A DNA stretch of 43,020 nt from an archaeon (GCA_035256265.1 DATEYJ010000020.1:1-43020); one strand, 5' to 3'. Counted from the stretch's first letter, positions 1 through 43,020 are shown. Numbers and translations: made by a program. The notes: a model not told the origin generated them from the sequence alone.

Positions 1-120
1 TTTACCGTTGGTAGCGATTGTGGCATCTTCCATTCTTAGTCCAGAATTCTCTATATAGTCATAGGCCTTTTTGTATTTAGGATTCAAAATAGGATTCAAA
101 ATCTTCTTTATAATTGACAT
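1..120 (-). CDS. hypothetical protein, N-terminal fragment (gene runs off the left edge)
   Basis: ATG at 120 on the minus strand, open to position 1 (MSIIKKILNPILNPKYKKAYDYIENSGLRMEDATIATNGK...). No motif recognised. Absent from the ORF track because it is truncated. Confidence 0.3.
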   Translation of the reverse strand, partial: MSIIKKILNPILNPKYKKAYDYIENSGLRMEDATIATNGK

Positions 121-191
121 ATTCCCACCGAAGCATCATAACTAGTATGACCAGCTTAAAAAGCCAGATGTTGACAACATCGTCAAGGTTT

Positions 192-1094
192 TCAATTCCC
201 TGAAAGCAGCACCACCCTGCTCTCCTTCTGCTCATCCCTGTACCCGTATCCGGACTGCTTAGAAATCTCCTCTGAGAAGGCCTTCACCTCCTGGTGGGTG
301 GGCATGGTGTCTCTTGGAAGGCGCTTCTGGGACTCGCCCACATGCACATAGCCCTTTGCCTCCACAAAATCCGGATTTGCTTTGTGTATGAGTTTTGCAT
401 ACTTCTCGGGGAAGTGCATGTTCCAGCCTTTCACGAGAGTAAGGCGGAGCACCTTCCTGCATGAGAAGGAATCCATGAGCTCCAGGGATTTGTTAAGCCT
501 TTCCCAGAAATCCGGAAGGGACGGCTGGTCTATCTTCCTGTAGGAATCCTTGTCAGGGGCGTCCAGGGAGATGTAAAGGTTAGTGGGCTCTGTTATCTTT
601 TCTAGGGCTTCTGGAAACTGACCATTGGTAACGAGGAATGTGGAGAACCTGAGCCTGTGGAATTCCTCTATAAGGCCGGAGAGCTTGGGATATAGCGTGG
701 GCTCCCCAACAAGGGATATGGCCGCATTATTAGGGTTTTGGGCCTCCTTCCACTTCTTCAGGTTCACACCCTCATAGCCCTTGAACCCGGAGATGAGCTG
801 CCTCTGAGCGGTTATGGAATCCTCTATTATCTTTTCCGGAGGGTCTATCTTGTCCACCTTTATCTTGGTTTTTTCCACAACCCTCCAGCAGAATTTGCAG
901 GAGTTACAGCAGAAAAGCCAGGGTGTCATCTGCATGCATCTGTGTGACTGGATACCATAGAACTTCTGCTTGTAGCAGAATCCGGAGTCGCGCATGGACT
1001 TCCTGAGCCAGAAGCACAGCTTCACAGCCGAGTGGTTTCCTATAACTTTGTAATGCTGGTGGACAAGCTCCTTTCTCAGGCTAGGAGGGATCAT
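192..1094 (-). CDS. taw1: tRNA 4-demethylwyosine synthase, radical SAM (Taw1/TYW1 family)
   Basis: 300-aa ORF. It has HSAVKLCFWLRKS...CYKQKFYGIQSHRCMQMTP and the radical-SAM cysteine motif CNSCKFCWR typical of archaeal Taw1. Its ATG overlaps the upstream stop (ATGA at 1091-1094). Confidence 0.85.
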   Translation of the reverse strand: MIPPSLRKELVHQHYKVIGNHSAVKLCFWLRKSMRDSGFCYKQKFYGIQSHRCMQMTPWLFCCNSCKFCWRVVEKTKIKVDKIDPPEKIIEDSITAQRQLISGFKGYEGVNLKKWKEAQNPNNAAISLVGEPTLYPKLSGLIEEFHRLRFSTFLVTNGQFPEALEKITEPTNLYISLDAPDKDSYRKIDQPSLPDFWERLNKSLELMDSFSCRKVLRLTLVKGWNMHFPEKYAKLIHKANPDFVEAKGYVHVGESQKRLPRDTMPTHQEVKAFSEEISKQSGYGYRDEQKESRVVLLSGN

Positions 1095-1723
1095 TTGAAG
1101 ACCTCTCCCGTTTCCTCTGACCAGAAAAGGAGGTCAAGCTCGTCCATGGGGATTCCTATGCTGGCTGAGAATTCCAGCATGCGGGATTCTATTTCCTTGT
1201 ATTTTTTGGGAGTGAGGGATTTCGGAAGCTCTTTTATCGCTCCGTGCCTTTGGAGGTTCCTAAGGATGTGCCTGTCCAGGATGGCTATGCCCTGGCCGAG
1301 GCCTATGTTGCGCAGGAAGTGGGAGGCCTCCTTGTAACCTATGCCCTTCACGTTCTCCACTATCCATTCCCTCATGTCATAGGGCGTGCCGAGCTCGAGC
1401 AGCCTCTTCTTTATGGCAAGCCTTCCGTTCTCCGTGAAGAGGTCCCTTGCATGGAGGATGTAACCTGATTTGTTGTTGTGGAAGCGGACCTTCTTGTGGA
1501 GGGTCTTCCTTATCTCAGGGAGGGAGCCTGAATAGAGGAGGCCCGAGGTCTGGAGCTCCGAGACGGCGGACCAGCAGGACTGGGCCTTGGACTGGGGGGT
1601 GCAGAAGCAGAAGGCCAGCTCCGCGAATATCCTCTCGTCAGGCCCGTTCCAGACGGCCTGGAACTCGAGAAGCCTCTGCCTTATCTTTCTCTTCCTAGAC
1701 CGGTAGGATTTTTGGAGGTCCAT
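1091..1723 (-). CDS. ogg: 8-oxoguanine DNA glycosylase/AP lyase, archaeal Ogg2-type (HhH-GPD)
   Basis: 210 aa. Contains the HhH-GPD signature region VKGIGYKEASHFLRNIGLGQGIAILDRHIL and the C-terminal LDLLFW. Length and motifs match M. jannaschii-type Ogg. Confidence 0.85.
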   Translation of the reverse strand: MDLQKSYRSRKRKIRQRLLEFQAVWNGPDERIFAELAFCFCTPQSKAQSCWSAVSELQTSGLLYSGSLPEIRKTLHKKVRFHNNKSGYILHARDLFTENGRLAIKKRLLELGTPYDMREWIVENVKGIGYKEASHFLRNIGLGQGIAILDRHILRNLQRHGAIKELPKSLTPKKYKEIESRMLEFSASIGIPMDELDLLFWSEETGEVFK

Positions 1724-1727
1724 AAGT

Positions 1728-2378
1728 TCACTTTTTAGGATTGAGATTCTTATTAGGATAATCGCACAGCCTGACTATCGGGCACTTCCAGCATAAGGGT
1801 TTTATGGGCTGGCACATCCTCTGGCCGAACTTCACGAAGAGCTCGTTGAAGTCCACCCAGTATTTCCGCGGGATTATCTTCACCAGCTCAGACTCAGTCT
1901 GCTCGGGAGTCTTTGTCTTCACAAAACCTATGCGATTCGAGATCCTGTGCACATGTGTGTCCACGGGTATTGCGGGGAGCCTGTAGGCGTAGACAAGCAC
2001 GCAATTCGCAGTCTTCCTTCCCACTCCGGGAAGGCTCATGAGCTTCTGGAAATCATGAGGGACCTTGCCTTTGTATTTTTCCACAAGTATTCTGCTGATT
2101 TCGCGGATGCGGAGGGCCTTGGTCTTGTAGAAGCCGCTGGGCTTTATGAGAGACTCTATCTCTTTCAGAGGGGCCTGGGAAAGCTGCTTGGGATTTCTGA
2201 ATCTGGAGAAAAGCGCCTCAGAAGCTTTCTCCGTGTTCTCGTCCCGCGTGCGCTGGGAGAGCACGGTGGAGATAAGGACCTGGAAAGGGTTCTCCCTGGA
2301 GACTGTGGCTTTTGTCATTCCCAGGTATATCCTTATGGCTTTCAGGATAAGGGCTGTCTCTTTCGCGGTCTTGGGCAT
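1728..2378 (-). CDS. nth: endonuclease III (Nth), HhH-GPD with a 4Fe-4S loop
   Basis: Motifs LISTVLSQRTRDE, LPGVGRKTANCVL, PVDTHVHRISNRIG and the C-terminal cluster CQPIKPLCWKCPIVRLC. Start moved to the internal MPKTAKE at 2378, because the upstream 33 codons of the ORF overlap the desulforedoxin gene in another frame. Confidence 0.9.
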   Translation of the reverse strand: MPKTAKETALILKAIRIYLGMTKATVSRENPFQVLISTVLSQRTRDENTEKASEALFSRFRNPKQLSQAPLKEIESLIKPSGFYKTKALRIREISRILVEKYKGKVPHDFQKLMSLPGVGRKTANCVLVYAYRLPAIPVDTHVHRISNRIGFVKTKTPEQTESELVKIIPRKYWVDFNELFVKFGQRMCQPIKPLCWKCPIVRLCDYPNKNLNPKK

Positions 2379-2383
2379 GAGAA

Positions 2384-2509
2384 TCACTTCTTTATCAGCT
2401 GCATGGGCTCCCCGCAGCACACGAGCTCGCCGCCGCCTGCTTTTGTTACCACGACCTCGTTCCCGCATATGTCGCAACGGTATTTTTCGCCTACTTTGTT
2501 CACTCCCAT
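2384..2509 (-). CDS. desulforedoxin-like small Fe(Cys)4 protein (41 aa)
   Basis: Hand-translated; below the ORF-track size cut-off. Sequence is [41 protein letters not shown]. The pattern Y-x-C-x-x-CG...GGG-x-LVCCGE-x-M matches D. gigas desulforedoxin. A GGGGTGA Shine-Dalgarno-like motif lies 5 nt upstream. The stop is 5 nt before the nth start. Confidence 0.75.
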
Positions 2510-2521
2510 AAGTTTCACCCC

Positions 2522-2785
2522 TTAAACAGGATAGCTGTTCTTTATTTTCTTCCGCTCAGCAAAATCCTTTAGTTTAGAATATCCTTCCACTCTTATTGCA
2601 GTTGTTTGCATTGGGAACACGCCGCTTGTATTATGTGATGTTTTGTATATCTTGCCTTCAAAGGGATAGAAAAAATCGTAAGCGTTGGTGTCCATCCTGT
2701 CCACATCTCTCTGCATTTTTACGTATATAGAGAAAGTGTCTCTTGAGCGGGCTATATACTTTCTTCTTGAAATTTGTCTTCCCAT
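2522..2785 (-). CDS. hypothetical protein (87 aa)
   Basis: ORF only. Visibly AT-richer than its neighbours. No motif recognised. Confidence 0.4.
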   Translation of the reverse strand: MGRQISRRKYIARSRDTFSIYVKMQRDVDRMDTNAYDFFYPFEGKIYKTSHNTSGVFPMQTTAIRVEGYSKLKDFAERKKIKNSYPV

Positions 2786-2797
2786 AAAAACCGCCTT

Positions 2798-3547
2798 TTA
2801 CTCTTCCACTCTGGGCGCGAGTATGAAGCTTAAGTACGCTTTGTCCACAGCCCTGAACTCCAGCCTCATGGGATAGTCGTTCCCGAACTCCAGGACAGTG
2901 TGCTTGGAGAGCTTTGCAGCCTTCACCATCTTCTTGAGGTACTCGAGAGGGTAGCGCGCGCGGAGGTTGCTGGTCGCATGAAGCTTGAGCATGGCCGAAT
3001 CCTTCTTCGCCATCTCGAGCTCAGTGGAGGAGACGTCGCCCTTGGAGTATATCCTGAAGAATTCCGGGGTAGCCTCGAATATGACAGAATCCCCCACTAT
3101 ATCGGCGTCCGCTATCCCGTCCTCCACAACGGCGGATTCAATCTCAATCCGGCCGGGGAAGTTGAGCTGGTCCACTGGGGGCTTCTCGTCCTTTATGTCA
3201 AGCAGGGGTATTTCGAATACGCGCTTGCCGTTGCCTTCCACAGTCACCTTGAGCCTGGTGCTGTCCTTCGCGAGCTCGAGCGTCACATGGTCGGAGCCCT
3301 TTATCCTCTTTATCACATTCACGAGGTTGGCGAGGTTGAGGCCGAGGGATGTATCGGATTCCACCTCATATTTCTCGAAGGCTGTGGAAGGGAGGCGGAA
3401 ATCCACCACAGAAACCATGGTCCTGTCCGGTGCGAGGAGGCTTATGCCGTTCTTGTCCACCTTGAAAACGCCTTCGTCTATTATCTCCGCTATTATGGGA
3501 ATAGTGTTTTTTAGAAGCTCCACATCGGTCAAGACTATCTTGAACAT
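2798..3547 (-). CDS. pcn: DNA polymerase sliding clamp PCNA
   Basis: 249 aa. Typical archaeal PCNA throughout, from MFKIVLTDVELLKNTIPIIAEIIDEGVFKVDKNGISLLAPD to YPMRLEF...LSFILAPRVEE. Confidence 0.95.
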   Translation of the reverse strand: MFKIVLTDVELLKNTIPIIAEIIDEGVFKVDKNGISLLAPDRTMVSVVDFRLPSTAFEKYEVESDTSLGLNLANLVNVIKRIKGSDHVTLELAKDSTRLKVTVEGNGKRVFEIPLLDIKDEKPPVDQLNFPGRIEIESAVVEDGIADADIVGDSVIFEATPEFFRIYSKGDVSSTELEMAKKDSAMLKLHATSNLRARYPLEYLKKMVKAAKLSKHTVLEFGNDYPMRLEFRAVDKAYLSFILAPRVEE

Positions 3548-3597
3548 ACAGCACCCCCCTCATCAAATTCAAATTATCATTCATTTATGGATTAAAT

Positions 3598-3948
3598 TTA
3601 TAAGCTGCCTGAGAGTTCCCTCATTCTCTTGAGCAGCTCCCTGTCCATGCCCCTCATGTCCTGGACTATCTCCCCCTGGAGCTCGAAGCCGTTCTCTATG
3701 GGCATCACCCTGCCGAAGACCCTGACGATCTGGTCGGTCTCCACCTCAACGGGGCTGTCGAAGCCTATGGTTATCTTACCCGTCCCGTCATCCAGGATTA
3801 TGCTCTCCTCCTGCTTGTCTATCACGGTCCCAATAAGGCTCACGCGCATGTCCTCTGCCATTATCCCGGATATGCGCCTCTCCACGGAAGGGATTCTCCT
3901 TTTTACAAAGCCCTCCCGGGGCTCCATGAAATCCTTGAGCTCCACCAT
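3598..3948 (-). CDS. OB-fold nucleic-acid-binding protein (small RPA-associated-like)
   Basis: 116 aa. Beta-rich core MRVSLIGTVIDKQEESIILDDGTGKITIGF...IVRVFGRV, typical of an OB fold. Lies next to PCNA. Exact family not determined. Confidence 0.55.
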   Translation of the reverse strand: MVELKDFMEPREGFVKRRIPSVERRISGIMAEDMRVSLIGTVIDKQEESIILDDGTGKITIGFDSPVEVETDQIVRVFGRVMPIENGFELQGEIVQDMRGMDRELLKRMRELSGSL

Positions 3949-4067
3949 GGAAATCCTCTATTGGATGTAGGCGGGCAAATCCGCCCAACTTAACTTATAT
4001 GTAGAGCCTTATGATTTATAAGTTTGAACGGCAAATAATCGCAACTATTAGCGGAAACGGTGTTCTG

Positions 4068-5363
4068 ATGGAGAGGACTTACACGAAGGATTTGCAGGAT
4101 GGGAAGAAGGCCTTCCTGAAGGGCTGGGTGGGCCAGATAAGGGATCTTGGAGGCCTGAAGTTCATAATACTCAGGGACAGGGAGGGCTCTGTCCAGATAA
4201 CGCTCAAGAAGGCAGAGACTGACAGGAAAATCCTGGAAAGAGCGGACTCCCTTGTGAGGGAGGACTGCATAGCTGTCATGGGAATGGTCAGGAAATCCAG
4301 CCAGGCTCCGGGAGGGAAGGAGGTCGTGCCGGAGAGCCTGGAGATAGTGAGCAAGGCGAAGACGCCTCTTCCCATAGAGACTTCTGACAAGATAATAACT
4401 GGCCTGGACAAGCGGTTCGACTACAGGTTCATGGACCTGAGGAACCCCAAGGTACGCGCCATCTTCAGGGTGAAGGACATATCCCTTACCTACATGAGGG
4501 AATACTTTGAGAGGAAGGCTGGGTTCGTGGAGGTGCACACCCCTGTCATACAGGCGGCAGGAGCGGAAGGCGGAGCCACGCTCTTCCCCATGATATACTA
4601 CCAGAGGGAGGCCTTCCTCAGGCAGAGCCCGCAGCTCTACAAGCAGATGCTCATGTCATCCAGCCTGGACAGGATATATGAGATAGGGCCTGTCTTCAGG
4701 GCTGAGAAGTTCCACACGCGCAGGCATGTCTCAGAGTACCTGTCCGTGGACATGGAGATGGCCTGGATAGACTCGGAGGAGGATGTCCTGAAGATCGCGG
4801 AGGGCCTTGTGGAGCACACCATAAGGGGCATAAAGAAGGAGTGCAAGGCCGAGATAGAGGTCTTCGGCGCGGATGTGAAGGTCCCCGAGCTTCCCTTCAA
4901 GAGGCTCACCTATGATGACGTGATAGGCATGCTCAACAAGCACGGGCTGAAGAAGGAGTGGGGAGACGACCTGGATGACCCGGACGAGAAGCTGCTCGGG
5001 GAGATAATGCAGAAGAAAGGGCATGAGTGGTATTTCATAACGAAATACCCGTCCAAAATCAAGCCCTTCTACATAATGATGGACGGACGGCTTTCCAGGG
5101 GCATGGACCTGGACTGCAGGGGCCTGGAGATAGCCTCGGGAGGCCAGAGGGAGCACAGGCATGACCATCTCGTGAAGGTCATGAGGGAGAAAGGCCTTGA
5201 TCCGCACAAGTTCGAGTTCTACCTCTCCGCGTTCCAGTACGGGATGCCTCCCCACGGAGGCTTCGGCCTGGGCTCTGAGAGGCTTGTCCAGCAGGCCCTG
5301 GGGATAGAGAACATAAAGGAGATAATACTGTTCCCAAGGACTCCGGAGAGGCTGGTGCCTTAG
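4068..5363 (+). CDS. aspS: aspartyl-tRNA synthetase, archaeal type (class IIb)
   Basis: N-terminal OB domain (GWVGQIRDLGGLKFIILRDREG). Class II motifs FRAE...R, QSPQLYKQ and GGFGLGSERL. Start placed at the internal MERTYTKDL (4068) rather than the ORF start at 4011. Confidence 0.93.
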   Translation: MERTYTKDLQDGKKAFLKGWVGQIRDLGGLKFIILRDREGSVQITLKKAETDRKILERADSLVREDCIAVMGMVRKSSQAPGGKEVVPESLEIVSKAKTPLPIETSDKIITGLDKRFDYRFMDLRNPKVRAIFRVKDISLTYMREYFERKAGFVEVHTPVIQAAGAEGGATLFPMIYYQREAFLRQSPQLYKQMLMSSSLDRIYEIGPVFRAEKFHTRRHVSEYLSVDMEMAWIDSEEDVLKIAEGLVEHTIRGIKKECKAEIEVFGADVKVPELPFKRLTYDDVIGMLNKHGLKKEWGDDLDDPDEKLLGEIMQKKGHEWYFITKYPSKIKPFYIMMDGRLSRGMDLDCRGLEIASGGQREHRHDHLVKVMREKGLDPHKFEFYLSAFQYGMPPHGGFGLGSERLVQQALGIENIKEIILFPRTPERLVP

Positions 5364-6955
5364 CCAGATAAACAGGCAGAAACTGGTGGCAAATCTGGCT
5401 TCTTTTTTACTTGCATGGTGAAGGGCTTTTTCTTTTCCCTTCTCCTGAGAATCACTACTGTCCCTGCTATGACAGTTCCCGTGAGGATTATGGCGAGCCA
5501 GCCCCAGTCAGCAATCATAACTCCCCATGAGGGGCCTTCTCCCGTACATTTGCTGTCCTCGCAGCCTATGGAACATGTCTGCAGTGTTACCCAGTTGTCT
5601 CCCGCATTGCTGCACTGCTGGAGGTCCATGCCTGCGCATCTTCTTTCCCCAGGGTTGCATATCTTGACTATACTCGGACCTGTGCCTGCAGGAGGCTGGG
5701 CTATCCCCATGCTCTCTGCATACAGCTCTGTCTGGAACTGGTCAATAAGGGTGGTGTTCACTTCCTTCCTTATGGAATAGGAAATGCTCACCTCCTGGCC
5801 TGGGGAAAGCTCTGGATATGTGAAAACATACTCCGGATCTGTCTCCACTGTCTCGTAGCCTGAAGCTCCGAGAGCGGTTACTGTTATGTTGGCCGCGTTG
5901 GCCGCGAAGGCTTTGGGAACCTTCTCGTAAACCACGAGGTTCTTTATTATCTCTGCGCCATTGTGCCTGAAGTTGGATGTGAGCGTGGTCGTCCCATTGA
6001 AGGCGCGGATGCTCCTGGCCACGCTTATGTTCGAGGTTATGGACTGGGATAGGCGCATGAGGTTCTGGAAGGCCTCCTGGTCCATATTGCCCTTGGCAAG
6101 CACCTTCTCTATTGCTGCCTGGAGCTTGAGGTTGTTCCTGAGGCCGACGCCTGGCACAAGGACAGGCCTTCTGCTCTCATTCCTTTGGGTCGGGGTGATG
6201 CTGCCCGGTCCGCCTCCGGGGCTGCCCCCTCCTAGGCTGTCTCCCGCAGGGGTTCCTCCCCCGGTAACCGTTATAGATATCGTGTCTGTTGCTGAATCCG
6301 CGTTAGAGGGTGAGGTGGTTATGGTTATGCTCGAGGTGCTCACGCCCGAGAAGGATACTGTCCAGGAAAGCCCCACATTCTCCCCTGAGCCGCCTTCCCC
6401 TCCGGCTATGGTGGATATGGTCTGGGTAGAGCTGCCTGAGGTCAGGGTGGCTCCGGAAGGAAGGGTGAGGTTGACAGCCACGCTCTGGGCGGTCGTCTCC
6501 CCCCAGTTCTGGATGTTCATCTCTATGATGTTGGAGCCGGACGGGTTTGAGTAGGAGGATGGGGTGACTGTGGTTACTATGGAAGGTGGAAGCTTTATGT
6601 CGAACGAGCTGGAGGTCCCTGAGTCCGAGTAGGGAACTGCTGAAACTGCGGAAATGGTCTGCGCGGAAAGCTTCTGGTCCGCAATCACAGTGGTCCAGGA
6701 GACGCTGGTGGTCCCCTCGCTGTAGGTCTTCGTGGAGTTCTCGGAAGAGGAGAAGACGGAGGAGTTCTGGAGGGTGGTGAGGGTGACGCTTCCCGAGCCC
6801 GTAAGCCCGGAAACAGTAACGGTAAACGATTCGCCCTGCATCACGCTTCCGGAATCCGCCCCGAACTGCGAAACCGAGACGGTAAGGGTCGCGGAAGCGC
6901 TGGAGATAAGCATGAAGCATGAAACTGCAGCAATCAGCAAAACGTATTTGCTCAT
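5360..6955 (-). CDS. secreted, C-terminally TM-anchored surface protein (531 aa), Ser/Thr-rich with a Cys-rich stalk
   Basis: True start MSKYVLLIAAVSCFMLISSASA (signal peptide) at 6955, 2 nt after the stop of the 2058-aa gene. Contains S/T-rich beta-type repeats and a Gly/Pro linker GGGTPAGDSLGGGSPGGGPGS. A Cys module CNPGERRCAGMDLQQCSNAGDNWVTLQTCSIGCEDSKC follows, then TM helix WLAIILTGTVIAGTVVIL plus RRREKKK. The upstream 178 codons of ORF 5360..7489 are an out-of-frame overlap with the giant gene. Confidence 0.75.
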   Translation of the reverse strand: MSKYVLLIAAVSCFMLISSASATLTVSVSQFGADSGSVMQGESFTVTVSGLTGSGSVTLTTLQNSSVFSSSENSTKTYSEGTTSVSWTTVIADQKLSAQTISAVSAVPYSDSGTSSSFDIKLPPSIVTTVTPSSYSNPSGSNIIEMNIQNWGETTAQSVAVNLTLPSGATLTSGSSTQTISTIAGGEGGSGENVGLSWTVSFSGVSTSSITITTSPSNADSATDTISITVTGGGTPAGDSLGGGSPGGGPGSITPTQRNESRRPVLVPGVGLRNNLKLQAAIEKVLAKGNMDQEAFQNLMRLSQSITSNISVARSIRAFNGTTTLTSNFRHNGAEIIKNLVVYEKVPKAFAANAANITVTALGASGYETVETDPEYVFTYPELSPGQEVSISYSIRKEVNTTLIDQFQTELYAESMGIAQPPAGTGPSIVKICNPGERRCAGMDLQQCSNAGDNWVTLQTCSIGCEDSKCTGEGPSWGVMIADWGWLAIILTGTVIAGTVVILRRREKKKPFTMQVKKKPDLPPVSACLSG

Positions 6956-6957
6956 TC

Positions 6958-9900
6958 TCACATCACCTTGAACCACATCCCGGTGGTCTCCGTATTGCCG
7001 CCATAAGCGGTCTGTATGTCCGCCATGTATTCCCCTGACCAGGAGCCCTGGGGAATTATAATTATGATCGCGTATCCGTTCTGGTCTGTCTGCGTGACAT
7101 TGGCGGGAAGATTGTAATGGGTTCCCTGCTCCAGCTTCATGAACCCGAAGCCCGGCATGTTCCCCTTTATCGCGGGCACGCTCACGTTCGCCCCCTGTAT
7201 CGGGCTCTGGTCGAAGTTGTAAGCCCTCAGAAGTATGCTTATGTTCCTTGTCCCGTTTATCTCCCACTCGTCCTTGAGCAGGAGCATGTCCGTCCCGTTG
7301 TATTTCTCTATGTTCCACTGCGGCTGGTATTCCCACCTGAGGCCTTCCGTCTGATCGCCGAACCAGATGTTGCCTGACCATATGGAGCTCGGGAGGCTTG
7401 ACCTCTTCTCTCCCAAGCTTCCTGCCTCGTTTCCGTAGAAGTCCTTCTTGTAAACCGCGCTCTGGTTTGTGTTGCTTGAGGACCACCACTCCTCTGTTAT
7501 GTTCAGGTCGTCATCCACTATTATCTGGTTAAGGACCTGCTGGCCGTCATCAAAATCGTCAAATGTCACTGCATAGAACTGGTCGCCCTTATCCCCGTCC
7601 ATGTTCAGGTCCAGGCTCAGGGCGTTTTCATCAAGCAGATTGAAATAGCTGGTGGTGCTGTCCCTTGCCCTTATATCCACTGCAGGCCTTGGAAGGCTTC
7701 CAAGTGAGCTGAAATTGGCTATTATGATGCCTTCCCAGGGCGCAGGACCTACCTTTGCCGCATAGAGCTGGCTGGTAAAGTTTTCCCCTGCATATGCAGG
7801 AACAGCCTGGGAGAAGTTGGCACTCGTGCTGAACCATGCGCGCTTTATGCATTCCTGTATGTTCCAGACTGAGCACATGGGATATTCCATGGTGTCATTC
7901 GCAAGAATCACATTGTAATCCGTCCCGCTTATGTTGAGGCCCATGATAAACCAGACAGGTGATTCTGTCTCCTCTCCGGGCGGGCCCCACGTTTCCACCT
8001 TCACGGGGCTTATCTGGTCATTGAAGTCCTGGCTGTTTATGCCTATTACAACAGAATATGTATAGGCTTCGGCATCCAGCACCCTCACCATGTATTTCCT
8101 CGTGTTCTTGGTGACGTTTATGGCTGGCGCGGTCAAGGCGTCATACTCGGTTGTGTTGGTGGTGAAGTTGCAGTCCCCTGTCTTTATCCATACCCTGCTG
8201 GCATTGGAAGCTGTTATGTAATAATAATACTGGGGGTTCGTGAGCCTGCTGCTCCTGAGAGTGGCATTGGTTTCATTGCTTCCGGCTGCAGAAGGCTCCA
8301 CAAAATTGCATTCGGTCAGGTTTGCCATATTCCCGCCTCCTGCACCTGCAAGGTCCAGCACGCCCTTGAAGAACTTGCTCATATTTGTCCAGTTGACTGT
8401 GTAAAGCTGCATCGGTTCCCCGTAGCTTTCCCAGTCATACCTGCTTATTGGCAGCGGCTTGAATCCGGACACGTATCCTGCCTGGCCTGTGTAGCCGTTT
8501 ACAAGGAATGTCCTCGGGTTCGCCCGCGGCCACTTCCACTCCTCCAGTATCTCCTGGCTGGAGCCCTGGGCTACCCGTACCTCAAACACGTACTCTCCCG
8601 AGCCGAGGCTGTACTGGCTTATGTTGGCTATCCTCACCTCTCCGGTCCCGTTTATTGTGGCATTGGGAACGGATGACCCAAGCCCTTTTATGATGTTCAT
8701 GCCTGCTCCCTTGACCCTTATGTTCGGTATGGAGACGTTTGCCTCTGCCGGAGCGCCGGCGGGTGTCCTCACTATGACTGGTATTGAGATGTTGCCATCC
8801 ATCCTGAAGTCCCCGAGGCTTGCCCAGTCGCCTATCTTTTCCGAGTAGAACCTTGCCCTGTCAGCCCTCGGGTCTATGCTGAGCAGGATTACGGTATCGT
8901 TCAGGCCGAACCTCCTGGCGCTTATGTTCGGGTCGTTCACAGAGATTTCAGTGGAAAAGTTGCTGGTTCCTGTGTGGTTGAAAAAGAAGAAAGTGTCGTA
9001 AATCCCTGCCACGGCGCTGTCCGCTATGGCTATGTAAACCGAGCTGTTCGTGTATCCGTCCCCGTCAAGGTCCAGGCCCCTGCTCTGGCCTGTGCTCCTG
9101 TCCCATCCCCCAAGCCATCGCTCCTCTATCCTTCCCAGCTTTATCACCCCGCTCTTGGATTTGGACACGTTTATATATGCCCCTGTCTGCGGAAGGACGT
9201 TCATCCCGGTTATCTTTACCCTGCTCTTGCTTATTGAGCTGACCTTCCACTGGCCCCCATAGGGATCGCTGAATGTGTCACCCACCGTTCTAGCTGGTCC
9301 CAGCAGGCTCATGTTGGATGAGCTGTTTGAAATCCAGGCATGGGTCGTGTTGTGGTAAAAATAAAGGGAACGCGTCTGGTTTCCTGAGAGCGGCGTGAAC
9401 TCCCCTCCCCTGTCGCCTACGAGGTTCTCAAGGAAGCCGTGGTAGAATGAGGTGTGGCTGGAAGGCGGCCTCATTATGTAGCCGGACTGCTGGCATCCCT
9501 GATCCCCGCAGTTTATCCAGGACTCCCCGCAAACGCCGTCGGTATTGTTGATGTGGAAGGAATTGTTCTGGGGGTCTCCTATTGACACAACCGTCCAGTT
9601 GTTCCCCGCGGCTGAGAAATTGCCACCTGCGCTGATATTCTCCCCGCTTATGCTTAGCATGGTTCCATTGGACGAGACTGTTATGTTCTCCCCATCATCT
9701 GTCCCGCAGCCTTCGGACATCCATTCCCCGGAAGCTCTGATGCAGAATACCCGGATGTTCCATTCTCCCTGAACCCAGTTCCCAGGGAACGTCATCTGGT
9801 TGCTGCACCTGTCCCTGTCGTTGTTTACCTCCACGTCCTTTGAGGACGTCTCGGAGTATCCGACCCAGCCCTCCTCCACGCTGGGTATGCCCACAAGCGT

Positions 9901-12900
9901 GTTCTGCACCATGAATTCCAGGCGCTCGGCCTTCTCGTATCCCTGGCTGTCATTCACAGAGTATTCTGCAGAATACCGGCCTGGCTGGATGGATGAGAGG
10001 TTCGCCGTCACTGTGCACATGTTTCCTGAGCAGTTGGTGGCTGAAGCCAGCCTGAGAGGGTTGCCTGTTTTCTGGTTGAACACGGATTTCAGCTTCGTCC
10101 CGGCTTCGCTCAGGTTGTGTGGGTTGGTTTCAAAATCCAGGCCTGTGAAATTCACCGTGAGGTTCTCCGAGGATGAGAAGGCGGGCATCCAGTTGTCCCC
10201 CTTCCTGTAGGAAACCTCAATGTTGTACGTGGAAAGGCTGAAGAAGAAGCTTCCTATGTCCGAGCCCTTGCTCGTGGACACTCTGACATTCGCCTGGATG
10301 TCCCCGTCCTTGTCCAGGCCTGTTATGTTTATGACTGTCATGTTAACCGGTCCAGGGTTCCATTCTGTATATACGGGAGCGGTTCCTGCAGATATAGAAA
10401 GCGAATCTACCGGTATTTCCACAGGAGGCCAGCCGACCAGCCATTTCACGCTCTCCAGGGAAACGGATGACATTTGAAGCATGTCTCCTGTGGATGGATC
10501 CCTTGCGGAAACCGCAAAAAGCACGGTCCCGCCCTTCTCGAAAACCGAGCTCATGTCCCAGGAGCCGAGAAGCGCAGTCCCGTTATCGGTTATCTTCATG
10601 GCCTCAACGTAAAGGTTCCTTATCTCGAAGCCGCCCCAGCCGAAGTAGGAATTGTTCGCGTTTACAGGATCCCTTGCCAGAAGGTCCATGCCATACCATC
10701 CGCTCTGCATCCTGGAGCTGAGCGGGACTATCGTGAGGTTTGCCGTGGCGTTCGCGACCGGCGTGCTCTCGACATAATAATCTATCCCGTAGGTCATATC
10801 CTTCATTATCTGGTCATTCCTCAGGGAGCTCACATTAACAACCAAGCCATCACAGTCCGTGCATGTGAGGCTGTCCGTTCCCTTGCCCATCTGGCTCATC
10901 ATGCTTCCCTGGTCTATGTCCACGACATTGACTATGAGAGTTATGTTCTTCCCTGCGCCGCTTATGCAGGGCCCGAAGCTCTGGCTGCACTGGGGAGTTG
11001 CCCATATCATGTATTTCTTCAGCTGGAAGAATGCAGAGCCTGTCCCTGTCTCCTCTGTCCCGTTCACGAAGGCCTTGAACTTGAACCTCATGAAGAAGAA
11101 GCCCTCTGCATCAGGGGAATTGAATATCAGGGTCCCGTTCTGAATGCTCTCGTTCACGGATGTCCTGAACTCGCTTGTGAAAACGTCCTGGTAGTCCGGG
11201 AACTGTTTGTAAATCTCTATTATCTTGGCGCCTGTTATGTTCTGCGGGGGAAGGTCCTGCCTGGTGGCCAGGTCCCTTATCTTCAGCTTTATCTTCATGG
11301 TCGTGTTGGGCGCGAAGAACCAGTAATCGTCACCCTTGGAATCCACGGAGGCGCCTTCCGCATAAAGCCTCTGCACGCTGAAGCTTGCGCCTGCCTTCTT
11401 CCTCTCCCCATTGTGGCTGACTTCCGCCACCGCCTTGTAAGTTCCGGTCCTGTTGGGCGCTGCGAAAATTATCACGCACTGCCTCAAAATTTCCTGGGGC
11501 GGGCCCTCCTCCTCGGACATGGTGACGTTTGACATGCTTATTGCCCTGGAAATATTGACAGAATAATGGACGGGTATGTCCAGTCCAATTCCCCTGTCGT
11601 CCCTGAACTCCACAAAGGAAACCACACTTCCGCACTCATCATCCGGAGTGCTCGAATTGTCTATGTCTATCATGCCCGCCCCCTCGGGGCCCTGCGCCAT
11701 CATCCCGCCCGCGGAGATGTTCGAAAGGAAAACCATGAGGGTGATGTTGCCCTGCGGCGCGAACGCGTTCACCTGCGCCCCCTGGCCCTCTGCCTGGTCT
11801 ATGAAATCCATGTTCATCGCCATCAGCTCCAGGGAGGCGGACTCGACCGAGAACCCTGTTATGAATTCCTGGCTGCTGCCTCCGTACGCTCCTGTGATTT
11901 TCACCCCATAGTTCCCGTTAATACTTCCCAGAGAAAAGTCATGATAATAGCTCCCTGTATCGCTCTGCGTCATGCCTGCCGTGACGGAGGTTCCGTTGGG
12001 GTAGGTGATTTTCACAGAGCCTGAAGTGAGGTTGACAGCATTCCCGTCGGCGTCCCCTGAGCTGGCATATATCCTCACGATGGAGTTTGGCGCGAAGGAG
12101 GATGCTGGATTGTCTGAAAGGTCAGTTGCCTTTCCCGTTAGCTTGAATGACTCGACTGTGAAGAATCCTGTCCCTTTGCTGTTGTTCAGGTCTATTGTAT
12201 ACGAACCAGCGACTGAAGGGGCTGTGAAGCTCGCTGTGAAGAATCCCATGCTGTTTGTGGTGTTCGTGAGCGAGCTTATCACTCCTTTTGAGGAGTTCAT
12301 GAGCCTTGCATGCACGGTTACTCCGGCGGCAAGGTTCTTGTCCGAGTCCTTTGCCATGACTATGAAACTCACAGCAGAGCCTGCTGAATACACTGAACTG
12401 CCTTTTGGCTTCCCGAGGACTACCCTGTTTCCTGTATTATAGTCTATCTCCCCTATCATGTAGTCCCCGAATTTCTGCCCCTTCTGGAGTATCCTCTCTA
12501 CCATGTTCCCGGAGTCTTCTGTCCCATTGTCAGTGTCTATCAGGAAGCTGATGTCATCGTCTATATACAGGGTGTCATAGGTCTGGTTGTAGTTCTGGTC
12601 CATAAGGACGAAATGGTAAGTCATGCCGTCCATGCTCGCGTTTCCGTAATGGAGGGTCCCTGATATCGAGGAGGCTCTCGGCTCGGAGAAGTTCCCTCCC
12701 ATTGCATCATCTGCTGCTATTGTTGCGCTTGTGTCCACGGACTTTATGTCCTGTGTATTTATCAGGCGGGTCTCCAGGTACGTGATGGTTGAGACCACCT
12801 CGAAGCTCATTGGTATGGTGACCGAGCTGTCTGATATGTTTGCTGTGTATGTTCCCTCCAGTCCCGAAAGGGGTTGCGAAAGCGTGAATATGTTAGAGCC

Positions 12901-13134
12901 TGTGGAATTGGAGCTCAGGTTGTAGAATGATATGGGAGTTGCATTAGAGATGGCTGCAGTTATGTTCACGGGATTCAGCGTGTTTGTTATGTTCCCTGTT
13001 ATGATTATGTTCTCTCCTGCAGTATACACAAGCTTGTTTGTTGTTGCGTAGAATGAATATGCGCTCCCGGAGGAAGAGAGGGCTACCAGTGTGGAAACTG
13101 CGCAGATGACCAGAATTAAACTCTTACCACCCAT
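6958..13134 (-). CDS. giant secreted surface protein or adhesin (2058 aa), heavily N-glycosylatable
   Basis: Uninterrupted 6.2-kb ORF with signal peptide MGGKSLILVICAVSTLVALSSSGSA. My hand count gives about 84 N-x-S/T sequons. Ig/alpha-2-macroglobulin-like beta segments are present (VTVHARLMNSS...SYTIDL). Two Ca-binding-type DxDxDG loops occur (LDLDGDGYTNS, LNMDGDKGD). No C-terminal TM helix. Confidence 0.85.
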   Translation of the reverse strand: MGGKSLILVICAVSTLVALSSSGSAYSFYATTNKLVYTAGENIIITGNITNTLNPVNITAAISNATPISFYNLSSNSTGSNIFTLSQPLSGLEGTYTANISDSSVTIPMSFEVVSTITYLETRLINTQDIKSVDTSATIAADDAMGGNFSEPRASSISGTLHYGNASMDGMTYHFVLMDQNYNQTYDTLYIDDDISFLIDTDNGTEDSGNMVERILQKGQKFGDYMIGEIDYNTGNRVVLGKPKGSSVYSAGSAVSFIVMAKDSDKNLAAGVTVHARLMNSSKGVISSLTNTTNSMGFFTASFTAPSVAGSYTIDLNNSKGTGFFTVESFKLTGKATDLSDNPASSFAPNSIVRIYASSGDADGNAVNLTSGSVKITYPNGTSVTAGMTQSDTGSYYHDFSLGSINGNYGVKITGAYGGSSQEFITGFSVESASLELMAMNMDFIDQAEGQGAQVNAFAPQGNITLMVFLSNISAGGMMAQGPEGAGMIDIDNSSTPDDECGSVVSFVEFRDDRGIGLDIPVHYSVNISRAISMSNVTMSEEEGPPQEILRQCVIIFAAPNRTGTYKAVAEVSHNGERKKAGASFSVQRLYAEGASVDSKGDDYWFFAPNTTMKIKLKIRDLATRQDLPPQNITGAKIIEIYKQFPDYQDVFTSEFRTSVNESIQNGTLIFNSPDAEGFFFMRFKFKAFVNGTEETGTGSAFFQLKKYMIWATPQCSQSFGPCISGAGKNITLIVNVVDIDQGSMMSQMGKGTDSLTCTDCDGLVVNVSSLRNDQIMKDMTYGIDYYVESTPVANATANLTIVPLSSRMQSGWYGMDLLARDPVNANNSYFGWGGFEIRNLYVEAMKITDNGTALLGSWDMSSVFEKGGTVLFAVSARDPSTGDMLQMSSVSLESVKWLVGWPPVEIPVDSLSISAGTAPVYTEWNPGPVNMTVINITGLDKDGDIQANVRVSTSKGSDIGSFFFSLSTYNIEVSYRKGDNWMPAFSSSENLTVNFTGLDFETNPHNLSEAGTKLKSVFNQKTGNPLRLASATNCSGNMCTVTANLSSIQPGRYSAEYSVNDSQGYEKAERLEFMVQNTLVGIPSVEEGWVGYSETSSKDVEVNNDRDRCSNQMTFPGNWVQGEWNIRVFCIRASGEWMSEGCGTDDGENITVSSNGTMLSISGENISAGGNFSAAGNNWTVVSIGDPQNNSFHINNTDGVCGESWINCGDQGCQQSGYIMRPPSSHTSFYHGFLENLVGDRGGEFTPLSGNQTRSLYFYHNTTHAWISNSSSNMSLLGPARTVGDTFSDPYGGQWKVSSISKSRVKITGMNVLPQTGAYINVSKSKSGVIKLGRIEERWLGGWDRSTGQSRGLDLDGDGYTNSSVYIAIADSAVAGIYDTFFFFNHTGTSNFSTEISVNDPNISARRFGLNDTVILLSIDPRADRARFYSEKIGDWASLGDFRMDGNISIPVIVRTPAGAPAEANVSIPNIRVKGAGMNIIKGLGSSVPNATINGTGEVRIANISQYSLGSGEYVFEVRVAQGSSQEILEEWKWPRANPRTFLVNGYTGQAGYVSGFKPLPISRYDWESYGEPMQLYTVNWTNMSKFFKGVLDLAGAGGGNMANLTECNFVEPSAAGSNETNATLRSSRLTNPQYYYYITASNASRVWIKTGDCNFTTNTTEYDALTAPAINVTKNTRKYMVRVLDAEAYTYSVVIGINSQDFNDQISPVKVETWGPPGEETESPVWFIMGLNISGTDYNVILANDTMEYPMCSVWNIQECIKRAWFSTSANFSQAVPAYAGENFTSQLYAAKVGPAPWEGIIIANFSSLGSLPRPAVDIRARDSTTSYFNLLDENALSLDLNMDGDKGDQFYAVTFDDFDDGQQVLNQIIVDDDLNITEEWWSSSNTNQSAVYKKDFYGNEAGSLGEKRSSLPSSIWSGNIWFGDQTEGLRWEYQPQWNIEKYNGTDMLLLKDEWEINGTRNISILLRAYNFDQSPIQGANVSVPAIKGNMPGFGFMKLEQGTHYNLPANVTQTDQNGYAIIIIIPQGSWSGEYMADIQTAYGGNTETTGMWFKVM

Positions 13135-13234
13135 TATTTAATACTTTGTCGAAGGTTGAATAAATACTTTGTTTAAACATTTCCGGTTTGCATTTATGCT
13201 CCAAGCATTTTAACCGCTCTCACAATCTAATAAT
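13135..13234. promoter_or_regulatory. divergent promoter region between the giant-protein operon and the pilin-like operon
   Basis: 100-bp AT-rich spacer between two divergent ATGs. 10-bp direct repeat AATACTTTGT at 13140-13149 and 13163-13172. TATA-like TTTAAAC at 13172-13178 and TTTATG at 13193-13198. Confidence 0.45.
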
Positions 13235-13630
13235 ATGGCCATGAAAGCCCAGATGTTCGTGCTGACCATGATATTCCTCATGGGCCTCATCTTCGCCGTC
13301 CAGCAGCTGCTCTTCCAGTACACCGCCCTGGACCTCTCCGCGCCCTTCAGGCAGAACCCTGTCTACCTTCTCGAAAATACCAAGAACATTATCAACCGCA
13401 CGATAAGGTTCACTCCTGAATGCGCGGACTTCGGGGCAAAAATGGAGGAATTCAATGACTTCCTTAACACAAGGGTCCCTCCGGGCGGCTACATAATCTC
13501 CCTCAGCTACAGGCTCAACTGCACCTACTGGAACAACCTTCCCCCAAATCCCACCCCCCTCAACGTGAGCATATTCATACAGGGCAGGGGCTCGGAGGCC
13601 TCCTCCATCCTTTATTTGTACCACAGATGA
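13235..13630 (+). CDS. pilin-like protein with an N-terminal hydrophobic helix (131 aa)
   Basis: N-terminus MAMKAQMFVLTMIFLMGLIFAVQQLLF: a short polar leader followed by a ~20-aa hydrophobic helix. First gene of the plus-strand operon. Confidence 0.6.
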   Translation: MAMKAQMFVLTMIFLMGLIFAVQQLLFQYTALDLSAPFRQNPVYLLENTKNIINRTIRFTPECADFGAKMEEFNDFLNTRVPPGGYIISLSYRLNCTYWNNLPPNPTPLNVSIFIQGRGSEASSILYLYHR

Positions 13631-13640
13631 TTTCTGGAAA

Positions 13641-13662
13641 GAAGGTGACTGAGGTCGCCTTC
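13641..13662. repeat. GC-rich hairpin family member (GAAGGTGAC-TGAG-GTCGCCTTC)
   Basis: 9-bp stem (one G.T pair) with a 4-nt loop. Lies between stop 13630 and the likely start at 13672. The 5' flank is CTGGAAA. Confidence 0.7.
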
Positions 13663-13671
13663 AAGCTGACG

Positions 13672-13794
13672 ATGCGAAAGAAAGGCTTTCTTGATATCAG
13701 CCTGAGGACAATCGTCCTGATAATTTTCGCGGTTGCGTTCCTCGCTCTTGCAATCCTCTGGGTCTCCAGATTTTTCGGGAACATGCCTTTCTAA
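13672..13794 (+). CDS. mini class-III-signal (pilin-like) protein, 40 aa from MRKKG (55 aa if started at 13627)
   Basis: Hand-translated; below the ORF-track cut-off. Sequence is MRKKG/FLDISLRTIVLIIFAVAFLALAILWVSRFFGNMPF, that is a basic leader ending in G followed by a hydrophobic helix. The alternative ATG at 13627 overlaps the upstream stop (ATGA), but its first 15 codons are the hairpin. Confidence 0.45.
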   Translation: MRKKGFLDISLRTIVLIIFAVAFLALAILWVSRFFGNMPF

Positions 13795-13808
13795 AGCAAA
13801 TCAACCGC

Positions 13809-13817
13809 TTTTATAAA
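13809..13817 (+). promoter_or_regulatory. TATA box (TTTTATAAA) for a leaderless transcript starting near 13840
   Basis: The box centre is about 27 bp upstream of the ATG at 13840. Confidence 0.5.
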
Positions 13818-13839
13818 CGTGCATGGATAATAACTTATT

Positions 13840-14436
13840 ATGCCAAGGAAAGGTGCCATAGAGCTCAGCCTCGGTTTCATAGTGACTGTTGTTTTTGCGG
13901 TTGTATTGCTGAGCCTGGCGATAGTGTGGCTTAATAGTATTTTCCCCACGCTTTTTGGCATAACGGACGATTTGTTCCAGCAGGCCCAGACACAGATCCA
14001 GGAAACGTTCCAGAAATCGGAAAACAATTTTGCAGTCTGGCCACCCAAATATGATCTTGCCAGAGGGCGGGAGCTGAAGATGGCCGCAGGGATAGAGAAT
14101 GATGCCGGTGATGCTAACACTCATCGGTTTGTTATTAATGTTATTCCTGCTACAGCCAGCGATAGTGTCTGCTCCGGAGGAGAGCTGGATGCATGCGGTA
14201 ACCTCAAGGCAGAGATGCAGAGCTGGATTACGTGGGACAGGCAGTCAAGCAGCATTGAGATAGACAGGGTCGGCTACAGGTGGATAATTATAAATCCACC
14301 TTCCAGCACAAAACTTGGAACTTACATATTCAACGTCGTTGCATGCAAGGAACCCATTACAACTGCTTCAGCATGCACGCTTGAGACCCTTAACTGGGGT
14401 GGCAGCGCCCAGCAGTTTCAGATAACCCTCAAATAG
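13840..14436 (+). CDS. archaeal type-IV-pilin-like protein with a class III signal peptide (198 aa)
   Basis: N-terminus MPRKG/AIELSLGFIVTVVFAVVLLSLAIVWL: basic leader, Gly at -1, an acidic residue early in the mature part, then a hydrophobic helix (DUF361/PF04021-type pattern). The globular C-terminal domain has 4 Cys. Confidence 0.7.
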   Translation: MPRKGAIELSLGFIVTVVFAVVLLSLAIVWLNSIFPTLFGITDDLFQQAQTQIQETFQKSENNFAVWPPKYDLARGRELKMAAGIENDAGDANTHRFVINVIPATASDSVCSGGELDACGNLKAEMQSWITWDRQSSSIEIDRVGYRWIIINPPSSTKLGTYIFNVVACKEPITTASACTLETLNWGGSAQQFQITLK

Positions 14437-14437
14437 A

Positions 14438-14446
14438 TTTTTTCTT
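14438..14446 (+). terminator. oligo-T tract (TTTTTTCTT) immediately after the stop at 14436
   Basis: Archaeal terminators are typically T-runs. A TATA box for the next gene follows. Confidence 0.35.
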
Positions 14447-14488
14447 CAGTTCGCCTTCTATCCATATGCAGCTTCCATCTATCCCGGA

Positions 14489-14497
14489 TTATATATT
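14489..14497 (+). promoter_or_regulatory. TATA box (TTATATATT) for a leaderless transcript starting near 14519
   Basis: The box centre is 26 bp upstream of the ATG at 14519. Confidence 0.5.
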
Positions 14498-14518
14498 CCA
14501 GCTAACCAATACTATGGT

Positions 14519-15001
14519 ATGGACGTCTCACTGATTTTCGGGATAATATTCACGCTCATTGTCATCGGTCTGCTCCTTGTCTTCGGAGGGGAGCAGATTG
14601 CCAATATCCTTGGTTTCGGAGGGCAGGCCCAGGTCCTGAAAACAATGGACAACCTGAAGAACAAGGTTGATGACATATACCGCCTCGGAGAGGGCTCGAG
14701 CGAGCAGTTCACGCTCTCTTTCCCCAAGGAGTACAGGCTATGCTTCTTCAATTCCTCGAACCCCGCAGACAGGTTCTATTCCGATAAGTCCATGACGTGG
14801 GACCCAGACTCGACCGTGAAATACGTTATAAACGCAAGCCGCTTCAACGTCTGGTACCACAGGGGTGAGGATGATGCAGCAGGGAGCGGGAAGAGTATTC
14901 CCTACCTAGAGATGCCCACGGAGAATAACTTCTGCGCCACGGGAGGAAAGAAGGTCTACATAGTCAAGAGATACGACTGGGTCGAGGTAGAACCGTTTTG
15001 A
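14519..15001 (+). CDS. pilin-like protein with an N-terminal hydrophobic helix (160 aa)
   Basis: N-terminus MDVSLIFGIIFTLIVIGLLLVFGGEQ, followed by a globular domain. Confidence 0.6.
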   Translation: MDVSLIFGIIFTLIVIGLLLVFGGEQIANILGFGGQAQVLKTMDNLKNKVDDIYRLGEGSSEQFTLSFPKEYRLCFFNSSNPADRFYSDKSMTWDPDSTVKYVINASRFNVWYHRGEDDAAGSGKSIPYLEMPTENNFCATGGKKVYIVKRYDWVEVEPF

Positions 15002-15006
15002 GAGAG

Positions 15007-15043
15007 GAGGCGGCAACATTGCGGGCAGAGCTTGCCGCCTCCG
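15007..15043. repeat. extended hairpin related to the GAAGGCGGC family (GGAGGCGGCAA-N15-TTGCCGCCTCC)
   Basis: 11-bp perfect stem with a 15-nt loop, in the 67-bp gap between genes 14519..15001 and 15069..16214. Confidence 0.65.
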
Positions 15044-15068
15044 GTATAGAGCCCGCTAAGGGTGAAAT

Positions 15069-16214
15069 ATGCTGGCTGTCCACAGGATTTTCCAGATGAT
15101 CTTCGGGATAATAGTGTCAGTTACACTTCTTTACTTCCTCATAAGCTATTCCGGGGACTACCAGTGCACGCAGAAGGACCTGCAGAGGGCGAAGATACTC
15201 AAGGCCTTCTCTGACCAGTCCAGGGATGTCTACCTTACAGGGATATCCACCAACTTCACTCATTTCTCCAGATATAACTTCTCCTCCTGCTACATAAAGT
15301 TCCAGGATAGGGACGTACCGCAGATGGAATGCGTGGGCTCTGACACCTCCTGCCATGGTGTACAGGTTTCGGGAATTCCCATAGAGACCCCTGCACTGTT
15401 CTATCCGGGAAAGGAAGTCTACATGGGAAGGGACACCCTGGATTACGGCTGGTGGGCCTTCAATATAGTGGAGGCGATGCCGGACACCGTCTTTGTCTTC
15501 GATCCTATAGAGGGGACGGAGGAGAACTGGCAGGTCATGAGGGATATAGTGGAGCACCTGCCTGACACCTCTGACGACTGGAGTGTTGTGGAGGTCGGAT
15601 TTGCCTTCTGCGACGGGTCTGAGATACTTAATGTGTGTGGGGGGCAGCCATGCAGCAAGCAGGAGTTCCTTTCCGTTCTTGACGCGCCGCCTTCTGCCAC
15701 GTCCAGATGCACGGCAAGCCTGAAGGCCAACATGAGGCTTGTCACGATATCCAATTCGTGCAGCAACTCCTTCACGGAGAGAGATGTGTGCATAATCCCT
15801 CCGAATTCAAAGGGTGTGGGGAACGCCTTCCTTGTGGGCTCTGCAAAGGCCTATGTATGGAAGGACCCGCTTGACTTGGTGTCCCTTGCCCTAGGCGGCT
15901 CCGGGAAGGATGATTTCGGCAAGACCGCGGGAGAGAGACTTTACAGCTACAAGAATTCCCTGCTCATGGGAAAGCTTTCCCTTGCCTCTGAAATGATGTC
16001 AAAGAGGTGCGTCCTGGTAGCGGGGAAAATCCCGGAGGAGACAGGATGCGGCTCTGTATACATAGAGCTTTCCCAGGTCCTTGACAGGATTCCAGGAAAG
16101 GACTACCAGAGCCTTTCAGATATGTACGAGCTGAATGACAGGCTGAATGAGGCAAAGGCACTTTACCAGAGCCTTGTTGAAAAGGGATGCGAGAGGAGTG
16201 AATATGGAATGTGA
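15069..16214 (+). CDS. membrane-anchored or pilin-like extracellular protein (381 aa)
   Basis: N-terminus MLAVHRIFQMIFGIIVSVTLLYFLISY. GGTGA Shine-Dalgarno-like motif 5 nt upstream. Cys-rich globular part. Confidence 0.6.
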   Translation: MLAVHRIFQMIFGIIVSVTLLYFLISYSGDYQCTQKDLQRAKILKAFSDQSRDVYLTGISTNFTHFSRYNFSSCYIKFQDRDVPQMECVGSDTSCHGVQVSGIPIETPALFYPGKEVYMGRDTLDYGWWAFNIVEAMPDTVFVFDPIEGTEENWQVMRDIVEHLPDTSDDWSVVEVGFAFCDGSEILNVCGGQPCSKQEFLSVLDAPPSATSRCTASLKANMRLVTISNSCSNSFTERDVCIIPPNSKGVGNAFLVGSAKAYVWKDPLDLVSLALGGSGKDDFGKTAGERLYSYKNSLLMGKLSLASEMMSKRCVLVAGKIPEETGCGSVYIELSQVLDRIPGKDYQSLSDMYELNDRLNEAKALYQSLVEKGCERSEYGM

Positions 16215-16722
16215 GATTCTCGGGGCAAGAGTCCCGAGCAGCCTGAAAGGCCAGTCCGAGATGATGGAGCACATACTCATGGTAGTATTCATAGTGGCAG
16301 CCATACTTGCCCTGATACTCTTCCTCACATGGTGGAATGTCCAGCAGCTGAACATGGAGGCCTCCAGGAACAGGCAGGACAGGATACTTGACCTGGCCCA
16401 GCATATGATGGGGGATTACCTACTCGTGAACGAGAACTACATGCTTGACGATGCGAAGCTCACCTCGGTAAATGCGGTTTCTGGATGCGAGAAGCTCGAG
16501 AGGCTCTTTGGGACGGACTGGTACGCAAGGGTAAGGGCCCTGGACATGGAGGATGAGATTCCGTGCACGTGGAATAATTATCCTGACTGCAATTCCTGGA
16601 CCATATGCAGCTATCCGGAAGAGAGAAGGAACGTCCTTGTGCAGAAATTCCCTGCAAATGTTTACAGGAAGGTCTCGGACAAAGTAGCGCTGGCTGTATT
16701 GGAAGTGGGGGTGTACTCATAA
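16204..16722 (+). CDS. class-III-signal pilin-like protein (172 aa)
   Basis: Start at MECEILGARVPSSLKG/QSEMMEHILMVVFIVAAILALILFL. This is the same KG/Q-[SA]-E motif as gene 17405. Overlaps the upstream gene by 11 nt. Confidence 0.6.
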   Translation: MECEILGARVPSSLKGQSEMMEHILMVVFIVAAILALILFLTWWNVQQLNMEASRNRQDRILDLAQHMMGDYLLVNENYMLDDAKLTSVNAVSGCEKLERLFGTDWYARVRALDMEDEIPCTWNNYPDCNSWTICSYPEERRNVLVQKFPANVYRKVSDKVALAVLEVGVYS

Positions 16723-17330
16723 TGAGCTGCAAAACAAATGAATGGTATGATGAAGGTGGAATTTCAAGCGTCCAATCAAATTCCGCCTTCCGTCATAACC
16801 GCAGCAAGGTGCATGCCTTGAGAGCGCAAAGCAGCATGATATTGATAATAATCGTGCTCATGATGTTCGTGGCCATAGCCGTCTTCCTGCTTCAGGTGGC
16901 GAGCACTGTGAGCAACCAGGAATACACGGTCCTTTACGCGAACAGCCTCCTTCTGACTGTGATGAGGACGGACACGGGATATACGGACTCCAGGTGCAAG
17001 CTTGTGTCCGACCTCGTTGTGTGCGCATGCTTCACTCCTACATGGCGATGCGGAGATATTGAATGCGCGCAGCTCGCCAATGAAACTCTGGCAGGGTATA
17101 TGGATGTCTTTGGCAACCAGACAACTCATTTAAAATATCTTTTCACGTCCACCTCGCAGGCCCACTGCATAGACTCAGAAGGAAATTCCATGGCACTGGA
17201 AATCGGGGATAAGACTCTGAAAAAATCCAGGGAGACATTCAAGGTATTCTCTTATCCTCTCACTATTCCTAAGACTTTTGACTACAATTCGTATATTATG
17301 ACAATGCAGTTGATAATTGCAAATAAATAA
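16722..17330 (+). CDS. membrane-anchored or pilin-like protein (202 aa)
   Basis: The start overlaps the upstream stop (TAATG). It has a ~38-aa polar leader, then MILIIIVLMMFVAIAVFLLQVAS. The extracellular part has 5 Cys. Confidence 0.5.
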   Translation: MSCKTNEWYDEGGISSVQSNSAFRHNRSKVHALRAQSSMILIIIVLMMFVAIAVFLLQVASTVSNQEYTVLYANSLLLTVMRTDTGYTDSRCKLVSDLVVCACFTPTWRCGDIECAQLANETLAGYMDVFGNQTTHLKYLFTSTSQAHCIDSEGNSMALEIGDKTLKKSRETFKVFSYPLTIPKTFDYNSYIMTMQLIIANK

Positions 17331-17350
17331 ATGAACCGGATTCAGGGTAT

Positions 17351-17375
17351 TTTTCTGCATATTTTTTCTGCATAT
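17351..17375 (+). repeat. tandem direct repeat TTTTCTGCATAT x2 (period 13) abutting a TATA box
   Basis: Copies at 17351-17362 and 17364-17375, read directly. Lies in the 59-74 bp gap upstream of gene 17405. Confidence 0.7.
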
Positions 17376-17383
17376 TATATATA
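17375..17383 (+). promoter_or_regulatory. TATA box (TTATATATA) for a leaderless transcript starting near 17405
   Basis: The box centre is 26 bp upstream of the ATG at 17405. This favours 17405 over the ORF-track start at 17390. Confidence 0.5.
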
Positions 17384-17404
17384 CCAAGAATGACAATTAT
17401 TAGT

Positions 17405-19231
17405 ATGGCTAAGGGCCAGGCGGAGTTCGCAGTAATCATAGGGATAGTTATCGTCGCAGCTGTGGTTATTATTTATGCGCTCCCTAACATCACGAATCCT
17501 ATCATCCCTTCGGGGAAGTATGGAATGTTCAAGGCCTCCTTCGAGAGCCTCGTGCGGGACGGGGCGCAGGACACCATGAGCAGGCTCTCTGCTTACGGAG
17601 GCTATCCTGACAACTCCTCCTTCCAGCTCGGCTCTGTTTCTTTCCTCGGAAAGGAGGTTCCCTACTGGCAGAAGGACGGGAGTGTAAAATACCCGAATGT
17701 GAAGGACAATTTTGTCCAGGGAGTTTCTAGCTATCTTTCCAAAAACAAGGAAGGCTTTCTCCAGGAGATGAAGATGGCAGGCCTGGAAATTGGAGAGCCC
17801 AGGGTGAGCGCGAACATGCTTGCGAGCAAGATAATCATAACCGTGAACATGCCGACCAAGATAGACGGGACCAATTATCCGCAGCCTTATACCGTGGAAA
17901 TCCCGTCAAGGCTCGGGGAGATAGAGGAGTTCTCCAAGGCGTTCGCGCAGTATGACAAGAACAGCAGGCCTTTGGAGTACTATACGCTCTCCTCCATGAT
18001 AATAAGCCCTATGGAGGAGGATGTGCACAGCGTTCCCATACAGATATTCCTGACAGAGTGCGGAGAGTACGTGTTCAGGAGCTGGTGGGACATAAAGCCC
18101 AGCCTGGAGAATGTGATAAAGGCCACGCTCGCCCAGACCTACATGCCCGGGAAGGCTCCCCTGAACACCATGATGACCTCATCCTCGCCAAAATATTCCC
18201 TTGTCCCTCTTAACGGGAAGAGGTATGAGTCTCTTGATGTTAGTTTCTTCCTTCCTGACAATTTTGAGCTCACGCCCGCTGACTTCCAGTTCTCCCCTGA
18301 CCCCATAATCGCAATCTCACAGGTGATACCCATGGTGGGGCAGTGCCAGTCAGACCCTGTATATGTGAAATACTACCTCTCCTATCCAGCCATAGTGAGG
18401 GTGAAGGACCCGCTCACCCAGAATGTGTTCCAGTTCGCTGTCCATGTGTACATAGAGGATAACAAGCCCGGGGACTGGTCCGGAACTGGATATGAGACTG
18501 ACGTCCAGAAGCAGATATGCTCGAATCCCCAGTGCTCTGCTGACATCTCCCTGAAGGACAGCCTCGGGAAACCGGTAGATTATGCGGCTGTCAGCTTCAT
18601 GGGATGCAGCTTGGGAAGGACGGATTCCCAGGGTATTCTCAGGGTTCCTGCCCCGTGCGGGCTAGGGCCGCTTCAGGTTTACAAGCAGGGATATGAATCC
18701 TACGGGAGGATGCAGTCCTCTGACAGCATACGCGGGCTTTCCCTAACCCTTGCAAAAACCCCGGCAATCAGGCTCCATCTTTACGAGGTGATTGTCCAGA
18801 ACATCTCCCTCAACGGGAAGTATGACATCTCCCAGGACGGGATAAGCCCGATAGCTACGAACAGGCTCGTGTACATGAACCTGTATGACACGACCAATGT
18901 CAAGGCTTACCAGAGGGGTTTCAGCGCGGCAGGGAACCTGCTGAACTCCATGCCTGCAGGGCCTTACATAATCACGGCAAGCCTGATCTCCGCAGGCGGG
19001 GAAGAGCTCGGGGCGATTCTGGTGGACTACACGCTTTCCGAGAGCCTGGACGGGAAGGACCTTTATGTGTACCTTCCAGACAGCCTGGACTACGGGAAGA
19101 TAACGGACGAGGCAGAGAAGGCGGGCGCCACGGTGACGCTCACGAACGTGCTCACGAAATGCGGGCTTGGCCCCATCTCTCTCTCAGAAGTGAACTTTAA
19201 CGGATGCTCGGTGGGATACAATGAAGTTTAG
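17405..19231 (+). CDS. large class-III-signal pilin-like protein (608 aa) with a carboxypeptidase-regulatory/PEGA-like beta domain
   Basis: N-terminus MAKG/QAEFAVIIGIVIVAAVVIIYAL (DUF361-type). An internal segment DISLKDSLGKPVDYAAVSFMGCSLGRTDSQGILRV...QVYKQGYESY resembles CarboxypepD_reg/PEGA folds. Confidence 0.7.
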   Translation: MAKGQAEFAVIIGIVIVAAVVIIYALPNITNPIIPSGKYGMFKASFESLVRDGAQDTMSRLSAYGGYPDNSSFQLGSVSFLGKEVPYWQKDGSVKYPNVKDNFVQGVSSYLSKNKEGFLQEMKMAGLEIGEPRVSANMLASKIIITVNMPTKIDGTNYPQPYTVEIPSRLGEIEEFSKAFAQYDKNSRPLEYYTLSSMIISPMEEDVHSVPIQIFLTECGEYVFRSWWDIKPSLENVIKATLAQTYMPGKAPLNTMMTSSSPKYSLVPLNGKRYESLDVSFFLPDNFELTPADFQFSPDPIIAISQVIPMVGQCQSDPVYVKYYLSYPAIVRVKDPLTQNVFQFAVHVYIEDNKPGDWSGTGYETDVQKQICSNPQCSADISLKDSLGKPVDYAAVSFMGCSLGRTDSQGILRVPAPCGLGPLQVYKQGYESYGRMQSSDSIRGLSLTLAKTPAIRLHLYEVIVQNISLNGKYDISQDGISPIATNRLVYMNLYDTTNVKAYQRGFSAAGNLLNSMPAGPYIITASLISAGGEELGAILVDYTLSESLDGKDLYVYLPDSLDYGKITDEAEKAGATVTLTNVLTKCGLGPISLSEVNFNGCSVGYNEV

Positions 19232-22200
19232 GATAATCGCTCTGGAGACATTTGCGATATTCGTCTCATACCTGGTCTTCTCCCTGACCATGGTCGCAGC
19301 CACTGACGTGAACATAATGTTCAATGGGGTGGTCCAGGACACAGCAAAGTATGACCATGAAAAGATAATAAACCTCCAGGTATCCACCAAGCACGACCCG
19401 AATGATGTGACATGGACGAACATAAAGCTTGCGGTCATGGTGAACAGCGCCAGCCTAAGCCACAGCATAAAGAAGATATACCTTTACAAGTGCAGGAGCG
19501 TCACCCCGACAGAATGCGTGCGCTCCACGCCACAGGTGTTTGACAATTACGCGGACACTGAGCTGCTCTGGAATGACATATACGAGAAGACAGGCCCTGC
19601 CCAATACCCGCAACTGGCCAACCTGCTCTTCCTGGTGAAGATGGAGGACCTGAACAAGAAGGAGAGCTGGGTTGGTATGTTCACCCAGACCAGGAGGACA
19701 AACTACAACATCTTTGACACGCAGCAGCTGAGCGTGCAGAGCATAGACCTGTACGCAAAGTCCTTAGACCTCGTGGAGCCCATAAAGGCCTACATAGAAA
19801 ACAAGTTCATGATTCCATTCAAGTGGGTGAGCAAGGCTGTGTTCTCAGGCTCCACCCAGCTTTACGGCATGGGAGCGGACAGCCAGGATCTGGAAACACC
19901 TACCATCCAGACAGCCGTGGTCACTGGTAACGAGATAACGAACATAAACAAGGAGTTCTACTTCGTCTCCCCGAAGATCAGCTCAGGGATAGCCAGCCCC
20001 ATAACCCTTAACCTGAACCCTTCATTTTCCTGCGGGAACAGCGTGTGCGAGAGCGACATAGGGGAGACCACGAAATCCTGCTGCTATGACTGCGGCTGCG
20101 GGCCCGGCCAGTTCTGCGATACCGCCTCTAACATAAACCTGAGCGCGTGCAAGGATGACGGCCAAAGCCTTTCCGTAATCTCAGCCTCATCCCAGCCCAT
20201 CTCGGACTGCGCAAAGGGCTTCAACGCCAACATCTCTGTCCGCGTGAGCAACCCTCCCGCGAGCCTTAGCTCCCAGCTCCAGGGGACTGTCTCCCTCAAC
20301 AAGACGCTTTATAGCGTGACGTGCTCGGGAAGCTCAGGCTCATATGAGTGCACGATTCCCCTTACCTCGAACATAAAGTGCGGAAGCGGCTCCTATGTGA
20401 TAGGCCCGGGCATCCTCAACCTCACGATAAGCTACAAGGACGGCCCCAACTCCGCGAGCAAATCCTTGAGCGCCTCCTTCTCCGGCGTCTCGGTCAGCTA
20501 TGACTGCAAGTGCCAGGACGGCTCCTACTGCGACTCGCTCAAGAAGACCTGCCAGTCCGAGGCCGCAATCACACTTGGCATAACCAAGCTCACCTCCTAC
20601 TTGGATAATTACAATCCAGGGGACAGGATAAGCCTTACCGCAAAGATATTCAACCCGCCCGCAGGCCTTGTCCTGGTGGACAAGAGCGCCACCATGAACC
20701 TCACGAACGGCCAGGTAGCCCCGGGAACCCCGGACTGCTCAGCCCCCAATTCCCAGTTCGAGTATAATTGCACCATACCCTTCCAGATATCAAACTACCA
20801 GAAGACCCAGGCCTACACCTTCAATCCAAACACCCTTCACTTCACAATCACATACAATGACGGCCCGCTCGCCAAGACCAGGACCATCTCAGCTCCTTTC
20901 GGCCCCGTGAGCATACCCTCCCAGTACTGCGGGGACAGCCAGTGCAACATGGGAGAGAGCCAGGCCACGTGCTGCCTGGACTGCGGCTGCCCGAGCCCCG
21001 GGACCCAGTACTGCGACAAGACCTCGGGCTGCAGGAATCTTGATTCCCTATCCATATCCGTGAACTCGGTAAATCCCGTGAACTTCACGGACTGCAGGCA
21101 GGCCCATGCGGTCTACCTCACGATCCCTGTCGCGAACGCCCCCACTGACATCAGCCTTGACTACTTCGCGTACATGCAGAACGGCCTTGTGAAGGGCTGG
21201 CAGATGAAATGCGACAAGGTCGCTGTCAGCATATTCAACTGCACGCTCGTGATCCCCGCGCTTGAGAGCGAGGGCTGCTCCCTTCCCTACAAGACCATAA
21301 GCGGGAACTCCATAAACATGACCATCTCATTCCCTGACGGGAAATCCAAGCAGATAGTCAGGCACCTTAACGCGCCCTTCCAGGACCTTTATGTGACTCC
21401 CGTATACCACTGCGGGGACGGCACGTGCGAATCCTCGCTTGGAGAAAATCCAAGCGTGTGCTGCTATGACTGCCCATGCAAGGACTCCTCCTCTTTCGGG
21501 GAGGACTACTACTGCGACTTCGACCAGCAGACCTACCTGGGCGGCTGCCTTCCCAAGTCCAGCATCTCTCTTGTTATAGACTCCCCCAAGGTCACTGTCT
21601 CCCTCACCAGCTGCGAAATCACGAACAGCGTGAATGTCAAAGCCCATATAGAGAACCAGCCCGGGAGCGCGAGGCCCCAATACTTCTACGCCACCATAAA
21701 TGGCACTGCCGCTGAGATGGTGCACTGTGACCAGGAGCAGGCCTTCCAGGGAGGCAACCTCAGCTTCAACTGCACGCTCATGCTTCCCAGGATATACATG
21801 TGCTCCCAGGGCCAGACCTACACCTTCTCTCCAAACGCCCTCTCCGTCCTCCTAAGCTACCAGAACGGGAAGCAGAAGACTGAGACACAAACCCTCTCGG
21901 CCCCCCTGCCCACCATCATAATCAGGCAGGGCATCCGCTCCCTTTACGACATCACCCAGGAAGGGATAGCCAAGATGAAGCAGAGGCTGTACAGGACAAT
22001 AGAGATAGCGAGGGACCTTTACGGCGCAATCAAGGACTGCATGGAGACTGTCAAGACCCTGGTATACCTCCAGCTTGTCCTCACCATCGCAGGGGCTATA
22101 GCAGGCTCAGCTAGCACCGATACTCAAATTAAAACCCCTCAAGGTGGATATGCATCAGATCCTTTTTCGAAGGCGGTAGCCGGCGCTTACGTAGGAAGCC

Positions 22201-22991
22201 AGATAGGCGGCAGCCTCGTGCAGTCATACTCGAAGCTGTGCGAATTCCTCCAGGCCCAGTACCGCATCGACCTGGAGATACAGAACATGGAGATCAAGAT
22301 GATAAACATGGAGATGTGCATGGAAGTCTATCAACACCAGCTTGACATAGGGCGGTGTGACAAGTCTCCGGAATCCTGCTTCACCAGCATAACGTCATGT
22401 GTGAACACCGGCCTGAGCGACGTGAGCTCCTCCGCGGACAAGCTGAGCGACATAGTGAGCAAGGCCACCAACAGCCTCCAACAGAGCACATCAATACTGG
22501 GAAGCGTGTACAACTCGGTTGGCATAGTAACCGGGTCATCCAGCTCGGGCGGGACTACATCTATCCAGATGAGATGTGATGAAAGGCAGCTTGAGTGGAG
22601 CGGCGACTCCTGTTGCAATGTTAGAGGAAGTGCCACAACAACCACAACCGGCACCACAACCACATATGAATGCAAGGATAAAAAAATCCTCAGCTTGTTC
22701 ATAGCAAACAAGGCACAGAATTGCAGCGCCCTCATAACCGAACAATGTAAAGAAGATGGTAGTAGTTGCTTTATGTATAAAGATGGCGCATGGTCCGTAG
22801 ATGTAGATAAGTTGATAGACAAAACAACTACGTTAGGCTTCAAGTTCTACTGCTATAACAACAATAATGAGTATAACACAGATACGGAGACTGGCAGAAC
22901 CAAACATATGATAAGTGCGTCAAGTGGCGATAAATACTATAAAATCGAATTAAAGAAAAACGATGCTTCAAAGGTCACGTGCAATTGCTAA
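19221..22991 (+). CDS. 1256-aa modular cysteine-motif surface protein with a late TM helix and a Cys/Thr-rich tail
   Basis: Overlaps the upstream gene by 11 nt. Signal/anchor MKFRIIALETFAIFVSYLVFSLTMVAA. Four modules begin with a CG[DN]xxC...GE....CC.DC.C....YCD-type motif (one degenerate). Each is followed by a beta domain containing [YF][EN]CT[IL]. Hydrophobic helix LVYLQLVLTIAGAIAGSA. Tail contains TTTTTGTTTT and many Cys. Confidence 0.8.
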   Translation: MKFRIIALETFAIFVSYLVFSLTMVAATDVNIMFNGVVQDTAKYDHEKIINLQVSTKHDPNDVTWTNIKLAVMVNSASLSHSIKKIYLYKCRSVTPTECVRSTPQVFDNYADTELLWNDIYEKTGPAQYPQLANLLFLVKMEDLNKKESWVGMFTQTRRTNYNIFDTQQLSVQSIDLYAKSLDLVEPIKAYIENKFMIPFKWVSKAVFSGSTQLYGMGADSQDLETPTIQTAVVTGNEITNINKEFYFVSPKISSGIASPITLNLNPSFSCGNSVCESDIGETTKSCCYDCGCGPGQFCDTASNINLSACKDDGQSLSVISASSQPISDCAKGFNANISVRVSNPPASLSSQLQGTVSLNKTLYSVTCSGSSGSYECTIPLTSNIKCGSGSYVIGPGILNLTISYKDGPNSASKSLSASFSGVSVSYDCKCQDGSYCDSLKKTCQSEAAITLGITKLTSYLDNYNPGDRISLTAKIFNPPAGLVLVDKSATMNLTNGQVAPGTPDCSAPNSQFEYNCTIPFQISNYQKTQAYTFNPNTLHFTITYNDGPLAKTRTISAPFGPVSIPSQYCGDSQCNMGESQATCCLDCGCPSPGTQYCDKTSGCRNLDSLSISVNSVNPVNFTDCRQAHAVYLTIPVANAPTDISLDYFAYMQNGLVKGWQMKCDKVAVSIFNCTLVIPALESEGCSLPYKTISGNSINMTISFPDGKSKQIVRHLNAPFQDLYVTPVYHCGDGTCESSLGENPSVCCYDCPCKDSSSFGEDYYCDFDQQTYLGGCLPKSSISLVIDSPKVTVSLTSCEITNSVNVKAHIENQPGSARPQYFYATINGTAAEMVHCDQEQAFQGGNLSFNCTLMLPRIYMCSQGQTYTFSPNALSVLLSYQNGKQKTETQTLSAPLPTIIIRQGIRSLYDITQEGIAKMKQRLYRTIEIARDLYGAIKDCMETVKTLVYLQLVLTIAGAIAGSASTDTQIKTPQGGYASDPFSKAVAGAYVGSQIGGSLVQSYSKLCEFLQAQYRIDLEIQNMEIKMINMEMCMEVYQHQLDIGRCDKSPESCFTSITSCVNTGLSDVSSSADKLSDIVSKATNSLQQSTSILGSVYNSVGIVTGSSSSGGTTSIQMRCDERQLEWSGDSCCNVRGSATTTTTGTTTTYECKDKKILSLFIANKAQNCSALITEQCKEDGSSCFMYKDGAWSVDVDKLIDKTTTLGFKFYCYNNNNEYNTDTETGRTKHMISASSGDKYYKIELKKNDASKVTCNC

Positions 22992-23031
22992 TAAGCGAAA
23001 TCGCTGAAAATGAAGTTTAAATATCTGGATT

Positions 23032-23661
23032 TTATTTGATTTCAATCTTATCCAATTTCCCTTCTTGCTTTATTATCACATTCTGCTCTTGATGAATTAA
23101 AGGTTTATTTCCATTTTCTCTGAGAATTTCAAAGTAATTCCCGCCGTTGCTTTTTCCATCGCTTTTGTGAAGAACTTCCCTTTCAAAATAGCCGGGGACG
23201 TAAAGCGTAAACTCATGAAATGACGGCTTTGAAAATGTAGAATGGGCATATATCTTCTCTTCTATTATCTTTCCTCCTTTTTCGGTCGCTAGAATCGTCA
23301 AGTCGTTTTTTAAATTGAATCTCACCGTGACCTGCATAGGCGTCTTGCCGATGGACTTGCCATCGTATATGACCTCTGCCCCTTGGGGCCTGGTGTCTAT
23401 GTTCAGAACATCCACCTCGTCGGGCAGGGTTTCAACTCTTTCATAGAACCTGGTCGTGGCGCAGCCCGCCAGCATCATGCCCGCTAGGGGCGGAGCAATG
23501 TATTTAGCAAATCTTTTGTAAAAAGGCTTCCTTTCCAGGGCCAGAAACAGCTCTTCGTATGGAAGCTCCCTTTCCCCTTCCAGGTAGTTCCCTATCGGGT
23601 TCTTAGTGGCCATCTCAAACACCTTTGCCCCATTTCTGGGGTTTGAGAGCAGTGCTCTCAT
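23032..23661 (-). CDS. PEGA-domain putative lipoprotein (209 aa)
   Basis: Lipobox-like LAGC (PPLAGMMLAGCATT) and a PEGA-type segment GAEVIYDGKSIGKTPMQVTVRF. AT-richer than the island average. The long polar N-terminus leaves the start uncertain. Confidence 0.55.
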   Translation of the reverse strand: MRALLSNPRNGAKVFEMATKNPIGNYLEGERELPYEELFLALERKPFYKRFAKYIAPPLAGMMLAGCATTRFYERVETLPDEVDVLNIDTRPQGAEVIYDGKSIGKTPMQVTVRFNLKNDLTILATEKGGKIIEEKIYAHSTFSKPSFHEFTLYVPGYFEREVLHKSDGKSNGGNYFEILRENGNKPLIHQEQNVIIKQEGKLDKIEIK

Positions 23662-23856
23662 TATTTATGTGGGAGAGCACACAATTTTCCCACCATTTAG
23701 TAGTTACCATACTGTAGTGAATACTGATATATTAGAATGGGATACCGGGGTTTATAAAGGTGACTGGAAGGGGGAAATGACGGTTATTGACGAAAATTAT
23801 AGAGGCCAATCCGTTTCCTGTTTTAAGATATAACAAACCCCTTCCAATAATAATCC

Positions 23857-25281
23857 ATGAAATCCCTTCTGCCTGTATTCATTCTGGCTTTTCTCATGCT
23901 GGCCGGATGTGCGCATGCCCTCCGCCTCACGGACGGCCTCTACTTCACCGTGGCCCCGAACTCCACCGCGGAGGTCTACTTCATACTCCCGGATGACCTG
24001 GGAGCAGGCCAGAGGAAGGCTGATTATTACATAACCACGGATTCCAACTGGTCCACGGACCTCACGGAGCAGATAATCACGACAGAGGAGAACAATACTG
24101 TGATAACCCCCATAAGGTTCTTCTCCTTGGACAAGAAGGAGGGGGACTGCTCGAACTACACTGTGAGGATATCTGCTCCCTCCCTGAGCCTTTCCAAGAC
24201 ATGGAAGGGAGGGGTATGCCTGTCCAAGTACATGGATGTGGACATAGCCAAGCCGGGGAAGGATCCCGGAACCGTCCTGAACAGCAATGCGGACATTTTC
24301 AGCCTGGGTTTCGCCACATATTCAAAAACTGCCAAGCCTGGGGACATATCCATAGAGCTGCTCCTGCAGTCCCAGGCAAGCCTTACCATAGACGTGAATG
24401 TGGATTCTGGGATTCCTTTCGAGCAGAAAGTCTTTGTTGTCCAGACCTCGCCAACCTCCCAATATAAAACCCTGCTTCTGAATGCCAGCAATATCCTGTC
24501 AGGGACTTATGATGTAAAGGCCACGGGAAAAGCCAGGAGCTGCTCCCTGGACTCATGCACGAGGCAGGCTCCCATGAGGCTTGTGGTTTCTGACTCCGTT
24601 CAGGAAGGGTTTTCTGTCTCCCTGTTTCCGGAGAACCTTGCCATAAAGAAGCTGGAGCCAGTGAGCTACAGGCTCACCATCCAGAACAATTACGGGGAGG
24701 AGAAGGCCTTTGTGGTGAGCGTGGAGAGGCCTTTTGACCTGGATAGTTCTCTTGTCTTGGACAGCTTCACGGTTCCAGGCCTTTCCGAGAAGACAGTGGA
24801 ATTCACCGTGACCCCGAGGAACCAGACAGGATTCTATGAGATAAAGGCCACGACAAGCTCCGGGGGCATGGACAGGCTCGCTTCCTCCTACCTCTCGGTG
24901 AATGAGATGGTGTCTGATGTCTACAGGAGCGCGGATGATATCAAGTCTCTTGCGAACTCCTCCCTGGACGCGAGCGTGGACAGAACAGTCAGGAACTGGT
25001 ACAGCTCCTACTCCAAGAGCGATGGCCAGAACCTTACAGAGTACAAGAATCTTCAGGATGCCCTGGATTCCGCAAGGAAGCAGGCCCTGTCAAGCCAGGG
25101 CCAAAATCAGACAGAGCCTGGGCAGGGCGACGATATTCCCCAGGAGGAAGAGAAACCTGAATCTCCTTTCAATTTCGGGATTATTCTCATCCCTGTGGCT
25201 CTTGGGATGGGTGTTTTCTTAGTCCTGCTTTTGCTGAGGAAAAGAAAGGGTAGCGGACAGGAATTCCTGGAACTGAAATGA
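23857..25281 (+). CDS. lipobox/signal-bearing surface protein with a C-terminal TM anchor (474 aa)
   Basis: N-terminus MKSLLPVFILAFLMLAGCAHA (signal plus LAGC lipobox). Contains CARDB/Ig-like beta segments. C-terminal TM helix IILIPVALGMGVFLVLLLL followed by RKRKG. Confidence 0.7.
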   Translation: MKSLLPVFILAFLMLAGCAHALRLTDGLYFTVAPNSTAEVYFILPDDLGAGQRKADYYITTDSNWSTDLTEQIITTEENNTVITPIRFFSLDKKEGDCSNYTVRISAPSLSLSKTWKGGVCLSKYMDVDIAKPGKDPGTVLNSNADIFSLGFATYSKTAKPGDISIELLLQSQASLTIDVNVDSGIPFEQKVFVVQTSPTSQYKTLLLNASNILSGTYDVKATGKARSCSLDSCTRQAPMRLVVSDSVQEGFSVSLFPENLAIKKLEPVSYRLTIQNNYGEEKAFVVSVERPFDLDSSLVLDSFTVPGLSEKTVEFTVTPRNQTGFYEIKATTSSGGMDRLASSYLSVNEMVSDVYRSADDIKSLANSSLDASVDRTVRNWYSSYSKSDGQNLTEYKNLQDALDSARKQALSSQGQNQTEPGQGDDIPQEEEKPESPFNFGIILIPVALGMGVFLVLLLLRKRKGSGQEFLELK

Positions 25282-25290
25282 TTTTGGCTG

Positions 25291-25312
25291 GAAGGCGTCC
25301 GCTGACGCCTTC
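25291..25312. repeat. GC-rich hairpin family member (GAAGGCGTC-CGCT-GACGCCTTC)
   Basis: Perfect 9-bp stem with a 4-nt loop, in the 38-bp gap between convergent genes 23857..25281 and 25320..27020. The 5' flank is GGCTG. Confidence 0.8.
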
Positions 25313-25319
25313 TGTCAAG

Positions 25320-27020
25320 TTAGTAGAAATCCTCGTCAGAGAACTCGTCCTCTTCCTTGTCCCCGCCCTCTTCCAGCTCTTCTTCTCCCGCATCCTTCTT
25401 CTTCCTGAACTTCTTGAAGAGGAAGAACCCCACCAGAGCTGCTGCAGCCACTCCCCCACCTATCAAGGATATTGTTACTATGTCAGGGCCCGGAGGCGTT
25501 TCGGGGATTTCGCATATGTTGCTGCTTGAGCATGTCTCTCCTGCATTGGTGCAGTCGCTGTCCGCGCAGCATTCCACACATGAGCCCCCGCAGCACACGC
25601 CTCCTGTGCATGAATCACTATCGCTCTTGCCTTCGCATTCCAGGGGAGGCGATATATTGGATTCGCACTTCTTGTCTGCTGTGCAGTATTCGTCCGTTCC
25701 TGTGCAGTCAAAAGAGGTGCAGCACTCCCCTCCGGATATGCACGAGCTATCGCAGCATATACCATCCGTGCCGCAGGAGTTCAGATTGGCCTTGCCTTCA
25801 CACTCGCCTGCCTGGATGCACTTGTACTCGGAACTGCATGTTCCGGAGATGCAGTTCAAATCGCTGCAGCACTCCACCGCACCTATTATGCATGTTCCGC
25901 TGCAGCATCTTCCCCCGAGGCACAGCTCCAGATCATCCTTCCCTTCGCACGTTACTGACTGACCTATGACGCTTATCTTGAATTCCAACGGTATCGGGAA
26001 CTGCATGATATCAGAGGACATGGTCGCTGTCGTGGAGATGTTGGTGTCGGACTGTATATTCTTCAGGGTGATTGAAAGGAACGTGCTCTCGTTCGGCCTG
26101 AGGATTGTGCTTTCGGCGCTTATGCTCAGGTATCTGCTTACGTCAACAGGCTCTGAGGGGAGAATAAAATCTATCGCGGTTATGTTCTCAGTCCCTGTGT
26201 TGGTCAGCTTGAACTTCTTGAGCGTGAAGGTCTGGCCGGAGTTTATGGTGGTTGAATAGCTTATCTTGCTTACTACCTGGCAGGTGGTCCCTGTGCAGGA
26301 CTCCAGCCTTATGTCCCCCACGGGGACTGTGCCGCCTCCCACTGCGATTTTCGAGACGCTTCCACCGAAATCGCCGCCAGCGTTGATTGTGAATTCTATG
26401 TAGTAGTTACCGTCGGGAAGTGTGAAGTTGCTTGATATGTATTTCAGGTATTGCGGGTTGTAATTCATGTACCCAGCCTTTACCTCACCAAGCGTGTCTG
26501 CCGAATATATCTTGTAATTCATCCTGCTGGCCGCGCTGGCTGCCACCGCTGACATGTAAACCGTCTTGTCTATCACGTCCACGCGGGGAGTTATCGTTAT
26601 CCCTCCTACATAAAGCTCTTTCGTGCTGTTCAGGGTCTGGCCATACTTTATGGCATTGACCTCTATAGTATAAGGAATCCCGTACGTGGGCGAGGGGAAG
26701 AGGCTGGGACCGCATATGTCTGTTTCTGTGTTGGAAAAATAGCACACCCACCTGTTGTTCGTGTCCCTCGGGGGGAAGCCTCCAATACCTCCCTCTATCC
26801 CGTAAAATATCCAGTTGAGGCTCACGGGCTCCGTGGGCAGGGCATTGGGATTGGCTATTATCAGAAAGCTCGAGTTGACTGAGAGGTTCGAGGGTATTAT
26901 GGTGATTTCAGGTGGGTCTATAGCCCTCACGCCTGGCAGGAACAGAAACGCAGCAAACGCTAGAATCCAGTAGTATTCTGGCCTGAAGGTGGCAAAGCCG
27001 CCTTCTTTCCAACGTGTCAT
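25320..27020 (-). CDS. surface protein with a triple CEGK cysteine-knot-like repeat, TM anchor and acidic cytoplasmic tail (566 aa)
   Basis: Signal YYWILAFAAFLFLPGVRA, followed by beta domains. Three ~45-aa repeats CEGK..[LS].C..G.CC...C...ECC...DC......C. TM helix IVTISLIGGGVAAAALVGFFLF followed by KKFRKKKDAGEEELEEGGDKEEDEFSDEDFY. Confidence 0.75.
   Translation of the reverse strand: MTRWKEGGFATFRPEYYWILAFAAFLFLPGVRAIDPPEITIIPSNLSVNSSFLIIANPNALPTEPVSLNWIFYGIEGGIGGFPPRDTNNRWVCYFSNTETDICGPSLFPSPTYGIPYTIEVNAIKYGQTLNSTKELYVGGITITPRVDVIDKTVYMSAVAASAASRMNYKIYSADTLGEVKAGYMNYNPQYLKYISSNFTLPDGNYYIEFTINAGGDFGGSVSKIAVGGGTVPVGDIRLESCTGTTCQVVSKISYSTTINSGQTFTLKKFKLTNTGTENITAIDFILPSEPVDVSRYLSISAESTILRPNESTFLSITLKNIQSDTNISTTATMSSDIMQFPIPLEFKISVIGQSVTCEGKDDLELCLGGRCCSGTCIIGAVECCSDLNCISGTCSSEYKCIQAGECEGKANLNSCGTDGICCDSSCISGGECCTSFDCTGTDEYCTADKKCESNISPPLECEGKSDSDSCTGGVCCGGSCVECCADSDCTNAGETCSSSNICEIPETPPGPDIVTISLIGGGVAAAALVGFFLFKKFRKKKDAGEEELEEGGDKEEDEFSDEDFY
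26985..27005. repeat. GC-rich hairpin family member (GAAGGTGGC-AAA-GCCGCCTTC) inside codons 6-12 of gene 25320..27020
   Basis: 9-bp stem (one G.T pair) with a 3-nt loop. It encodes KEGGFATF on the minus strand. The 5' flank is TCTGGCCT. Confidence 0.7.
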
Positions 27021-27083
27021 AAATATATATTATTGCGAGTGGCGGTATATAAGCAATATAAATCTGGGCGGAGAATATTGGTT
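27021..27083. promoter_or_regulatory. compact bidirectional promoter with two back-to-back TATA boxes
   Basis: TATATAA at 27045-27051 lies ~28 bp from the minus-strand ATG at 27020. ATATAAAT at 27056-27063 lies ~24 bp from the plus-strand ATG at 27084. Both genes would be leaderless. Confidence 0.5.
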
Positions 27084-27404
27084 ATGGTTTCATTTAAGGA
27101 GTTCCAGAACCTGGACCTCAGGGTAGGCAGGATACTTTCGGCAGATGCTGTGCCGGGGGCCGACAAGCTCTACAAGCTCTCTGTGGACATGGGAGGGAAG
27201 AACATCACGCTTGTGGCAGGCCTCAGGCCATACTACAAGCCCGAGGAGATGAAGGGCAAGAAGATAATAGTTGTCGCGAACCTGGACCCTGTCACCCTCA
27301 GGGGAGTGAGGTCCGAGGGCATGCTGCTCGCGGCCCAGGACGGGAATACCGTGAGCCTGCTCACGGTAGACAAGGATGTTAAACCAGGCTCGAAAATTTC
27401 ATAA
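27084..27404 (+). CDS. tRNA-binding domain protein (CsaA/Trbp111/EMAP-II-like OB fold)
   Basis: MVSFKEFQNLDLRVGRILSA...KLYKLSVDMGG...IIVVANLDPVTLRGVRSEGMLLAA is the canonical tRNA_bind domain. Start moved to the internal ATG at 27084. Confidence 0.85.
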   Translation: MVSFKEFQNLDLRVGRILSADAVPGADKLYKLSVDMGGKNITLVAGLRPYYKPEEMKGKKIIVVANLDPVTLRGVRSEGMLLAAQDGNTVSLLTVDKDVKPGSKIS

Positions 27405-27419
27405 AGACGAGTTGGTTCT

Positions 27420-28103
27420 ATGGAAGCCCAGAAAGTCCTTAAGGGGGAGAAGGTCGTCATACTGGCAGACCACAGGGAGATAGCCTCGAACGTGACAAGG
27501 CACCTCAGGCAACATGATGCAGAGATAAGGGAGATACAGCTCAAGACAGGGGACTACATAGTCTCGGAAAGGGTGGCTGTGGAGAGGAAAGCCATCCCGG
27601 ACTTCCTGCAGTCGATAATAGACCAGCGGCTCTTCAAGCAGATGGAGGAGCTTGCATGCTCGTATGAGAAGCCCGTGCTCATCCTGGAGGGGAATCCCGA
27701 GGCCATGTTCTTGGAGAGGAACATGCACGCGAACACCGTGCGGGGGGTCCTCTCCTCCATAGCCATAGATTACAGGATTCCCATAATCTGGACGCATAAT
27801 TCGAAGGAAACTGCCGCCCAGATATACTGGATGGCCTACAGGGAGCAGGTGCAGGAGAGCAAGGGCCTGCAGATAAGGTGCAACAAGAAGGTGGCCTCTC
27901 TGCCGCAGCAGCAAGAGTTCCTGGTGGCAGGCCTCCCGAACGTCTCGAATGTGCTCAGCAGGCGCCTTCTCAAGCACTTCGGGACTGTGCGGGACGTGTA
28001 TGACGCCACTCCGGAGGAGCTCATGAAGGTGGAGGGAATCGGGAAGGAGAAGGCCAAGAGGATATGGGAGCTCATAAACGCTGGGTATGAAGAAAAAGAC
28101 TGA
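27420..28103 (+). CDS. ERCC4/XPF-type structure-specific nuclease with C-terminal HhH2 (stand-alone Hef nuclease part)
   Basis: ERCC4 motif GDYIVSERVAVERK. C-terminal (HhH)2 LVAGLPNVSNVLSRRLLKHFGTVRDVYDATPEELMKVEGIGKEKAKRI. Only 227 aa, so there is no helicase part. Confidence 0.85.
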   Translation: MEAQKVLKGEKVVILADHREIASNVTRHLRQHDAEIREIQLKTGDYIVSERVAVERKAIPDFLQSIIDQRLFKQMEELACSYEKPVLILEGNPEAMFLERNMHANTVRGVLSSIAIDYRIPIIWTHNSKETAAQIYWMAYREQVQESKGLQIRCNKKVASLPQQQEFLVAGLPNVSNVLSRRLLKHFGTVRDVYDATPEELMKVEGIGKEKAKRIWELINAGYEEKD

Positions 28104-28135
28104 TGTTTTTATAATTTTTTTGATATATCGTTTCT

Positions 28136-28345
28136 ATGGCAAAATCCGAAGAAAGGAAATACACAAAGGAAGAGGTTCTTGAAATAGCAAAAATATATCA
28201 TAAATATATTGATGGCCAAATGCGCACATTTGCTATGGAGGAAGGATGTACCAAATTCTACCGGAATATATTGTCAGAAATGAAAAAATATCCGGATATT
28301 TTTGAGGATGATATTCGATGTATTGAAAATGCTATAAGTTACTAG
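28136..28345 (+). CDS. hypothetical small protein (69 aa) in a strongly AT-rich patch
   Basis: ORF only. Preceded by T-runs and TTTTTATAAT. Its stop abuts the convergent pyrG stop. Confidence 0.4.
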   Translation: MAKSEERKYTKEEVLEIAKIYHKYIDGQMRTFAMEEGCTKFYRNILSEMKKYPDIFEDDIRCIENAISY

Positions 28346-30055
28346 TTATTTCAAGCACGCTTCCAAAAATCCCCTGAAGAGCGGATGCGGATTTATCGGC
28401 CTGGAAGTGAGCTCTGGGTGGAACTGCGTGCCCAGGAAGAAACGTTTGTCCGGAAGCTCGAGTATCTGCATGATCTTCTTCTCAGGGGCGCGGCCCGAGA
28501 ATACCATGCCGTTCTTCTCCAGGGCCTCTATGTACTTGGTATTCACGTTCCACCTGTGGCGGAATCGCTCCCTCGCATGGTCCTTCCCGTAAAGCTTGTG
28601 GGCAAAGGAGCCTTTCTCTATTGCCAGGTCGAAGCCTCCGACCCTCATTGTCCCTCCAAGGCCCTTTATCTCCTCCTGCTCGGGAAGTATGCAAATCACG
28701 GGATGCGGGGTCTCGTCATCTATCTCAGTGCTGTTCGCTCCCTTCAGGCCGCACACGTTGCGGGAGAATTCTATCACAGCCATCTGGAAGCCGAAACAGA
28801 GACCGAAATACGGGAGGTCGTTCTCCCTCGCGTAGCGTATGCACTCTATCTTCCCTTCTGTTCCTCTCTCCCCGAAGCCTCCGGGGACTATTATCCCGTC
28901 CATCCCTTCCATCTTCTGCTTCACGTTATCTCTCGTCACGTTCGTGGCCTCTATCCATTTTATGGTCGGCTTGGCTCCCACGTAAGGGGCCGTGTGCTCT
29001 ATGGCCTTGAGTATGCTCAGGTAGGAATCATGGACAGAGGTGTACTTGCCCACTATCCCGATTGTGACCTCCTTTTTCGCGGAGTTTATTTTCTTTACGA
29101 GCTCCTCCCACTTGTGGTACTCTTCCCTGCTGTTCCCCTCCCTCTTCCCGAGCTTCAGGATCTTGATTATCTCCTCGTCCATGCCCGCATCCTTCAGGAA
29201 GAGCGGGATTTTGTAGATGTTGTCTATGTCGTAGCAGTTTATCACCCGTTCCATGGGCACGTTCGAGTATATGCTTATCTTCTCCCTTATCTTGTCGCTC
29301 ACGGGAGTCTCGCTCCTACATATGACTATGTCGGGCTGTATCCCCATGCCCATCAGCGTCCTGAGCCCGAGCTGCGCGGCCTTGCTCTTGTGCTCTCCAA
29401 GAGAGTGGGGCTGAAGTATGTAGGTGACTGTTATGAAGCACACGTTCTCCTTCCCCTCCTCATAAGCGAGCTCCCTCATGGCCTCCATGAAGTATGAGTT
29501 CTCTATGTCCCCCGCCGTCCCCCCGACCTCCACCATGACTATGTCCGCATCCGAGCCCACGGCAAGGCTCCTGAGGAAGCCCTTTATCTCCCCTGTCACG
29601 TGAGGGATGAACTGGACGTCGCGGCCAAGGTACTTGCCGGCCCTCTCCTTGTCTATTATTGTCTTGAATATCTTCCCTGAGGTGAGGTAGTTGCTCTTGG
29701 AGAAGGAAGTGTTCATCATCCTTTCATAGGTCCCGAGGTCCAGGTCGCACTCTGTCCCGTCATCCAGCACGAACACCTCCCCGTGCCTGTATGGATTAAG
29801 AGTCCCTGCGTCATAGTTCAGATAGCCGTCAAACTTTATGGGGGATACCTTGAACCCGTGGAAGAGCTTGAGGAGCGTGCCCACGGAGGAAGATATCGTG
29901 CCTTTGCCCACTCCGGAAATAACAGTTCCTGTTATGACCACGTACTTCGTCCGGCCTTTCTGGTAGCCCTTGGGGAAGGAAGTGAAGAACTCGCTCTCGT
30001 CCGTCTTCTTGGAAACGGCCTTGAACATCTCATGCGCATCAGGGGAGTCTGGCAT
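28346..30055 (-). CDS. pyrG: CTP synthase
   Basis: N-terminal synthetase P-loop region KYVVITGTVISGVGKGTISSS. Glutamine amidotransferase motifs GIIVPGGFGERG, GLCFGFQ and QFHPE. Has a ~35-aa N-terminal extension relative to the usual start. Confidence 0.95.
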   Translation of the reverse strand: MPDSPDAHEMFKAVSKKTDESEFFTSFPKGYQKGRTKYVVITGTVISGVGKGTISSSVGTLLKLFHGFKVSPIKFDGYLNYDAGTLNPYRHGEVFVLDDGTECDLDLGTYERMMNTSFSKSNYLTSGKIFKTIIDKERAGKYLGRDVQFIPHVTGEIKGFLRSLAVGSDADIVMVEVGGTAGDIENSYFMEAMRELAYEEGKENVCFITVTYILQPHSLGEHKSKAAQLGLRTLMGMGIQPDIVICRSETPVSDKIREKISIYSNVPMERVINCYDIDNIYKIPLFLKDAGMDEEIIKILKLGKREGNSREEYHKWEELVKKINSAKKEVTIGIVGKYTSVHDSYLSILKAIEHTAPYVGAKPTIKWIEATNVTRDNVKQKMEGMDGIIVPGGFGERGTEGKIECIRYARENDLPYFGLCFGFQMAVIEFSRNVCGLKGANSTEIDDETPHPVICILPEQEEIKGLGGTMRVGGFDLAIEKGSFAHKLYGKDHARERFRHRWNVNTKYIEALEKNGMVFSGRAPEKKIMQILELPDKRFFLGTQFHPELTSRPINPHPLFRGFLEACLK

Positions 30056-30110
30056 AATATATAAGGAGGCCTAAAGGATAAAAACTTGAAGCCTTATGGG
30101 AAAGGTGGGG

Positions 30111-30118
30111 TTTTTAAG
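30111..30118 (+). promoter_or_regulatory. TATA box (TTTTTAAG) for a leaderless transcript starting near 30140
   Basis: The box centre is ~26 bp upstream of the ATG at 30140. Confidence 0.45.
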
Positions 30119-30139
30119 ACAGGAATCCAACTTTTTGTT

Positions 30140-30355
30140 ATGGTAATAAGCAAAGACGTGATAGACAAGATTGCCGCACTCATGACAGCCGCGTTCGGGC
30201 TTGTGGCAGCTCTCGCGTGGAACGACGCGATAAAGAGCGCCATAGTGTCCCTCGGGCTGGAAGCCTATGGGCCGTGGCTTTACGCCATAATCGTGACCAT
30301 AATAGCCGTGGTGGCGACTGTCTACATAGGAAGGATAGCGGCAAAGGCCAAATAG
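30140..30355 (+). CDS. small two-helix membrane protein (71 aa)
   Basis: MVISKDVIDKIAALMTAAFGLVAALAWNDAIK...WLYAIIVTIIAVVATVYIG. Start chosen from the TATA spacing; the ORF-track start is 30086. Confidence 0.5.
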   Translation: MVISKDVIDKIAALMTAAFGLVAALAWNDAIKSAIVSLGLEAYGPWLYAIIVTIIAVVATVYIGRIAAKAK

Positions 30356-30398
30356 GCTCTTGCATTTCTTCAATAGAATCGGATAGAAGTAACTAGCT

Positions 30399-30686
30399 CT
30401 ATTCGTGCATGTCCCTTACGGAGGTTATGGCCTTCTGCGGGCACACTTCCACGCAGATTAAGCAGCCTTTGCACACCTGCGGGTCCCATACGGGCTTGCC
30501 TTTCCAGTGGATTGCGTTATCCGGGCACATGAGCCAGCACTGCTTGCACCTCACGCATTTCTTCATGTCCCAGACGGGCCTGAAGACCCTCCAGTCGCCT
30601 GTCCTCACCTTTACGGAATTCCCGGGCTCCTCCATGTGGGGGATGCCCTTGATTTTCTCGTATTTGAGTTTGCTCTCTTCAATCAT
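30399..30686 (-). CDS. porD: 2-oxoacid:ferredoxin oxidoreductase delta subunit (PorD-like 2x[4Fe-4S] ferredoxin)
   Basis: 95 aa. TGDWRVFRPVWDMKKCVRCKQCWLMCPDNAI...DPQVCKGCLICVEVCPQKAI shows the two CxxCxxCxxxCP motifs and the PorD-type leader. The remaining 306 codons of ORF 30399..31604 are antisense to the Hef helicase gene and were discarded. Confidence 0.8.
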   Translation of the reverse strand: MIEESKLKYEKIKGIPHMEEPGNSVKVRTGDWRVFRPVWDMKKCVRCKQCWLMCPDNAIHWKGKPVWDPQVCKGCLICVEVCPQKAITSVRDMHE

Positions 30687-30740
30687 GCTTTTCACTTTAT
30701 TATTGTAAGCCTTTGTATAAATTAAGAGCGAAGTGTTGTT

Positions 30741-32267
30741 ATGCCTTACGTTAATCATCCCCTGATAGTGGAGGATTCCATGGAGTCCAGGCCATACCAG
30801 GAGGCCATCCTGGGAACAGCAGTGAAGAACCACACGCTCTGCGTCCTCCCCACAGGCCTCGGGAAAACAAACGTGGCCATACTCCTTGCCGCGCACAGGC
30901 TGGAGAAATATCCAGACTCCAGAATTCTTGTGATGGCCCCCACAAGGCCTCTCGTGAACCAGCACCACAAGGTTTTTGGAAGGAGCATGAGAATCCCCCA
31001 GGAGGAGATGGTGGCTGTCACAGGCTTCATAAAGCCTGAGGAGAGGGAGTCTCTCTATCGAAAGAAGCTGGTCTTCGCCACTCCCCAAGTCATAGAGAAC
31101 GACCTCAGGAACGGGATTCTTTCCCTGAAGGACTTTTCCCTGCTTGTCATAGATGAGGCTCACCACTCCATAGGGGGGTACGCTTACCCGTATGTGGCAA
31201 AGCTCTACCTCCAGCAGTCCAGGTTCCCCCGCATTCTTGCACTCACGGCCTCCCCCGGAGGGACCGCGGAGAAGATAAATGAAATCAAGGAGAACTTGGG
31301 CACAGAGTGCGTGGAAATCCGCACGGATGAGGATTATGATGTGAAGCCCTGGATAAAGGAGAAGCAGATAGAGTGGGCTTATGTGGAGCTGCCTGAGAGC
31401 TTCTTGCGCATAAAGCGGTATCTGGACGAGGCCATAGAGGACCGCGCGAGCAAGCTCAAGAGCATGGGCTTCCTGAAAAAGCCAAGGCCTTCCAGGAGGG
31501 ATTTCCTGGAGCTGCAGGCAAGCATGCAGGCCTCCATAAAGAGAGGCCACAAGGCCGCCTTCGGGATCTCCTCCATAGTGGCGCAGGCCATAAAGCTCGA
31601 GCACGCGCTCGGGCTTCTGGAAACGCAGGGCATAACCGTGCTGGAGAAATACTGGAACAAATTGAAAGAGGACGAATCAAACGCGGCAAAGAACATCCTG
31701 AAGGACCAGAAAGTCGCGAATGCCATCTACCTTTCCAGGGGGCTTTATGAGCAGGGCTCCAAGCACCCCAAGATGGGGAGGCTCTGCCAGATCGTGGACA
31801 GGCAGGTCCGCGAGAAGCAGGACTCCAAGATAATAATCTTCGCGAACTACAGGGACTCTGTAAAGGAGATTGAGAGCAGCCTGAACAACATAGACGGTGT
31901 AAGGGCTGTGCAGTTCGTGGGCCAGAAGGAAGGGCTCACCCAGAAGGAGCAGATCCAGAGGATTTCTGACTTCCGGGAAGGGGTTTACAATGTCCTAGTA
32001 GGCACGAGCGTCTCTGAGGAGGGGCTGGACATCCCTGCCATGGATTTGGCGATTTTCTATGAACCAGTGCCCTCGGAGATAAGGTCCATACAAAGGCGCG
32101 GGAGGGTAGGAAGACAGAAGGTCGGGAGAGTAATCTTCCTCATAACCAGAAGGACCAGGGACGAGGCCTACTTCTGGAGCGCGAAGAACAAGGAAGCTAG
32201 GATGAAAAAAACTCTCTACGGAATGAAGAGGCAGCAATTGGAAGAGAATACTAACGAAGAAGTTTAG
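30741..32267 (+). CDS. Hef/FANCM-type SF2 helicase (stand-alone Hef helicase part)
   Basis: Walker A LPTGLGKT, DEAH box VIDEAHH, motif III LTASPG, motif VI QRRGRVGR, with an inserted helical domain between the RecA lobes as in Hef. 508 aa, with no ERCC4 domain. Confidence 0.85.
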   Translation: MPYVNHPLIVEDSMESRPYQEAILGTAVKNHTLCVLPTGLGKTNVAILLAAHRLEKYPDSRILVMAPTRPLVNQHHKVFGRSMRIPQEEMVAVTGFIKPEERESLYRKKLVFATPQVIENDLRNGILSLKDFSLLVIDEAHHSIGGYAYPYVAKLYLQQSRFPRILALTASPGGTAEKINEIKENLGTECVEIRTDEDYDVKPWIKEKQIEWAYVELPESFLRIKRYLDEAIEDRASKLKSMGFLKKPRPSRRDFLELQASMQASIKRGHKAAFGISSIVAQAIKLEHALGLLETQGITVLEKYWNKLKEDESNAAKNILKDQKVANAIYLSRGLYEQGSKHPKMGRLCQIVDRQVREKQDSKIIIFANYRDSVKEIESSLNNIDGVRAVQFVGQKEGLTQKEQIQRISDFREGVYNVLVGTSVSEEGLDIPAMDLAIFYEPVPSEIRSIQRRGRVGRQKVGRVIFLITRRTRDEAYFWSAKNKEARMKKTLYGMKRQQLEENTNEEV

Positions 32268-32277
32268 CTTGCCTCGG

Positions 32278-32568
32278 CTATAAATCAATCCAGCCTACAT
32301 GCTTTGCGCTTTCGTAAAGCTCTTTGTGGATTGAGTCAATTGTATCATATTCGCTCCTGTGAGCCTTTTTGAATTCCTCAAAATCTTCTCGAGAATCCCA
32401 TTTGTCCACAGTCAAGTAAATGCGTGAATTCTCCAGATTTTTTGCAATGTCCGTACTTCTATAATGCGGACTTGACATGAAAAAATTCGGCCAGTTGCGC
32501 CTGTTCATAGCTTCGAACTGCCTTTCGCAGCCTTCCTTCACGTGGAATTCCCAGATGTTTCCTTTCAT
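32278..32568 (-). CDS. small ABM/Dabb-like (antibiotic biosynthesis monooxygenase fold) protein
   Basis: 96 aa. WEFHVKEGCERQFE...IYLTVDKWDSREDFEEFKKAH resembles ABM-domain proteins. AT-richer than its neighbours. Confidence 0.5.
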   Translation of the reverse strand: MKGNIWEFHVKEGCERQFEAMNRRNWPNFFMSSPHYRSTDIAKNLENSRIYLTVDKWDSREDFEEFKKAHRSEYDTIDSIHKELYESAKHVGWIDL

Positions 32569-32600
32569 ATTTCTCCTTAGAATTCGAAAAGAAAGGGTGA

Positions 32601-33551
32601 TTACCGCCCTTCTCTTTCTTCCTCTTCCCTGACCTTCTCTTCCACTTCGTCCTTTATCCCAAGGGACTCCACCATCTCCTTGTACCTGTTCCTGATGGTG
32701 ACCTCTGTCACGCCAATCGCGTCTGCCACTTCCCTCTGGGTCTTTTTCTCGCCTTCAAGGACAGCGGCAATGTACAAAGCAGCTGCGGCCACGCCTATGG
32801 GACCCTTTCCAGAAGTGACGTCAAAGTTCCCAGCCTCGTCCAGAACCTCCACGGCCCTGACCTGCACCCTTTCGGAAAGGCTGAGCAGGGAGCCGAACCT
32901 GGGGACGTAGTCCTGCGCCTTTGCAGGAAGTATCCTTATCCTGAGCTTCCTAGCTATGTACCTATATGTCTTGCCAATATCCCTGCGGTTTATACCGGAG
33001 GCCTTGGATATCTCGTCCAGGGTCCTAGGAGCTCCTTCCTCGCGGCAGGTTGTGTACAAAAGAGCAGCAATAATGGATTCAGTAGAACGGCCCCTCACGA
33101 GGCCCTTGTTCACGGCCTGCTGGTAGAGCTTGGCCACCTTCTCGTGGACAGCCCTAGAAAGATGGAGCTGAGAGACAAGCCTCTGGAGCTCTGAGAATGC
33201 GAAAGATAAATTGCGATCTTTGGACTTTATGAGCCTCTTGTGCCACTTCGTGAGGCGGTAGTATTGAGCTCTTTTCTTGGAGGAAACCTTGAAGAGCTCG
33301 CCCTTCCCCTTGCCTATCTCAGTGGTTATGCCCTGGTCGTGCTTCATGGGCGTGAGGGCAGCTCCTGTCCTGACTCTCCTGGACCTCTGGTCCTCATCGA
33401 ACGCGCGCCACTCCTGGGTGAGGTCCACCATGGACTCGCTCAGGACAGCGCCGCACGCGTTACAAATAGTTTCCCCTCTCTCGTAATCATACCTTATCTT
33501 TTCAGAACCGCACTCAGGGCATACGGGGACGGCTTTTTGCTTCTTCTCCAT
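32601..33551 (-). CDS. tfb: transcription initiation factor TFB
   Basis: N-terminal Zn ribbon CPECGS...CNACG, a B-reader/linker, and two cyclin repeats (RSTESIIAALLYTTCREEGAPRTLDEI; PIGVAAAALYIAAVLEGEKKTQREVA). Confidence 0.95.
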   Translation of the reverse strand: MEKKQKAVPVCPECGSEKIRYDYERGETICNACGAVLSESMVDLTQEWRAFDEDQRSRRVRTGAALTPMKHDQGITTEIGKGKGELFKVSSKKRAQYYRLTKWHKRLIKSKDRNLSFAFSELQRLVSQLHLSRAVHEKVAKLYQQAVNKGLVRGRSTESIIAALLYTTCREEGAPRTLDEISKASGINRRDIGKTYRYIARKLRIRILPAKAQDYVPRFGSLLSLSERVQVRAVEVLDEAGNFDVTSGKGPIGVAAAALYIAAVLEGEKKTQREVADAIGVTEVTIRNRYKEMVESLGIKDEVEEKVREEEEREGR

Positions 33552-33569
33552 AACACACGACCTTCGATT

Positions 33570-33592
33570 GAAAGTGCCCGCGAGGCACTTTC
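33570..33592. repeat. divergent hairpin family member (GAAAGTGCC-CGCGA-GGCACTTTC) in the tfb leader/promoter region
   Basis: 9-bp perfect stem. The flanks GATT...TCTCTCTGG resemble those of the tRNA-intron copy (GGATTGAA...TTCTCTCT). Confidence 0.55.
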
Positions 33593-33823
33593 TCTCTGGT
33601 TTGTTACTCCCTTTCAGTAATTATGAGGGTGAATTTGAATGTTATATTTTGCACACACCCATTTATAAAGCTTTCGGTTTTTTAAGCATAAGTTTAAATA
33701 TTTTTACCATTATCTGGTAATACCTTTTTAAAGTTAACGGAATTGCTCAGGATTTTACCTAAAAACAAGGAAGGAGAGACTCATAATCCTGTTCAAGAGC
33801 TATCTGACCTCCCATCTTTCAGG

Positions 33824-35482
33824 TCAGTAGTCTTCCATCCCGCCGCCCGGGCCTCCCGGAGGCATGGGAGGCATCTTGCCGCCTCCTGAGCCGGAGGCTG
33901 AGATGACATCATCTATCCTTAATATCATCTCAGCTGCCTCTGAAGCGGACTTTATCGCCTGCGTCTTTATCTTCAGCGGCTCTATCACCCCGAGCTTTAT
34001 CATGTCCTGCACTTCGCCTGAGAATACGTCCAGCCCGAACGTGACGCCCTTCTTGTCGTGCTGCGACCTCAGGTTCGCGATCTTGTCTATCGGGTCAAGC
34101 CCTGCGTTCTCGGCAAGGCTCCTTGGTATCACTTCCATGGCTTCTGCAAAGGCATTTATGGCGAGTTGCTCACGACCCTTGAAAGACTCGGCGTATTTCC
34201 TGAGCTCCCTCGCGACCTCTATCTCAGCCGCCCCGCCTCCTGCCACTATCTTGCCAAGCTCCAGGGCAGCTGCTATCCCCTTTACCGCGTCCTCCATGGC
34301 CCTCTGCACCTCGTCTATCACGTGCTCTGTGCCTCCCCTTATGAAGATGGTCACGGCCTTGGGCTGCTGGCACTCCTCCACGAAAATCATCTGGTCCCCA
34401 GCGATCTTCCTCTCCTCCACGCGGCCCGCATATCCCAAGTCGCTCTTGGAGAGCTCGTTCAGGTTGCTCACTATGCTGGCTCCGGTTGCGCGGGCCAGGG
34501 CCTCCATGTCCGATTTCTTCACCCTCCTGGCCGCAAGTATCCCGGCCTTTCCCATGAAGTGCTGCGCCGCATCGTCTATGCCCTTCTGGCAGAAGACCAC
34601 GTTCGCTCCGGACTTCACGACCTTGTCCACCATGTCCCTGAGCATGCGCTCCTCCTGCTCTATGAATGCCTGCATCTTCTCCGGGGAGTTTATGCTTATC
34701 TTGGCATCCCCCTCCAGCTCCTTCACCTCCAAGGCGGAGTCTATGAGCGCGACCTTGGCCTTCTCTATCTTCTTTGGCATGCCTGAATGCACGACCTCCT
34801 TGTCTATGAGCACGCCGTTTATGAGCTGGCTGTCATTTATGGAGCCGCCCTCCTTCTTCTCGAGCTTTATGTTATCCACATCTATGCTCACGACCGAGCC
34901 TTTGACCTCCGCGATCTTCTTTATGGCCTTGACCGCGATGTCTGCCAGCTCCTCAGAAGCCTTCTCAGCGGACTTCCCTGTTATGGCTGTGTTGGCTATC
35001 TGCCTGAGGCTGGCCTCATCATTGATGTCAATCTTCCTTGAGATGTTGTTCAGGACCTCAAGAGCCTTCATCTTGGCCATCCTGAAGCCCTTGGTTATGA
35101 CAGTGGGGTGTATCTCCTGGTCCAGAAGGTCTTCCGCCTTCTTGAGCAGCTCCCCGGCAAGCACCGCCGCCGTTGTTGTCCCGTCACCAACAATCTTGTC
35201 CTGGGTCTTGGCCACTTCCACCATCATCTTCGCTGCAGGGTGCTCTATGTGCATCTCCTCGAGTATGGTCGCCCCGTCATTAGTTATGACCACATCACCA
35301 AGGGTGTCCACGAGCATCTTGTCCATGCCCTTGGGCCCCAGCGTGGTCCTGACTGCGTCAGCCACCGCCTTGGCGGCGGCTATGTTCGACCTCTGGGCGT
35401 CCCTGCCCTTGCTCCTGAATGTCCCTTCGGGCAGTATCAGAATGGGCTGCCCGCCTATCTGCGCAAATCCTGCATTTACCAT
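33824..35482 (-). CDS. ths: thermosome subunit (group II chaperonin)
   Basis: [45 protein letters not shown] and the C-terminal [10 protein letters not shown] tail. Start set at MVNAGFAQ (35482), which is preceded by a GAGGTGA Shine-Dalgarno-like motif. Confidence 0.95.
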
Positions 35483-35641
35483 ATCATTCACCTCTCTTGG
35501 AATCAAACATGAGCGTATGCCTTGAGGGCAAAACGCATAGTATATCTAGCTGATTAACTTATAAATGCTTTGCTATGAAGAAGGGTTTTTATAATCATTC
35601 CGTCACATATAACTACAATTGCCTGAAGGTGAATTGAGTTG

Positions 35642-35663
35642 GAAGGCGTCCGCAGACGCCTTC
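35642..35663. repeat. GC-rich hairpin family member (GAAGGCGTC-CGCA-GACGCCTTC)
   Basis: Perfect 9-bp stem with a 4-nt loop. First unit of the array upstream of the tRNA. Confidence 0.8.
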
Positions 35664-35697
35664 GGGCCATTGTCGCCTTCTAGCCACAAACCGGAGT

Positions 35698-35719
35698 GAA
35701 GGCGACAAGAGTCGCCTTC
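35698..35719. repeat. GC-rich hairpin family member (GAAGGCGAC-AAGA-GTCGCCTTC) followed by TAGCCA
   Basis: Perfect 9-bp stem. An extra unpaired copy of the 3' arm plus tail (GTCGCCTTCTAGCCA) lies at 35672-35686. Confidence 0.8.
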
Positions 35720-35737
35720 TAGCCAGAACGAGAGATT

Positions 35738-35767
35738 GACGGCTTTATCCAATAGGCACAAGCCGTC
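35738..35767. repeat. related hairpin (GACGGCTT-N14-AAGCCGTC) followed by TAGCCA, 5 nt before the tRNA
   Basis: 8-bp stem. The tail CGTCTAGCCA matches the two upstream units. Confidence 0.6.
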
Positions 35768-35807
35768 TAGCCATTAATGGGCTCGTAGCTCAGTCGGTAG
35801 AGCGCCG

Positions 35808-35876
35808 AACGCGCTGGATTGAAAGAATGAAGGCGACAAAAGTCGCCTTCTCTCTAAGAATCTCGTGCGTGCGCAG
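35808..35876 (+). other. tRNA intron 1 (69 nt, position 29/30) with a full hBHBh' motif
   Basis: Outer helix 35799-35801/35878-35880. Central 4-bp helix GCGC 35802-35805/35871-35874. 3-nt bulges at 35806-35808 and 35875-35877. Inner helix 35809-35814/35865-35870. The intron carries hairpin 35829-35850. Confidence 0.75.
35829..35850. repeat. GC-rich hairpin family member (GAAGGCGAC-AAAA-GTCGCCTTC) inside tRNA intron 1
   Basis: Perfect 9-bp stem. The flanks CTGGATTGAAAGAAT...TCTCTAAG resemble those of copies at 38230 and 33570. Confidence 0.8.
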
Positions 35877-35885
35877 GTCTTATAA

Positions 35886-35925
35886 GGCCCGCTTCCGCTC
35901 TGTGGAGGCGTTGCATGGCGTAGAA
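35886..35925 (+). other. tRNA intron 2 (40 nt, position 38/39, or equivalently 37/38 shifted by one A) with a relaxed BHB
   Basis: Central helix TTAT 35880-35883 pairs with GTAG 35920-35923 (2 WC + 2 G.U). Good 5' bulge AAG at 35884-35886. Inner helix GCC 35887-35889/GGC 35917-35919. The 3' site sits in a 2x1 internal loop rather than a clean bulge. Confidence 0.55.
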
Positions 35926-35946
35926 GCCGAAGGTCCTGGGTTCGAT

Positions 35947-35988
35947 GTGAGACAGAATGTGTCAAGAGACACCTTCCTTCCACGAACT
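35947..35988 (+). other. tRNA intron 3 (42 nt, T-loop position 59/60) with a BHB motif
   Basis: The T stem 35936-35940/35990-35994 acts as the outer helix. Central helix TTCG 35941-35944/CGAA 35983-35986. Bulges ATG 35945-35947 and CTT 35987-35989. Internal hairpin GTGTC-AAGA-GACAC at 35959-35972. Confidence 0.7.
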
Positions 35989-36029
35989 TCCCAGCGAGCC
36001 CATTTATTCTTTTCTTCCAAGAATGTCTT

Positions 36030-36371
36030 ATGAGCAAAGTCGGTGAATGGGCAAAGGAGAACAAGAATCTCCTTTTGAAGTCAGGAATCTTTGCGGGCGC
36101 AAGCTTCCTGGATTATTACCTCACGGATTTGGGAATAGCAAAGGGGAGGATAGAAGAGATACATCCTGTTGTTAGTTCTTACCTTAGCATGTACGGGAAC
36201 ATGGGCCCCTATCTATTGAAGGGCATTATGACTGCTGGCGGAATCTTCGGCATGTATCTTACGGATAAAAATCCTGAGAAAACGAGATATACAAGCAACC
36301 ATGTTTTCTGCATAGGGACAGGCGCTTATTTTACCGCTTCTGCCGCCTGCCTCTACCACATCCTGCGCTAG
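36030..36371 (+). CDS. small multi-pass membrane protein (113 aa)
   Basis: Hydrophobic segments IFAGASFLDYYLTDLGI, LLKGIMTAGGIFGMYL and CIGTGAYFTASAACLY. No motif recognised. Confidence 0.5.
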   Translation: MSKVGEWAKENKNLLLKSGIFAGASFLDYYLTDLGIAKGRIEEIHPVVSSYLSMYGNMGPYLLKGIMTAGGIFGMYLTDKNPEKTRYTSNHVFCIGTGAYFTASAACLYHILR

Positions 36372-36799
36372 CCGGCCGCGAGCTTCTTCTTCATGGGCAT
36401 GAGCACTATCTTGGCTATCTGCTCCATCATCTTGGGCTGGGCCGCCACTATGTCCATGGCTGAGACTATCCCCACCAGCTGGTTCTCCGTGACCACGGGG
36501 AGCCTCTTGACCCTCTTCTCGGTCATGGCGTTGGCCGCGTCCTCTATGTGGGTGTCAGGCCCCACAGCCACGACCTCCTTGGTCATCACTTCCTCCACCT
36601 TTGTCTTGGAGGGGAGCTTGTTCTTTGCCACAACCTCTCTGATTATGTCCCCCTCTGTCAGTATTCCCGCGAGCATCTCCTTCCTGACGACTATGAGGCT
36701 GCCTATTCCGGCATCCGCCATCAGCTCCGCGGCCTCCTGCACTGTGGAGCCCGGGGAAACTGTCTTCACGTCAGTTGTCATTATCTCCTTCACAAACAT
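36368..36799 (-). CDS. CBS-domain pair protein
   Basis: 143 aa. Two CBS repeats: VKEIMTTDVKTVSP...IGSLIVV and VEEVMTKEVVAVGPDT...VKRLPVV. Confidence 0.8.
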   Translation of the reverse strand: MFVKEIMTTDVKTVSPGSTVQEAAELMADAGIGSLIVVRKEMLAGILTEGDIIREVVAKNKLPSKTKVEEVMTKEVVAVGPDTHIEDAANAMTEKRVKRLPVVTENQLVGIVSAMDIVAAQPKMMEQIAKIVLMPMKKKLAAG

Positions 36800-36810
36800 A
36801 TTTTCACTCT

Positions 36811-37389
36811 CTAATCTCTCCGTGAGCTCTCCATCCTGGGGACGAAGACCCTGTACCTGTCCTTGTCGTTCAGCTCCTCCAGTATTCTCCTCACGATCAT
36901 CTTCTCTGGGTCGGGTAGCAGGGGCACCCTCGTCTTGAGCTCCGCGAAGCTCTCGAAAGGCTTGGTCTTCCTTTCCTCTATTATCGCCCAGAGGTGGCGC
37001 TTGCCTATCCCTGGAAGCAGCTCAAGCTGGTGCATGCGAGTGGTGAGCTGGCCGGATTTGTTGAAGAAATCCAGGAACTTTCCCGGAGTGTCCTTCACGA
37101 TATTCTCCACAGCCGGCTGGACCTCGTCCTTTGCGGCTGTCGTGAGCTCCCTGAACTCCATCCTCCCCCTTATGTACTTCACCTTGTCCCTCTTCCCGTC
37201 GCCTATGTAGACCCTCTCCCCTATCTTGAGGTTGGAGTCCTCCCTCACTATGACCTCCAGCAGGGAGAAGAACAGGTCTCCCATGACCTGGGCCACGGGC
37301 TGGGACCTCTCCATGTCATACCTTCCGTGGGAGAGGTAGTCCAGGGTCACGCCCCACTCGTCCTTCTTGAGCTTCTCCTTAGGAATCAT
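36811..37389 (-). CDS. DUF655-family protein (conserved archaeal RNA-binding/HhH protein of the L21e-rpoF cluster)
   Basis: 192 aa. VTLDYLSHGR...LLEV...RVYIG...MHQLELLPGIGKRHLWAIIEER matches DUF655. The gene order L21e-Rpo4-DUF655 is the conserved archaeal arrangement. Confidence 0.8.
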   Translation of the reverse strand: MIPKEKLKKDEWGVTLDYLSHGRYDMERSQPVAQVMGDLFFSLLEVIVREDSNLKIGERVYIGDGKRDKVKYIRGRMEFRELTTAAKDEVQPAVENIVKDTPGKFLDFFNKSGQLTTRMHQLELLPGIGKRHLWAIIEERKTKPFESFAELKTRVPLLPDPEKMIVRRILEELNDKDRYRVFVPRMESSRRD

Positions 37390-37470
37390 AAAATCACTGT
37401 TTCTTGTTGAGGTTGGTTATAGAATTGGCTTGCGGTTTTAAATTCGTTTGAGCGGCCCCTTTCAAAGCCG

Positions 37471-37797
37471 TCAAGCGTATTTTTTCACGATAGAAATTAT
37501 CTTCTTCCTGTCTTCCTCAGAGGGGCTCACGACCTCGTTCGCGAACAGCACCCTGAGCTCCTCCAGCTCCTGGGGCATGTGGTTTATTATGGAGACTATG
37601 TGCCTCTCCTTCAGCCTCTCTATCTTGCCAAGCTCCTCGGCCAGCTCTGCCGCGGACTTCTCGGAAAGCTTGGAGAACTTCCTCAGGTGGTCCAAAGCAT
37701 TTTTCTGCTCGTAGCTGAGCTCCTTTTCCTTCTCCTTCTTCTCCAGGGCCTTCTTCACCTCGGCCCACGGGATGACCTTCTCGCTTTCTACTTTCAT
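37471..37797 (-). CDS. rpoF: DNA-directed RNA polymerase subunit Rpo4/F
   Basis: 108 aa from MKVESEKVIPWAEVKKALEK...SYEQKNALDHLRKFSKL...IINHMP. The start was moved downstream of the hairpin at 37825-37845, which the ORF track had translated as REGGFAAF. Confidence 0.85.
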   Translation of the reverse strand: MKVESEKVIPWAEVKKALEKKEKEKELSYEQKNALDHLRKFSKLSEKSAAELAEELGKIERLKERHIVSIINHMPQELEELRVLFANEVVSPSEEDRKKIISIVKKYA

Positions 37798-37824
37798 GCC
37801 TTTCGCCTCGCTGTTGTCAACGGA

Positions 37825-37845
37825 GAAGGCGGCGAAGCCGCCTTC
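37825..37845. repeat. GC-rich hairpin family member (GAAGGCGGC-GAA-GCCGCCTTC) between rpl21e and rpoF
   Basis: Perfect 9-bp stem with a 3-nt loop, in the 72-bp intergenic spacer. Confidence 0.75.
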
Positions 37846-37869
37846 GCGCAAGATATGCTTTGTGAAATA

Positions 37870-38157
37870 TTACTTGCCCGGCCTTAAATGCTCGGGCCTG
37901 AGCATGAGGGTCTTCTCCTTGTCTCCGAGCTTGACCTTCACCACGTAGGCCCTCCCCCTCTTCCTTACTATCTTGCCTGTCTTCCCCTTGTACCTGTAAT
38001 GGGGCATGTTCTTGGGGGAGGAGGGGTCTGACTCTATCATAACAACCTGGCCAGGGATGAACTCCCTGAGGTACCTCTCTACAGTGAACTTGGCCCTGTG
38101 AGGCCTCTTGAACTTCCTCCTGGTCCCTGTCCTGAAACCCCTTCCTGATCTTGACAT
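37870..38157 (-). CDS. rpl21e: 50S ribosomal protein L21e
   Basis: 95 aa. MSRSGRGFRTGTRRKFKRPHRAKFTVERYLREF..G..V.I..DPS....MPH.RY.GKTG.I is canonical L21e. Confidence 0.95.
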   Translation of the reverse strand: MSRSGRGFRTGTRRKFKRPHRAKFTVERYLREFIPGQVVMIESDPSSPKNMPHYRYKGKTGKIVRKRGRAYVVKVKLGDKEKTLMLRPEHLRPGK

Positions 38158-38229
38158 AGTTCACACCATAATATAACTGGTTAATTGTATGCTTTCTATT
38201 TAAATCCTTGATTCCGGATCCTCTGGATT

Positions 38230-38251
38230 GAAGGCGTCTCTTGACGCCTTC
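38230..38251. repeat. GC-rich hairpin family member (GAAGGCGTC-TCTT-GACGCCTTC) between pus10 and rpl21e
   Basis: Perfect 9-bp stem with a 4-nt loop. The 5' flank CTGGATT is identical to that of the intron copy. Confidence 0.8.
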
Positions 38252-38289
38252 TTTCTAATATTCCGCCTTCCTTCTCCCATCGGCCTGCT

Positions 38290-39516
38290 TCATTCCCTTC
38301 TGGCCTTCGGGAGATGTATTTTGACCACGTCAAGCTCCTTCACTTTCAGGGGGACTCCAAGGACCTCTGAGAAGGACGGCCTTGTCCTCCCATTGTCCCC
38401 GTGGACAAGCTCCTTTATGTAAAGCCCGGCCTCTCCCTTTATCGTGAACTCCAGCCTCTTCCCGGAAAGGGCTTTCCAGGAGACGGATTTCATCCTCTTG
38501 GTCCTGGTCTTGTCCGCCCGCCTGTGGAGCACCCTTGTGGGGGTCTGCTGTTTTATCAGGGAAATTCTTTTGAGCTTCTTTAGGGATTCCAGGGACACAG
38601 GCTTCTCCGGAAGGACCAGGACCCTGTAGCTCTTGTCAGGCATGAGGCTCTTGACAGCCACGACCTCCTTCCTGTCTGAATACCTGAGGCCCGAAACCCT
38701 TACCTTTCTCGTGCGGTTCACCTCGGCCTCCATCTTCCTCAGGTCAAATGTCCTTTTCATGGGGGATCCTATCTCCAGGACGAAAGGCCTCCAGTCCAGG
38801 CAGCGCGCGTCTATGTCCTCGCGCCCGCTCGCGTGCATGGCATGGTCCCTGCCTCCTGATTCCCTCATGAAGGGCTTTGCTATTATGTCCTCCACGGTCT
38901 CCTTGTACATCTCCCATTTCGTCTGTGGGATTCCCCTCACGAGCTTCTGGTACCTCCCGTAAACATAAACGGGGTTTATCTGCATGTCCAGCCGGCCCCT
39001 CTCCAAGTCCAGGAGTATCCCCACGTCCGGCTTGCCCTCATCCGGCTCCTTCCCTGTCCTCCCCGCTACCAGCTTTCCCAGCTCCCTGTTTATCTCGGAC
39101 TTTATAGGCTCGCAGTGCTCTATCCCTATCTCCTCCCAGAGGGCCTCCTCCAGCCGTATGAGGGAGACGCTCAGGGAGGTGGAGACCACGAAGGTCCTGC
39201 ATTCTACGGCCTGGAGCTTTTTTGCTGCCTGCTCTGCCCACTTCTCCAGGCTCTCGAAGAGGCCTCCGCACACGAAACATTGCCTGGATTTCTCCTTAGT
39301 TTCAGGGTTTTTGCCTTTCCTGAAATTGAACATGGAGAAGTTGGACTTCTCGGTCGGGAAAGGCTTCACAGCGTATTCCAGGGCGAGGGCTGTGCGCAAC
39401 GCGCGCCCTCGTTCCTTGTTAGTCATTCCAGAAAGGATCTGGCCGAACTGCCGTCCCAGGCAGTTATCACAAATATGGCCTTTCTGGAGAATCTCCTTGG
39501 CGGTTTCCATTATCAT
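38290..39516 (-). CDS. pus10: tRNA pseudouridine(54/55) synthase Pus10
   Basis: Start at MIMETAKEILQKGHICDNCLGRQFG. Zn-binding CDNC...CFVCGG, a THUMP-like part, and a catalytic domain with ...HASGREDIDARCL...RPFVLE. The upstream 114 codons of the ORF overlap the coiled-coil gene out of frame. Confidence 0.85.
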   Translation of the reverse strand: MIMETAKEILQKGHICDNCLGRQFGQILSGMTNKERGRALRTALALEYAVKPFPTEKSNFSMFNFRKGKNPETKEKSRQCFVCGGLFESLEKWAEQAAKKLQAVECRTFVVSTSLSVSLIRLEEALWEEIGIEHCEPIKSEINRELGKLVAGRTGKEPDEGKPDVGILLDLERGRLDMQINPVYVYGRYQKLVRGIPQTKWEMYKETVEDIIAKPFMRESGGRDHAMHASGREDIDARCLDWRPFVLEIGSPMKRTFDLRKMEAEVNRTRKVRVSGLRYSDRKEVVAVKSLMPDKSYRVLVLPEKPVSLESLKKLKRISLIKQQTPTRVLHRRADKTRTKRMKSVSWKALSGKRLEFTIKGEAGLYIKELVHGDNGRTRPSFSEVLGVPLKVKELDVVKIHLPKARRE

Positions 39517-39554
39517 GCGTATAGTTTTCGGATTTCGGGAATATAAATGCAGAA

Positions 39555-40970
39555 TCAGCTTGCGCTTTGCTCTGGAGTTTCCCCTTCCTTGCCTGAAGGC
39601 GAAGATGGCTTGACAGCCTCCGGCTGTCGGTCTCCTGTTCGACTTCCTTCTTCCTTCTCCTCCGGCACGACTATGCTCACCTTCTTCCCGCTGCTCTTGT
39701 AGATTATCTCCTCCAGCTCCTGCCTCTGCCTCACCATCTCCTTCCGGATGTTTTCCTTGTCCTGGCCGGAGGTGTTCAGGAGCTTCTCGAGGGAGGCTAT
39801 CTCTTCCAAAGCTCTCTTTATGTTGCTCTCGAGGTGGTCCTTCCGCTCTATCGCCCATTCGTAGCGGCCTTTGTCCCTTTCCATCTCCTTTATCTCCTCC
39901 CCGGTCTCCTGGTACGCGGCCTTCAGCTCCTTCATGTCAGAGTCCAGCCTTGATATCATGTCGTCCAGCCTCTCCCTCTCGCTGTCCTTCAGGCTCATCC
40001 TCTCCTCGAAATAGGCCTTCCTTGCCAGGAGGAGCATGTCCCTTATCCTGGATTCCTGGTTCTTTTCCAGGGTCTCGAACGGCCTGTTTATGAGGCCCTC
40101 CAGGACCTGCTCTTCTTCCTTCTCCATTGGGTAGCCCTTCCCCGCCAGGTACTCCAGCTTCTTGAGCGGCCTCTGGACCGAGGTGAGCTCGGCTGTGACC
40201 TTCTCCTTTATAGCAGAGGATTTCTTCCTGGCCTTCTCTATCTGCTCCGCGAGCGAGTTGTACTGCTCATACTCATGGCCCTTCACTATCCCCTCTATCT
40301 CCGCGAGGTTCTTCTCGCTCCTGTTCCGGAGGTCCCTTATCCTCATCTCTATCCCACTCTCCTCCTTCTCCACCGTGCTGAGCTTGAGCTTGAGCAGGGA
40401 TTGCTGCTCCTTCCTTGACTTTATGCTGTGCGCGAGCTGGATGGTCTCGCCCTCGGCCTCCAGGAACTCCCTCATCACGGAAACCTTCTCCTGGGTCTCC
40501 TTTATCTTCTCTATCACGGGAGAGCTCTCCTTCGGGAAATACGTGGAGAGAAGGAAGGCCTGCTTGGGAGTGATGCTACTCATGTCTGAGAGCGCTTCCG
40601 CGCTCGCCTGCTCGAAGTCGCGCAGAACACGGAAGTCCACAGGCCTCCCCTGGTAGGCCTGGATGGAATTCACGAGGTTGTGGACCCTCTTCACGAAGAG
40701 GTCCTTGGTCATGTTCACGACAGCCCCCACTTTCTCCTCGCCCTCGAACCTCGCTCCCTCAAGCCTGTCAGAGGATTCCTTTATGCCCGCGAAACCCTTC
40801 ATGATGTCAGAATAAATCTCATTCGCCTTCTCGTGCCTGTCCCTTATCTTCCCCGAGAGGGTCTGGTTCACCCAGTCATGCACCTCGTCTATGTGCACTT
40901 CGGTCGGAGCGGCCTCCTCTGCGGGCTTTTCAGGCTCTTTTTTCCTCTTGAAAATATCGAATATCCCCAT
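39555..40970 (-). CDS. long coiled-coil protein of unknown function (471 aa)
   Basis: Glu/Lys/Arg/Leu-rich heptad-like sequence over ~350 aa, with a low-complexity acidic/Pro C-terminus. No NTPase motifs were seen. Confidence 0.6.
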   Translation of the reverse strand: MGIFDIFKRKKEPEKPAEEAAPTEVHIDEVHDWVNQTLSGKIRDRHEKANEIYSDIMKGFAGIKESSDRLEGARFEGEEKVGAVVNMTKDLFVKRVHNLVNSIQAYQGRPVDFRVLRDFEQASAEALSDMSSITPKQAFLLSTYFPKESSPVIEKIKETQEKVSVMREFLEAEGETIQLAHSIKSRKEQQSLLKLKLSTVEKEESGIEMRIRDLRNRSEKNLAEIEGIVKGHEYEQYNSLAEQIEKARKKSSAIKEKVTAELTSVQRPLKKLEYLAGKGYPMEKEEEQVLEGLINRPFETLEKNQESRIRDMLLLARKAYFEERMSLKDSERERLDDMISRLDSDMKELKAAYQETGEEIKEMERDKGRYEWAIERKDHLESNIKRALEEIASLEKLLNTSGQDKENIRKEMVRQRQELEEIIYKSSGKKVSIVVPEEKEEGSRTGDRQPEAVKPSSPSGKEGETPEQSAS

Positions 40971-41084
40971 GTTTAGAATATGGAAGAAAGAGATTTAAGG
41001 GGTATCTTTGCTTGGCTTGGAGATTGTTGCTCCACTCAGTCCACATACTCCAAACTTTATATCAGCTTGGCCCGAATAATAAAC

Positions 41085-42239
41085 ATGAAATCCACGCTTC
41101 TGGACGGGAATGCAGCGGCCGCATGGGGAGCACGGCTCTCCAGGGTTCAGGTCGTCCCCAACTTCCCAGTAACCCCGCAGACAGAGCTGATAGAGAAATT
41201 TGCTGAATGGAAGTCCAAAGGGGAATGGAAGGGGGAATTCCTTCCCATGGAGTCCGAGCACAGCGTGCTCTCGGCCGCGATAGCTGCCTCTGCCACGGGA
41301 GCGAGAGCGTTCTCAGGGAGCTCCTCCCAGGGACTTGCCCTCATGCACGAGATGGTCTACGTGGCTTCCGGGATGAGGGTTCCCGTTGTCATGATAAATG
41401 TCTCCCGCGCCCTTTCGGCTCCGATAACACTCTGGCCGGATCATAATGACATCCTGGGGCAGAGGGACGCAGGATGGCTCATATTCTTCTGCGAGAGCAA
41501 CCAGGAGATCTTGGACACGGTAATACAATCCTTCAGGATATGCGAGGATGAGCGCGTCCTCCTCCCCGCTTTCATAAACATGGAGGGCTTCGTCCTCTCC
41601 TACACGAGGGAGCCCACGCATATACCCGAGCAGAAGGCTGTGGACAGATTCCTCCCCAAGTACAGACCAAAGGTCTTCCTAGACCCGAAGAAGCCCATGT
41701 CAGCGGGGATAGGGGTGATGAACGAATATCCTTACTTCCGCTCGCAGGTTTACACTGCCCAGAAAAACGCTTTGGGAGTCATCCAGGAGGTCCACAAGGA
41801 GTGGGAGAAAAAGTTCAGAAGGAAATACGACTTTGTGGAGGAGTTCATGATGGAAGGCGCCCAAGCCGCCCTAGTAACCATGGGCGCGAACAGCTCCATA
41901 GCGAAGGCGGCTGTCAAGAGCCTACGGGCAAAGGGTTTGCCTATAGGCCTCGTGAGGATAAGGGTGTACAGGCCCTTCCCGAGGGAGGCCCTCAAGAAAG
42001 CCCTGGGAAATGTGGAGGCCGTGGGCGTACTGGACCAGAACCTCTCCCCGGGGTACGGGGGGATAGTCTACCCTGAGATAAGGGACTGCCTCTACGACAG
42101 GAGGATTCCCATAAGCGACTTCATAATAAGCCTCGGAGGCAAGCAGATCTCCCAGCAGGAGATCGAGCAGATGGGGATGGAAGCGCTTAAATCCGTTAAG
42201 ACCAAAAAGGAAGTCAGATTGTGGCAGGACGTTGATTGA
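41085..42239 (+). CDS. porA: 2-oxoacid (pyruvate):ferredoxin oxidoreductase alpha subunit
   Basis: LDGNAAAAWGARLSRVQVVPNFPVTPQTELIE...ESEHSVLSAAIAASATGARAF..SSSQGL.LMHE is the typical PorA/VorA N-terminus. Start moved to MKSTLLDG at 41085. Confidence 0.85.
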   Translation: MKSTLLDGNAAAAWGARLSRVQVVPNFPVTPQTELIEKFAEWKSKGEWKGEFLPMESEHSVLSAAIAASATGARAFSGSSSQGLALMHEMVYVASGMRVPVVMINVSRALSAPITLWPDHNDILGQRDAGWLIFFCESNQEILDTVIQSFRICEDERVLLPAFINMEGFVLSYTREPTHIPEQKAVDRFLPKYRPKVFLDPKKPMSAGIGVMNEYPYFRSQVYTAQKNALGVIQEVHKEWEKKFRRKYDFVEEFMMEGAQAALVTMGANSSIAKAAVKSLRAKGLPIGLVRIRVYRPFPREALKKALGNVEAVGVLDQNLSPGYGGIVYPEIRDCLYDRRIPISDFIISLGGKQISQQEIEQMGMEALKSVKTKKEVRLWQDVD

Positions 42240-42275
42240 TGTCAGCTTCAAACTCACAATCGGAAGTGATTTAGA

Positions 42276-43020
42276 ATGAAATACATAGTTACTGGAGGGT
42301 GCGGCTTCATAGGAAGCAATCTCGTGAAGAGGCTTGCAAGGGACGGGAACGAGGTCGTGGTGATAGACGACTGCTCCACTGGCGCGATGTCCAATCTCCC
42401 GGGGAAGTTCACGGTCCTCAGGAAGATAGCTGAGCTCAAGAAGGAGAATGATGTGGACGGGATTTTCCATCTTGGAATGCCTTCCTCCACCCCTTTGTAC
42501 AGGGGCGACCGCACGCTTGTGGGGAAAGCCATATCCGAGTTCATAGAGATCATGGAGTTCGCGAAGGAGAACAGGATCAAGGTCGTCTACACGTCATCCT
42601 CTTCCATCTACAACGGCAACAAGACTCCGTACAAGGAGGACATGCCTATTCTGGCGAAGGACTTCTATACGGAGGGAAGATATGCCATGGAGAGGCTGGC
42701 GAAGGTCTACCATGACTTCTACGGTGTCCGCTCAGTGGGTCTCAGGCTCTTCAGCGTGTACGGGGAGAACGAGAAGAGCAAGGGCAAGTCCGCGAACCTC
42801 GTTTCCCAGATAATATGGGCCAAGCAGAATGGCGAGACGTTCGACGTCTACAACAACGGGGAAACCGTGCGCGATTTCATACATGCCTCGGATGTGGTGG
42901 AGGCTTTCGTGAGGTCCATGAACTCGGACATCGGCTGTGACATATTCAATGTCGGGACAGGCAAGGCCTACACCATAAACCAGATAATCCAGGCCGTGGG
43001 CCTCAAGAACTTCAGGTATG
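42276..43020 (+). CDS. NAD-dependent sugar epimerase/dehydratase (SDR, UDP-glucose 4-epimerase-like), 3'-truncated by the window edge
   Basis: MKYIVTGGCGFIGSNLVKRL (Rossmann GxxGxxG), catalytic YxxxK in FYTEGRYAMERLAKVY, and RLFSVYG. Open to the end of the window. Confidence 0.85.
   Translation, partial: MKYIVTGGCGFIGSNLVKRLARDGNEVVVIDDCSTGAMSNLPGKFTVLRKIAELKKENDVDGIFHLGMPSSTPLYRGDRTLVGKAISEFIEIMEFAKENRIKVVYTSSSSIYNGNKTPYKEDMPILAKDFYTEGRYAMERLAKVYHDFYGVRSVGLRLFSVYGENEKSKGKSANLVSQIIWAKQNGETFDVYNNGETVRDFIHASDVVEAFVRSMNSDIGCDIFNVGTGKAYTINQIIQAVGLKNFRY

Follow-up and report, generated by a model that had tools for sequence, protein, structure and literature searches.

Here, we propose that a 21.7-kb run of surface-protein genes (5360-27020) in an Aenigmatarchaeota (DPANN) MAG is a composite of two cell-surface modules. 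The composite nature of the region is directly observed: it consists of an operon (13235-22991 plus 23857-27020) conserved in relatives and a separate cassette of two genes, g02 and g01 (5360-13134). On balance, we lean towards the operon encoding the pilins and adhesin of a type IV filament, the machinery for which would be encoded elsewhere, with the giant product of g02 anchored by that of g01. Both modules probably equip the surface of a small symbiotic archaeon. The Aenigmatarchaeota, a DPANN phylum without cultured members, are thought to be host-dependent.

A composite region of surface-protein genes

The window analysed here (the whole 43,020-nucleotide stretch) is a complete contig of the MAG. 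Between aspS and a tRNA-binding-protein gene lie 14 consecutive ORFs (g01-g14) and, as originally predicted, all 14 begin with a secretory, lipoprotein or pilin-type N-terminus, compared with none of the 22 flanking genes and none of the 70 ORFs of 80 aa or more that lie beyond the region. Sec-type signal peptides are found in g01, g02, g11, g13, and g14; a [KR][GA] pair followed by a hydrophobic helix in g03, g04, g05, g08, g09, and g10; and a hydrophobic N-terminal helix without a cleavage motif in g06 and g07. A C-terminal TM anchor is found in g01, g13, and g14 but not in g02. No enzymatic or housekeeping motif had been recognised in these proteins, a view that the searches bear out: above threshold, Pfam and NCBIfam return for g01-g14 only one MG2 (Ig-like) and one PEGA domain, the proteins otherwise remaining uncharacterised by any confident Pfam, NCBIfam or PDB match, and no confident profile match places them in a characterised S-layer, ABC-substrate-binding or adhesion operon.

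The predicted layout is likewise correct. On the minus strand, the gene for the 2058-aa giant is followed 2 nt later by that for its TM-anchored 531-aa partner. Divergent from this pair, across a 100-bp spacer (13135-13234) which on direct reading is AT-rich with TATA-like elements, is the plus-strand run g03-g11, with successive junctions of -4, 45, 82, 67, -11, -1, 74, and -11 nt.

Conservation of gene order in relatives, set beforehand as a test of the prediction, is strong. The order g03-g05-g06-g07-g08-g09-g10-g11-g13-g14 is kept in ~20 Aenigmatarchaeota loci at 30-70% identity, usually with PCNA/aspS on one side and tRNA_bind/ERCC4 on the other; g04 and g12 are specific to the window and lie outside the conserved set. 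The claim that all 14 genes form one island does not stand. The operon occurs without g02 and g01 in at least 10 loci, a different 1329-aa protein occupies their place in L024, and among relatives a g02 homologue lies beside the operon only in L003 and L005. The pair, in turn, is found in two other Aenigmatarchaeota genomes (L018 and L019) in unrelated neighbourhoods from which the pilin operon is absent. The two genes are an independent, mobile cassette.

The candidate giant glycoprotein and its anchored partner

The g02 product (6958-13134, minus strand, 2058 aa) is a candidate giant secreted glycoprotein with a Sec signal peptide and, as had been noted, without an anchor of its own, there being no C-terminal TM helix. 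It has an MG2/Ig-like domain at aa 248-323 (Pfam, E=1e-14) and 83 N-x-S/T sequons against 28 expected (z=12.5), and its homologues form 21 clusters with lengths of 1938-2369 aa. The g01 product (5360-6955, minus strand, 531 aa) combines a Sec signal peptide, Ig/DUF11-like domains (the DUF11 match being weak), a Cys knot, and a C-terminal TM helix with a basic tail. The genes directly downstream of the g02 homologues in L018 and L019 are 42% and 40% identical to g01, which is therefore a conserved partner of the giant and the obvious candidate for a tether. Two tethers had been suggested, the TM partner and the pilin-like set; the conserved adjacency of g01 supports the first, and the second is unlikely since the pair is found without the pilin operon. 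We infer a g02-g01 complex, encoded by its own cassette, in which g02 would be held on the membrane by co-transcribed g01.

What might such a pair be? One option, which we regard as possible but doubtful, is a two-component S-layer of the SlaA/SlaB type, with g02 as the outer canopy protein and g01 as the membrane-anchored stalk. As in the Sulfolobales, a gene for a large unanchored glycoprotein is followed, here after 2 nt, by a smaller gene (encoding a ~520-aa partner that carries a signal peptide and is anchored by a C-terminal TM helix); the pair is conserved, the sequon enrichment of g02 is extreme, and the L018 pair adjoins glycosyltransferase genes. However, neither protein has sequence similarity to SlaA/SlaB or to any other S-layer family (Pfam, NCBIfam, PDB); g02 homologues form only 21 clusters, compared with >150 for g10; and in a survey based on structure prediction the S-layer proteins of Aenigmatarchaeota are assigned to an MSTP-like beta-sandwich type (bioRxiv 10.1101/2024.05.28.596244).

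The pilin-like proteins and the g10-g11 pair

The original prediction counted eight pilin-like genes. Six of the eight carry a class III motif, one of which (g04) only copies the helix of g05, and the remaining two (g06 and g07) lack it. Equally, a TFF leader ([KR][GAS] followed by a ~20-residue hydrophobic helix) is found in g03, g04, g05, g08, g09, and g10 and is missing from g06 and g07. In the motifs that follow, a slash marks the predicted cleavage site.

The first gene, g03 (13235-13630, plus strand, 131 aa), has a class III signal peptide (MAMKA/QMF...) of which K[AG]/QMF is kept in orthologues. The 55-aa ORF g04 (13627-13794, plus strand) reproduces the N-terminal helix of g05 and nothing else (RKKG/FLDISL...); its tblastn matches land on the N-termini of g05 orthologues and L003 has no separate g04, and it is either doubtful as a gene or lineage-specific, and in any case not conserved. 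By alignment of orthologues, g05 (13840-14436, plus strand, 198 aa) begins RKG/AIELSLGFIV...; a TATA-like box precedes it at ~13809-13817 and a T-run follows its stop, with a TTTATAAA-like box ~25-35 nt upstream in most loci. It is the most pilin-like protein and a candidate major subunit, its own promoter and its helix, the most conserved of the set, making it the likeliest main one. The g06 product (14519-15001, plus strand, 160 aa) has a conserved hydrophobic N-terminal helix (M[DN]V[GS]M[VI]F...) without a K/R-G/A site, and its hhalign similarity to g05 is limited to that helix. The g07 product (15069-16214, plus strand, 381 aa) lacks a class III motif too; its N-terminal TM helix is joined to a Cys-rich ectodomain, with no match in the PDB and no similarity to g10. 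Class III signal peptides return in g08 (16204-16722, plus strand, ~172 aa, LKG/QSEMMEH), of which the ORF opens at 16147 and the start by homology, at 16204, overlaps g07 by 11 nt, and in g09 (16722-17330, plus strand, up to 202 aa, LRA/QSSMIL), of which the ORF opens at 16605 and the start is at 16722 or later, perhaps at a GTG at 16809. By hhalign, g09 and g08 are similar (82% probability) in the N-terminal helix only. Paralogy among the small proteins is thus confined to this helix, as is typical of pilin sets.

The class III motifs are kept in the orthologues of g03, g05, g08, g09, and g10, with Q at +1 in the EppA style ([KR][GA]/Q), and are absent from all orthologues of g06 (0/16) and g07 (0/15). 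No curated pilin model (Pilin_N PF07790, Class_IIIsignal PF04021, NCBIfam) matches the members above threshold; the commonest Pfam match among 77 family members is Pilin_N, below threshold in 5 (best E=0.011).

The operon continues with the putative modular pilin g10 (17405-19231, plus strand, 608 aa, MAKG/QAEF...), the ORF of which opens at 17390, with the start placed at 17405 by homology. After the N-terminal helix come an alpha/beta head and beta-sandwich domains in tandem (CarboxypepD_reg-like), and G4, Q5, and E7 are invariant across 36 sequences. An AF2 model (pLDDT 87) has helices at 4-25 and 36-63 followed by alpha/beta and beta-sandwich domains; no solved pilin is among its Foldseek matches, and sequence profiles found no pilin in the PDB. 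Homologues of g10 fill >150 clusters (50% identity) at E<1e-71, some variants with an added VWA domain that the window's g10 lacks. Like g05, g10 has its own TATA-like promoter, the box being conserved across loci.

Its neighbour g11 (19221-22991, plus strand, 1256 aa) encodes a Sec-secreted stalk protein, the start of which overlaps g10 by 11 nt. A beta-sandwich head (28-265) is followed by four Cys-knot + Ig modules (~271-900), three helices of ~55 residues each, within which residues 943-965 are hydrophobic and conserved, and a Cys-rich C-terminus that is hypervariable. Residues 1-1060 are conserved and the tail ranges from 65 to 705 aa, tails diverging gradually over their first 150-200 aa and not by cassette-like swapping. 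The AF2 model of residues 28-1120 (pLDDT 82) shows Ig and Cys-knot modules plus helices, and its best Foldseek match is to plexin PSI-IPT ectodomains (E=4.7e-12, with a global TM-score of only 0.11). Recognisable tail additions among homologues are PKD, Big_5, and PT-HINT, the last in 1 of 29 (P0113, at 1240-1358, followed by ~190 aa of unknown sequence). Neither DUF2341 nor a C-terminal beta-propeller of the PilY1 type was matched by Pfam in g11 and its 28 homologues.

The g10 and g11 genes are neighbours in 19 of 19 loci. In most of these the two coding sequences touch or overlap, whereas a gap of ~20-45 nt separates them in L002, L009-L011, L014, L015, and L017; the pairing persists in L023 and in L022, which at 27% identity is the most distant locus. 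The overlapping starts suggest translational coupling and, by extension, a g10-g11 complex.

Beyond g11, the type I membrane protein g13 (23857-25281, plus strand, 474 aa) combines a signal peptide and Ig-like domains with a C-terminal TM helix and is kept downstream of g11 in the 12 loci whose contig reaches that far; the Cys of its apparent lipobox is not kept in orthologues. Convergent with it is g14 (25320-27020, minus strand, 566 aa), likewise a conserved membrane protein of type I, which has Ig-like domains and Cys-rich repeats in addition to a C-terminal TM helix with an acidic tail. Between g11 and g13 lies g12 (23032-23661, minus strand, 209 aa), a candidate PEGA-domain lipoprotein (Pfam PEGA, E=2.6e-6) with an LAGC lipobox that follows an internal start; tblastn found no match to it in any of the relatives' loci.

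Possible filament subunits or envelope complex

In light of these features, what might the operon do? In the reading that we favour, a prepilin peptidase would cut the class III proteins g03, g05, g08, g09, and g10 after [KR][GA], and a FlaI/FlaJ-type ATPase and platform supplied from elsewhere in the genome would polymerise their hydrophobic N-terminal helices. The main filament subunit would be g05, with g03, g08, and g09 as likely minor subunits and g10 as a large modular pilin bearing g11, a stalk with an exchangeable C-terminal domain. The uncleaved helices g06 and g07, together with the type I membrane proteins g13 and g14, may be accessory or base components. Displayed away from the cell, g10-g11 would most plausibly serve attachment to a partner cell or substrate. 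Genes for an ATPase, a platform or a prepilin peptidase are missing from the 43-kb window, from the 10-kb flanks of the operon in relatives with annotated genes (L001, L002, and L022-L024), and from an additional 10 kb to the left on another, longer contig from this organism (L020/L021). Most Aenigmarchaeota MAGs do encode FlaI, FlaJ, and FlaG homologues (PMC8407114).

Counting against a filament are the absence of such machinery genes from the stretches just named, the lack of pilin matches at curated thresholds or in the PDB, and the lack of a cleavage motif in all orthologues of g06 and g07. In addition, high conservation and fixed order are unusual for fast-evolving adhesive pilins, and a structural envelope complex would fit them too. 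In such a complex, pseudopilus- or bindosome-like, the class III proteins would form only a short membrane-embedded stub that anchors or organises g11, g13, g14, and perhaps the S-layer; the complex would then belong to the housekeeping of the cell wall rather than act as an adhesin. We consider this unlikely, while recognising that it accounts for the conservation across sampled loci and the position among informational genes, for seven distinct families each in single copy, and for two members without a cleavage site, a trait of ArlF/ArlG-type anchors; in the Sulfolobales, class III signal peptides are known from bindosomes (bioRxiv 10.64898/2026.04.22.720090). It is at odds with the VWA variants of g10 and with the hypervariable end of g11 and its PKD, Big_5, and PT-HINT domains, which are interaction or adhesion features, and also with the promoter of g05, which is expected of a major filament subunit.

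An extension of the filament reading, which we think rather improbable, is a host-contact organelle specific to this DPANN lineage. Here a shaft of g05 and minor subunits would be tipped by the g10-g11 complex: a Cys-knot/Ig stalk of ~25-30 nm (estimated from the domain count) ending in the conserved helical bundle, which contains a hydrophobic helix rich in Gly and Ala, and in an exchangeable "warhead" at the C-terminus made of Ig, PKD, Cys-rich or PT-HINT domains, through which Aenigmatarchaeota might recognise a host and possibly engage its membrane or deliver effectors. If true, this would be a first molecular handle on how Aenigmatarchaeota contact their partners.

A system for contact-dependent effector delivery, with g11 resembling a polymorphic toxin and its variable C-terminus being cargo presented by the pilin-like proteins, is very unlikely. 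The conserved body and variable tail of g11, the PT-HINT domain of P0113 with its trailing sequence, and the conserved hydrophobic helix in the three-helix region would all suit it. However, PT-HINT occurs in that single homologue, the other recognisable tail domains are of Ig type (PKD, Big_5), tails diverge gradually without cassette swaps, and no immunity-like gene is present: in L024, g13 begins 33 nt after the PT-HINT-bearing g11, and in the window g11 is followed by g12, which is non-conserved and on the opposite strand. Least probable of all is a single integrated 14-gene attachment island with the giant tethered by the pilin set or g01, for although the genes are adjacent and divergent across 100 bp in the window, L003, and L005, and all encode surface proteins, it is largely refuted by the synteny of the two modules described above and by the lack of conservation of g04 and g12.

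Our findings define ~10 families that are conserved across the sampled Aenigmatarchaeota loci and covered by neither Pfam nor NCBIfam, a gene set with the hallmarks of a type-IV-filament subunit and adhesin module, now separated from the mobile g02+g01 pair. They extend the census of archaeal type IV filaments by new families and identify g05, g10, and g11 as concrete targets for study in enrichments. No new principle is involved, as archaeal loci with many minor pilins and a large adhesin, and "dark-matter" pilin islands in DPANN, have already been described in general terms (PMC4858521, PMC6393860).

Archaeal T4P loci commonly pair at least 5 minor pilins with adhesin and S-layer-like proteins (PMC4858521). 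With the Methanococcus maripaludis Epd locus and archaeal TFF "system 1", the latter reported from some DPANN, the operon shares a cluster of at least 5 distinct class III proteins with EppA-style sites (Q at +1), accompanied by a large protein resembling an adhesin and by accessory proteins of membrane or S-layer-like type (PMC4858521; bioRxiv 10.64898/2026.04.22.720090). It differs in that the cluster and its surroundings lack genes for an ATPase, a split platform, an EppA peptidase, and MinD, and in that Pfam and NCBIfam reveal no sequence match to the Epd or arCOG pilin families. In addition, the large partner has Cys-knot/Ig modules in place of a DUF2341/PilY-like domain, and the gene set is specific to Aenigmatarchaeota. 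The bacterial FimU-PilVWX-PilY1-PilE system (PMC4858521) similarly combines several small pilins with one very large Sec-secreted non-pilin, with a shared inferred role in priming or in tip decoration for adhesion; this is an analogy only, the present proteins being archaeal, with class III peptides and without homology, and g11 having a helical bundle and a variable C-terminus, with no beta-propeller predicted in residues 28-1120. Streptococcus sanguinis PilB with its vWA module (PMC8179133, PMC9934059) resembles g10 in placing a pilin N-terminus on large modules, VWA among them in g10 variants; the window's g10, archaeal and without sequence homology to PilB, has beta-sandwich modules and no VWA. 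Finally, plexin PSI-IPT ectodomains, like g11, alternate small disulfide-knot domains with Ig-like domains in an extended stalk; g11 has no Sema domain, and the likeness is most likely a convergent modular architecture.

Layout and conservation of the region

A conserved, co-oriented gene set within the region at 5360-27020 is shown here to encode five class III signal peptide proteins (a [KR][GA] cleavage site followed by a hydrophobic helix) and two N-terminally anchored proteins. The same set encodes a modular pilin, g10, overlapping the start of a large Sec-secreted stalk, g11, together with two type I membrane Ig proteins, g13 and g14. The 14 ORFs (g01 to g14) that the original prediction placed between aspS and a tRNA-binding-protein gene are all present at the positions it gave, and its 2-nt g02/g01 junction and 100-bp divergent spacer are both real, as are the overlapping or tightly spaced starts of the plus-strand genes (junctions of -4, 45, 82, 67, -11, -1, 74, and -11 nt).

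Homologous loci were gathered by a genome scan with a 13-sequence alignment, which gave 15 loci from GTDB species representatives, and further contigs were added by exact look-up; the window's proteins were then compared with the fetched loci by tblastn. Every one of the 15 representative loci that bears a taxon name is from Aenigmatarchaeota. Gene order is conserved in relatives: the series g03-g05-g06-g07-g08-g09-g10-g11, a short variable gap, then g13 and g14 (minus strand), is kept at 30-70% amino acid identity, and usually lies between PCNA/aspS and tRNA_bind/ERCC4/CTP synthase. Gene g10 is followed by g11 in 19 of 19 loci, the two overlapping or abutting in most and standing ~20-45 nt apart in seven, and the pairing persists in L023 (31% identity) and in the most distant locus, L022 (27%). 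Wherever the contig reaches far enough to tell (12 loci), g13 is present; g14 is present in 10. In the complete genome CP070801.1 (L001/L007, ~9120-9220), a masked run (X) lies immediately 5' of a g08 fragment, and hence the apparent absence of g03-g07 there is not readable as loss.

The remaining genes behave differently. Gene g12 has no tblastn match in any fetched locus, and the matches of g04 are to the N-termini of g05 orthologues only; g04, counted originally as a pilin-like gene, is 55 aa long and a mere copy of the g05 N-terminal helix. Gene g02 adjoins the operon only in the two closest relatives, L003 and L005.

The description of these proteins as uncharacterised stands. Searches of Pfam and NCBIfam with all 14 returned nothing above threshold except MG2 (g02) and PEGA (g12), and PDB sequence and profile searches with g05, g07, g10, g01, and g02 gave no significant match. 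Our literature search turned up no account of this particular operon, and Makarova and colleagues have reported “dark-matter” islands of probable divergent pilins in DPANN genomes (PMC6393860). We weighed and dismissed a match to the arCOG01314 “novel secretion system” (PMC5898192), since its MoxR, vWA, and DUF4350 components are absent.

The giant pair g02 and g01

The region had been described as a single 14-gene island, a view that does not hold for the minus-strand pair g02 and g01. The g02 family comprises about 21 clusters with members of 1,938-2,369 aa. Two relatives, L018 (Aenigmarchaeota, 217-kb contig) and L019 (181-kb contig), have a 526-aa and a 513-aa protein, respectively, directly after the giant; these share 42% and 40% identity with g01 and, like it, carry a C-terminal TM helix. 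Glycosyltransferase or housekeeping genes surround the two pairs, and the pilin operon is absent there. In L024, the divergent slot beside the operon is instead occupied by a different 1,329-aa surface protein (394-4383, minus strand) with a faint DUF4215 match. Pairs without the operon, and another protein in the slot, therefore identify g02 and g01 as a self-contained cassette. More broadly, the slot varies in content, holding g02 in the window, L003, and L005, while several other loci lack the giant and have aspS close upstream of g03.

By hydropathy, g02 has no membrane anchor. Two tethers had been suggested for it, the TM partner and the pilin-like set: as one of a conserved adjacent pair, g01 is the obvious candidate, and tethering by the pilin-like set is unlikely. 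Two members of the g02 family, P0143 and P0148, bear the labels “Halobacteriota archaeon” and “Candidatus Pyrohabitans sp.” (Hydrothermarchaeota), which points to a broader range, to horizontal transfer, or to misbinning.

Might this pair form an S-layer of the SlaA/SlaB kind? Its architecture fits, as does the enrichment of g02 in N-x-S/T sequons (83 observed against 28 expected from shuffles, z=12.5), an enrichment not seen in the operon proteins. However, neither protein has any homology to known S-layer proteins, and a structure-prediction survey gives Aenigmatarchaeota MSTP-like S-layer proteins (bioRxiv 10.1101/2024.05.28.596244); we thus consider an S-layer role rather unlikely.

A candidate type IV filament

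The N-termini of all 14 proteins were checked with a hydropathy and motif script. Sec-type signal peptides are present in g01, g02, g11, g13, and g14; g12 combines a LAGC lipobox with a PEGA domain; in g03, g04, g05, g08, g09, and g10, a [KR][GA] site leads straight into a strongly hydrophobic helix; and g06 and g07 have the N-terminal hydrophobic helix without the site. As a control, 22 flanking genes and 70 ORFs beyond the region (80 aa or longer) were screened too, and none shows either N-terminal feature. At their C-termini, g01, g13, and g14 carry a TM helix and charged tail. The secretory, lipoprotein, or pilin-type N-termini first attributed to the 14 ORFs are thus confirmed, although the count of eight pilin-like genes is not, the class III motif being found in six.

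Orthologue N-termini are conserved family by family. With a vertical bar for the predicted cleavage point, the motifs are K[AG]|QMF in g03, [RK]K[GA]|A[IF][EQ]LSLGF in g05, KG|QSxxMEY in g08, K[AG]|Q[TS]S in g09, and KG|QxE[FIL] in g10 (G4, Q5, and E7 invariant in 36 sequences), while the Sec signal peptide of g11 reads ...SA|T[DN]VNI. The hydrophobic helix is kept in g06 (M[DN]V[GS]M[VI]F...) and g07 (M..VYR.FQ.IFG...), with a cleavage site in no orthologue of either. Q at +1 is the style of EppA-processed euryarchaeal pilins (Pfam PF04021/DUF361). Background on this is also available in PMC4858521. In hhalign comparisons among the small families, likeness is confined to the N-terminal helix, as expected for a set of different pilins, and g07 and g10 are unrelated. 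A relaxed Pfam scan of 77 members returned Pilin_N (archaeal type IV pilin N-terminal) as the commonest match, in only 5 of the 77 and with a best E-value of 0.011, which falls short of formal pilin family membership.

TATA-like boxes lie ~25-35 nt 5' of g05 and of g10 in most loci, suggesting at least three transcription units (g03; g05; g10-g11). The conserved box before g05 and, in the window, a T-run 3' of it mark g05 out as the leading candidate for a main subunit made in abundance. The 67-bp g06-g07 spacer contains a perfect 11-bp inverted repeat (15006-15016, GGAGGCGGCAA; 15032-15042, TTGCCGCCTCC), which could form an RNA hairpin for processing, stability, or attenuation within the operon.

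No gene for a secretion ATPase, platform protein, or prepilin peptidase was found in the 43-kb window or within 10 kb of the operon in L001, L002, L022, L023, and L024, and no assembly machinery in a further 10 kb leftward on a longer contig of the same organism. Published surveys record FlaI, FlaJ, and FlaG homologues in most Aenigmarchaeota MAGs (PMC8407114) and, in this group, conserved pili/archaellum scaffold proteins alongside variable pilins (bioRxiv 10.1101/2025.08.05.668663), and archaeal pilin loci separate from ATPase/TadC loci are known (PMC4858521).

The start of g10 lies 5 codons downstream of the 613-aa ORF start. Its homologues form >100 clusters at 90% identity; in an exhaustive library of 50%-identity clusters, >150 match with E<1e-71 and 232 with E <=1e-30. 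In the AF2 model, which is confident (pLDDT 87, pTM 0.74), the N-terminus is a helix (4-25), a further helix packs against alpha/beta domains (36-243), and beta-sandwich domains follow in tandem. With this model, Foldseek gave local Ig or carboxypeptidase-regulatory-like matches only. Three family members (P0257, P0265, P0280; 996-1102 aa) have an extra C-terminal VWA domain and parallel bacterial “modular pilins” such as Streptococcus sanguinis PilB (PMC8179133). One VWA-bearing relative carries the submitter label Candidatus Micrarchaeota, and may reflect a family reaching beyond Aenigmatarchaeota or a mislabelled bin.

The g11 model, covering aa 28-1120 (pLDDT 82, pTM 0.37), shows a beta-sandwich head, four repeats of a Cys knot (CGDGxCExxxGExxxxCCxDCGC) plus Ig-like domain, and then three ~55-residue helices. 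Foldseek places the PSI-IPT ectodomains of plexins first among its matches (E=4.7e-12, but TM 0.11), and none is viral fusogen-like; against PDB and BFVD, the g10 and g11 models gave generic multi-Ig matches only (global TM-score <=0.15), with no pilin, fusogen, or toxin fold among them. Residues 1-1060 of g11 are conserved and the tail is hypervariable in sequence and length (65-705 aa), with PKD, Big_5, and PT-HINT occurring once each among 29 homologues. In every homologue, hydrophobicity peaks inside the first long helix (aa 943-965 in the window's g11); a single-pass TM anchor there was rejected, the domains past it being of extracellular types.

What might the operon do? We lean, modestly, towards a type IV filament or adhesin module, and hold host attachment specifically with less confidence. 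A prepilin peptidase would cleave the five class III proteins, and a FlaI/FlaJ-type machine encoded elsewhere would assemble them into a type-IV-filament-like structure, with g05 as main and g03, g08, and g09 as minor subunits. The g10-g11 pair would be the displayed adhesive complex, with g06, g07, g13, and g14 as base or accessory parts, and the whole may serve contact with a partner cell or substrate. The main rival, a non-filament pseudopilus- or bindosome-like envelope complex, would account for the operon's unusual conservation, though we judge it unlikely. That g11 is a polymorphic-toxin-like delivery protein is highly improbable, and was rejected as the main explanation: a PT-HINT/intein-splicing-type domain is found in one of 29 homologues (P0113, L024:10001-14659; aa 1240-1358, followed by ~190 aa with no recognised domain), and no immunity-like gene lies between P0113 and the conserved g13.

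Read as a filament or adhesin module, the operon is closest to Epd or “system 1” archaeal type IV filament loci, which likewise combine numerous minor pilins bearing Q+1 sites with a large adhesin and accessory membrane proteins; to modular pilins; and, by analogy, to the bacterial minor-pilin and PilY1 module. It differs in that homology to these systems is not detectable, its machinery genes are not linked, the partner is a Cys-knot/Ig/helical-bundle protein rather than PilY-like, and it is restricted to Aenigmatarchaeota (bar the Micrarchaeota-labelled g10 relative). It offers a defined target set for an uncultured phylum, and no new principle.

Flanking genes and deposited copies

The window is one whole contig, 43,020 bp long, from an uncultured archaeon. 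Its g11 protein has an exact match among deposited sequences, “MAG TPA hypothetical protein VJ485_01015 [archaeon]”, and a 61,318-bp contig (CAYZXI010000002.1) and a 46-kb ENA scaffold carry identical genes. Candidatus Aenigmatarchaeota (DPANN) is the source of almost all named homologues of the region's proteins, the exceptions being the one g10 and two g02 relatives already described. Housekeeping genes of the usual archaeal kind flank the region, with those for a Taw1-like radical SAM enzyme, Ogg, HhH-GPD, PCNA, and aspS on one side and those for a tRNA_bind protein, an ERCC4/Hef-like nuclease, CTP synthase, a helicase, TFB, thermosome, Rpo4, Pus10, and POR on the other.

The convergent aspS (plus strand) and g01 (minus strand) overlap by 4 nt at their ORF ends (5360-5363). 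Gene calls of the identical contigs (L020/L021) include a 41-aa Desulfoferrodoxin_N-like (PF06397) mini-gene (~2384-2509, minus strand) and shorten the neighbouring HhH-GPD gene to 216 aa, so that the 249-aa ORF at 1728-2477 probably has a later start. A 553-aa ORF (33864-35525, plus strand) with no Pfam match, antisense to the thermosome gene (33824-35506, minus strand), is most likely a spurious shadow ORF. Finally, a 471-aa ORF (39555-40970, minus strand), also with no Pfam match, overlaps the start of the Pus10 gene by ~300 nt, and either starts further downstream or is an unannotated gene.

Follow-up and report, generated by a model that had tools for sequence, protein, structure and literature searches.

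A conserved cluster of type IV pilin-like genes in an Aenigmatarchaeota genome, probably encoding subunits of a surface filament

In Methanococcus maripaludis, the Epd pilus comprises the major pilin MMP1685 and the minor pilins EpdA-C and MMP1283, which are EppA-processed DUF361 proteins, and the minor pilins are required for piliation (PMC3875500). DUF361 proteins are recognised by a leader of 5-13 aa with Gly as its last residue, a conserved Gln at +1 and a conserved Glu at +5 (PMC3875500). Archaeal pilin genes commonly lie apart from the machinery genes (PMC4858521; PMC3875500), and DPANN pilins often have no detectable similarity to known pilins (PMC6393860). A very large family combined with a stand-alone gene is the pattern that Makarova et al. 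used to predict major pilins (PMC4858521). Proteins with class III signals are not restricted to filaments, as the Sulfolobus bindosome (Bas) and other class-III-signal substrate-binding proteins are displayed by a TFF machine encoded elsewhere (bioRxiv 10.64898/2026.04.22.720090).

Herein, we analysed a 43-kb stretch of DNA (43,020 nucleotides, referred to as the window) from a genome of the Aenigmatarchaeota, an uncultivated DPANN phylum. Eight ORFs, g1 to g8, stand in tandem on the + strand at 13235-19231 (Table 1). The coordinates given for them in an earlier reading of the sequence alone (the sequence-only reading) were verified, and a hydropathy scan revealed a single N-terminal hydrophobic segment in every one. 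The order of g1, g3 to g9 and the downstream genes d474 and d566 was kept in most of 17 related loci, with identities down to ~30%, and the g8-g9 pair, still overlapping, persists in distant relatives without g1-g7. The cluster is real, operon-like and conserved across the Aenigmatarchaeota loci examined. Its products are six or seven surface proteins resembling type IV pilins, together with large adhesin-like partners. Such systems are well known in archaea, and the cluster adds an example that had not been annotated before rather than a new kind. Judging from the N-termini and the predicted folds, the region probably encodes a type IV filament (TFF/T4P-like) structure of the cell surface, whose subunits would be cleaved and assembled into a filament.

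Table 1. Genes and transcription signals of the cluster and its downstream neighbours (a slash marks the putative cleavage site)
Feature	Coordinates	Strand	Description	Remark
g1	13235..13630	+	131 aa, pilin-like, MAMKA/QMFVLTMIF...	K[GA]/QMF kept in orthologues
g2	13627..13794	+	mini-ORF, 55 aa, or 40 aa from ATG 13672 (MRKKG/FLDISL...)	helix-only
TATA box (g3)	13810..13815	+	TTTATA	30 nt 5' of g3 ATG; conserved in orthologous loci
g3	13840..14436	+	198 aa, pilin-like, MPRKG/AIELSLGFIV...	candidate major subunit
T6 run	14438..14443	+	directly after g3 stop	likely archaeal terminator
TATA box (g4)	14489..14496	+	TTATATAT	30 nt 5' of g4 ATG
g4	14519..15001	+	160 aa, MDVS/LIFGIIF...	orthologues M-x-[VT]-G, no basic -2
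g5	15069..16214	+	381 aa, Cys-rich, N-terminal hydrophobic helix MLAVHRIFQMIFGIIV	no G/A cleavage site
g6	16204..16722	+	172 aa, pilin-like, ..SLKG/QSEMMEHIL...	11-nt overlap with g5
g7	16722..17330	+	202 aa, pilin-like, ..HALRA/QSSMILIII...	[KR][GA]/Q[ST]S conserved
T5 + T6 runs	17350..17367	+	runs at 17350 and 17362, after g7 stop	likely terminator
TATA box (g8)	17375..17383	+	TTATATATA	30 nt 5' of g8 ATG (17405); conserved in orthologous loci
g8	17405..19231	+	608 aa, modular pilin-like, MAKG/QAEF...	adhesin-like
g9	19221..22991	+	1256 aa, Cys-rich (60 Cys), secreted	Sec-type signal peptide; 11-nt overlap with g8
d474	23857..25281	+	surface protein	signal peptide and C-terminal membrane anchor; syntenic in most relatives
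d566	25320..27020	-	Cys-rich surface protein	C-terminal anchor, conserved acidic ...EEFY tail; syntenic in most relatives

In the class III scan, a gene was scored as positive when [KR][GA] within the first 40 residues was followed by an 18-residue window with a mean Kyte-Doolittle hydropathy of at least 2. A prepilin-type site, [KR][GA]/[QAF], was detected in six of the eight genes (g1, g2, g3, g6, g7 and g8), and all 19 other genes in the window were negative. The four N-termini singled out previously (MPRKG/AIELS in g3, ..SLKG/QSEMME in g6, MAKG/QAEF in g8 and MRKKG/FLDIS in g2) were all correct. The accompanying division into four members with the motif and four with a bare helix did not hold, since g1 (MAMKA/QMF) and g7 (..HALRA/QSS) have to be added, both with Ala at -1 and with [KR]A/Q conserved in the orthologues. 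These six genes, but not g5, have the leader typical of class III signals, which is short and usually basic, ends in [KR]-[GA] and precedes ~20 hydrophobic residues. In g4, the leader takes the form M-x-x-G or S without a basic residue, with Ser at -1 in the window, and its N-terminus is possibly a non-canonical pilin-like one. Most of the genes thus have the conserved class III N-terminus, but eight pilins is too many, considering that g5 lacks the cleavage motif and g4 the basic residue at -2.

When orthologues are compared across up to 17 loci, both the length (~2-35 aa) and the sequence of the leaders vary, and conservation sets in at -2 and continues from there in the g1, g3, g6, g7 and g8 families, which is expected of cleaved prepilins. 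The g6 orthologues conserve [KR][GA]/Qxx[ML][ML]E. In g8, G4 and Q5 are at least 90% conserved among orthologues and E7 is invariant. The leader of g7 is unusually long here, with 35 aa from the coupled ATG, compared with 3-18 aa in most orthologues. It is very unlikely that such N-termini belong to unrelated surface proteins and serve as Sec signal peptides or as plain signal anchors that stay uncleaved, with [KR][GA] representing no more than the positive-inside charge beside a transmembrane helix. The missing canonical site in g4 and g5 would fit that explanation. However, G/A at -1 and Q (or A) at +1 are kept in the orthologues of six different families and the preceding residues are not, and the background genes of the window lack the motif. 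The true Sec-type neighbours (g9, d474, d566 and u2058) also differ from the pilin-like N-termini, having AxA-like sites past the hydrophobic core. In addition, the paralogues are linked by N-terminal regions that are alike at the profile level, with hhalign values of 94.7% for g4-g5, 81% for g6-g7 and 75% for g3-g4.

PF04021 (Class_IIIsignal, DUF361) had no match at E<=1 in g1-g9, and none in 16 g4 relatives or 10 distant g3-like proteins; it was also absent from the 25 most frequently matched of the 29 families found in 55 g3 relatives. No cluster member scored above threshold with the Pfam/NCBIfam pilin, archaellin and class-III models, a result that would also suit ordinary signal anchors, and sequence searches against solved pilins returned no match. 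Sub-threshold matches were obtained to DUF7289 in four of the 16 g4 relatives (E 0.07-0.15), and to Arch_flagellin (PF01917, E 0.054) and DUF7287 (E 0.066) in one each of the 55 g3 relatives. The acidic residue lies at +3 in g8 and g3 (E or Q in the latter) and at +6 in g6, and is absent from g1 and g7. The description of the leaders as DUF361-type was therefore rejected: PF04021 is unmatched, the Glu at +5 is replaced by +3 or +6, and the Gln at +1 of g1, g6, g7 and g8 is the one feature in common.

The cluster resembles the Epd system in having many pilin-like genes of widely differing sizes, in the +1 Gln after a class III leader in these four genes, and in the location of the pilin genes apart from the ATPase and platform genes (PMC3875500). 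Unlike Epd, in which the leader ends in Gly, g1 and g7 have Ala at -1; the acidic residue is at +3 or +6 instead of +5, and no sequence similarity was detected. The cluster also contains no EppA-like peptidase gene, whereas the eppA gene of M. maripaludis is in an operon with EpdA-C (PMC3875500).

The layout of transcription and translation signals suggests a subdivision of the cluster. Translational coupling, which the sequence-only reading had noticed, was seen at four junctions, namely ATGA at g1/g2, TAATG at g6/g7 and 11-nt overlaps at g5/g6 and g8/g9. The internal TATA boxes, at least three of which had been claimed, were also found, at starts of 13810, 14489 and 17375 (each 30 nt before the ATG of g3, g4 and g8, respectively). 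Those of g3 and g8 keep the same distance to the ATG in nearly all orthologous loci, and g1 has a weak TATA-like ATTTTAA ~27 nt upstream. T-runs of at least 5 number just seven in these 10 kb. Together, the TATA boxes, junctions and T-runs support a division of the cluster into translationally coupled sub-units, whose conserved TATA boxes are positioned as leaderless transcripts would require; leaderless sub-units were one of the two options given in the sequence-only reading.

The AlphaFold2 model of g3 (pLDDT 88.7) has a helix at residues 9-39, a second helix at 46-59 and an Ig-like beta-sandwich. This predicted architecture, a long N-terminal helix with a beta-sandwich, would be of the archaeal pilin type. 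Among the best 50 Foldseek matches of the model there was no archaeal pilin; they were generic Ig-like beta-sandwiches with TM 0.3-0.46, which is also what unrelated signal-anchored proteins might give. Structure prediction, which had been proposed as a check for the pilin fold, gave a mixed picture for the two of the nine proteins that were modelled, g3 and g8: g3 has the helix and the beta-sandwich, but archaeal pilins are missing from those 50 matches and the N-terminal helix of g8 spans only ~22 residues.

The g3 family is unannotated and very large, with 2219 representative clusters of ~190-aa proteins with M..KKG/AIELS N-termini, and at least one member comes from another DPANN lineage, Ca. 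Nanoarchaeia. Loci were inspected for three distant g3-like members, one in a Ca. Nanoarchaeia genome and two on metagenome contigs, and each of these genes stands alone with housekeeping genes around it. The g3-like proteins (170-210 aa, N-termini M..[KR][KR][GA]/[AI][IF][EQ]LS) resemble the archaeal stand-alone class-III-signal pilins encoded outside T4P operons, and also the DPANN pilins that show no recognisable likeness to known pilins (Makarova et al. 2016, 2019), whereas g3 itself lies within a conserved 9- to 11-gene surface cluster. Since the family size and the stand-alone members follow the pattern of predicted major pilins, the earlier view that the set consists of minor or tip pilins with no major pilin is doubtful. 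The best reading is a pilin set, possibly with a major pilin among its members, plus an adhesin module.

The 43-kb window encodes neither a secretion ATPase nor a platform protein nor a prepilin peptidase, in line with the sequence-only reading, which had seen no assembly machinery nearby, and none was found in the related loci within up to 10 kb per side (less on short contigs). In archaea, pilin genes usually have no machinery encoded in cis, and the cluster is not peculiar in this respect. Most Aenigmarchaeota MAGs are reported to carry FlaG/FlaI/FlaJ (PMC8407114), and from that work on other MAGs we infer a peptidase, an ATPase and a platform protein in this organism. In the mechanism that we propose, g1, g3, g6, g7 and g8, likewise the fragment g2 and possibly g4, would be synthesised as precursors that bear class III signal peptides. 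A PibD/EppA-type prepilin peptidase, presumably encoded elsewhere, would cut after the conserved [KR][GA] and leave the hydrophobic N-terminal helix, by which an ATPase/platform pair, presumably also encoded elsewhere, would build the subunits into a pilus or short pseudopilus. For the principal filament subunit, g3 is the strongest candidate, considering its length of 198 aa, the modelled helix and beta-sandwich, a conserved leaderless promoter and a terminator of its own, and the very large family. The coupled block g4-g5-g6-g7 would most likely provide low-abundance accessory (minor) subunits; within it, the g5 family was not found outside Aenigmatarchaeota-type sequences.

An adhesive tip or display module would most likely be formed by g8 and the translationally coupled g9. 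The g8 model (pLDDT 87.8) shows an N-terminal helix, an alpha/beta domain and Ig-like/CarboxypepD_reg-like beta-sandwiches, and domains of the Ig-like and carboxypeptidase-regulatory-like kind are met in adhesins. The g9 protein carries three CGxxxCE..CCxDCxC motifs. To our knowledge, the modular 608-aa g8 with its coupled 1256-aa g9 has no Epd counterpart. A role of such a structure in host contact might be envisaged.

In the g8 model, the helix is followed by a low-confidence Pro-rich linker and a second helix, in place of one long pilin helix. A short, TM-length helix before a flexible linker would suit proteins that are class III-processed and form no filament. Retained by their helices in the membrane or a short stub, they would make up a stationary complex on the surface together with g9, d474 and d566, similar to the Sulfolobus bindosome. 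The crowding of the neighbourhood with these anchored or surface proteins, co-conserved with the cluster, and the lack of machinery in cis at any locus point in the same direction, and class-III-signal proteins for display are widespread in archaea (bioRxiv 10.64898/2026.04.22.720090). Like the bindosome proteins, g8 is a large extracellular protein with a class III signal peptide and a hydrophobic helix (bioRxiv 10.64898/2026.04.22.720090), but it has Ig-like/CarboxypepD_reg-like domains instead of a solute-binding domain, and no ABC transporter genes are adjacent to the cluster. We consider this arrangement unlikely, because g3 matches a polymerising archaeal pilin in its size and in the predicted helix length and beta-sandwich head, and its family shows the major-pilin pattern discussed above. 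Moreover, bindosome assembly also requires the TFF ATPase and platform, so that display and the favoured filament differ in degree only.

For the filament with an adhesin module, a parallel in organisation can be drawn with bacteria. Minor-pilin/adhesin operons such as fimU-pilVWXY1E of P. aeruginosa, and the T2SS tip pseudopilins GspH-I-J-K, likewise present a tandem, partly coupled pilin-like set that is joined by a single very large, non-canonical adhesin; the genes lie away from that of the assembly ATPase, and some members lack the conserved acidic residue. They belong to a different domain of life and have no sequence similarity to the cluster; the heads are predicted here as beta-sandwiches, in contrast to the alpha-beta roll of bacterial pilins, and g9 showed no likeness to PilY1 in the searches run. 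The likeness would thus concern organisation only, with the g8-g9 arrangement analogous to, and not homologous with, the minor-pilin/PilY1 operons.

The mini-ORF g2 was absent from the 17 related loci, where its only BLAST matches were the g3 orthologues, and it is confined to one species, the source of this DNA. Its sequence is 45% identical to the N-terminus of g3, indicating that the 5' end of g3 was copied to give g2.

The eight tandem genes (g1–g8) that the sequence-only reading had placed between 13235 and 19231 were all present as open reading frames on the forward strand, and public gene calls concurred with the product sizes. The gene junctions had also been described correctly, with ATGA at g1/g2, TAATG at g6/g7, and an 11-nt overlap at g5/g6, which recurs between g8 and the following large gene, g9. 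Each of the eight products has one N-terminal hydrophobic segment. When prepilin-type (class III) sites were sought as [KR][GA] within 40 residues, ahead of an 18-residue stretch of strong hydrophobicity, six of the eight cluster genes were positive, versus none of the 19 other genes in the window. The N-termini quoted earlier were correct, and all four members then assigned to class III were right, but g1 (MAMKA/QMF) and g7 (..LRA/QSS) had been missed.

Features of the cluster and its surroundings (slash, predicted cleavage point; patterns from orthologue alignments)
Feature	Position	Strand	Product (aa)	N-terminal pattern
PCNA and AspRS genes	2798–5363
Surface protein gene	5360–6955	−	531
Secreted MG2 protein gene	6958–13134	−	2058
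g1	13235–13630	+	131	K[GA]/QMF
g2	13627–13794	+	55 (or 40)
TATA-like box of g3	13810 (start)
g3	13840–14436	+	198	[KR][GA]/A[IF][EQ]LSLGF
TATA-like box of g4	14489 (start)
g4	14519–15001	+	160	M-x-[VT]-G/[ML][VI]FG; Ser at −1 in the window; no basic residue
g5	15069–16214	+	381	MIxVYRxFQxIFGII; no Gly/Ala site
g6	16204–16722	+	172	[KR][GA]/Qxx[ML][ML]EY
g7	16722–17330	+	202	[KR][GA]/Q[ST]S[MI]IL
TATA-like box of g8	17375 (start)
g8	17405–19231	+	608	KG/QxEF; G4 and Q5 at least 90%, E7 invariant
g9	19221–22991	+
d474, surface protein gene	23857–25281	+
d566, Cys-rich surface protein gene	25320–27020	−
ERCC4 nuclease gene	27420–28103
Pus10, longest ORF	38290–39858	−	522
ORF upstream of Pus10	39555–40970	−	471

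The orthologue alignments revealed leaders of about 2 to 35 residues that were not conserved, followed by conservation from position −2 onward, the pattern to be expected if a prepilin leader is cleaved off, as predicted here. Among the paralogues, similarity was restricted to the N-terminal regions (hhalign: g4–g5, 94.7%; g6–g7, 81%; g3–g4, 75%), as is usual in pilin sets. That the hydrophobic segments are ordinary signal anchors is improbable, because the −1 and +1 positions are conserved and the Sec-type neighbours contrast with them. The conserved N-terminus of g9 (..ALE..) was considered as a pilin-like site and rejected; since it has no Gly or Ala at −1 and carries a conserved A-T site after the hydrophobic core, it was read as a Sec signal peptide. 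The leader of g7 measures 35 aa from the translationally coupled ATG, and the orthologue in locus L008 is also extended upstream; in most other orthologues it is 3–18 aa. A TTG immediately before LRAQ is a possible alternative start.

We consider it somewhat probable, and the most likely reading, that the cluster encodes a set of type IV filament subunits. In such a set, g3 would probably be the filament subunit, g4–g7 would form a coupled accessory or minor-pilin block, and g8–g9 would act as an adhesive module; the subunits would be processed by a peptidase and assembled by an ATPase/platform whose genes lie elsewhere. Its main rival, in which the proteins form a display or anchor complex but no long filament, appears rather unlikely to us. 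Consistent with the sequence-only reading, a T2SSE-type ATPase, a FlaJ/TadC-type platform protein, and an A24 peptidase were all missing from the 43-kb window, and none of the three was found in the DNA of related loci from other contigs (at most 10 kb per side). When every ORF of at least 200 aa in loci L001–L024 was scanned for P-loops, Cdc6 and chance strings were all that emerged. The absence of machinery in cis is real but ordinary, because FlaG, FlaI, and FlaJ homologues occur in most Aenigmarchaeota MAGs (PMC8407114) and archaeal pilin genes usually lie outside machinery operons (PMC4858521; PMC3875500). The g5 product contains a string resembling a P-loop, GKDDFGKT, but this was attributed to chance, since its Lys is unconserved in the family consensus.

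The internal TATA-like boxes proposed earlier were located 30 nt upstream of an ATG in each of the three cases. This distance is kept for g3 and g8 in almost all orthologous loci, and the box of g4 is conserved in the closer loci; g5, g6, and g7 have no TATA box. Runs of at least five T residues number seven in all over 10 kb, with T6 after the g3 stop and both T5 and T6 after the g7 stop. Together, the boxes and T-runs suggest a layout of four units, g1–g2, g3, g4–g5–g6–g7, and g8–g9, with putative leaderless starts at g3, g4, and g8.

BLAST of the window proteins against the ORFs of the fetched loci revealed that most Aenigmatarchaeota loci share the order g1, g3–g9, d474 (+), d566 (−), with identities ranging between roughly 65% and 30%. 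Distant relatives retain just g8 and the overlapping large gene (CP070801.1 retains g7 too), indicating that g8 and g9 are the oldest module. The helix-only g2 is confined to contigs of the same species (L001–L004) and is missing between g1 and g3 in every other locus; as it is also 45% identical to the g3 N-terminus, it appears to be a recent partial duplicate of the g3 5′ end, and may represent either a mini-pilin or a fragment in decay. The g9 product contains 60 cysteines, three copies of CG-x3-C-E-x(5-8)-CC-x-DC-x-C, and a C-terminal third rich in helix, and had no match in Pfam or other families. In the public contig L001 it is broken into two products, one of 827 aa and one of 424 aa, indicating a frameshift or assembly difference there. 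Beyond its C-terminal membrane anchor, d566 ends in an acidic cytoplasmic tail (..EEEFY, ..DEDFY, or ..EEEF) conserved in nearly all orthologues (L007–L024), to which a partner in the cytoplasm may dock.

The window carries archaeal genes for PCNA, TFIIB, a thermosome subunit, Pus10, class II AspRS, ERCC4, and CTP synthase. PCNA and AspRS flank the cluster on one side and ERCC4 on the other, often likewise in related loci. Locus L007 retains this order although its g8 is 42% identical, indicating a stable core-genome position rather than a mobile island. Homologues of g8 carry Candidatus Aenigmarchaeota/Aenigmatarchaeota labels, and all 17 loci recovered via this largest cluster protein, using an alignment of 24 closer g8 sequences as the query, came from MAGs titled Aenigmatarchaeota or "uncultured archaeon". 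Public contigs, e.g., GCA_964482385.1 and ENA ERZ28563994, carry the region in near-identical form. Exact-sequence look-up of g8 (613-aa and 608-aa forms) returned no record, whereas that of g3 did match. Divergent to the cluster lies a gene whose secreted product of 2058 aa combines an MG2 (alpha-2-macroglobulin-like) domain with 83 N-glycosylation sequons; next to it is the gene for a 531-aa surface protein. The MG2 protein is limited to the closest relatives (L001, L002, L008) and could be an S-layer protein or giant adhesin.

Searches of g1–g9 against Pfam and NCBIfam returned noise only. The leaders had been called DUF361-type; this did not hold, since neither the cluster proteins nor 55 g3, 16 g4, and 10 distant g3-like relatives matched DUF361/Class_IIIsignal even at E ≤ 1; for the 55 g3 relatives this covers the 25 most frequently matched of 29 families. 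Searched against PDB sequences, profiles of g3, g4, g5, and g8 yielded no meaningful hit: g4 matched AI-designed TIM barrels and g8 a 70-aa fimbrial protein (E 0.49), and these matches were regarded as spurious or nonsignificant. In a profile search of 1.84 billion proteins, the g3 family comprised 2219 representative clusters at E ≤ 0.001, of which 719 reached E ≤ 1e-10; they are mostly of 170–210 aa with N-termini M..[KR][KR][GA]/[AI][IF][EQ]LS, and at least one member is from Ca. Nanoarchaeia. All three distant g3-like members whose loci were read stand alone amid housekeeping genes. Near one of them, on the Ca. Nanoarchaeia contig JAQUOT010000001.1 (L027, 3054–5487, −), are five tandem unannotated genes: four encode Cys-rich proteins of 109–131 aa with N-terminal anchors, and the fifth (117 aa) lacks an N-terminal hydrophobic segment. 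These were rejected as prepilins for want of class III motifs. The g5 family gave 31 matches, and the two with organism names were Aenigmarchaeota/Aenigmatarchaeota.

The g3 model (pLDDT 88.7, from 55 sequences) has a helix at 9–39, a second at 46–59, and a beta-sandwich. Its Foldseek matches were PapD/MSP-like, GH123-N, and WxLIP Ig-like domains (TM 0.3–0.46), with no archaeal pilin among the top 50; the predicted architecture fits archaeal pilins, though the match is generic. The g8 model (pLDDT 87.8, from 53 sequences) has a helix at 4–25, a low-confidence Pro-rich linker, and a helix at 37–63, followed by an alpha/beta domain and several beta-sandwiches. Low-TM matches were to adhesin-type Ig-like and carboxypeptidase-regulatory-like domains, and PF13620 was found in one distant g8 homologue.

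The Aenigmatarchaeota, a group of uncultivated DPANN archaea, have small genomes and are thought to be host-dependent. All products of the cluster are "hypothetical proteins" that Pfam does not cover. Most of the related genomes examined retain this operon of unannotated families, which belongs to a well-known kind of system. In design, the closest known system is the Epd/DUF361 pilin repertoire of M. maripaludis, which shares the +1 Gln, numerous pilins that differ in size, and a scatter of loci (PMC3875500); unlike it, the cluster fits neither the DUF361 model nor the +5 Glu rule. Bacterial minor-pilin/PilY1 operons appear similar in organization, by analogy only. The understanding of type IV filaments is unchanged by the cluster, whose main value is the access it gives to the surface biology of a DPANN phylum that has yet to be cultivated: the pilin set and the large adhesin-like pair offer concrete candidates for its cell-surface apparatus (g3 as filament subunit, g8–g9 as adhesin), and the clean motifs could serve to annotate thousands of related unannotated DPANN proteins. 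A more specific proposal, and a rather unlikely one, is that g4–g9 with d474 and d566 form a host-contact organelle specific to the Aenigmatarchaeota lineage. It would be built from families without relatives outside the phylum (g5, g8, g9); the Cys-rich g8–g9 adhesin complex would be shown to a host cell on a small stalk primed by pilins, and the noncanonical g4 and g5 N-termini might insert without prepilin-peptidase cleavage.

Elsewhere in the window, the longest Pus10 ORF shares ~300 nt with an upstream ORF that has no Pfam match, and the Pus10 start is probably further downstream than the longest ORF implies.

Follow-up and report, generated by a model that had tools for sequence, protein, structure and literature searches.

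GC-rich hairpins of an uncultured archaeon are dispersed copies of a palindromic repeat of about 40 bases that is probably selfish

Several described systems resemble the repeat analyzed here. Bacterial REP/REPIN sequences (RAYT, IS200/IS605-type Y1) are short GC-rich palindromes of high copy number that are mostly extragenic, often lie right behind genes and occasionally within them, differ in presence between strains, and have a conserved tetranucleotide tag that flanks the hairpin on a single side (PMC3733652, PMC2817692). Rickettsia palindromic elements (RPEs), selfish bacterial palindromes of about 100-150 bp with a CGTC tag (PMC3733652), survive in frame in conserved and essential protein genes, where they encode hydrophilic peptides, and RNA genes carry them as well. 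Prokaryotic MITEs, among them archaeal MITEs and PATEs, are likewise short dispersed palindromes; they are non-autonomous and form families with differing interiors but the same ends. Finally, transposition of tRNA introns by a mechanism that is not known is documented for Thermoproteales (Fujishima et al. 2010, as recounted in PMC4090602).

The hairpins of our window, a 43,020-nt stretch of DNA from an uncultured archaeon, share the REP/REPIN features listed above, and differ from them in the tag, which is CCAG/CTGG at 3 nt from the stem and not GTAG or CGTC; in the nesting of copies, as REPINs are head-to-head dimers; in the archaeal host; and in the many copies that lie within RNA genes or, in frame, within ORFs. 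Neither a Pfam scan of the window ORFs nor the densest locus, L136, revealed a transposase or RAYT-like gene. As in RPEs, inserts are found in frame in conserved and essential protein genes, encode hydrophilic peptides and also occur in RNA genes, but the unit is only about 40 nt long and unrelated in sequence, and its tRNA-gene copies are flanked by bulge-helix-bulge splice motifs, so that they are probably spliced out. Two hairpin families (types 1 and 2) with a common end recall MITEs, although the unit is far shorter, its terminal inverted repeats measure about 7-10 nt with one side degenerate, and no parent IS was identified. Unlike the transposed Thermoproteales introns, the repeat occurs in another lineage (its relatives carry the submitters' label Aenigmarchaeota), and the intron core is a general repeat that is also found between genes, in protein genes and in 5S rRNA; the intron is thus one fate of a genome-wide repeat and not a tRNA-specific element.

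The hairpins are true copies of one repeat spread through the genome. The arms GAAGGCGNC-N(2-12)-GNCGCCTTC have six exact matches in the window (25291, 35642, 35698, 35829, 37825 and 38230), whereas 0.00 are expected from 100 dinucleotide shuffles. A covariance model trained on 74 oriented copies, of which the window supplied five, supports ten loci at E<0.05: 38230, 35698, 25291, 13641, 26985, 35642, 35829, 37825, 33570 and 35955. The preliminary description had listed eleven copies; nine of its coordinates are members, and 35955-35976 (GAATGTGTCAAGAGACACCTTC) had been overlooked. The two remaining candidates are not members: 15007-15041 has a different 10-bp stem and a 15-nt loop (E=4.4), and 35738-35767 belongs to a second family (type 2, GACGGCTT-N14-AAGCCGTC), which occurs at 13 loci and has the same 3' tail as the main family. 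The hairpins at 13641 and 26985 have the same stem with the G.T pair at position 6 noted earlier, and 33570 is a GAAAGTGCC variant. A CRISPR array was rejected, since the copies in front of the tRNA gene are irregularly spaced and of mixed types and all remaining copies are solitary.

The unit is asymmetric and spans about 39-42 nt: ATT-CTGG-N3 / GAAGGYGNC-loop-GNCGCCTTC / N2T-CCAG-AAT. Its core of 21-22 nt consists of a GC-rich 9-bp stem and a loop of typically 3-4 nt (range 3-6 nt). The 5' side is degenerate, while the 3' tail, in which the one-sided CCAG tag (CTGG on the opposite strand) is followed by AAT, is better conserved. The flank motifs noticed earlier (CTGG, GGATTGAA, TTCT.. and TAGCCA) are fragments of this genuine asymmetric consensus, ..RGATN-hairpin-NNT-CCAG-AAT. 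The consensus ends, ATT-CTGG ... CCAG-AAT, are palindromic, with one side degenerate in individual copies; the 4-bp flank helix is paired in 53% overall, and only the G:C pair -4/+4 is well kept (63 of 74 copies).

In an unbiased scan for both 7-nt arm cores, stem position 8 is a Watson-Crick pair in all six window copies and in 86 of 92 copies from related low-GC contigs, compared with 11 of 61 (18%) chance matches in GC-rich bacterial contigs, which occur only once per locus. The complementarity described earlier is therefore real, and intrastrand pairing is what is conserved. As evidence for compensatory change under host selection for RNA structure at each locus, however, it is poor. The position-8 variants track loop length (3-nt loops in 19 of 28 G8 copies and in 15 of 81 A8/T8 copies) and so resemble subfamilies that descend from a small number of master variants; among single-step intermediates read on the oriented strand A.C is as frequent as G.U; and stems are fully paired in 13 of 17 copies inside long ORFs, a proportion close to the 71 of 79 among the other copies. 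Complementarity kept in subfamilies, and about equally in coding copies, fits a constraint on the element itself.

The comparison set, 59 related low-GC archaeal metagenome contigs (243 kb), contains 103 strict copies and 221 covariance-model strand-hits, with a density of about one copy per 2-4 kb; three further copies lie in 10 kb beyond the window in the same species. Sixty-eight of 113 copies are outside crude ORFs and 45 are within them, a strong depletion given that these ORFs make up 83% of the DNA (p about 1e-24). The intragenic minority is real. In-frame copies occur in conserved genes for a class II aaRS, EndA, aIF2-gamma, GT2, ScpB and a PALP enzyme, three in PolB and two in ABCE1, the latter both in alignment gaps against the P. 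abyssi structure (PDB 3BK7), and this sizeable minority is presumably translated. The family is thus not purely non-coding; as several frames and both orientations are used, however, it is not a peptide repeat. Copies also occupy RNA hairpin tips, namely the T-loop, D-arm and anticodon loop of tRNAs, loop D of 5S rRNA, and the loops of other copies, 17 of 113 being enclosed by outer arms with spacers of 10-12 nt.

The window copies outside the tRNA locus are as follows.

13627..13674, minus strand: repeat unit, hairpin 13641-13662; covariance-model score 44.6 bits on the minus versus 21.7 on the plus strand
25277..25324, minus strand: repeat unit, hairpin 25291-25312; exact match and covariance model
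26971..27017, minus strand: repeat unit, hairpin 26985-27005; covariance model and L126 alignment
33556..33604, minus strand: divergent unit, hairpin 33570-33592, GAAAGTGCC...GGCACTTTC; covariance model, E=0.039
37825..37845, orientation weakly defined: hairpin GAAGGCGGC-GAA-GCCGCCTTC; exact match and covariance model
38216..38263, minus strand: best-scoring repeat unit, hairpin 38230-38251; exact match and covariance model

The locations given in the preliminary description (the Pus10/L21e and L21e/rpoF gaps, the tfb leader, a tRNA intron and an array before the tRNA) were correct. The 13641 hairpin lies 11 nt past the stop codon of the plus-strand gene 13235-13630 (NCBI gene calls), and its minus-strand unit is thus antisense to the flanking genes; stem position 6 is G.T on the plus strand and an A.C mismatch on the minus strand. 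The 25291 hairpin lies in the 38-nt gap between the convergent genes 23857-25281 (plus) and 25320-27020 (minus). The 26985 hairpin lies within a 39-nt in-frame insertion right behind the ATG of a 566-aa gene, encoding M-TRWKEGGFATFRP-. The 33570 hairpin precedes the tfb start codon by 19 nt, the 37825 hairpin falls within the 72 nt that separate the L21e stop (37870) from the rpoF start (ATG at 37797), and the 38230 unit, next to a half-site CCGCCTTC at 38264-38270, has the Pus10 stop (38290) on one side and the conserved L21e promoter on the other.

Comparison of orthologous regions, proposed earlier as a check of mobility, revealed presence and absence of copies both between near-identical strains and between related species. 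Strains 98.6-99.7% identical differ only at copies of the tRNA locus. The related species L126 retains one intact and one decayed copy: the intact one is 25291 (L126 18893-18914), the only window copy intact at the orthologous site, with a different loop. Copies are absent from L126 in the Pus10/L21e and L21e/rpoF gaps, the tfb leader, the 5' end of the 566-aa gene (which has no 39-nt insert there), the tRNA leader array and the T-loop intron, and orthologous tRNA-Glu leaders hold different hairpins. Less than 1% sequence divergence is time enough for the unit to be gained, lost or swapped. No target-site duplication was found at the 566-aa gene, the T-loop, 5S loop D or the tfb leader, where boundaries are ambiguous by a few bases. 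At the tfb leader and at intron A of the tRNA gene the tail is present in the hairpin-less species (..GTTC-AATCGAG in the L126 tfb leader), so replacement or gene conversion of the hairpin fits as well as transposition.

These hairpins probably represent a selfish palindromic DNA repeat that is specific to the lineage and behaves like REPs, RPEs or very small MITEs. Mobile palindromes were the first option of the preliminary description, and presence/absence, insertion in either orientation and depletion in ORFs favor it. The repeat would spread at the DNA level by an enzyme acting in trans, which, by analogy with HUH/Y1 transposases and REPs, might recognize the folded single-strand hairpin together with the CCAG tag; such recognition would keep the stems of the master copies complementary. 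A secondary effect of copies at gene ends may be to stabilize transcripts. Points against a selfish repeat are the weak terminal inverted repeat, the lack of a visible target-site duplication at the compared filled and empty sites, several of which have blurred boundaries, and the absence of a transposase or RAYT-like gene from the window ORFs and L136.

A rather unlikely alternative is that the hairpins are mainly cis-acting RNA elements selected by the host (stabilizers of 5' or 3' ends, termination or processing signals, or elements for tRNA-leader processing) and that their mobility is incidental. Four window copies lie 8-38 nt past stop codons, the hairpins are very stable as RNA (-16 to -36 kcal/mol, z-scores -2.3 to -6.8), and bacterial REPs have known secondary roles of this kind (PMC3733652). 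Moreover, in about ten copies, which include both hairpin types, the end lies 11-12 nt short of tRNA position +1 and the tail is CCAGAAT(C); this fixed distance and the conservation of the convergent-pair copy between species could reflect a host function. On the other hand, copies occur in both orientations relative to neighboring genes (15 sense, 8 antisense), differ between near-identical strains, form A.C mismatches on the transcribed strand (for example, at 26985) and are found in ORFs, in 5S rRNA and nested in other copies, while most of the tRNAs found have no such leader hairpin. Intrinsic terminators consisting of a hairpin and a T-run were rejected: no T-run follows the hairpins on the transcribed strand, where tails read NNT-CCAGAAT.

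The tRNA locus contains both leader and intron copies.

35625..35680, plus strand: long nested form, inner hairpin 35642-35663; first element of the array in front of the tRNA
35686..35733, plus strand: repeat unit, hairpin 35698-35719, tail TAG-CCAGAAC; covariance model
35738..35778, plus strand: type-2 hairpin GACGGCTT-N14-AAGCCGTC, hairpin 35738-35767, tail TAG-CCATTAAT
35779..36002, plus strand: tRNA gene with three introns
35808..35876, plus strand: tRNA intron A, 69 nt, strict bulge-helix-bulge; core is a unit with hairpin 35829-35850
35947..35988, plus strand: tRNA intron C in the T-loop, 42 nt, bulge-helix-bulge; core is hairpin 35955-35976

The nested form, with outer arms GAAGGTGA (35625-35632) and TCGCCTTC (35673-35680), folds as a single rod (-35.7 kcal/mol, z = -5.5). 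The next unit and the spacer preceding it (39 nt) are missing from strain L002, and the type-2 element ends exactly at tRNA position +1. The gene, missed in its unspliced form by both ARAGORN and Rfam, probably encodes tRNA-Ile(UAU), the anticodon assignment being tentative. Intron A has 36 nt and no hairpin in strains L001-L003 and a small hairpin followed by TAGGAAT in L126; its inner helix covaries across the three versions. The hairpin of intron C is decayed (GAATGTGTC-AAGA-GACACCTTC), whereas L001-L003 have a perfect GAAGGCGTCAAGAGACGCCTTC at this position and L126 has no intron.

The bulge-helix-bulge arrangement (3-nt bulge, 4-bp helix, 3-nt bulge) was seen only at tRNA-gene copies: introns A and C of the window, L170, L190 8700 and L136 581. 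Since copies form the core of true introns in several tRNAs, and the conserved part (hairpin and N3-CCAG-AA) matches the expected content of an excised intron, one might suppose that every copy, intergenic ones included, is a mobile intron excised and circularized by EndA and RtcB and spread by reverse splicing or another RNA-level route, for which the documented Thermoproteales transposition offers a precedent. This is very unlikely. A strict motif surrounds 18 of 113 copies, exactly as many as in the control with swapped 5' flanks (mean 18.0, maximum 25); in T-loop introns, which are present in several tRNAs, the tail CGAG/CGAA pairs with the exon TTCG, so the splice motif is built locally and not carried by the unit; and in-frame coding copies need no splicing. 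A double-stranded operator for a dimeric protein (a regulator, chromatin protein or insulator) is hardly credible: the half-sites GAAGGCG/CGCCTTC show perfect symmetry and a fixed spacing, and some copies are near promoters, but duplex binding does not need a variable yet complementary position, the loop length is not constant, copies lie inside ORFs, introns and rRNA, and the one-sided tail points to a stranded element.

The unusual part of the family, taken as a selfish repeat, is its link with tRNA intron gain. Insertions in tRNA genes would survive because, as bulge-helix-bulge introns, they are cut out by the splicing endonuclease, and the tRNA copies are probably tolerated for this reason; an endonuclease of broad specificity would cut a motif assembled from the unit tail and local exon sequence. 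The prospects are about even that in this lineage insertion of the selfish unit at the tips of RNA-gene hairpins, with this endonuclease step, creates tRNA introns, the extra hairpin of 5S rRNA and possibly inserts in rRNA spacers. If so, archaeal tRNA intron gain by a DNA-level route would have been observed, and the origin of introns would be tied to a REP-like repeat that also colonizes protein genes. The 22-mer of the intergenic 38230 hairpin (minus strand) is identical to the T-loop intron copy of strain L001.

The hairpin pattern GAAGGCGNC-N(2-12)-GNCGCCTTC has six exact matches in the window and none in dinucleotide-preserving shuffles; the 7-mer GAAGGCG is found 38 times, compared to 6.5 expected. 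In a scan of the window for all hairpins, this family accounts for most stems of at least 9 bp. Scanning the window with a covariance model (CM) trained on 74 oriented copies yielded ten loci.

Repeat loci identified in the window by the covariance model
13641: in the training set; G.T pair at stem position 6; 11 nt past a stop codon
25291: in the training set; fills the gap of two convergent genes
26985: in the training set; G.T pair at stem position 6; among the initial codons of a 566-aa gene
33570: outside the training set (E=0.039); GAAAGTGCC variant of the family hairpin; 19 nt 5' of tfb
35642: outside the training set
35698: in the training set
35829: outside the training set; core of intron A of a tRNA gene
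35955-35976: overlooked in the preliminary description; core of intron C of the same tRNA gene
37825: outside the training set; between L21e and the true rpoF start (ATG 37797)
38230: in the training set; flanked by the Pus10 stop and the conserved promoter of L21e

Nine of the eleven copies in the preliminary description were thus recovered. The other two were the hairpin at 35738, which belongs to a second family, and that at 15007-15041 (GAGGCGGCAA-N15-TTGCCGCCTC), which is excluded from the family by the CM (E=4.4) and lies 5 nt past the stop of gene 14519-15001. The initial 13.6 kb of the window gave no repeat copies in the CM scan.

The window, an entire 43,020-nt contig of a MAG, is archaeal: its products include TFB, a thermosome subunit, L21e, RpoF, Pus10, PCNA, PFOR and other archaeal proteins. 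Two proteins from the same 90% TFB cluster carry the submitter label Candidatus Aenigmarchaeota. An exact look-up of the PFOR ORF at the right contig end gave no match on record. The gene map agrees with the non-random placements proposed for the Pus10/L21e and L21e/rpoF gaps and the tfb leader. The repeat misleads gene callers: rpoF (37471-37851) is annotated with 126 aa in the ENA and Logan assemblies, starting at TTG 37851 and reading through the hairpin, but with 108 aa in NCBI (ATG 37797), and a tRNA gene is overlooked by ARAGORN and Rfam. The 108-aa form of rpoF is supported by comparison with the related species. Separately, positions 6958-13134 contain a 2058-aa ORF whose only domain is MG2 (alpha-2-macroglobulin-like); it probably encodes a giant surface protein.

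The overlooked tRNA gene (35779-36002) holds three introns, as identified by a bulge-helix-bulge (BHB) scan and alignment to relatives. Intron A (35808-35876) has the strict BHB motif around hairpin 35829, and its 6-bp inner helix differs in sequence among the window, the near-identical strain L001 and the related species L126, while being paired in all three. Intron C (35947-35988) is located in the T-loop around hairpin 35955. When both are removed, ARAGORN predicts a tRNA that has one more intron, of 38 nt, by the anticodon loop CUUAUAA. The tRNA is probably tRNA-Ile, with the anticodon tentatively read as UAU and with a C27.A43 mismatch; to our knowledge, archaea mostly use modified CAU, and UAU would be unusual among them. 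A reading as tRNA-His(GUG) was ruled out, since the segment concerned is not conserved in L126 and is therefore an intron. In T-loop introns the tail of the unit reads CGAG or CGAA and pairs with the exon TTCG, so that the splice motif is assembled locally. Intron A also contains ATTGAAAG, which resembles a crRNA 5' handle; inspection revealed no array, and the likeness was treated as coincidence.

Comparison with close relatives shows rapid turnover of the copies. Identity to the window is 98.6-99.7% in the strains L001-L005, and within the repeat-holding stretch all indels are at the tRNA locus: in L001-L003 intron A has 36 nt and lacks the hairpin, while intron C contains a perfect GAAGGCGTCAAGAGACGCCTTC, the window copy being decayed; in L002 the array 5' of the tRNA is one 39-nt unit shorter. 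Otherwise, length differs only at 28100-28345, an unrelated gene indel: in place of these 246 nt of the window, L001 (~14673-15783) has a 352-aa gene coding for LMWPc phosphatase and HD domains. A related species (L126/L127), which is syntenic with the window and has a TFB in the same 90% cluster, keeps only the copy of the convergent gene pair and one decayed copy. At aligned orthologous sites, the hairpin was not found in this species between Pus10 and L21e, between L21e and rpoF, in the tfb leader, in the tRNA leader, or in the 566-aa gene, at whose start 39 nt are inserted in frame in the window; its T-loop is entirely without an intron. Hence, copies at orthologous intergenic regions do differ between species, the comparison suggested in the preliminary description. 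At two sites a tail occurs with no hairpin, which makes gene conversion among copies a possibility. No target-site duplication was seen at the filled and empty sites compared.

Beyond the window, a metagenome scan with the CTGG-flanked pattern returned 120 loci, 61 GC-rich and 59 below 56% GC. The former behave like chance matches, the variable stem position 8 being Watson-Crick paired in 11 of 61. The latter are archaeal, as seen from their 5S, 16S and 23S rRNA, aIF2-gamma, EndA, ABCE1 and PolB genes, and contain 103 strict copies in 243 kb, with position 8 Watson-Crick paired in 86 of 92. Their density, about one per 4 kb with the triggering copy of each retrieval left out, equals that of the window, and three more copies lie in the ten kb beyond the window start in the same species. 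Searched in genome_contigs purely as a control, the hairpin by itself gave, among the matches listed, single chance matches in GC-rich bacteria and one archaeal locus (L011). The search for viral carriage in IMG/VR gave no match to the hairpin with its tail and single chance-like matches to the bare hairpin; no transposase was found in the window or in the locus with most copies.

Orienting each copy by its better flank gives the consensus ..A....RGATN-[GAAGGYGNC loop GNCGCCTTC]-NNT-CCAG-AAT, in which the 5' side complements the 3' tail in a degenerate form. The idea of a conserved 4-bp helix CTGG/CCAG beside a 3x3 internal loop was ruled out (53% of cells paired), and a K-turn or L7Ae site was dismissed by inspection, which showed no conserved unpaired G.A pairs. 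Filled versus empty sites (T-loop, 566-aa gene, 5S loop D) give a unit length of 38-40 nt, and as RNA the units form stable folds. Seventeen of 113 copies (15%) sit inside a pair of outer arms, GAAGGYGNN/NNCRCCTTC, from which spacers of 10-12 nt separate them. The inner place can also be filled by a hairpin of the second family, GACGGCTT-N14-AAGCCGTC, which has the same NNT-CCAGAAT tail and often CAAT in the loop. This type-2 hairpin occurs in the window (35738-35778) and in L137, L142, L168, L173, L178, L190, L202 and L227; its sites are 5' of tRNAs, within an intron of a tRNA D-arm and, in one case, between type-1 outer arms.

Copies are depleted in coding regions (45 of 113 in crude ORFs covering 83% of the DNA), and between same-strand genes 15 are sense and eight antisense. 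Some ten have their end 11-12 nt 5' of tRNA position +1, and several are T-loop, D-arm or anticodon-loop introns. One extends helix IV of 5S rRNA through loop D: this gene (L136 859-1006) has 148 nt, compared to 114 nt and a plain GCAA loop in the related L145 (807-920). In-frame copies are numerous in conserved genes: ABCE1 has two, both gaps relative to PDB 3BK7, PolB has three, and further hosts are a class II aaRS, EndA, aIF2-gamma, GT2, ScpB and a PALP enzyme. The commonest reading is GRRQETPS; other frames and the antisense orientation occur too, so that the family is not a peptide repeat. One of the hosts is itself a tRNA splicing endonuclease (L202 447-1721; 424 aa; N-terminal, N2 and catalytic domains), which may be of the three-unit type with broad specificity and holds the copy RRRQESPS at aa 321.

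The best-supported explanation is a selfish repeat resembling REP, RPE or MITE elements, copies being present or absent across strains 99% identical and in L126/L127; REP/MITE-like mobile palindromes were among the options of the preliminary description. The proposed selection on structure stands in part. Stem complementarity is clearly maintained (86/92 Watson-Crick), but selection of the host RNA at each locus is not supported: the base at position 8 varies with loop length, a sign of subfamilies; A.C is as frequent as G.U among one-step intermediates on the oriented strand, a strand test for RNA-level selection showing no bias (five A.C and two G.U in confidently oriented copies, small numbers); and copies within long ORFs are paired nearly as perfectly as the rest. 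Taken together, these observations suggest that the constraint acts on the element, which may propagate via a folded single strand. That all copies are BHB introns was ruled out, since enclosure by the strict motif equals the flank-swapped control. For a selfish repeat, selection would act as a filter on insertions. Those between genes would be neutral, those in protein genes would stay when in frame and within surface loops, and those in RNA genes would be tolerated at helix tips, where splicing could remove them or they could be retained.

Bacteria are well documented to carry selfish palindromes of the REP and RPE types; we know of no description of short palindromic repeats inserting in frame into essential genes of archaea. 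REPs are palindromes of 20-40 bp tagged with GTAG or CGTC, linked to RAYT transposases and occasionally present within genes, and RPEs are inserted in frame in Rickettsia genes (PMC3733652, PMC2817692). In archaeal genomes, REP-like palindromes have been counted loosely (PMC12306157). Intron transposition is known from Thermoproteales without a mechanism, and archaeal tRNA intron gain is supposed to be a DNA-level event of unknown mechanism (PMC4090602). The literature searched, of incomplete coverage, gave no paper on this family and none tying a dispersed repeat to archaeal tRNA introns. Here, one unit is found in four states: intergenic, presumably translated (ABCE1, aIF2-gamma, PolB, EndA), in 5S rRNA and as the core of BHB tRNA introns, the latter differing between strains 99% identical. 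The paired filled and empty sites of the tRNA locus bear on one concrete answer to how archaeal tRNA introns are gained.

Two further loci deserve mention. In the rRNA operon L176 137-7630, the 23S match spans 4960 nt for a model of 2987 positions and the 16S match 1701 nt for 876 model positions, pointing to possible large introns or insertions in the rRNAs; between the 23S gene and tRNA-Ala lie two repeat copies. L377 12291-13187 (898 nt) has no called gene in three assemblies and contains two similar small ORFs with hydrophobic N-termini and cysteine-rich tails, each preceded by a TATA-like box; in L379, a 207-aa gene is called at the matching stretch.

Follow-up and report, generated by a model that had tools for sequence, protein, structure and literature searches.

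Does the interval from 35779 to 36002 on the plus strand of a 43,020-nucleotide (nt) stretch of archaeal DNA, termed the window herein, encode a working tRNA? The original prediction, made from the sequence alone, placed at this 224-bp locus a tRNA-Ile gene with a UAU anticodon, interrupted by three introns, and the coordinates and strings that it quoted were all exact when checked on the sequence. The usual tools see nothing of the kind in the unspliced DNA: ARAGORN called no tRNA in the window, Rfam reported none in it at gathering thresholds, and a search of 35500 to 36300 in Rfam gave no tRNA at E values up to 10. The best Rfam match near the locus, to ATPC (E = 0.0098), was far below threshold and was discarded as a chance fit to hairpins. 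A minus-strand open reading frame (ORF) that covers the locus (35774 to 36064, 96 amino acids) was dismissed as spurious, given that strains differ in intron length by numbers not divisible by three. Nothing else in the window resembles a tRNA 5′ block or T arm. From the comparisons below, we conclude that the locus is very probably a functional Aenigmarchaeote tRNA-Ile(UAU) gene with three protein-spliced BHB introns, at positions 29/30, 38/39, and 59/60.

The window has a G+C content of 52.5% and encodes, among others, thermosome, TFB, Pus10, DUF655, PCNA, Taw1-like, and AspRS-type proteins; Rpb4 and L21e were called on a near-identical contig (L001). Its thermosome is 92 to 93% identical to proteins named Candidatus Aenigmarchaeota, and its gene order is common to Aenigmatarchaeota genomes, in several of which the locus lies, in either orientation, between the thermosome gene and a CBS-DUF655-Rpb4-L21e-Pus10 cluster. 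Judged by thermosome and gene order, the host is an Aenigmarchaeote, a DPANN archaeon, consistent with the expectation that multiple noncanonical introns would point to Thermoproteales or DPANN. In 15 confident genes of the window, 254 Ile codons out of 351 (72%) are AUA, which accounts for 5% of codons overall; this share argues for a major tRNA and not a relic. A Pfam scan of 30 ORFs of the window, a set without the two giant and several small ones, turned up no EndA, ligase/RtcB, or TiaS.

Exons, introns, and splice motifs

Four exons, all on the plus strand, make up the spliced product. Exon 1 (35779 to 35807) supplies tRNA positions 1 to 29, that is, the acceptor 5′ strand, the D arm, and C27, C28, and G29; exon 2 (35877 to 35885) supplies positions 30 to 38, with G30, U31, and the anticodon loop CUUAUAA, whose anticodon UAU lies at 35881 to 35883. 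Positions 39 to 59 come from exon 3 (35926 to 35946), which contains the 3′ strand of the anticodon stem, the variable loop AGGUC, the 5′ strand of the T stem, and the T loop up to U59, and positions 60 to 73 come from exon 4 (35989 to 36002), with U60, the 3′ strands of the T and acceptor stems, and the discriminator A73, at which the exon ends; CCA is not encoded. The introns between them measure 69, 40, and 42 nt, together 151 nt, and the joined exons give a 73-nt RNA identical to the 73-mer originally proposed.

ARAGORN called this spliced 73-mer tRNA-Ile(tat) with a normal cloverleaf (acceptor stem of 7 bp, D stem of 4 bp, anticodon stem of 5 bp, T stem of 5 bp, and a 7-nt anticodon loop), in which every stem pairs but for a single C27×A43 mismatch. 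The conserved tRNA bases T8, A14, G18, G19, A21, T33, G53, T54, T55, C56, G57, A58, and C61 are all present, and the 15-48 pair is G15/C48. The perfect acceptor, D, and T arms expected after removal of 151 nt in three blocks, and the UAU anticodon in a CTTATAA loop, were thus both recovered. Among the checks suggested together with the prediction were an ARAGORN run and a fold of the precursor: the program recognized the spliced RNA as Ile(tat) and nothing in the unspliced DNA, and the 224-nt precursor folds far better than shuffled sequences (z = −5.8), with a minimum free energy (MFE) structure in which the inner helix of intron 1 is formed along with the acceptor, D, and T stems.

The introns were inspected with a BHB scanner that looks for an outer helix h, a helix H of 4 bp, an inner helix h′, and a pair of 3-nt bulges in each of which the cut follows the second base. 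Intron 1 (35808 to 35876, site 29/30) has the strict hBHBh′ form, in agreement with the textbook motif predicted for it: h is AGA/TCT (3 bp), H is GCGC/GCGC, the bulges are CGA and AGG, and h′ is ACGCGC/GTGCGT (6 bp). Intron 3 (35947 to 35988, site 59/60) is of the hBH type, again as predicted, with the T stem CTGGG/CCCAG (5 bp) as h, TTCG/CGAA as H, the bulges ATG and CTT, and an h′ of 2 bp. Both match the exact BHB geometry of two 3-nt bulges and a 4-bp helix; intron 2 is relaxed. In energy, the BHB conformers are 1.2 to 3.3 kcal/mol less favorable than the local optimum (2.7 kcal/mol for intron 3 and 3.3 kcal/mol for intron 2), and the local MFE structure of intron 1 includes both H and h′.

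Intron 2 (35886 to 35925) lies in the anticodon loop, with 38/39 as its best register, and carries a relaxed, HBh′-like motif: h is absent (0 bp), H is TTAT/GTAG with two G-U pairs, and the inner helix is GCC/GGC (3 bp). Here U33 to U36 pair with GUAG, the 5′ bulge is AAG, cut after its second base, and the 3′ site is a 1×2 or 2×3 internal loop. The motif can be described as a BHB one base off the canonical register, with C32 opposite a 2-nt bulge on the 3′ side of the intron; inside the intron is a 9-bp hairpin that covaries between orthologs. The sequence permits the junction to fall at 36/37, 37/38, 38/39, or 39/40 with an identical product in all four cases, so cuts at 38/39 and 37/38 are equivalent, and a 4-bp H is formed in register 38/39 only.

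A BHB motif was rejected as evidence when standing alone, because such motifs are as frequent in the window as in shuffled sequence: those of intron 1 quality (h + h′ of at least 9) number 78 to 106 per strand in the 43-kb window and about 85 in dinucleotide-type shuffles. The chance of finding a motif at one prescribed pair of splice sites is about 2e-5 for intron 1 quality and about 7e-5 for intron 3 quality. What is nonrandom is that the motifs are placed exactly where excision rebuilds a tRNA, an arrangement that the relatives bear out.

Orthologs and covariation

A genome scan with the 26-nt 5′ end of the tRNA found a single ortholog (L019); the remaining matches were mostly unrelated tRNAs with the same 5′ half, from Acidobacteriota and other bacterial genomes or from archaeal Lys, Ala, and Ile(GAU) genes, and were not counted as orthologs. 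A metagenome scan with GCGCNNGTCTTATAAGGCC matched at least 120 loci, a sample selected for an anticodon-loop intron; its automatic parse was crude, with some rows misparsed, so that counts drawn from it are lower bounds. At least seven distinct relatives (L001/L056, L057, L086, L092, L116, L019/L138, and L074) have three introns at the same three sites, and their exons are unchanged or changed by one base while the introns differ in sequence and length. Intron lengths in these relatives are 30 to 104 nt for intron 1, 36 to 69 nt for intron 2, and 39 to 132 nt for intron 3. Within the seven, exon 1 is identical except for one base in L116 and L074, and exon 3 is identical throughout; exon 2 and the loop CUUAUAA are invariant across all orthologs.

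Intron content varies further in the clade. Five relatives (L142, L060, L151, L050, and L062) have two introns, at 29/30 and 38/39 only; in L103 and L105, a D-arm intron accompanies those at 38/39 and 59/60; and L153 (GCA_016783545.1) is a four-intron ortholog, with sites 29/30, 38/39, 45/46, and 59/60 and a spliced product of tRNA-Ile(tat). As read from its sequence, L153 exceeds by one the maximum of three introns stated in the multi-intron tRNA literature that we examined.

Over 14 orthologs, 94.5% of the cells in the intron 1 motif pair, and 7 of its 13 pairs are changed on both sides. The covariation score was reached by 0 of 500 shuffles, and controls with a slid partner strand lost pairing. 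Compensatory changes are clear in L153, in which H of intron 1 goes from GCGC/GCGC to GTGT/GCAT and H of intron 3 from TTCG/CGAA to TTCA/TGAA; here the half of H that the exon encodes is itself altered, and the intron compensates. The same helix bears on the C27×A43 mismatch, which had been named a weak point of the prediction. The mismatch itself is real in the ARAGORN cloverleaf, yet it is conserved in the subclade and lets the intron 1 H pair perfectly as GCGC/GCGC; in relatives farther away, U27 pairs with A43 and H contains a U-G pair. C27 thus secures a perfect H while leaving the mature anticodon stem with a C-A mismatch, and the U27 relatives show the opposite compromise.

Intron 2 had also been called weak on account of its relaxed motif. 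Relaxed it is, with no outer helix and two G-U pairs, but the TTAT/RURR pairing and the GCC/GGC helix recur throughout the close relatives and in numerous distant tRNA-Ile(UAU) genes. The motif is the same in 13 close and middle-distance relatives with the exception of L060, in which insertion of a hairpin element leaves GAAG, with three of four positions paired; the inner hairpin varies in sequence among relatives and retains its pairing. Variation in H is confined to the 3′ strand and preserves pairing. Among distinct metagenomic tRNA-Ile(UAU) genes, the strand opposite U33 to U36 is GUAA in at least 21, GUAG in at least 10, AUAG and AUGG in at least 2 each, and AUAA and AUGA in at least 1 each; it is always purine-U-purine-purine among the parsed genes and so always able to pair. 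Four loci of a second Aenigmatarchaeota lineage, found by gene order alone (L152 and L155 to L157), have a strict canonical 37/38 motif (CTTA/TAGG, h = 5) and an additional intron at 53/54, and their mature anticodon loop is the same as that of the window. Intron 2 therefore carries a conserved variant motif and is not a weak point.

Comparison with uninterrupted genes bears on the junctions. Of the 22 positions from 27 to 48, 20 are the same in the spliced RNA and in the intron-less tRNA-Ile(GAU) of two other archaea, the differences being at 27 and at the wobble base 34; this agreement is an independent validation of the intron 1 and intron 2 junctions. For a tRNA-Lys that shares the 5′ 26-mer, the count is 14 of 22. 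Over the whole tRNA, identity to intron-less tRNA-Ile(GAU) is 65/73 (L023) and 61/73 (L002), figures biased in the 5′ half, from which the search pattern was taken.

Flanking signals, hairpin repeat, and predicted processing

A candidate TATA/BRE box (TTTTTATAATC) lies at 35586 to 35596 on the plus strand, and a ATAACTACAA box at 35609 to 35618, conserved at a fixed distance from it, marks the probable transcription start region. In orthologs whose fetched upstream sequence reaches this far (L057, L086, L092, L116, L019/L138, L074, L142, and L151), TTTATAA(C/T)C is found about 12 to 14 nt upstream of ATAACTACA, and the promoter-like motif is kept whatever the upstream neighbor gene. The ATAACTACAA box is 16 nt from the tRNA 5′ end in L086 and about 160 nt from it in the window, the difference consisting of hairpin elements. 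The putative 5′ leader of the window (35619 to 35778) contains three hairpins (35642 to 35663, 35698 to 35719, and 35738 to 35767), each followed by TAGCCA or a relative of it; in orthologs, the leader is short or otherwise filled. A nearer promoter at 35744 to 35751 (CTTTATCC) was considered and rejected, since it falls within a hairpin loop and the hairpin element concerned is placed differently in L057; the conserved distal motif was preferred for this reason. T-rich runs are the usual archaeal termination signal, and the T-rich tail TTTATTCTTTTCTT (36003 to 36016, plus strand) probably serves as such; most orthologs have T-rich sequence after A73, that of L086 being weaker (CTCCATTATTTC).

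The hairpins belong to a dispersed repeat. The pattern GAAGGCGNC-N4-GNCGCCTTC occurs 8 times in the window, where 0.24 occurrences would be expected, and its fuller form is CTGG-ATT-GAAGGCGNC-N4-GNCGCCTTC-TAG-CCAG with variants; within the window, most copies sit shortly downstream of stop codons, within the tRNA leader, or inside introns 1 and 3. The copy predicted in intron 1 fits the family pattern: its core (GAAGGCGAC-AAAA-GTCGCCTTC, 35829 to 35850) sits in a 45-nt segment (35818 to 35862) that is polymorphic between strains. In L001 and L056, 12 nt (CTGGTTCCCAGT) replace the 45-nt segment, although L001 shares 99.8% identity with the window on the upstream side and 99.4% on the downstream side, and L056 is about 98 to 99% identical in the flanks. 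Intron 3 holds a degenerate copy (35955 to 35976), and in L001 this intron differs from that of the window at many positions, among them one compensatory pair in the hairpin. L060 has a hairpin element within intron 2 with AAGAT repeats on either side, and its relative L151 is without the element. The spliced-out parts of the precursor thus appear to be where the element accumulates and turns over. Two possible roles for the hairpins found no support: excision of intergenic hairpins by EndA (3 enclosing BHB motifs with h + h′ of at least 8, against about four expected on a rough estimate), and a K-turn or box C/D guide, since no tandem G-A pairs were seen by eye and the introns are without CUGA and RUGAUGA boxes.

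From these elements a processing pathway can be proposed. Transcription would start near 35609 to 35618 from the conserved TATA-like box and would end in the T-rich run beyond A73. Because the distal promoter-like motif is the conserved one, the transcript would begin with a leader of about 160 nt, presumably cut off by RNase P at 35778/35779. The archaeal splicing endonuclease would cut inside the 3-nt bulges of each motif, an RNA ligase would join the four exons, and CCA, not being encoded, would then be added. The intron 1 motif uses nucleotides 21 to 27 (the 3′ strand of the D stem) and 31 to 33 and overlaps the intron 2 helix at U33; it is incompatible with both the D stem and the intron 2 helix, which suggests stepwise refolding and splicing. 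The intron 2 motif is presented by the anticodon stem, which would form only once intron 1 is gone, and in this model introns 1 and 3 are expected to be removed first and intron 2 last. The mature tRNA would decode AUA, the dominant Ile codon.

Alternative readings, precedents, and significance

The locus might instead be a decaying, untranscribed tRNA pseudogene that was invaded by repeats, its introns being unspliced insertions. The silence of standard finders on the unspliced DNA would fit, as would the dispersed hairpin repeat inside the locus, the mismatch in the anticodon stem, and the ease with which BHB-like shapes arise by chance. Decay is, however, incompatible with exons that stay invariant or one base off in at least seven relatives while the inserts diverge freely, combined with an AUA share of 72% of Ile codons that makes an AUA reader indispensable; the helices of the splice motifs change with compensation, orthologs retain both the promoter-like motif and the T-rich tail, and the window has no other tRNA-like 5′ block or T arm. 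We regard a pseudogene as extremely unlikely. Also very unlikely is a functional gene whose intron 2 is excised with different boundaries or by another route, leaving a loop other than CUUAUAA and AUA unread. Such a route is suggested by the missing outer helix in register and the two G-U pairs in H, and by the ARAGORN intron search, which gave Pro, Cys, Phe, Gly, and Ser for the two-intron relatives; those calls, however, rest on single bogus introns that ignore intron 1. Against it, all four sequence-compatible junctions lead to one product, the spliced positions 27 to 48 agree with tRNA-Ile(GAU) at 20 of 22, L152 reaches the same loop from a strict canonical motif, and the 3′ strand of H remains purine-U-purine-purine and pairs with U33 to U36.

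With our preferred reading of the splicing kept, the identity of the product might still differ: the tRNA would be made as described and not be dedicated to Ile, either because an unmodified U34 reads both AUA and AUG or because another synthetase charges it. Nothing in the window shows a restraint of U34, and tRNA-Ile and tRNA-Met are distinguished mainly at position 34 (PMC11685878). The body of the tRNA, however, is identical to tRNA-Ile(GAU) at 65 of 73 positions and has A73, and UAU-type Ile tRNAs function in ARMAN, Nanoarchaeum, Korarchaeum, and Mycoplasma mobile (PMC3239211, PMC6000648, PMC3575796), so that we give this possibility hardly any credence. A dedicated tRNA-Ile(UAU) spliced at 29/30, 38/39, and 59/60 is the reading that we retain.

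Multi-intron tRNAs and tRNA-Ile(UAU) have both been described in DPANN already, and no new mechanism is involved here. In Thermoproteales (Pyrobaculum and Thermofilum), tRNA genes have up to three BHB introns at canonical and noncanonical sites, motifs can be relaxed, one intron is often removed before the next motif forms, and standard finders miss the genes (PMC4033280, PMC8450103). The window shares with them a three-intron tRNA gene, a relaxed motif, and invisibility to standard finders; it differs in phylum, being DPANN, and in that its introns carry a genome-wide hairpin repeat. Closer relatives in lineage are the ARMAN archaea, also DPANN, which use tRNA-Ile(UAU) for AUA, have an anticodon-loop intron in it, lack TiaS, and have a broad-specificity EndA that in vitro cleaves the relaxed hBH intron at 59/60 of pre-tRNA-Cys (PMC3239211). 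ARMAN-2 tRNA-Ile(UAU) has one strict 37/38 intron, whereas the gene in the window has three introns and an anticodon-loop motif shifted to 38/39. Disrupted tRNA genes are markedly more numerous in those DPANN archaea whose EndA has special loops (PMC5829648).

tRNA-Ile(UAU) has been reported for three ARMAN lineages, Nanoarchaeum, and Korarchaeum (PMC3239211, PMC6000648). Its predicted rarity in archaea holds among cultured species, but in DPANN it was already on record, and the metagenome scan matched at least 120 loci. In Korarchaeum cryptofilum and Nanoarchaeum equitans, as proposed here, AUA is read by UAU and not by agmatidine-modified CAU; these belong to other lineages, and a single intron or none is reported, the Korarchaeum gene having an intron (PMC6000648). 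The nuclear tRNA-Ile(UAU) of the alga Cyanidioschyzon merolae resembles that of the window in that BHB introns interrupt it three times, once each in the D-arm region, anticodon loop, and T arm (PMC3728597, PMC9602550). It is a eukaryotic gene with sites in the D stem and at 37/38 and 53/54, and its processing was shown by experiment, whereas ours is deduced from sequence; its anticodon-loop intron was found to be removed last, as is expected of intron 2 here (PMC3728597).

In yeast, the intron of tRNA-Ile(UAU) is needed for the pseudouridines at positions 34 and 36, a modification that is intron dependent in eukaryotes (PMC12168002, PMC9602550). By analogy, one might speculate that the archaeal anticodon-loop intron of tRNA-Ile(UAU) is kept because it is needed, as it would hold U34-A35-U36 in a precursor helix and may serve modification of the anticodon before splicing; we consider this idea rather doubtful. 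An anticodon-loop intron is present in every Aenigmatarchaeote ortholog seen, gene-order finds included, its presence having been a condition of entry to the metagenome sample. Even distant lineages keep the strand of this intron that pairs with the anticodon, whereas introns at the remaining sites (29/30, 45/46, 53/54, and 59/60) are present in some orthologs and absent from others.

The only tRNA gene of the window, which would read about 5% of the codons in the sampled genes, is invisible to ARAGORN and Rfam, and since the gene is missed and its relatives are miscalled, annotations of these archaea would give the impression that an AUA decoder is absent. The locus family supplies relaxed substrates for work on the specificity of the DPANN splicing endonuclease. 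With versions of a single orthologous gene that carry two, three, or four introns, and with differences between strains, the clade offers a natural series in which the gain, enlargement, and retention of tRNA introns may be followed.

A four-intron ortholog and tRNA identity calls

The ortholog of the tRNA-Ile(UAU) gene in locus L153 (JADHWJ010000004.1, GCA_016783545.1; positions 3620-3909, plus strand) contains four introns, located at 29/30, 38/39, 45/46, and 59/60. The 45/46 intron is bounded by a relaxed bulge-helix-bulge motif, with the 4-bp helix H paired at three of its four positions and an inner helix h' of 4, and splicing of all four introns yields a 76-mer that is called as tRNA-Ile(tat). 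Archaeal tRNA genes have been described as carrying no more than three introns each (PMC4033280 and PMC8450103). ARAGORN with intron search assigned the five two-intron orthologs (L142, L060, L151, L050, and L062) to tRNA-Pro, -Cys, -Phe, -Gly, and -Ser, each call resting on a single bogus intron; therefore, public annotations of these genomes may list wrong tRNA identities.

Codon usage and gene neighborhood in the window

Across 15 genes of the window (for example, 33824-35482, 28346-30055, and 4011-5363), AUA accounts for 72% of the isoleucine codons, or ∼51 per 1,000 codons, an unusual share for a genome with 52.5% G+C. In the window, a conserved promoter-like block, GCATTTATAAGTTAAT..GGTTACATATACTATGC (35537-35572, minus strand), is located upstream from the thermosome gene; in relatives L057, L092, and L019, it lies downstream from the tRNA. 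The window also contains two very large ORFs, of 2,058 amino acids (6958-13134, minus strand) and of 1,256 amino acids with internal repeats (19221-22991, plus strand); a Pfam scan of ORFs in the region adjoining both (13235-19231) gave no match among those scanned.

Hairpin elements and intron variation

A hairpin family with a 9-bp stem (GAAGGCGNC / GNCGCCTTC) and a loop of 3 to 4 nt is dispersed in the window, with copies at 13641-13662, 25291-25312, 26985-27005, 35642-35663, 35698-35719, 35829-35850, 35955-35976, 37825-37845, and 38230-38251. The copies are often flanked by CTGG..ATT on one side and TAG/TTT..CCAG on the other, and most of them lie directly downstream from a stop codon, within the tRNA leader, or within an intron, a placement that resembles that of REP or MITE elements. 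In L060, a hairpin element is inserted close to the 3' end of intron 2 between AAGAT direct repeats that look like a target-site duplication; its close relative L151 carries no such element in intron 2.

Introns 1 and 2 each end in 6 to 7 nt that form a near-repeat, in matching register, of the exon bases at the 5' splice site (slashes mark splice sites): GCGCCG/A (35802-35808) versus GCGCAG/G (35871-35877) for intron 1, and TTATAA/G (35880-35886) versus GTAGAA/G (35920-35926) for intron 2. The cores of these near-repeats are palindromic or partly so. Duplication of a palindromic target would create helix H automatically, and we infer that both introns could possibly have been born in this way.

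In the near-identical strain contigs L001 and L056 (flank identity, 98 to 99.8%), 12 nt, CTGGTTCCCAGT (L001, 1222-1233), stand where intron 1 of the window has its 45-nt hairpin element (35818-35862), and intron 3 (window 35947-35988) differs at many positions. Intron 2 matches that of the window, as do the exons and flanks. This strain polymorphism is suggestive of turnover of the element, or of recombination, limited to the introns.
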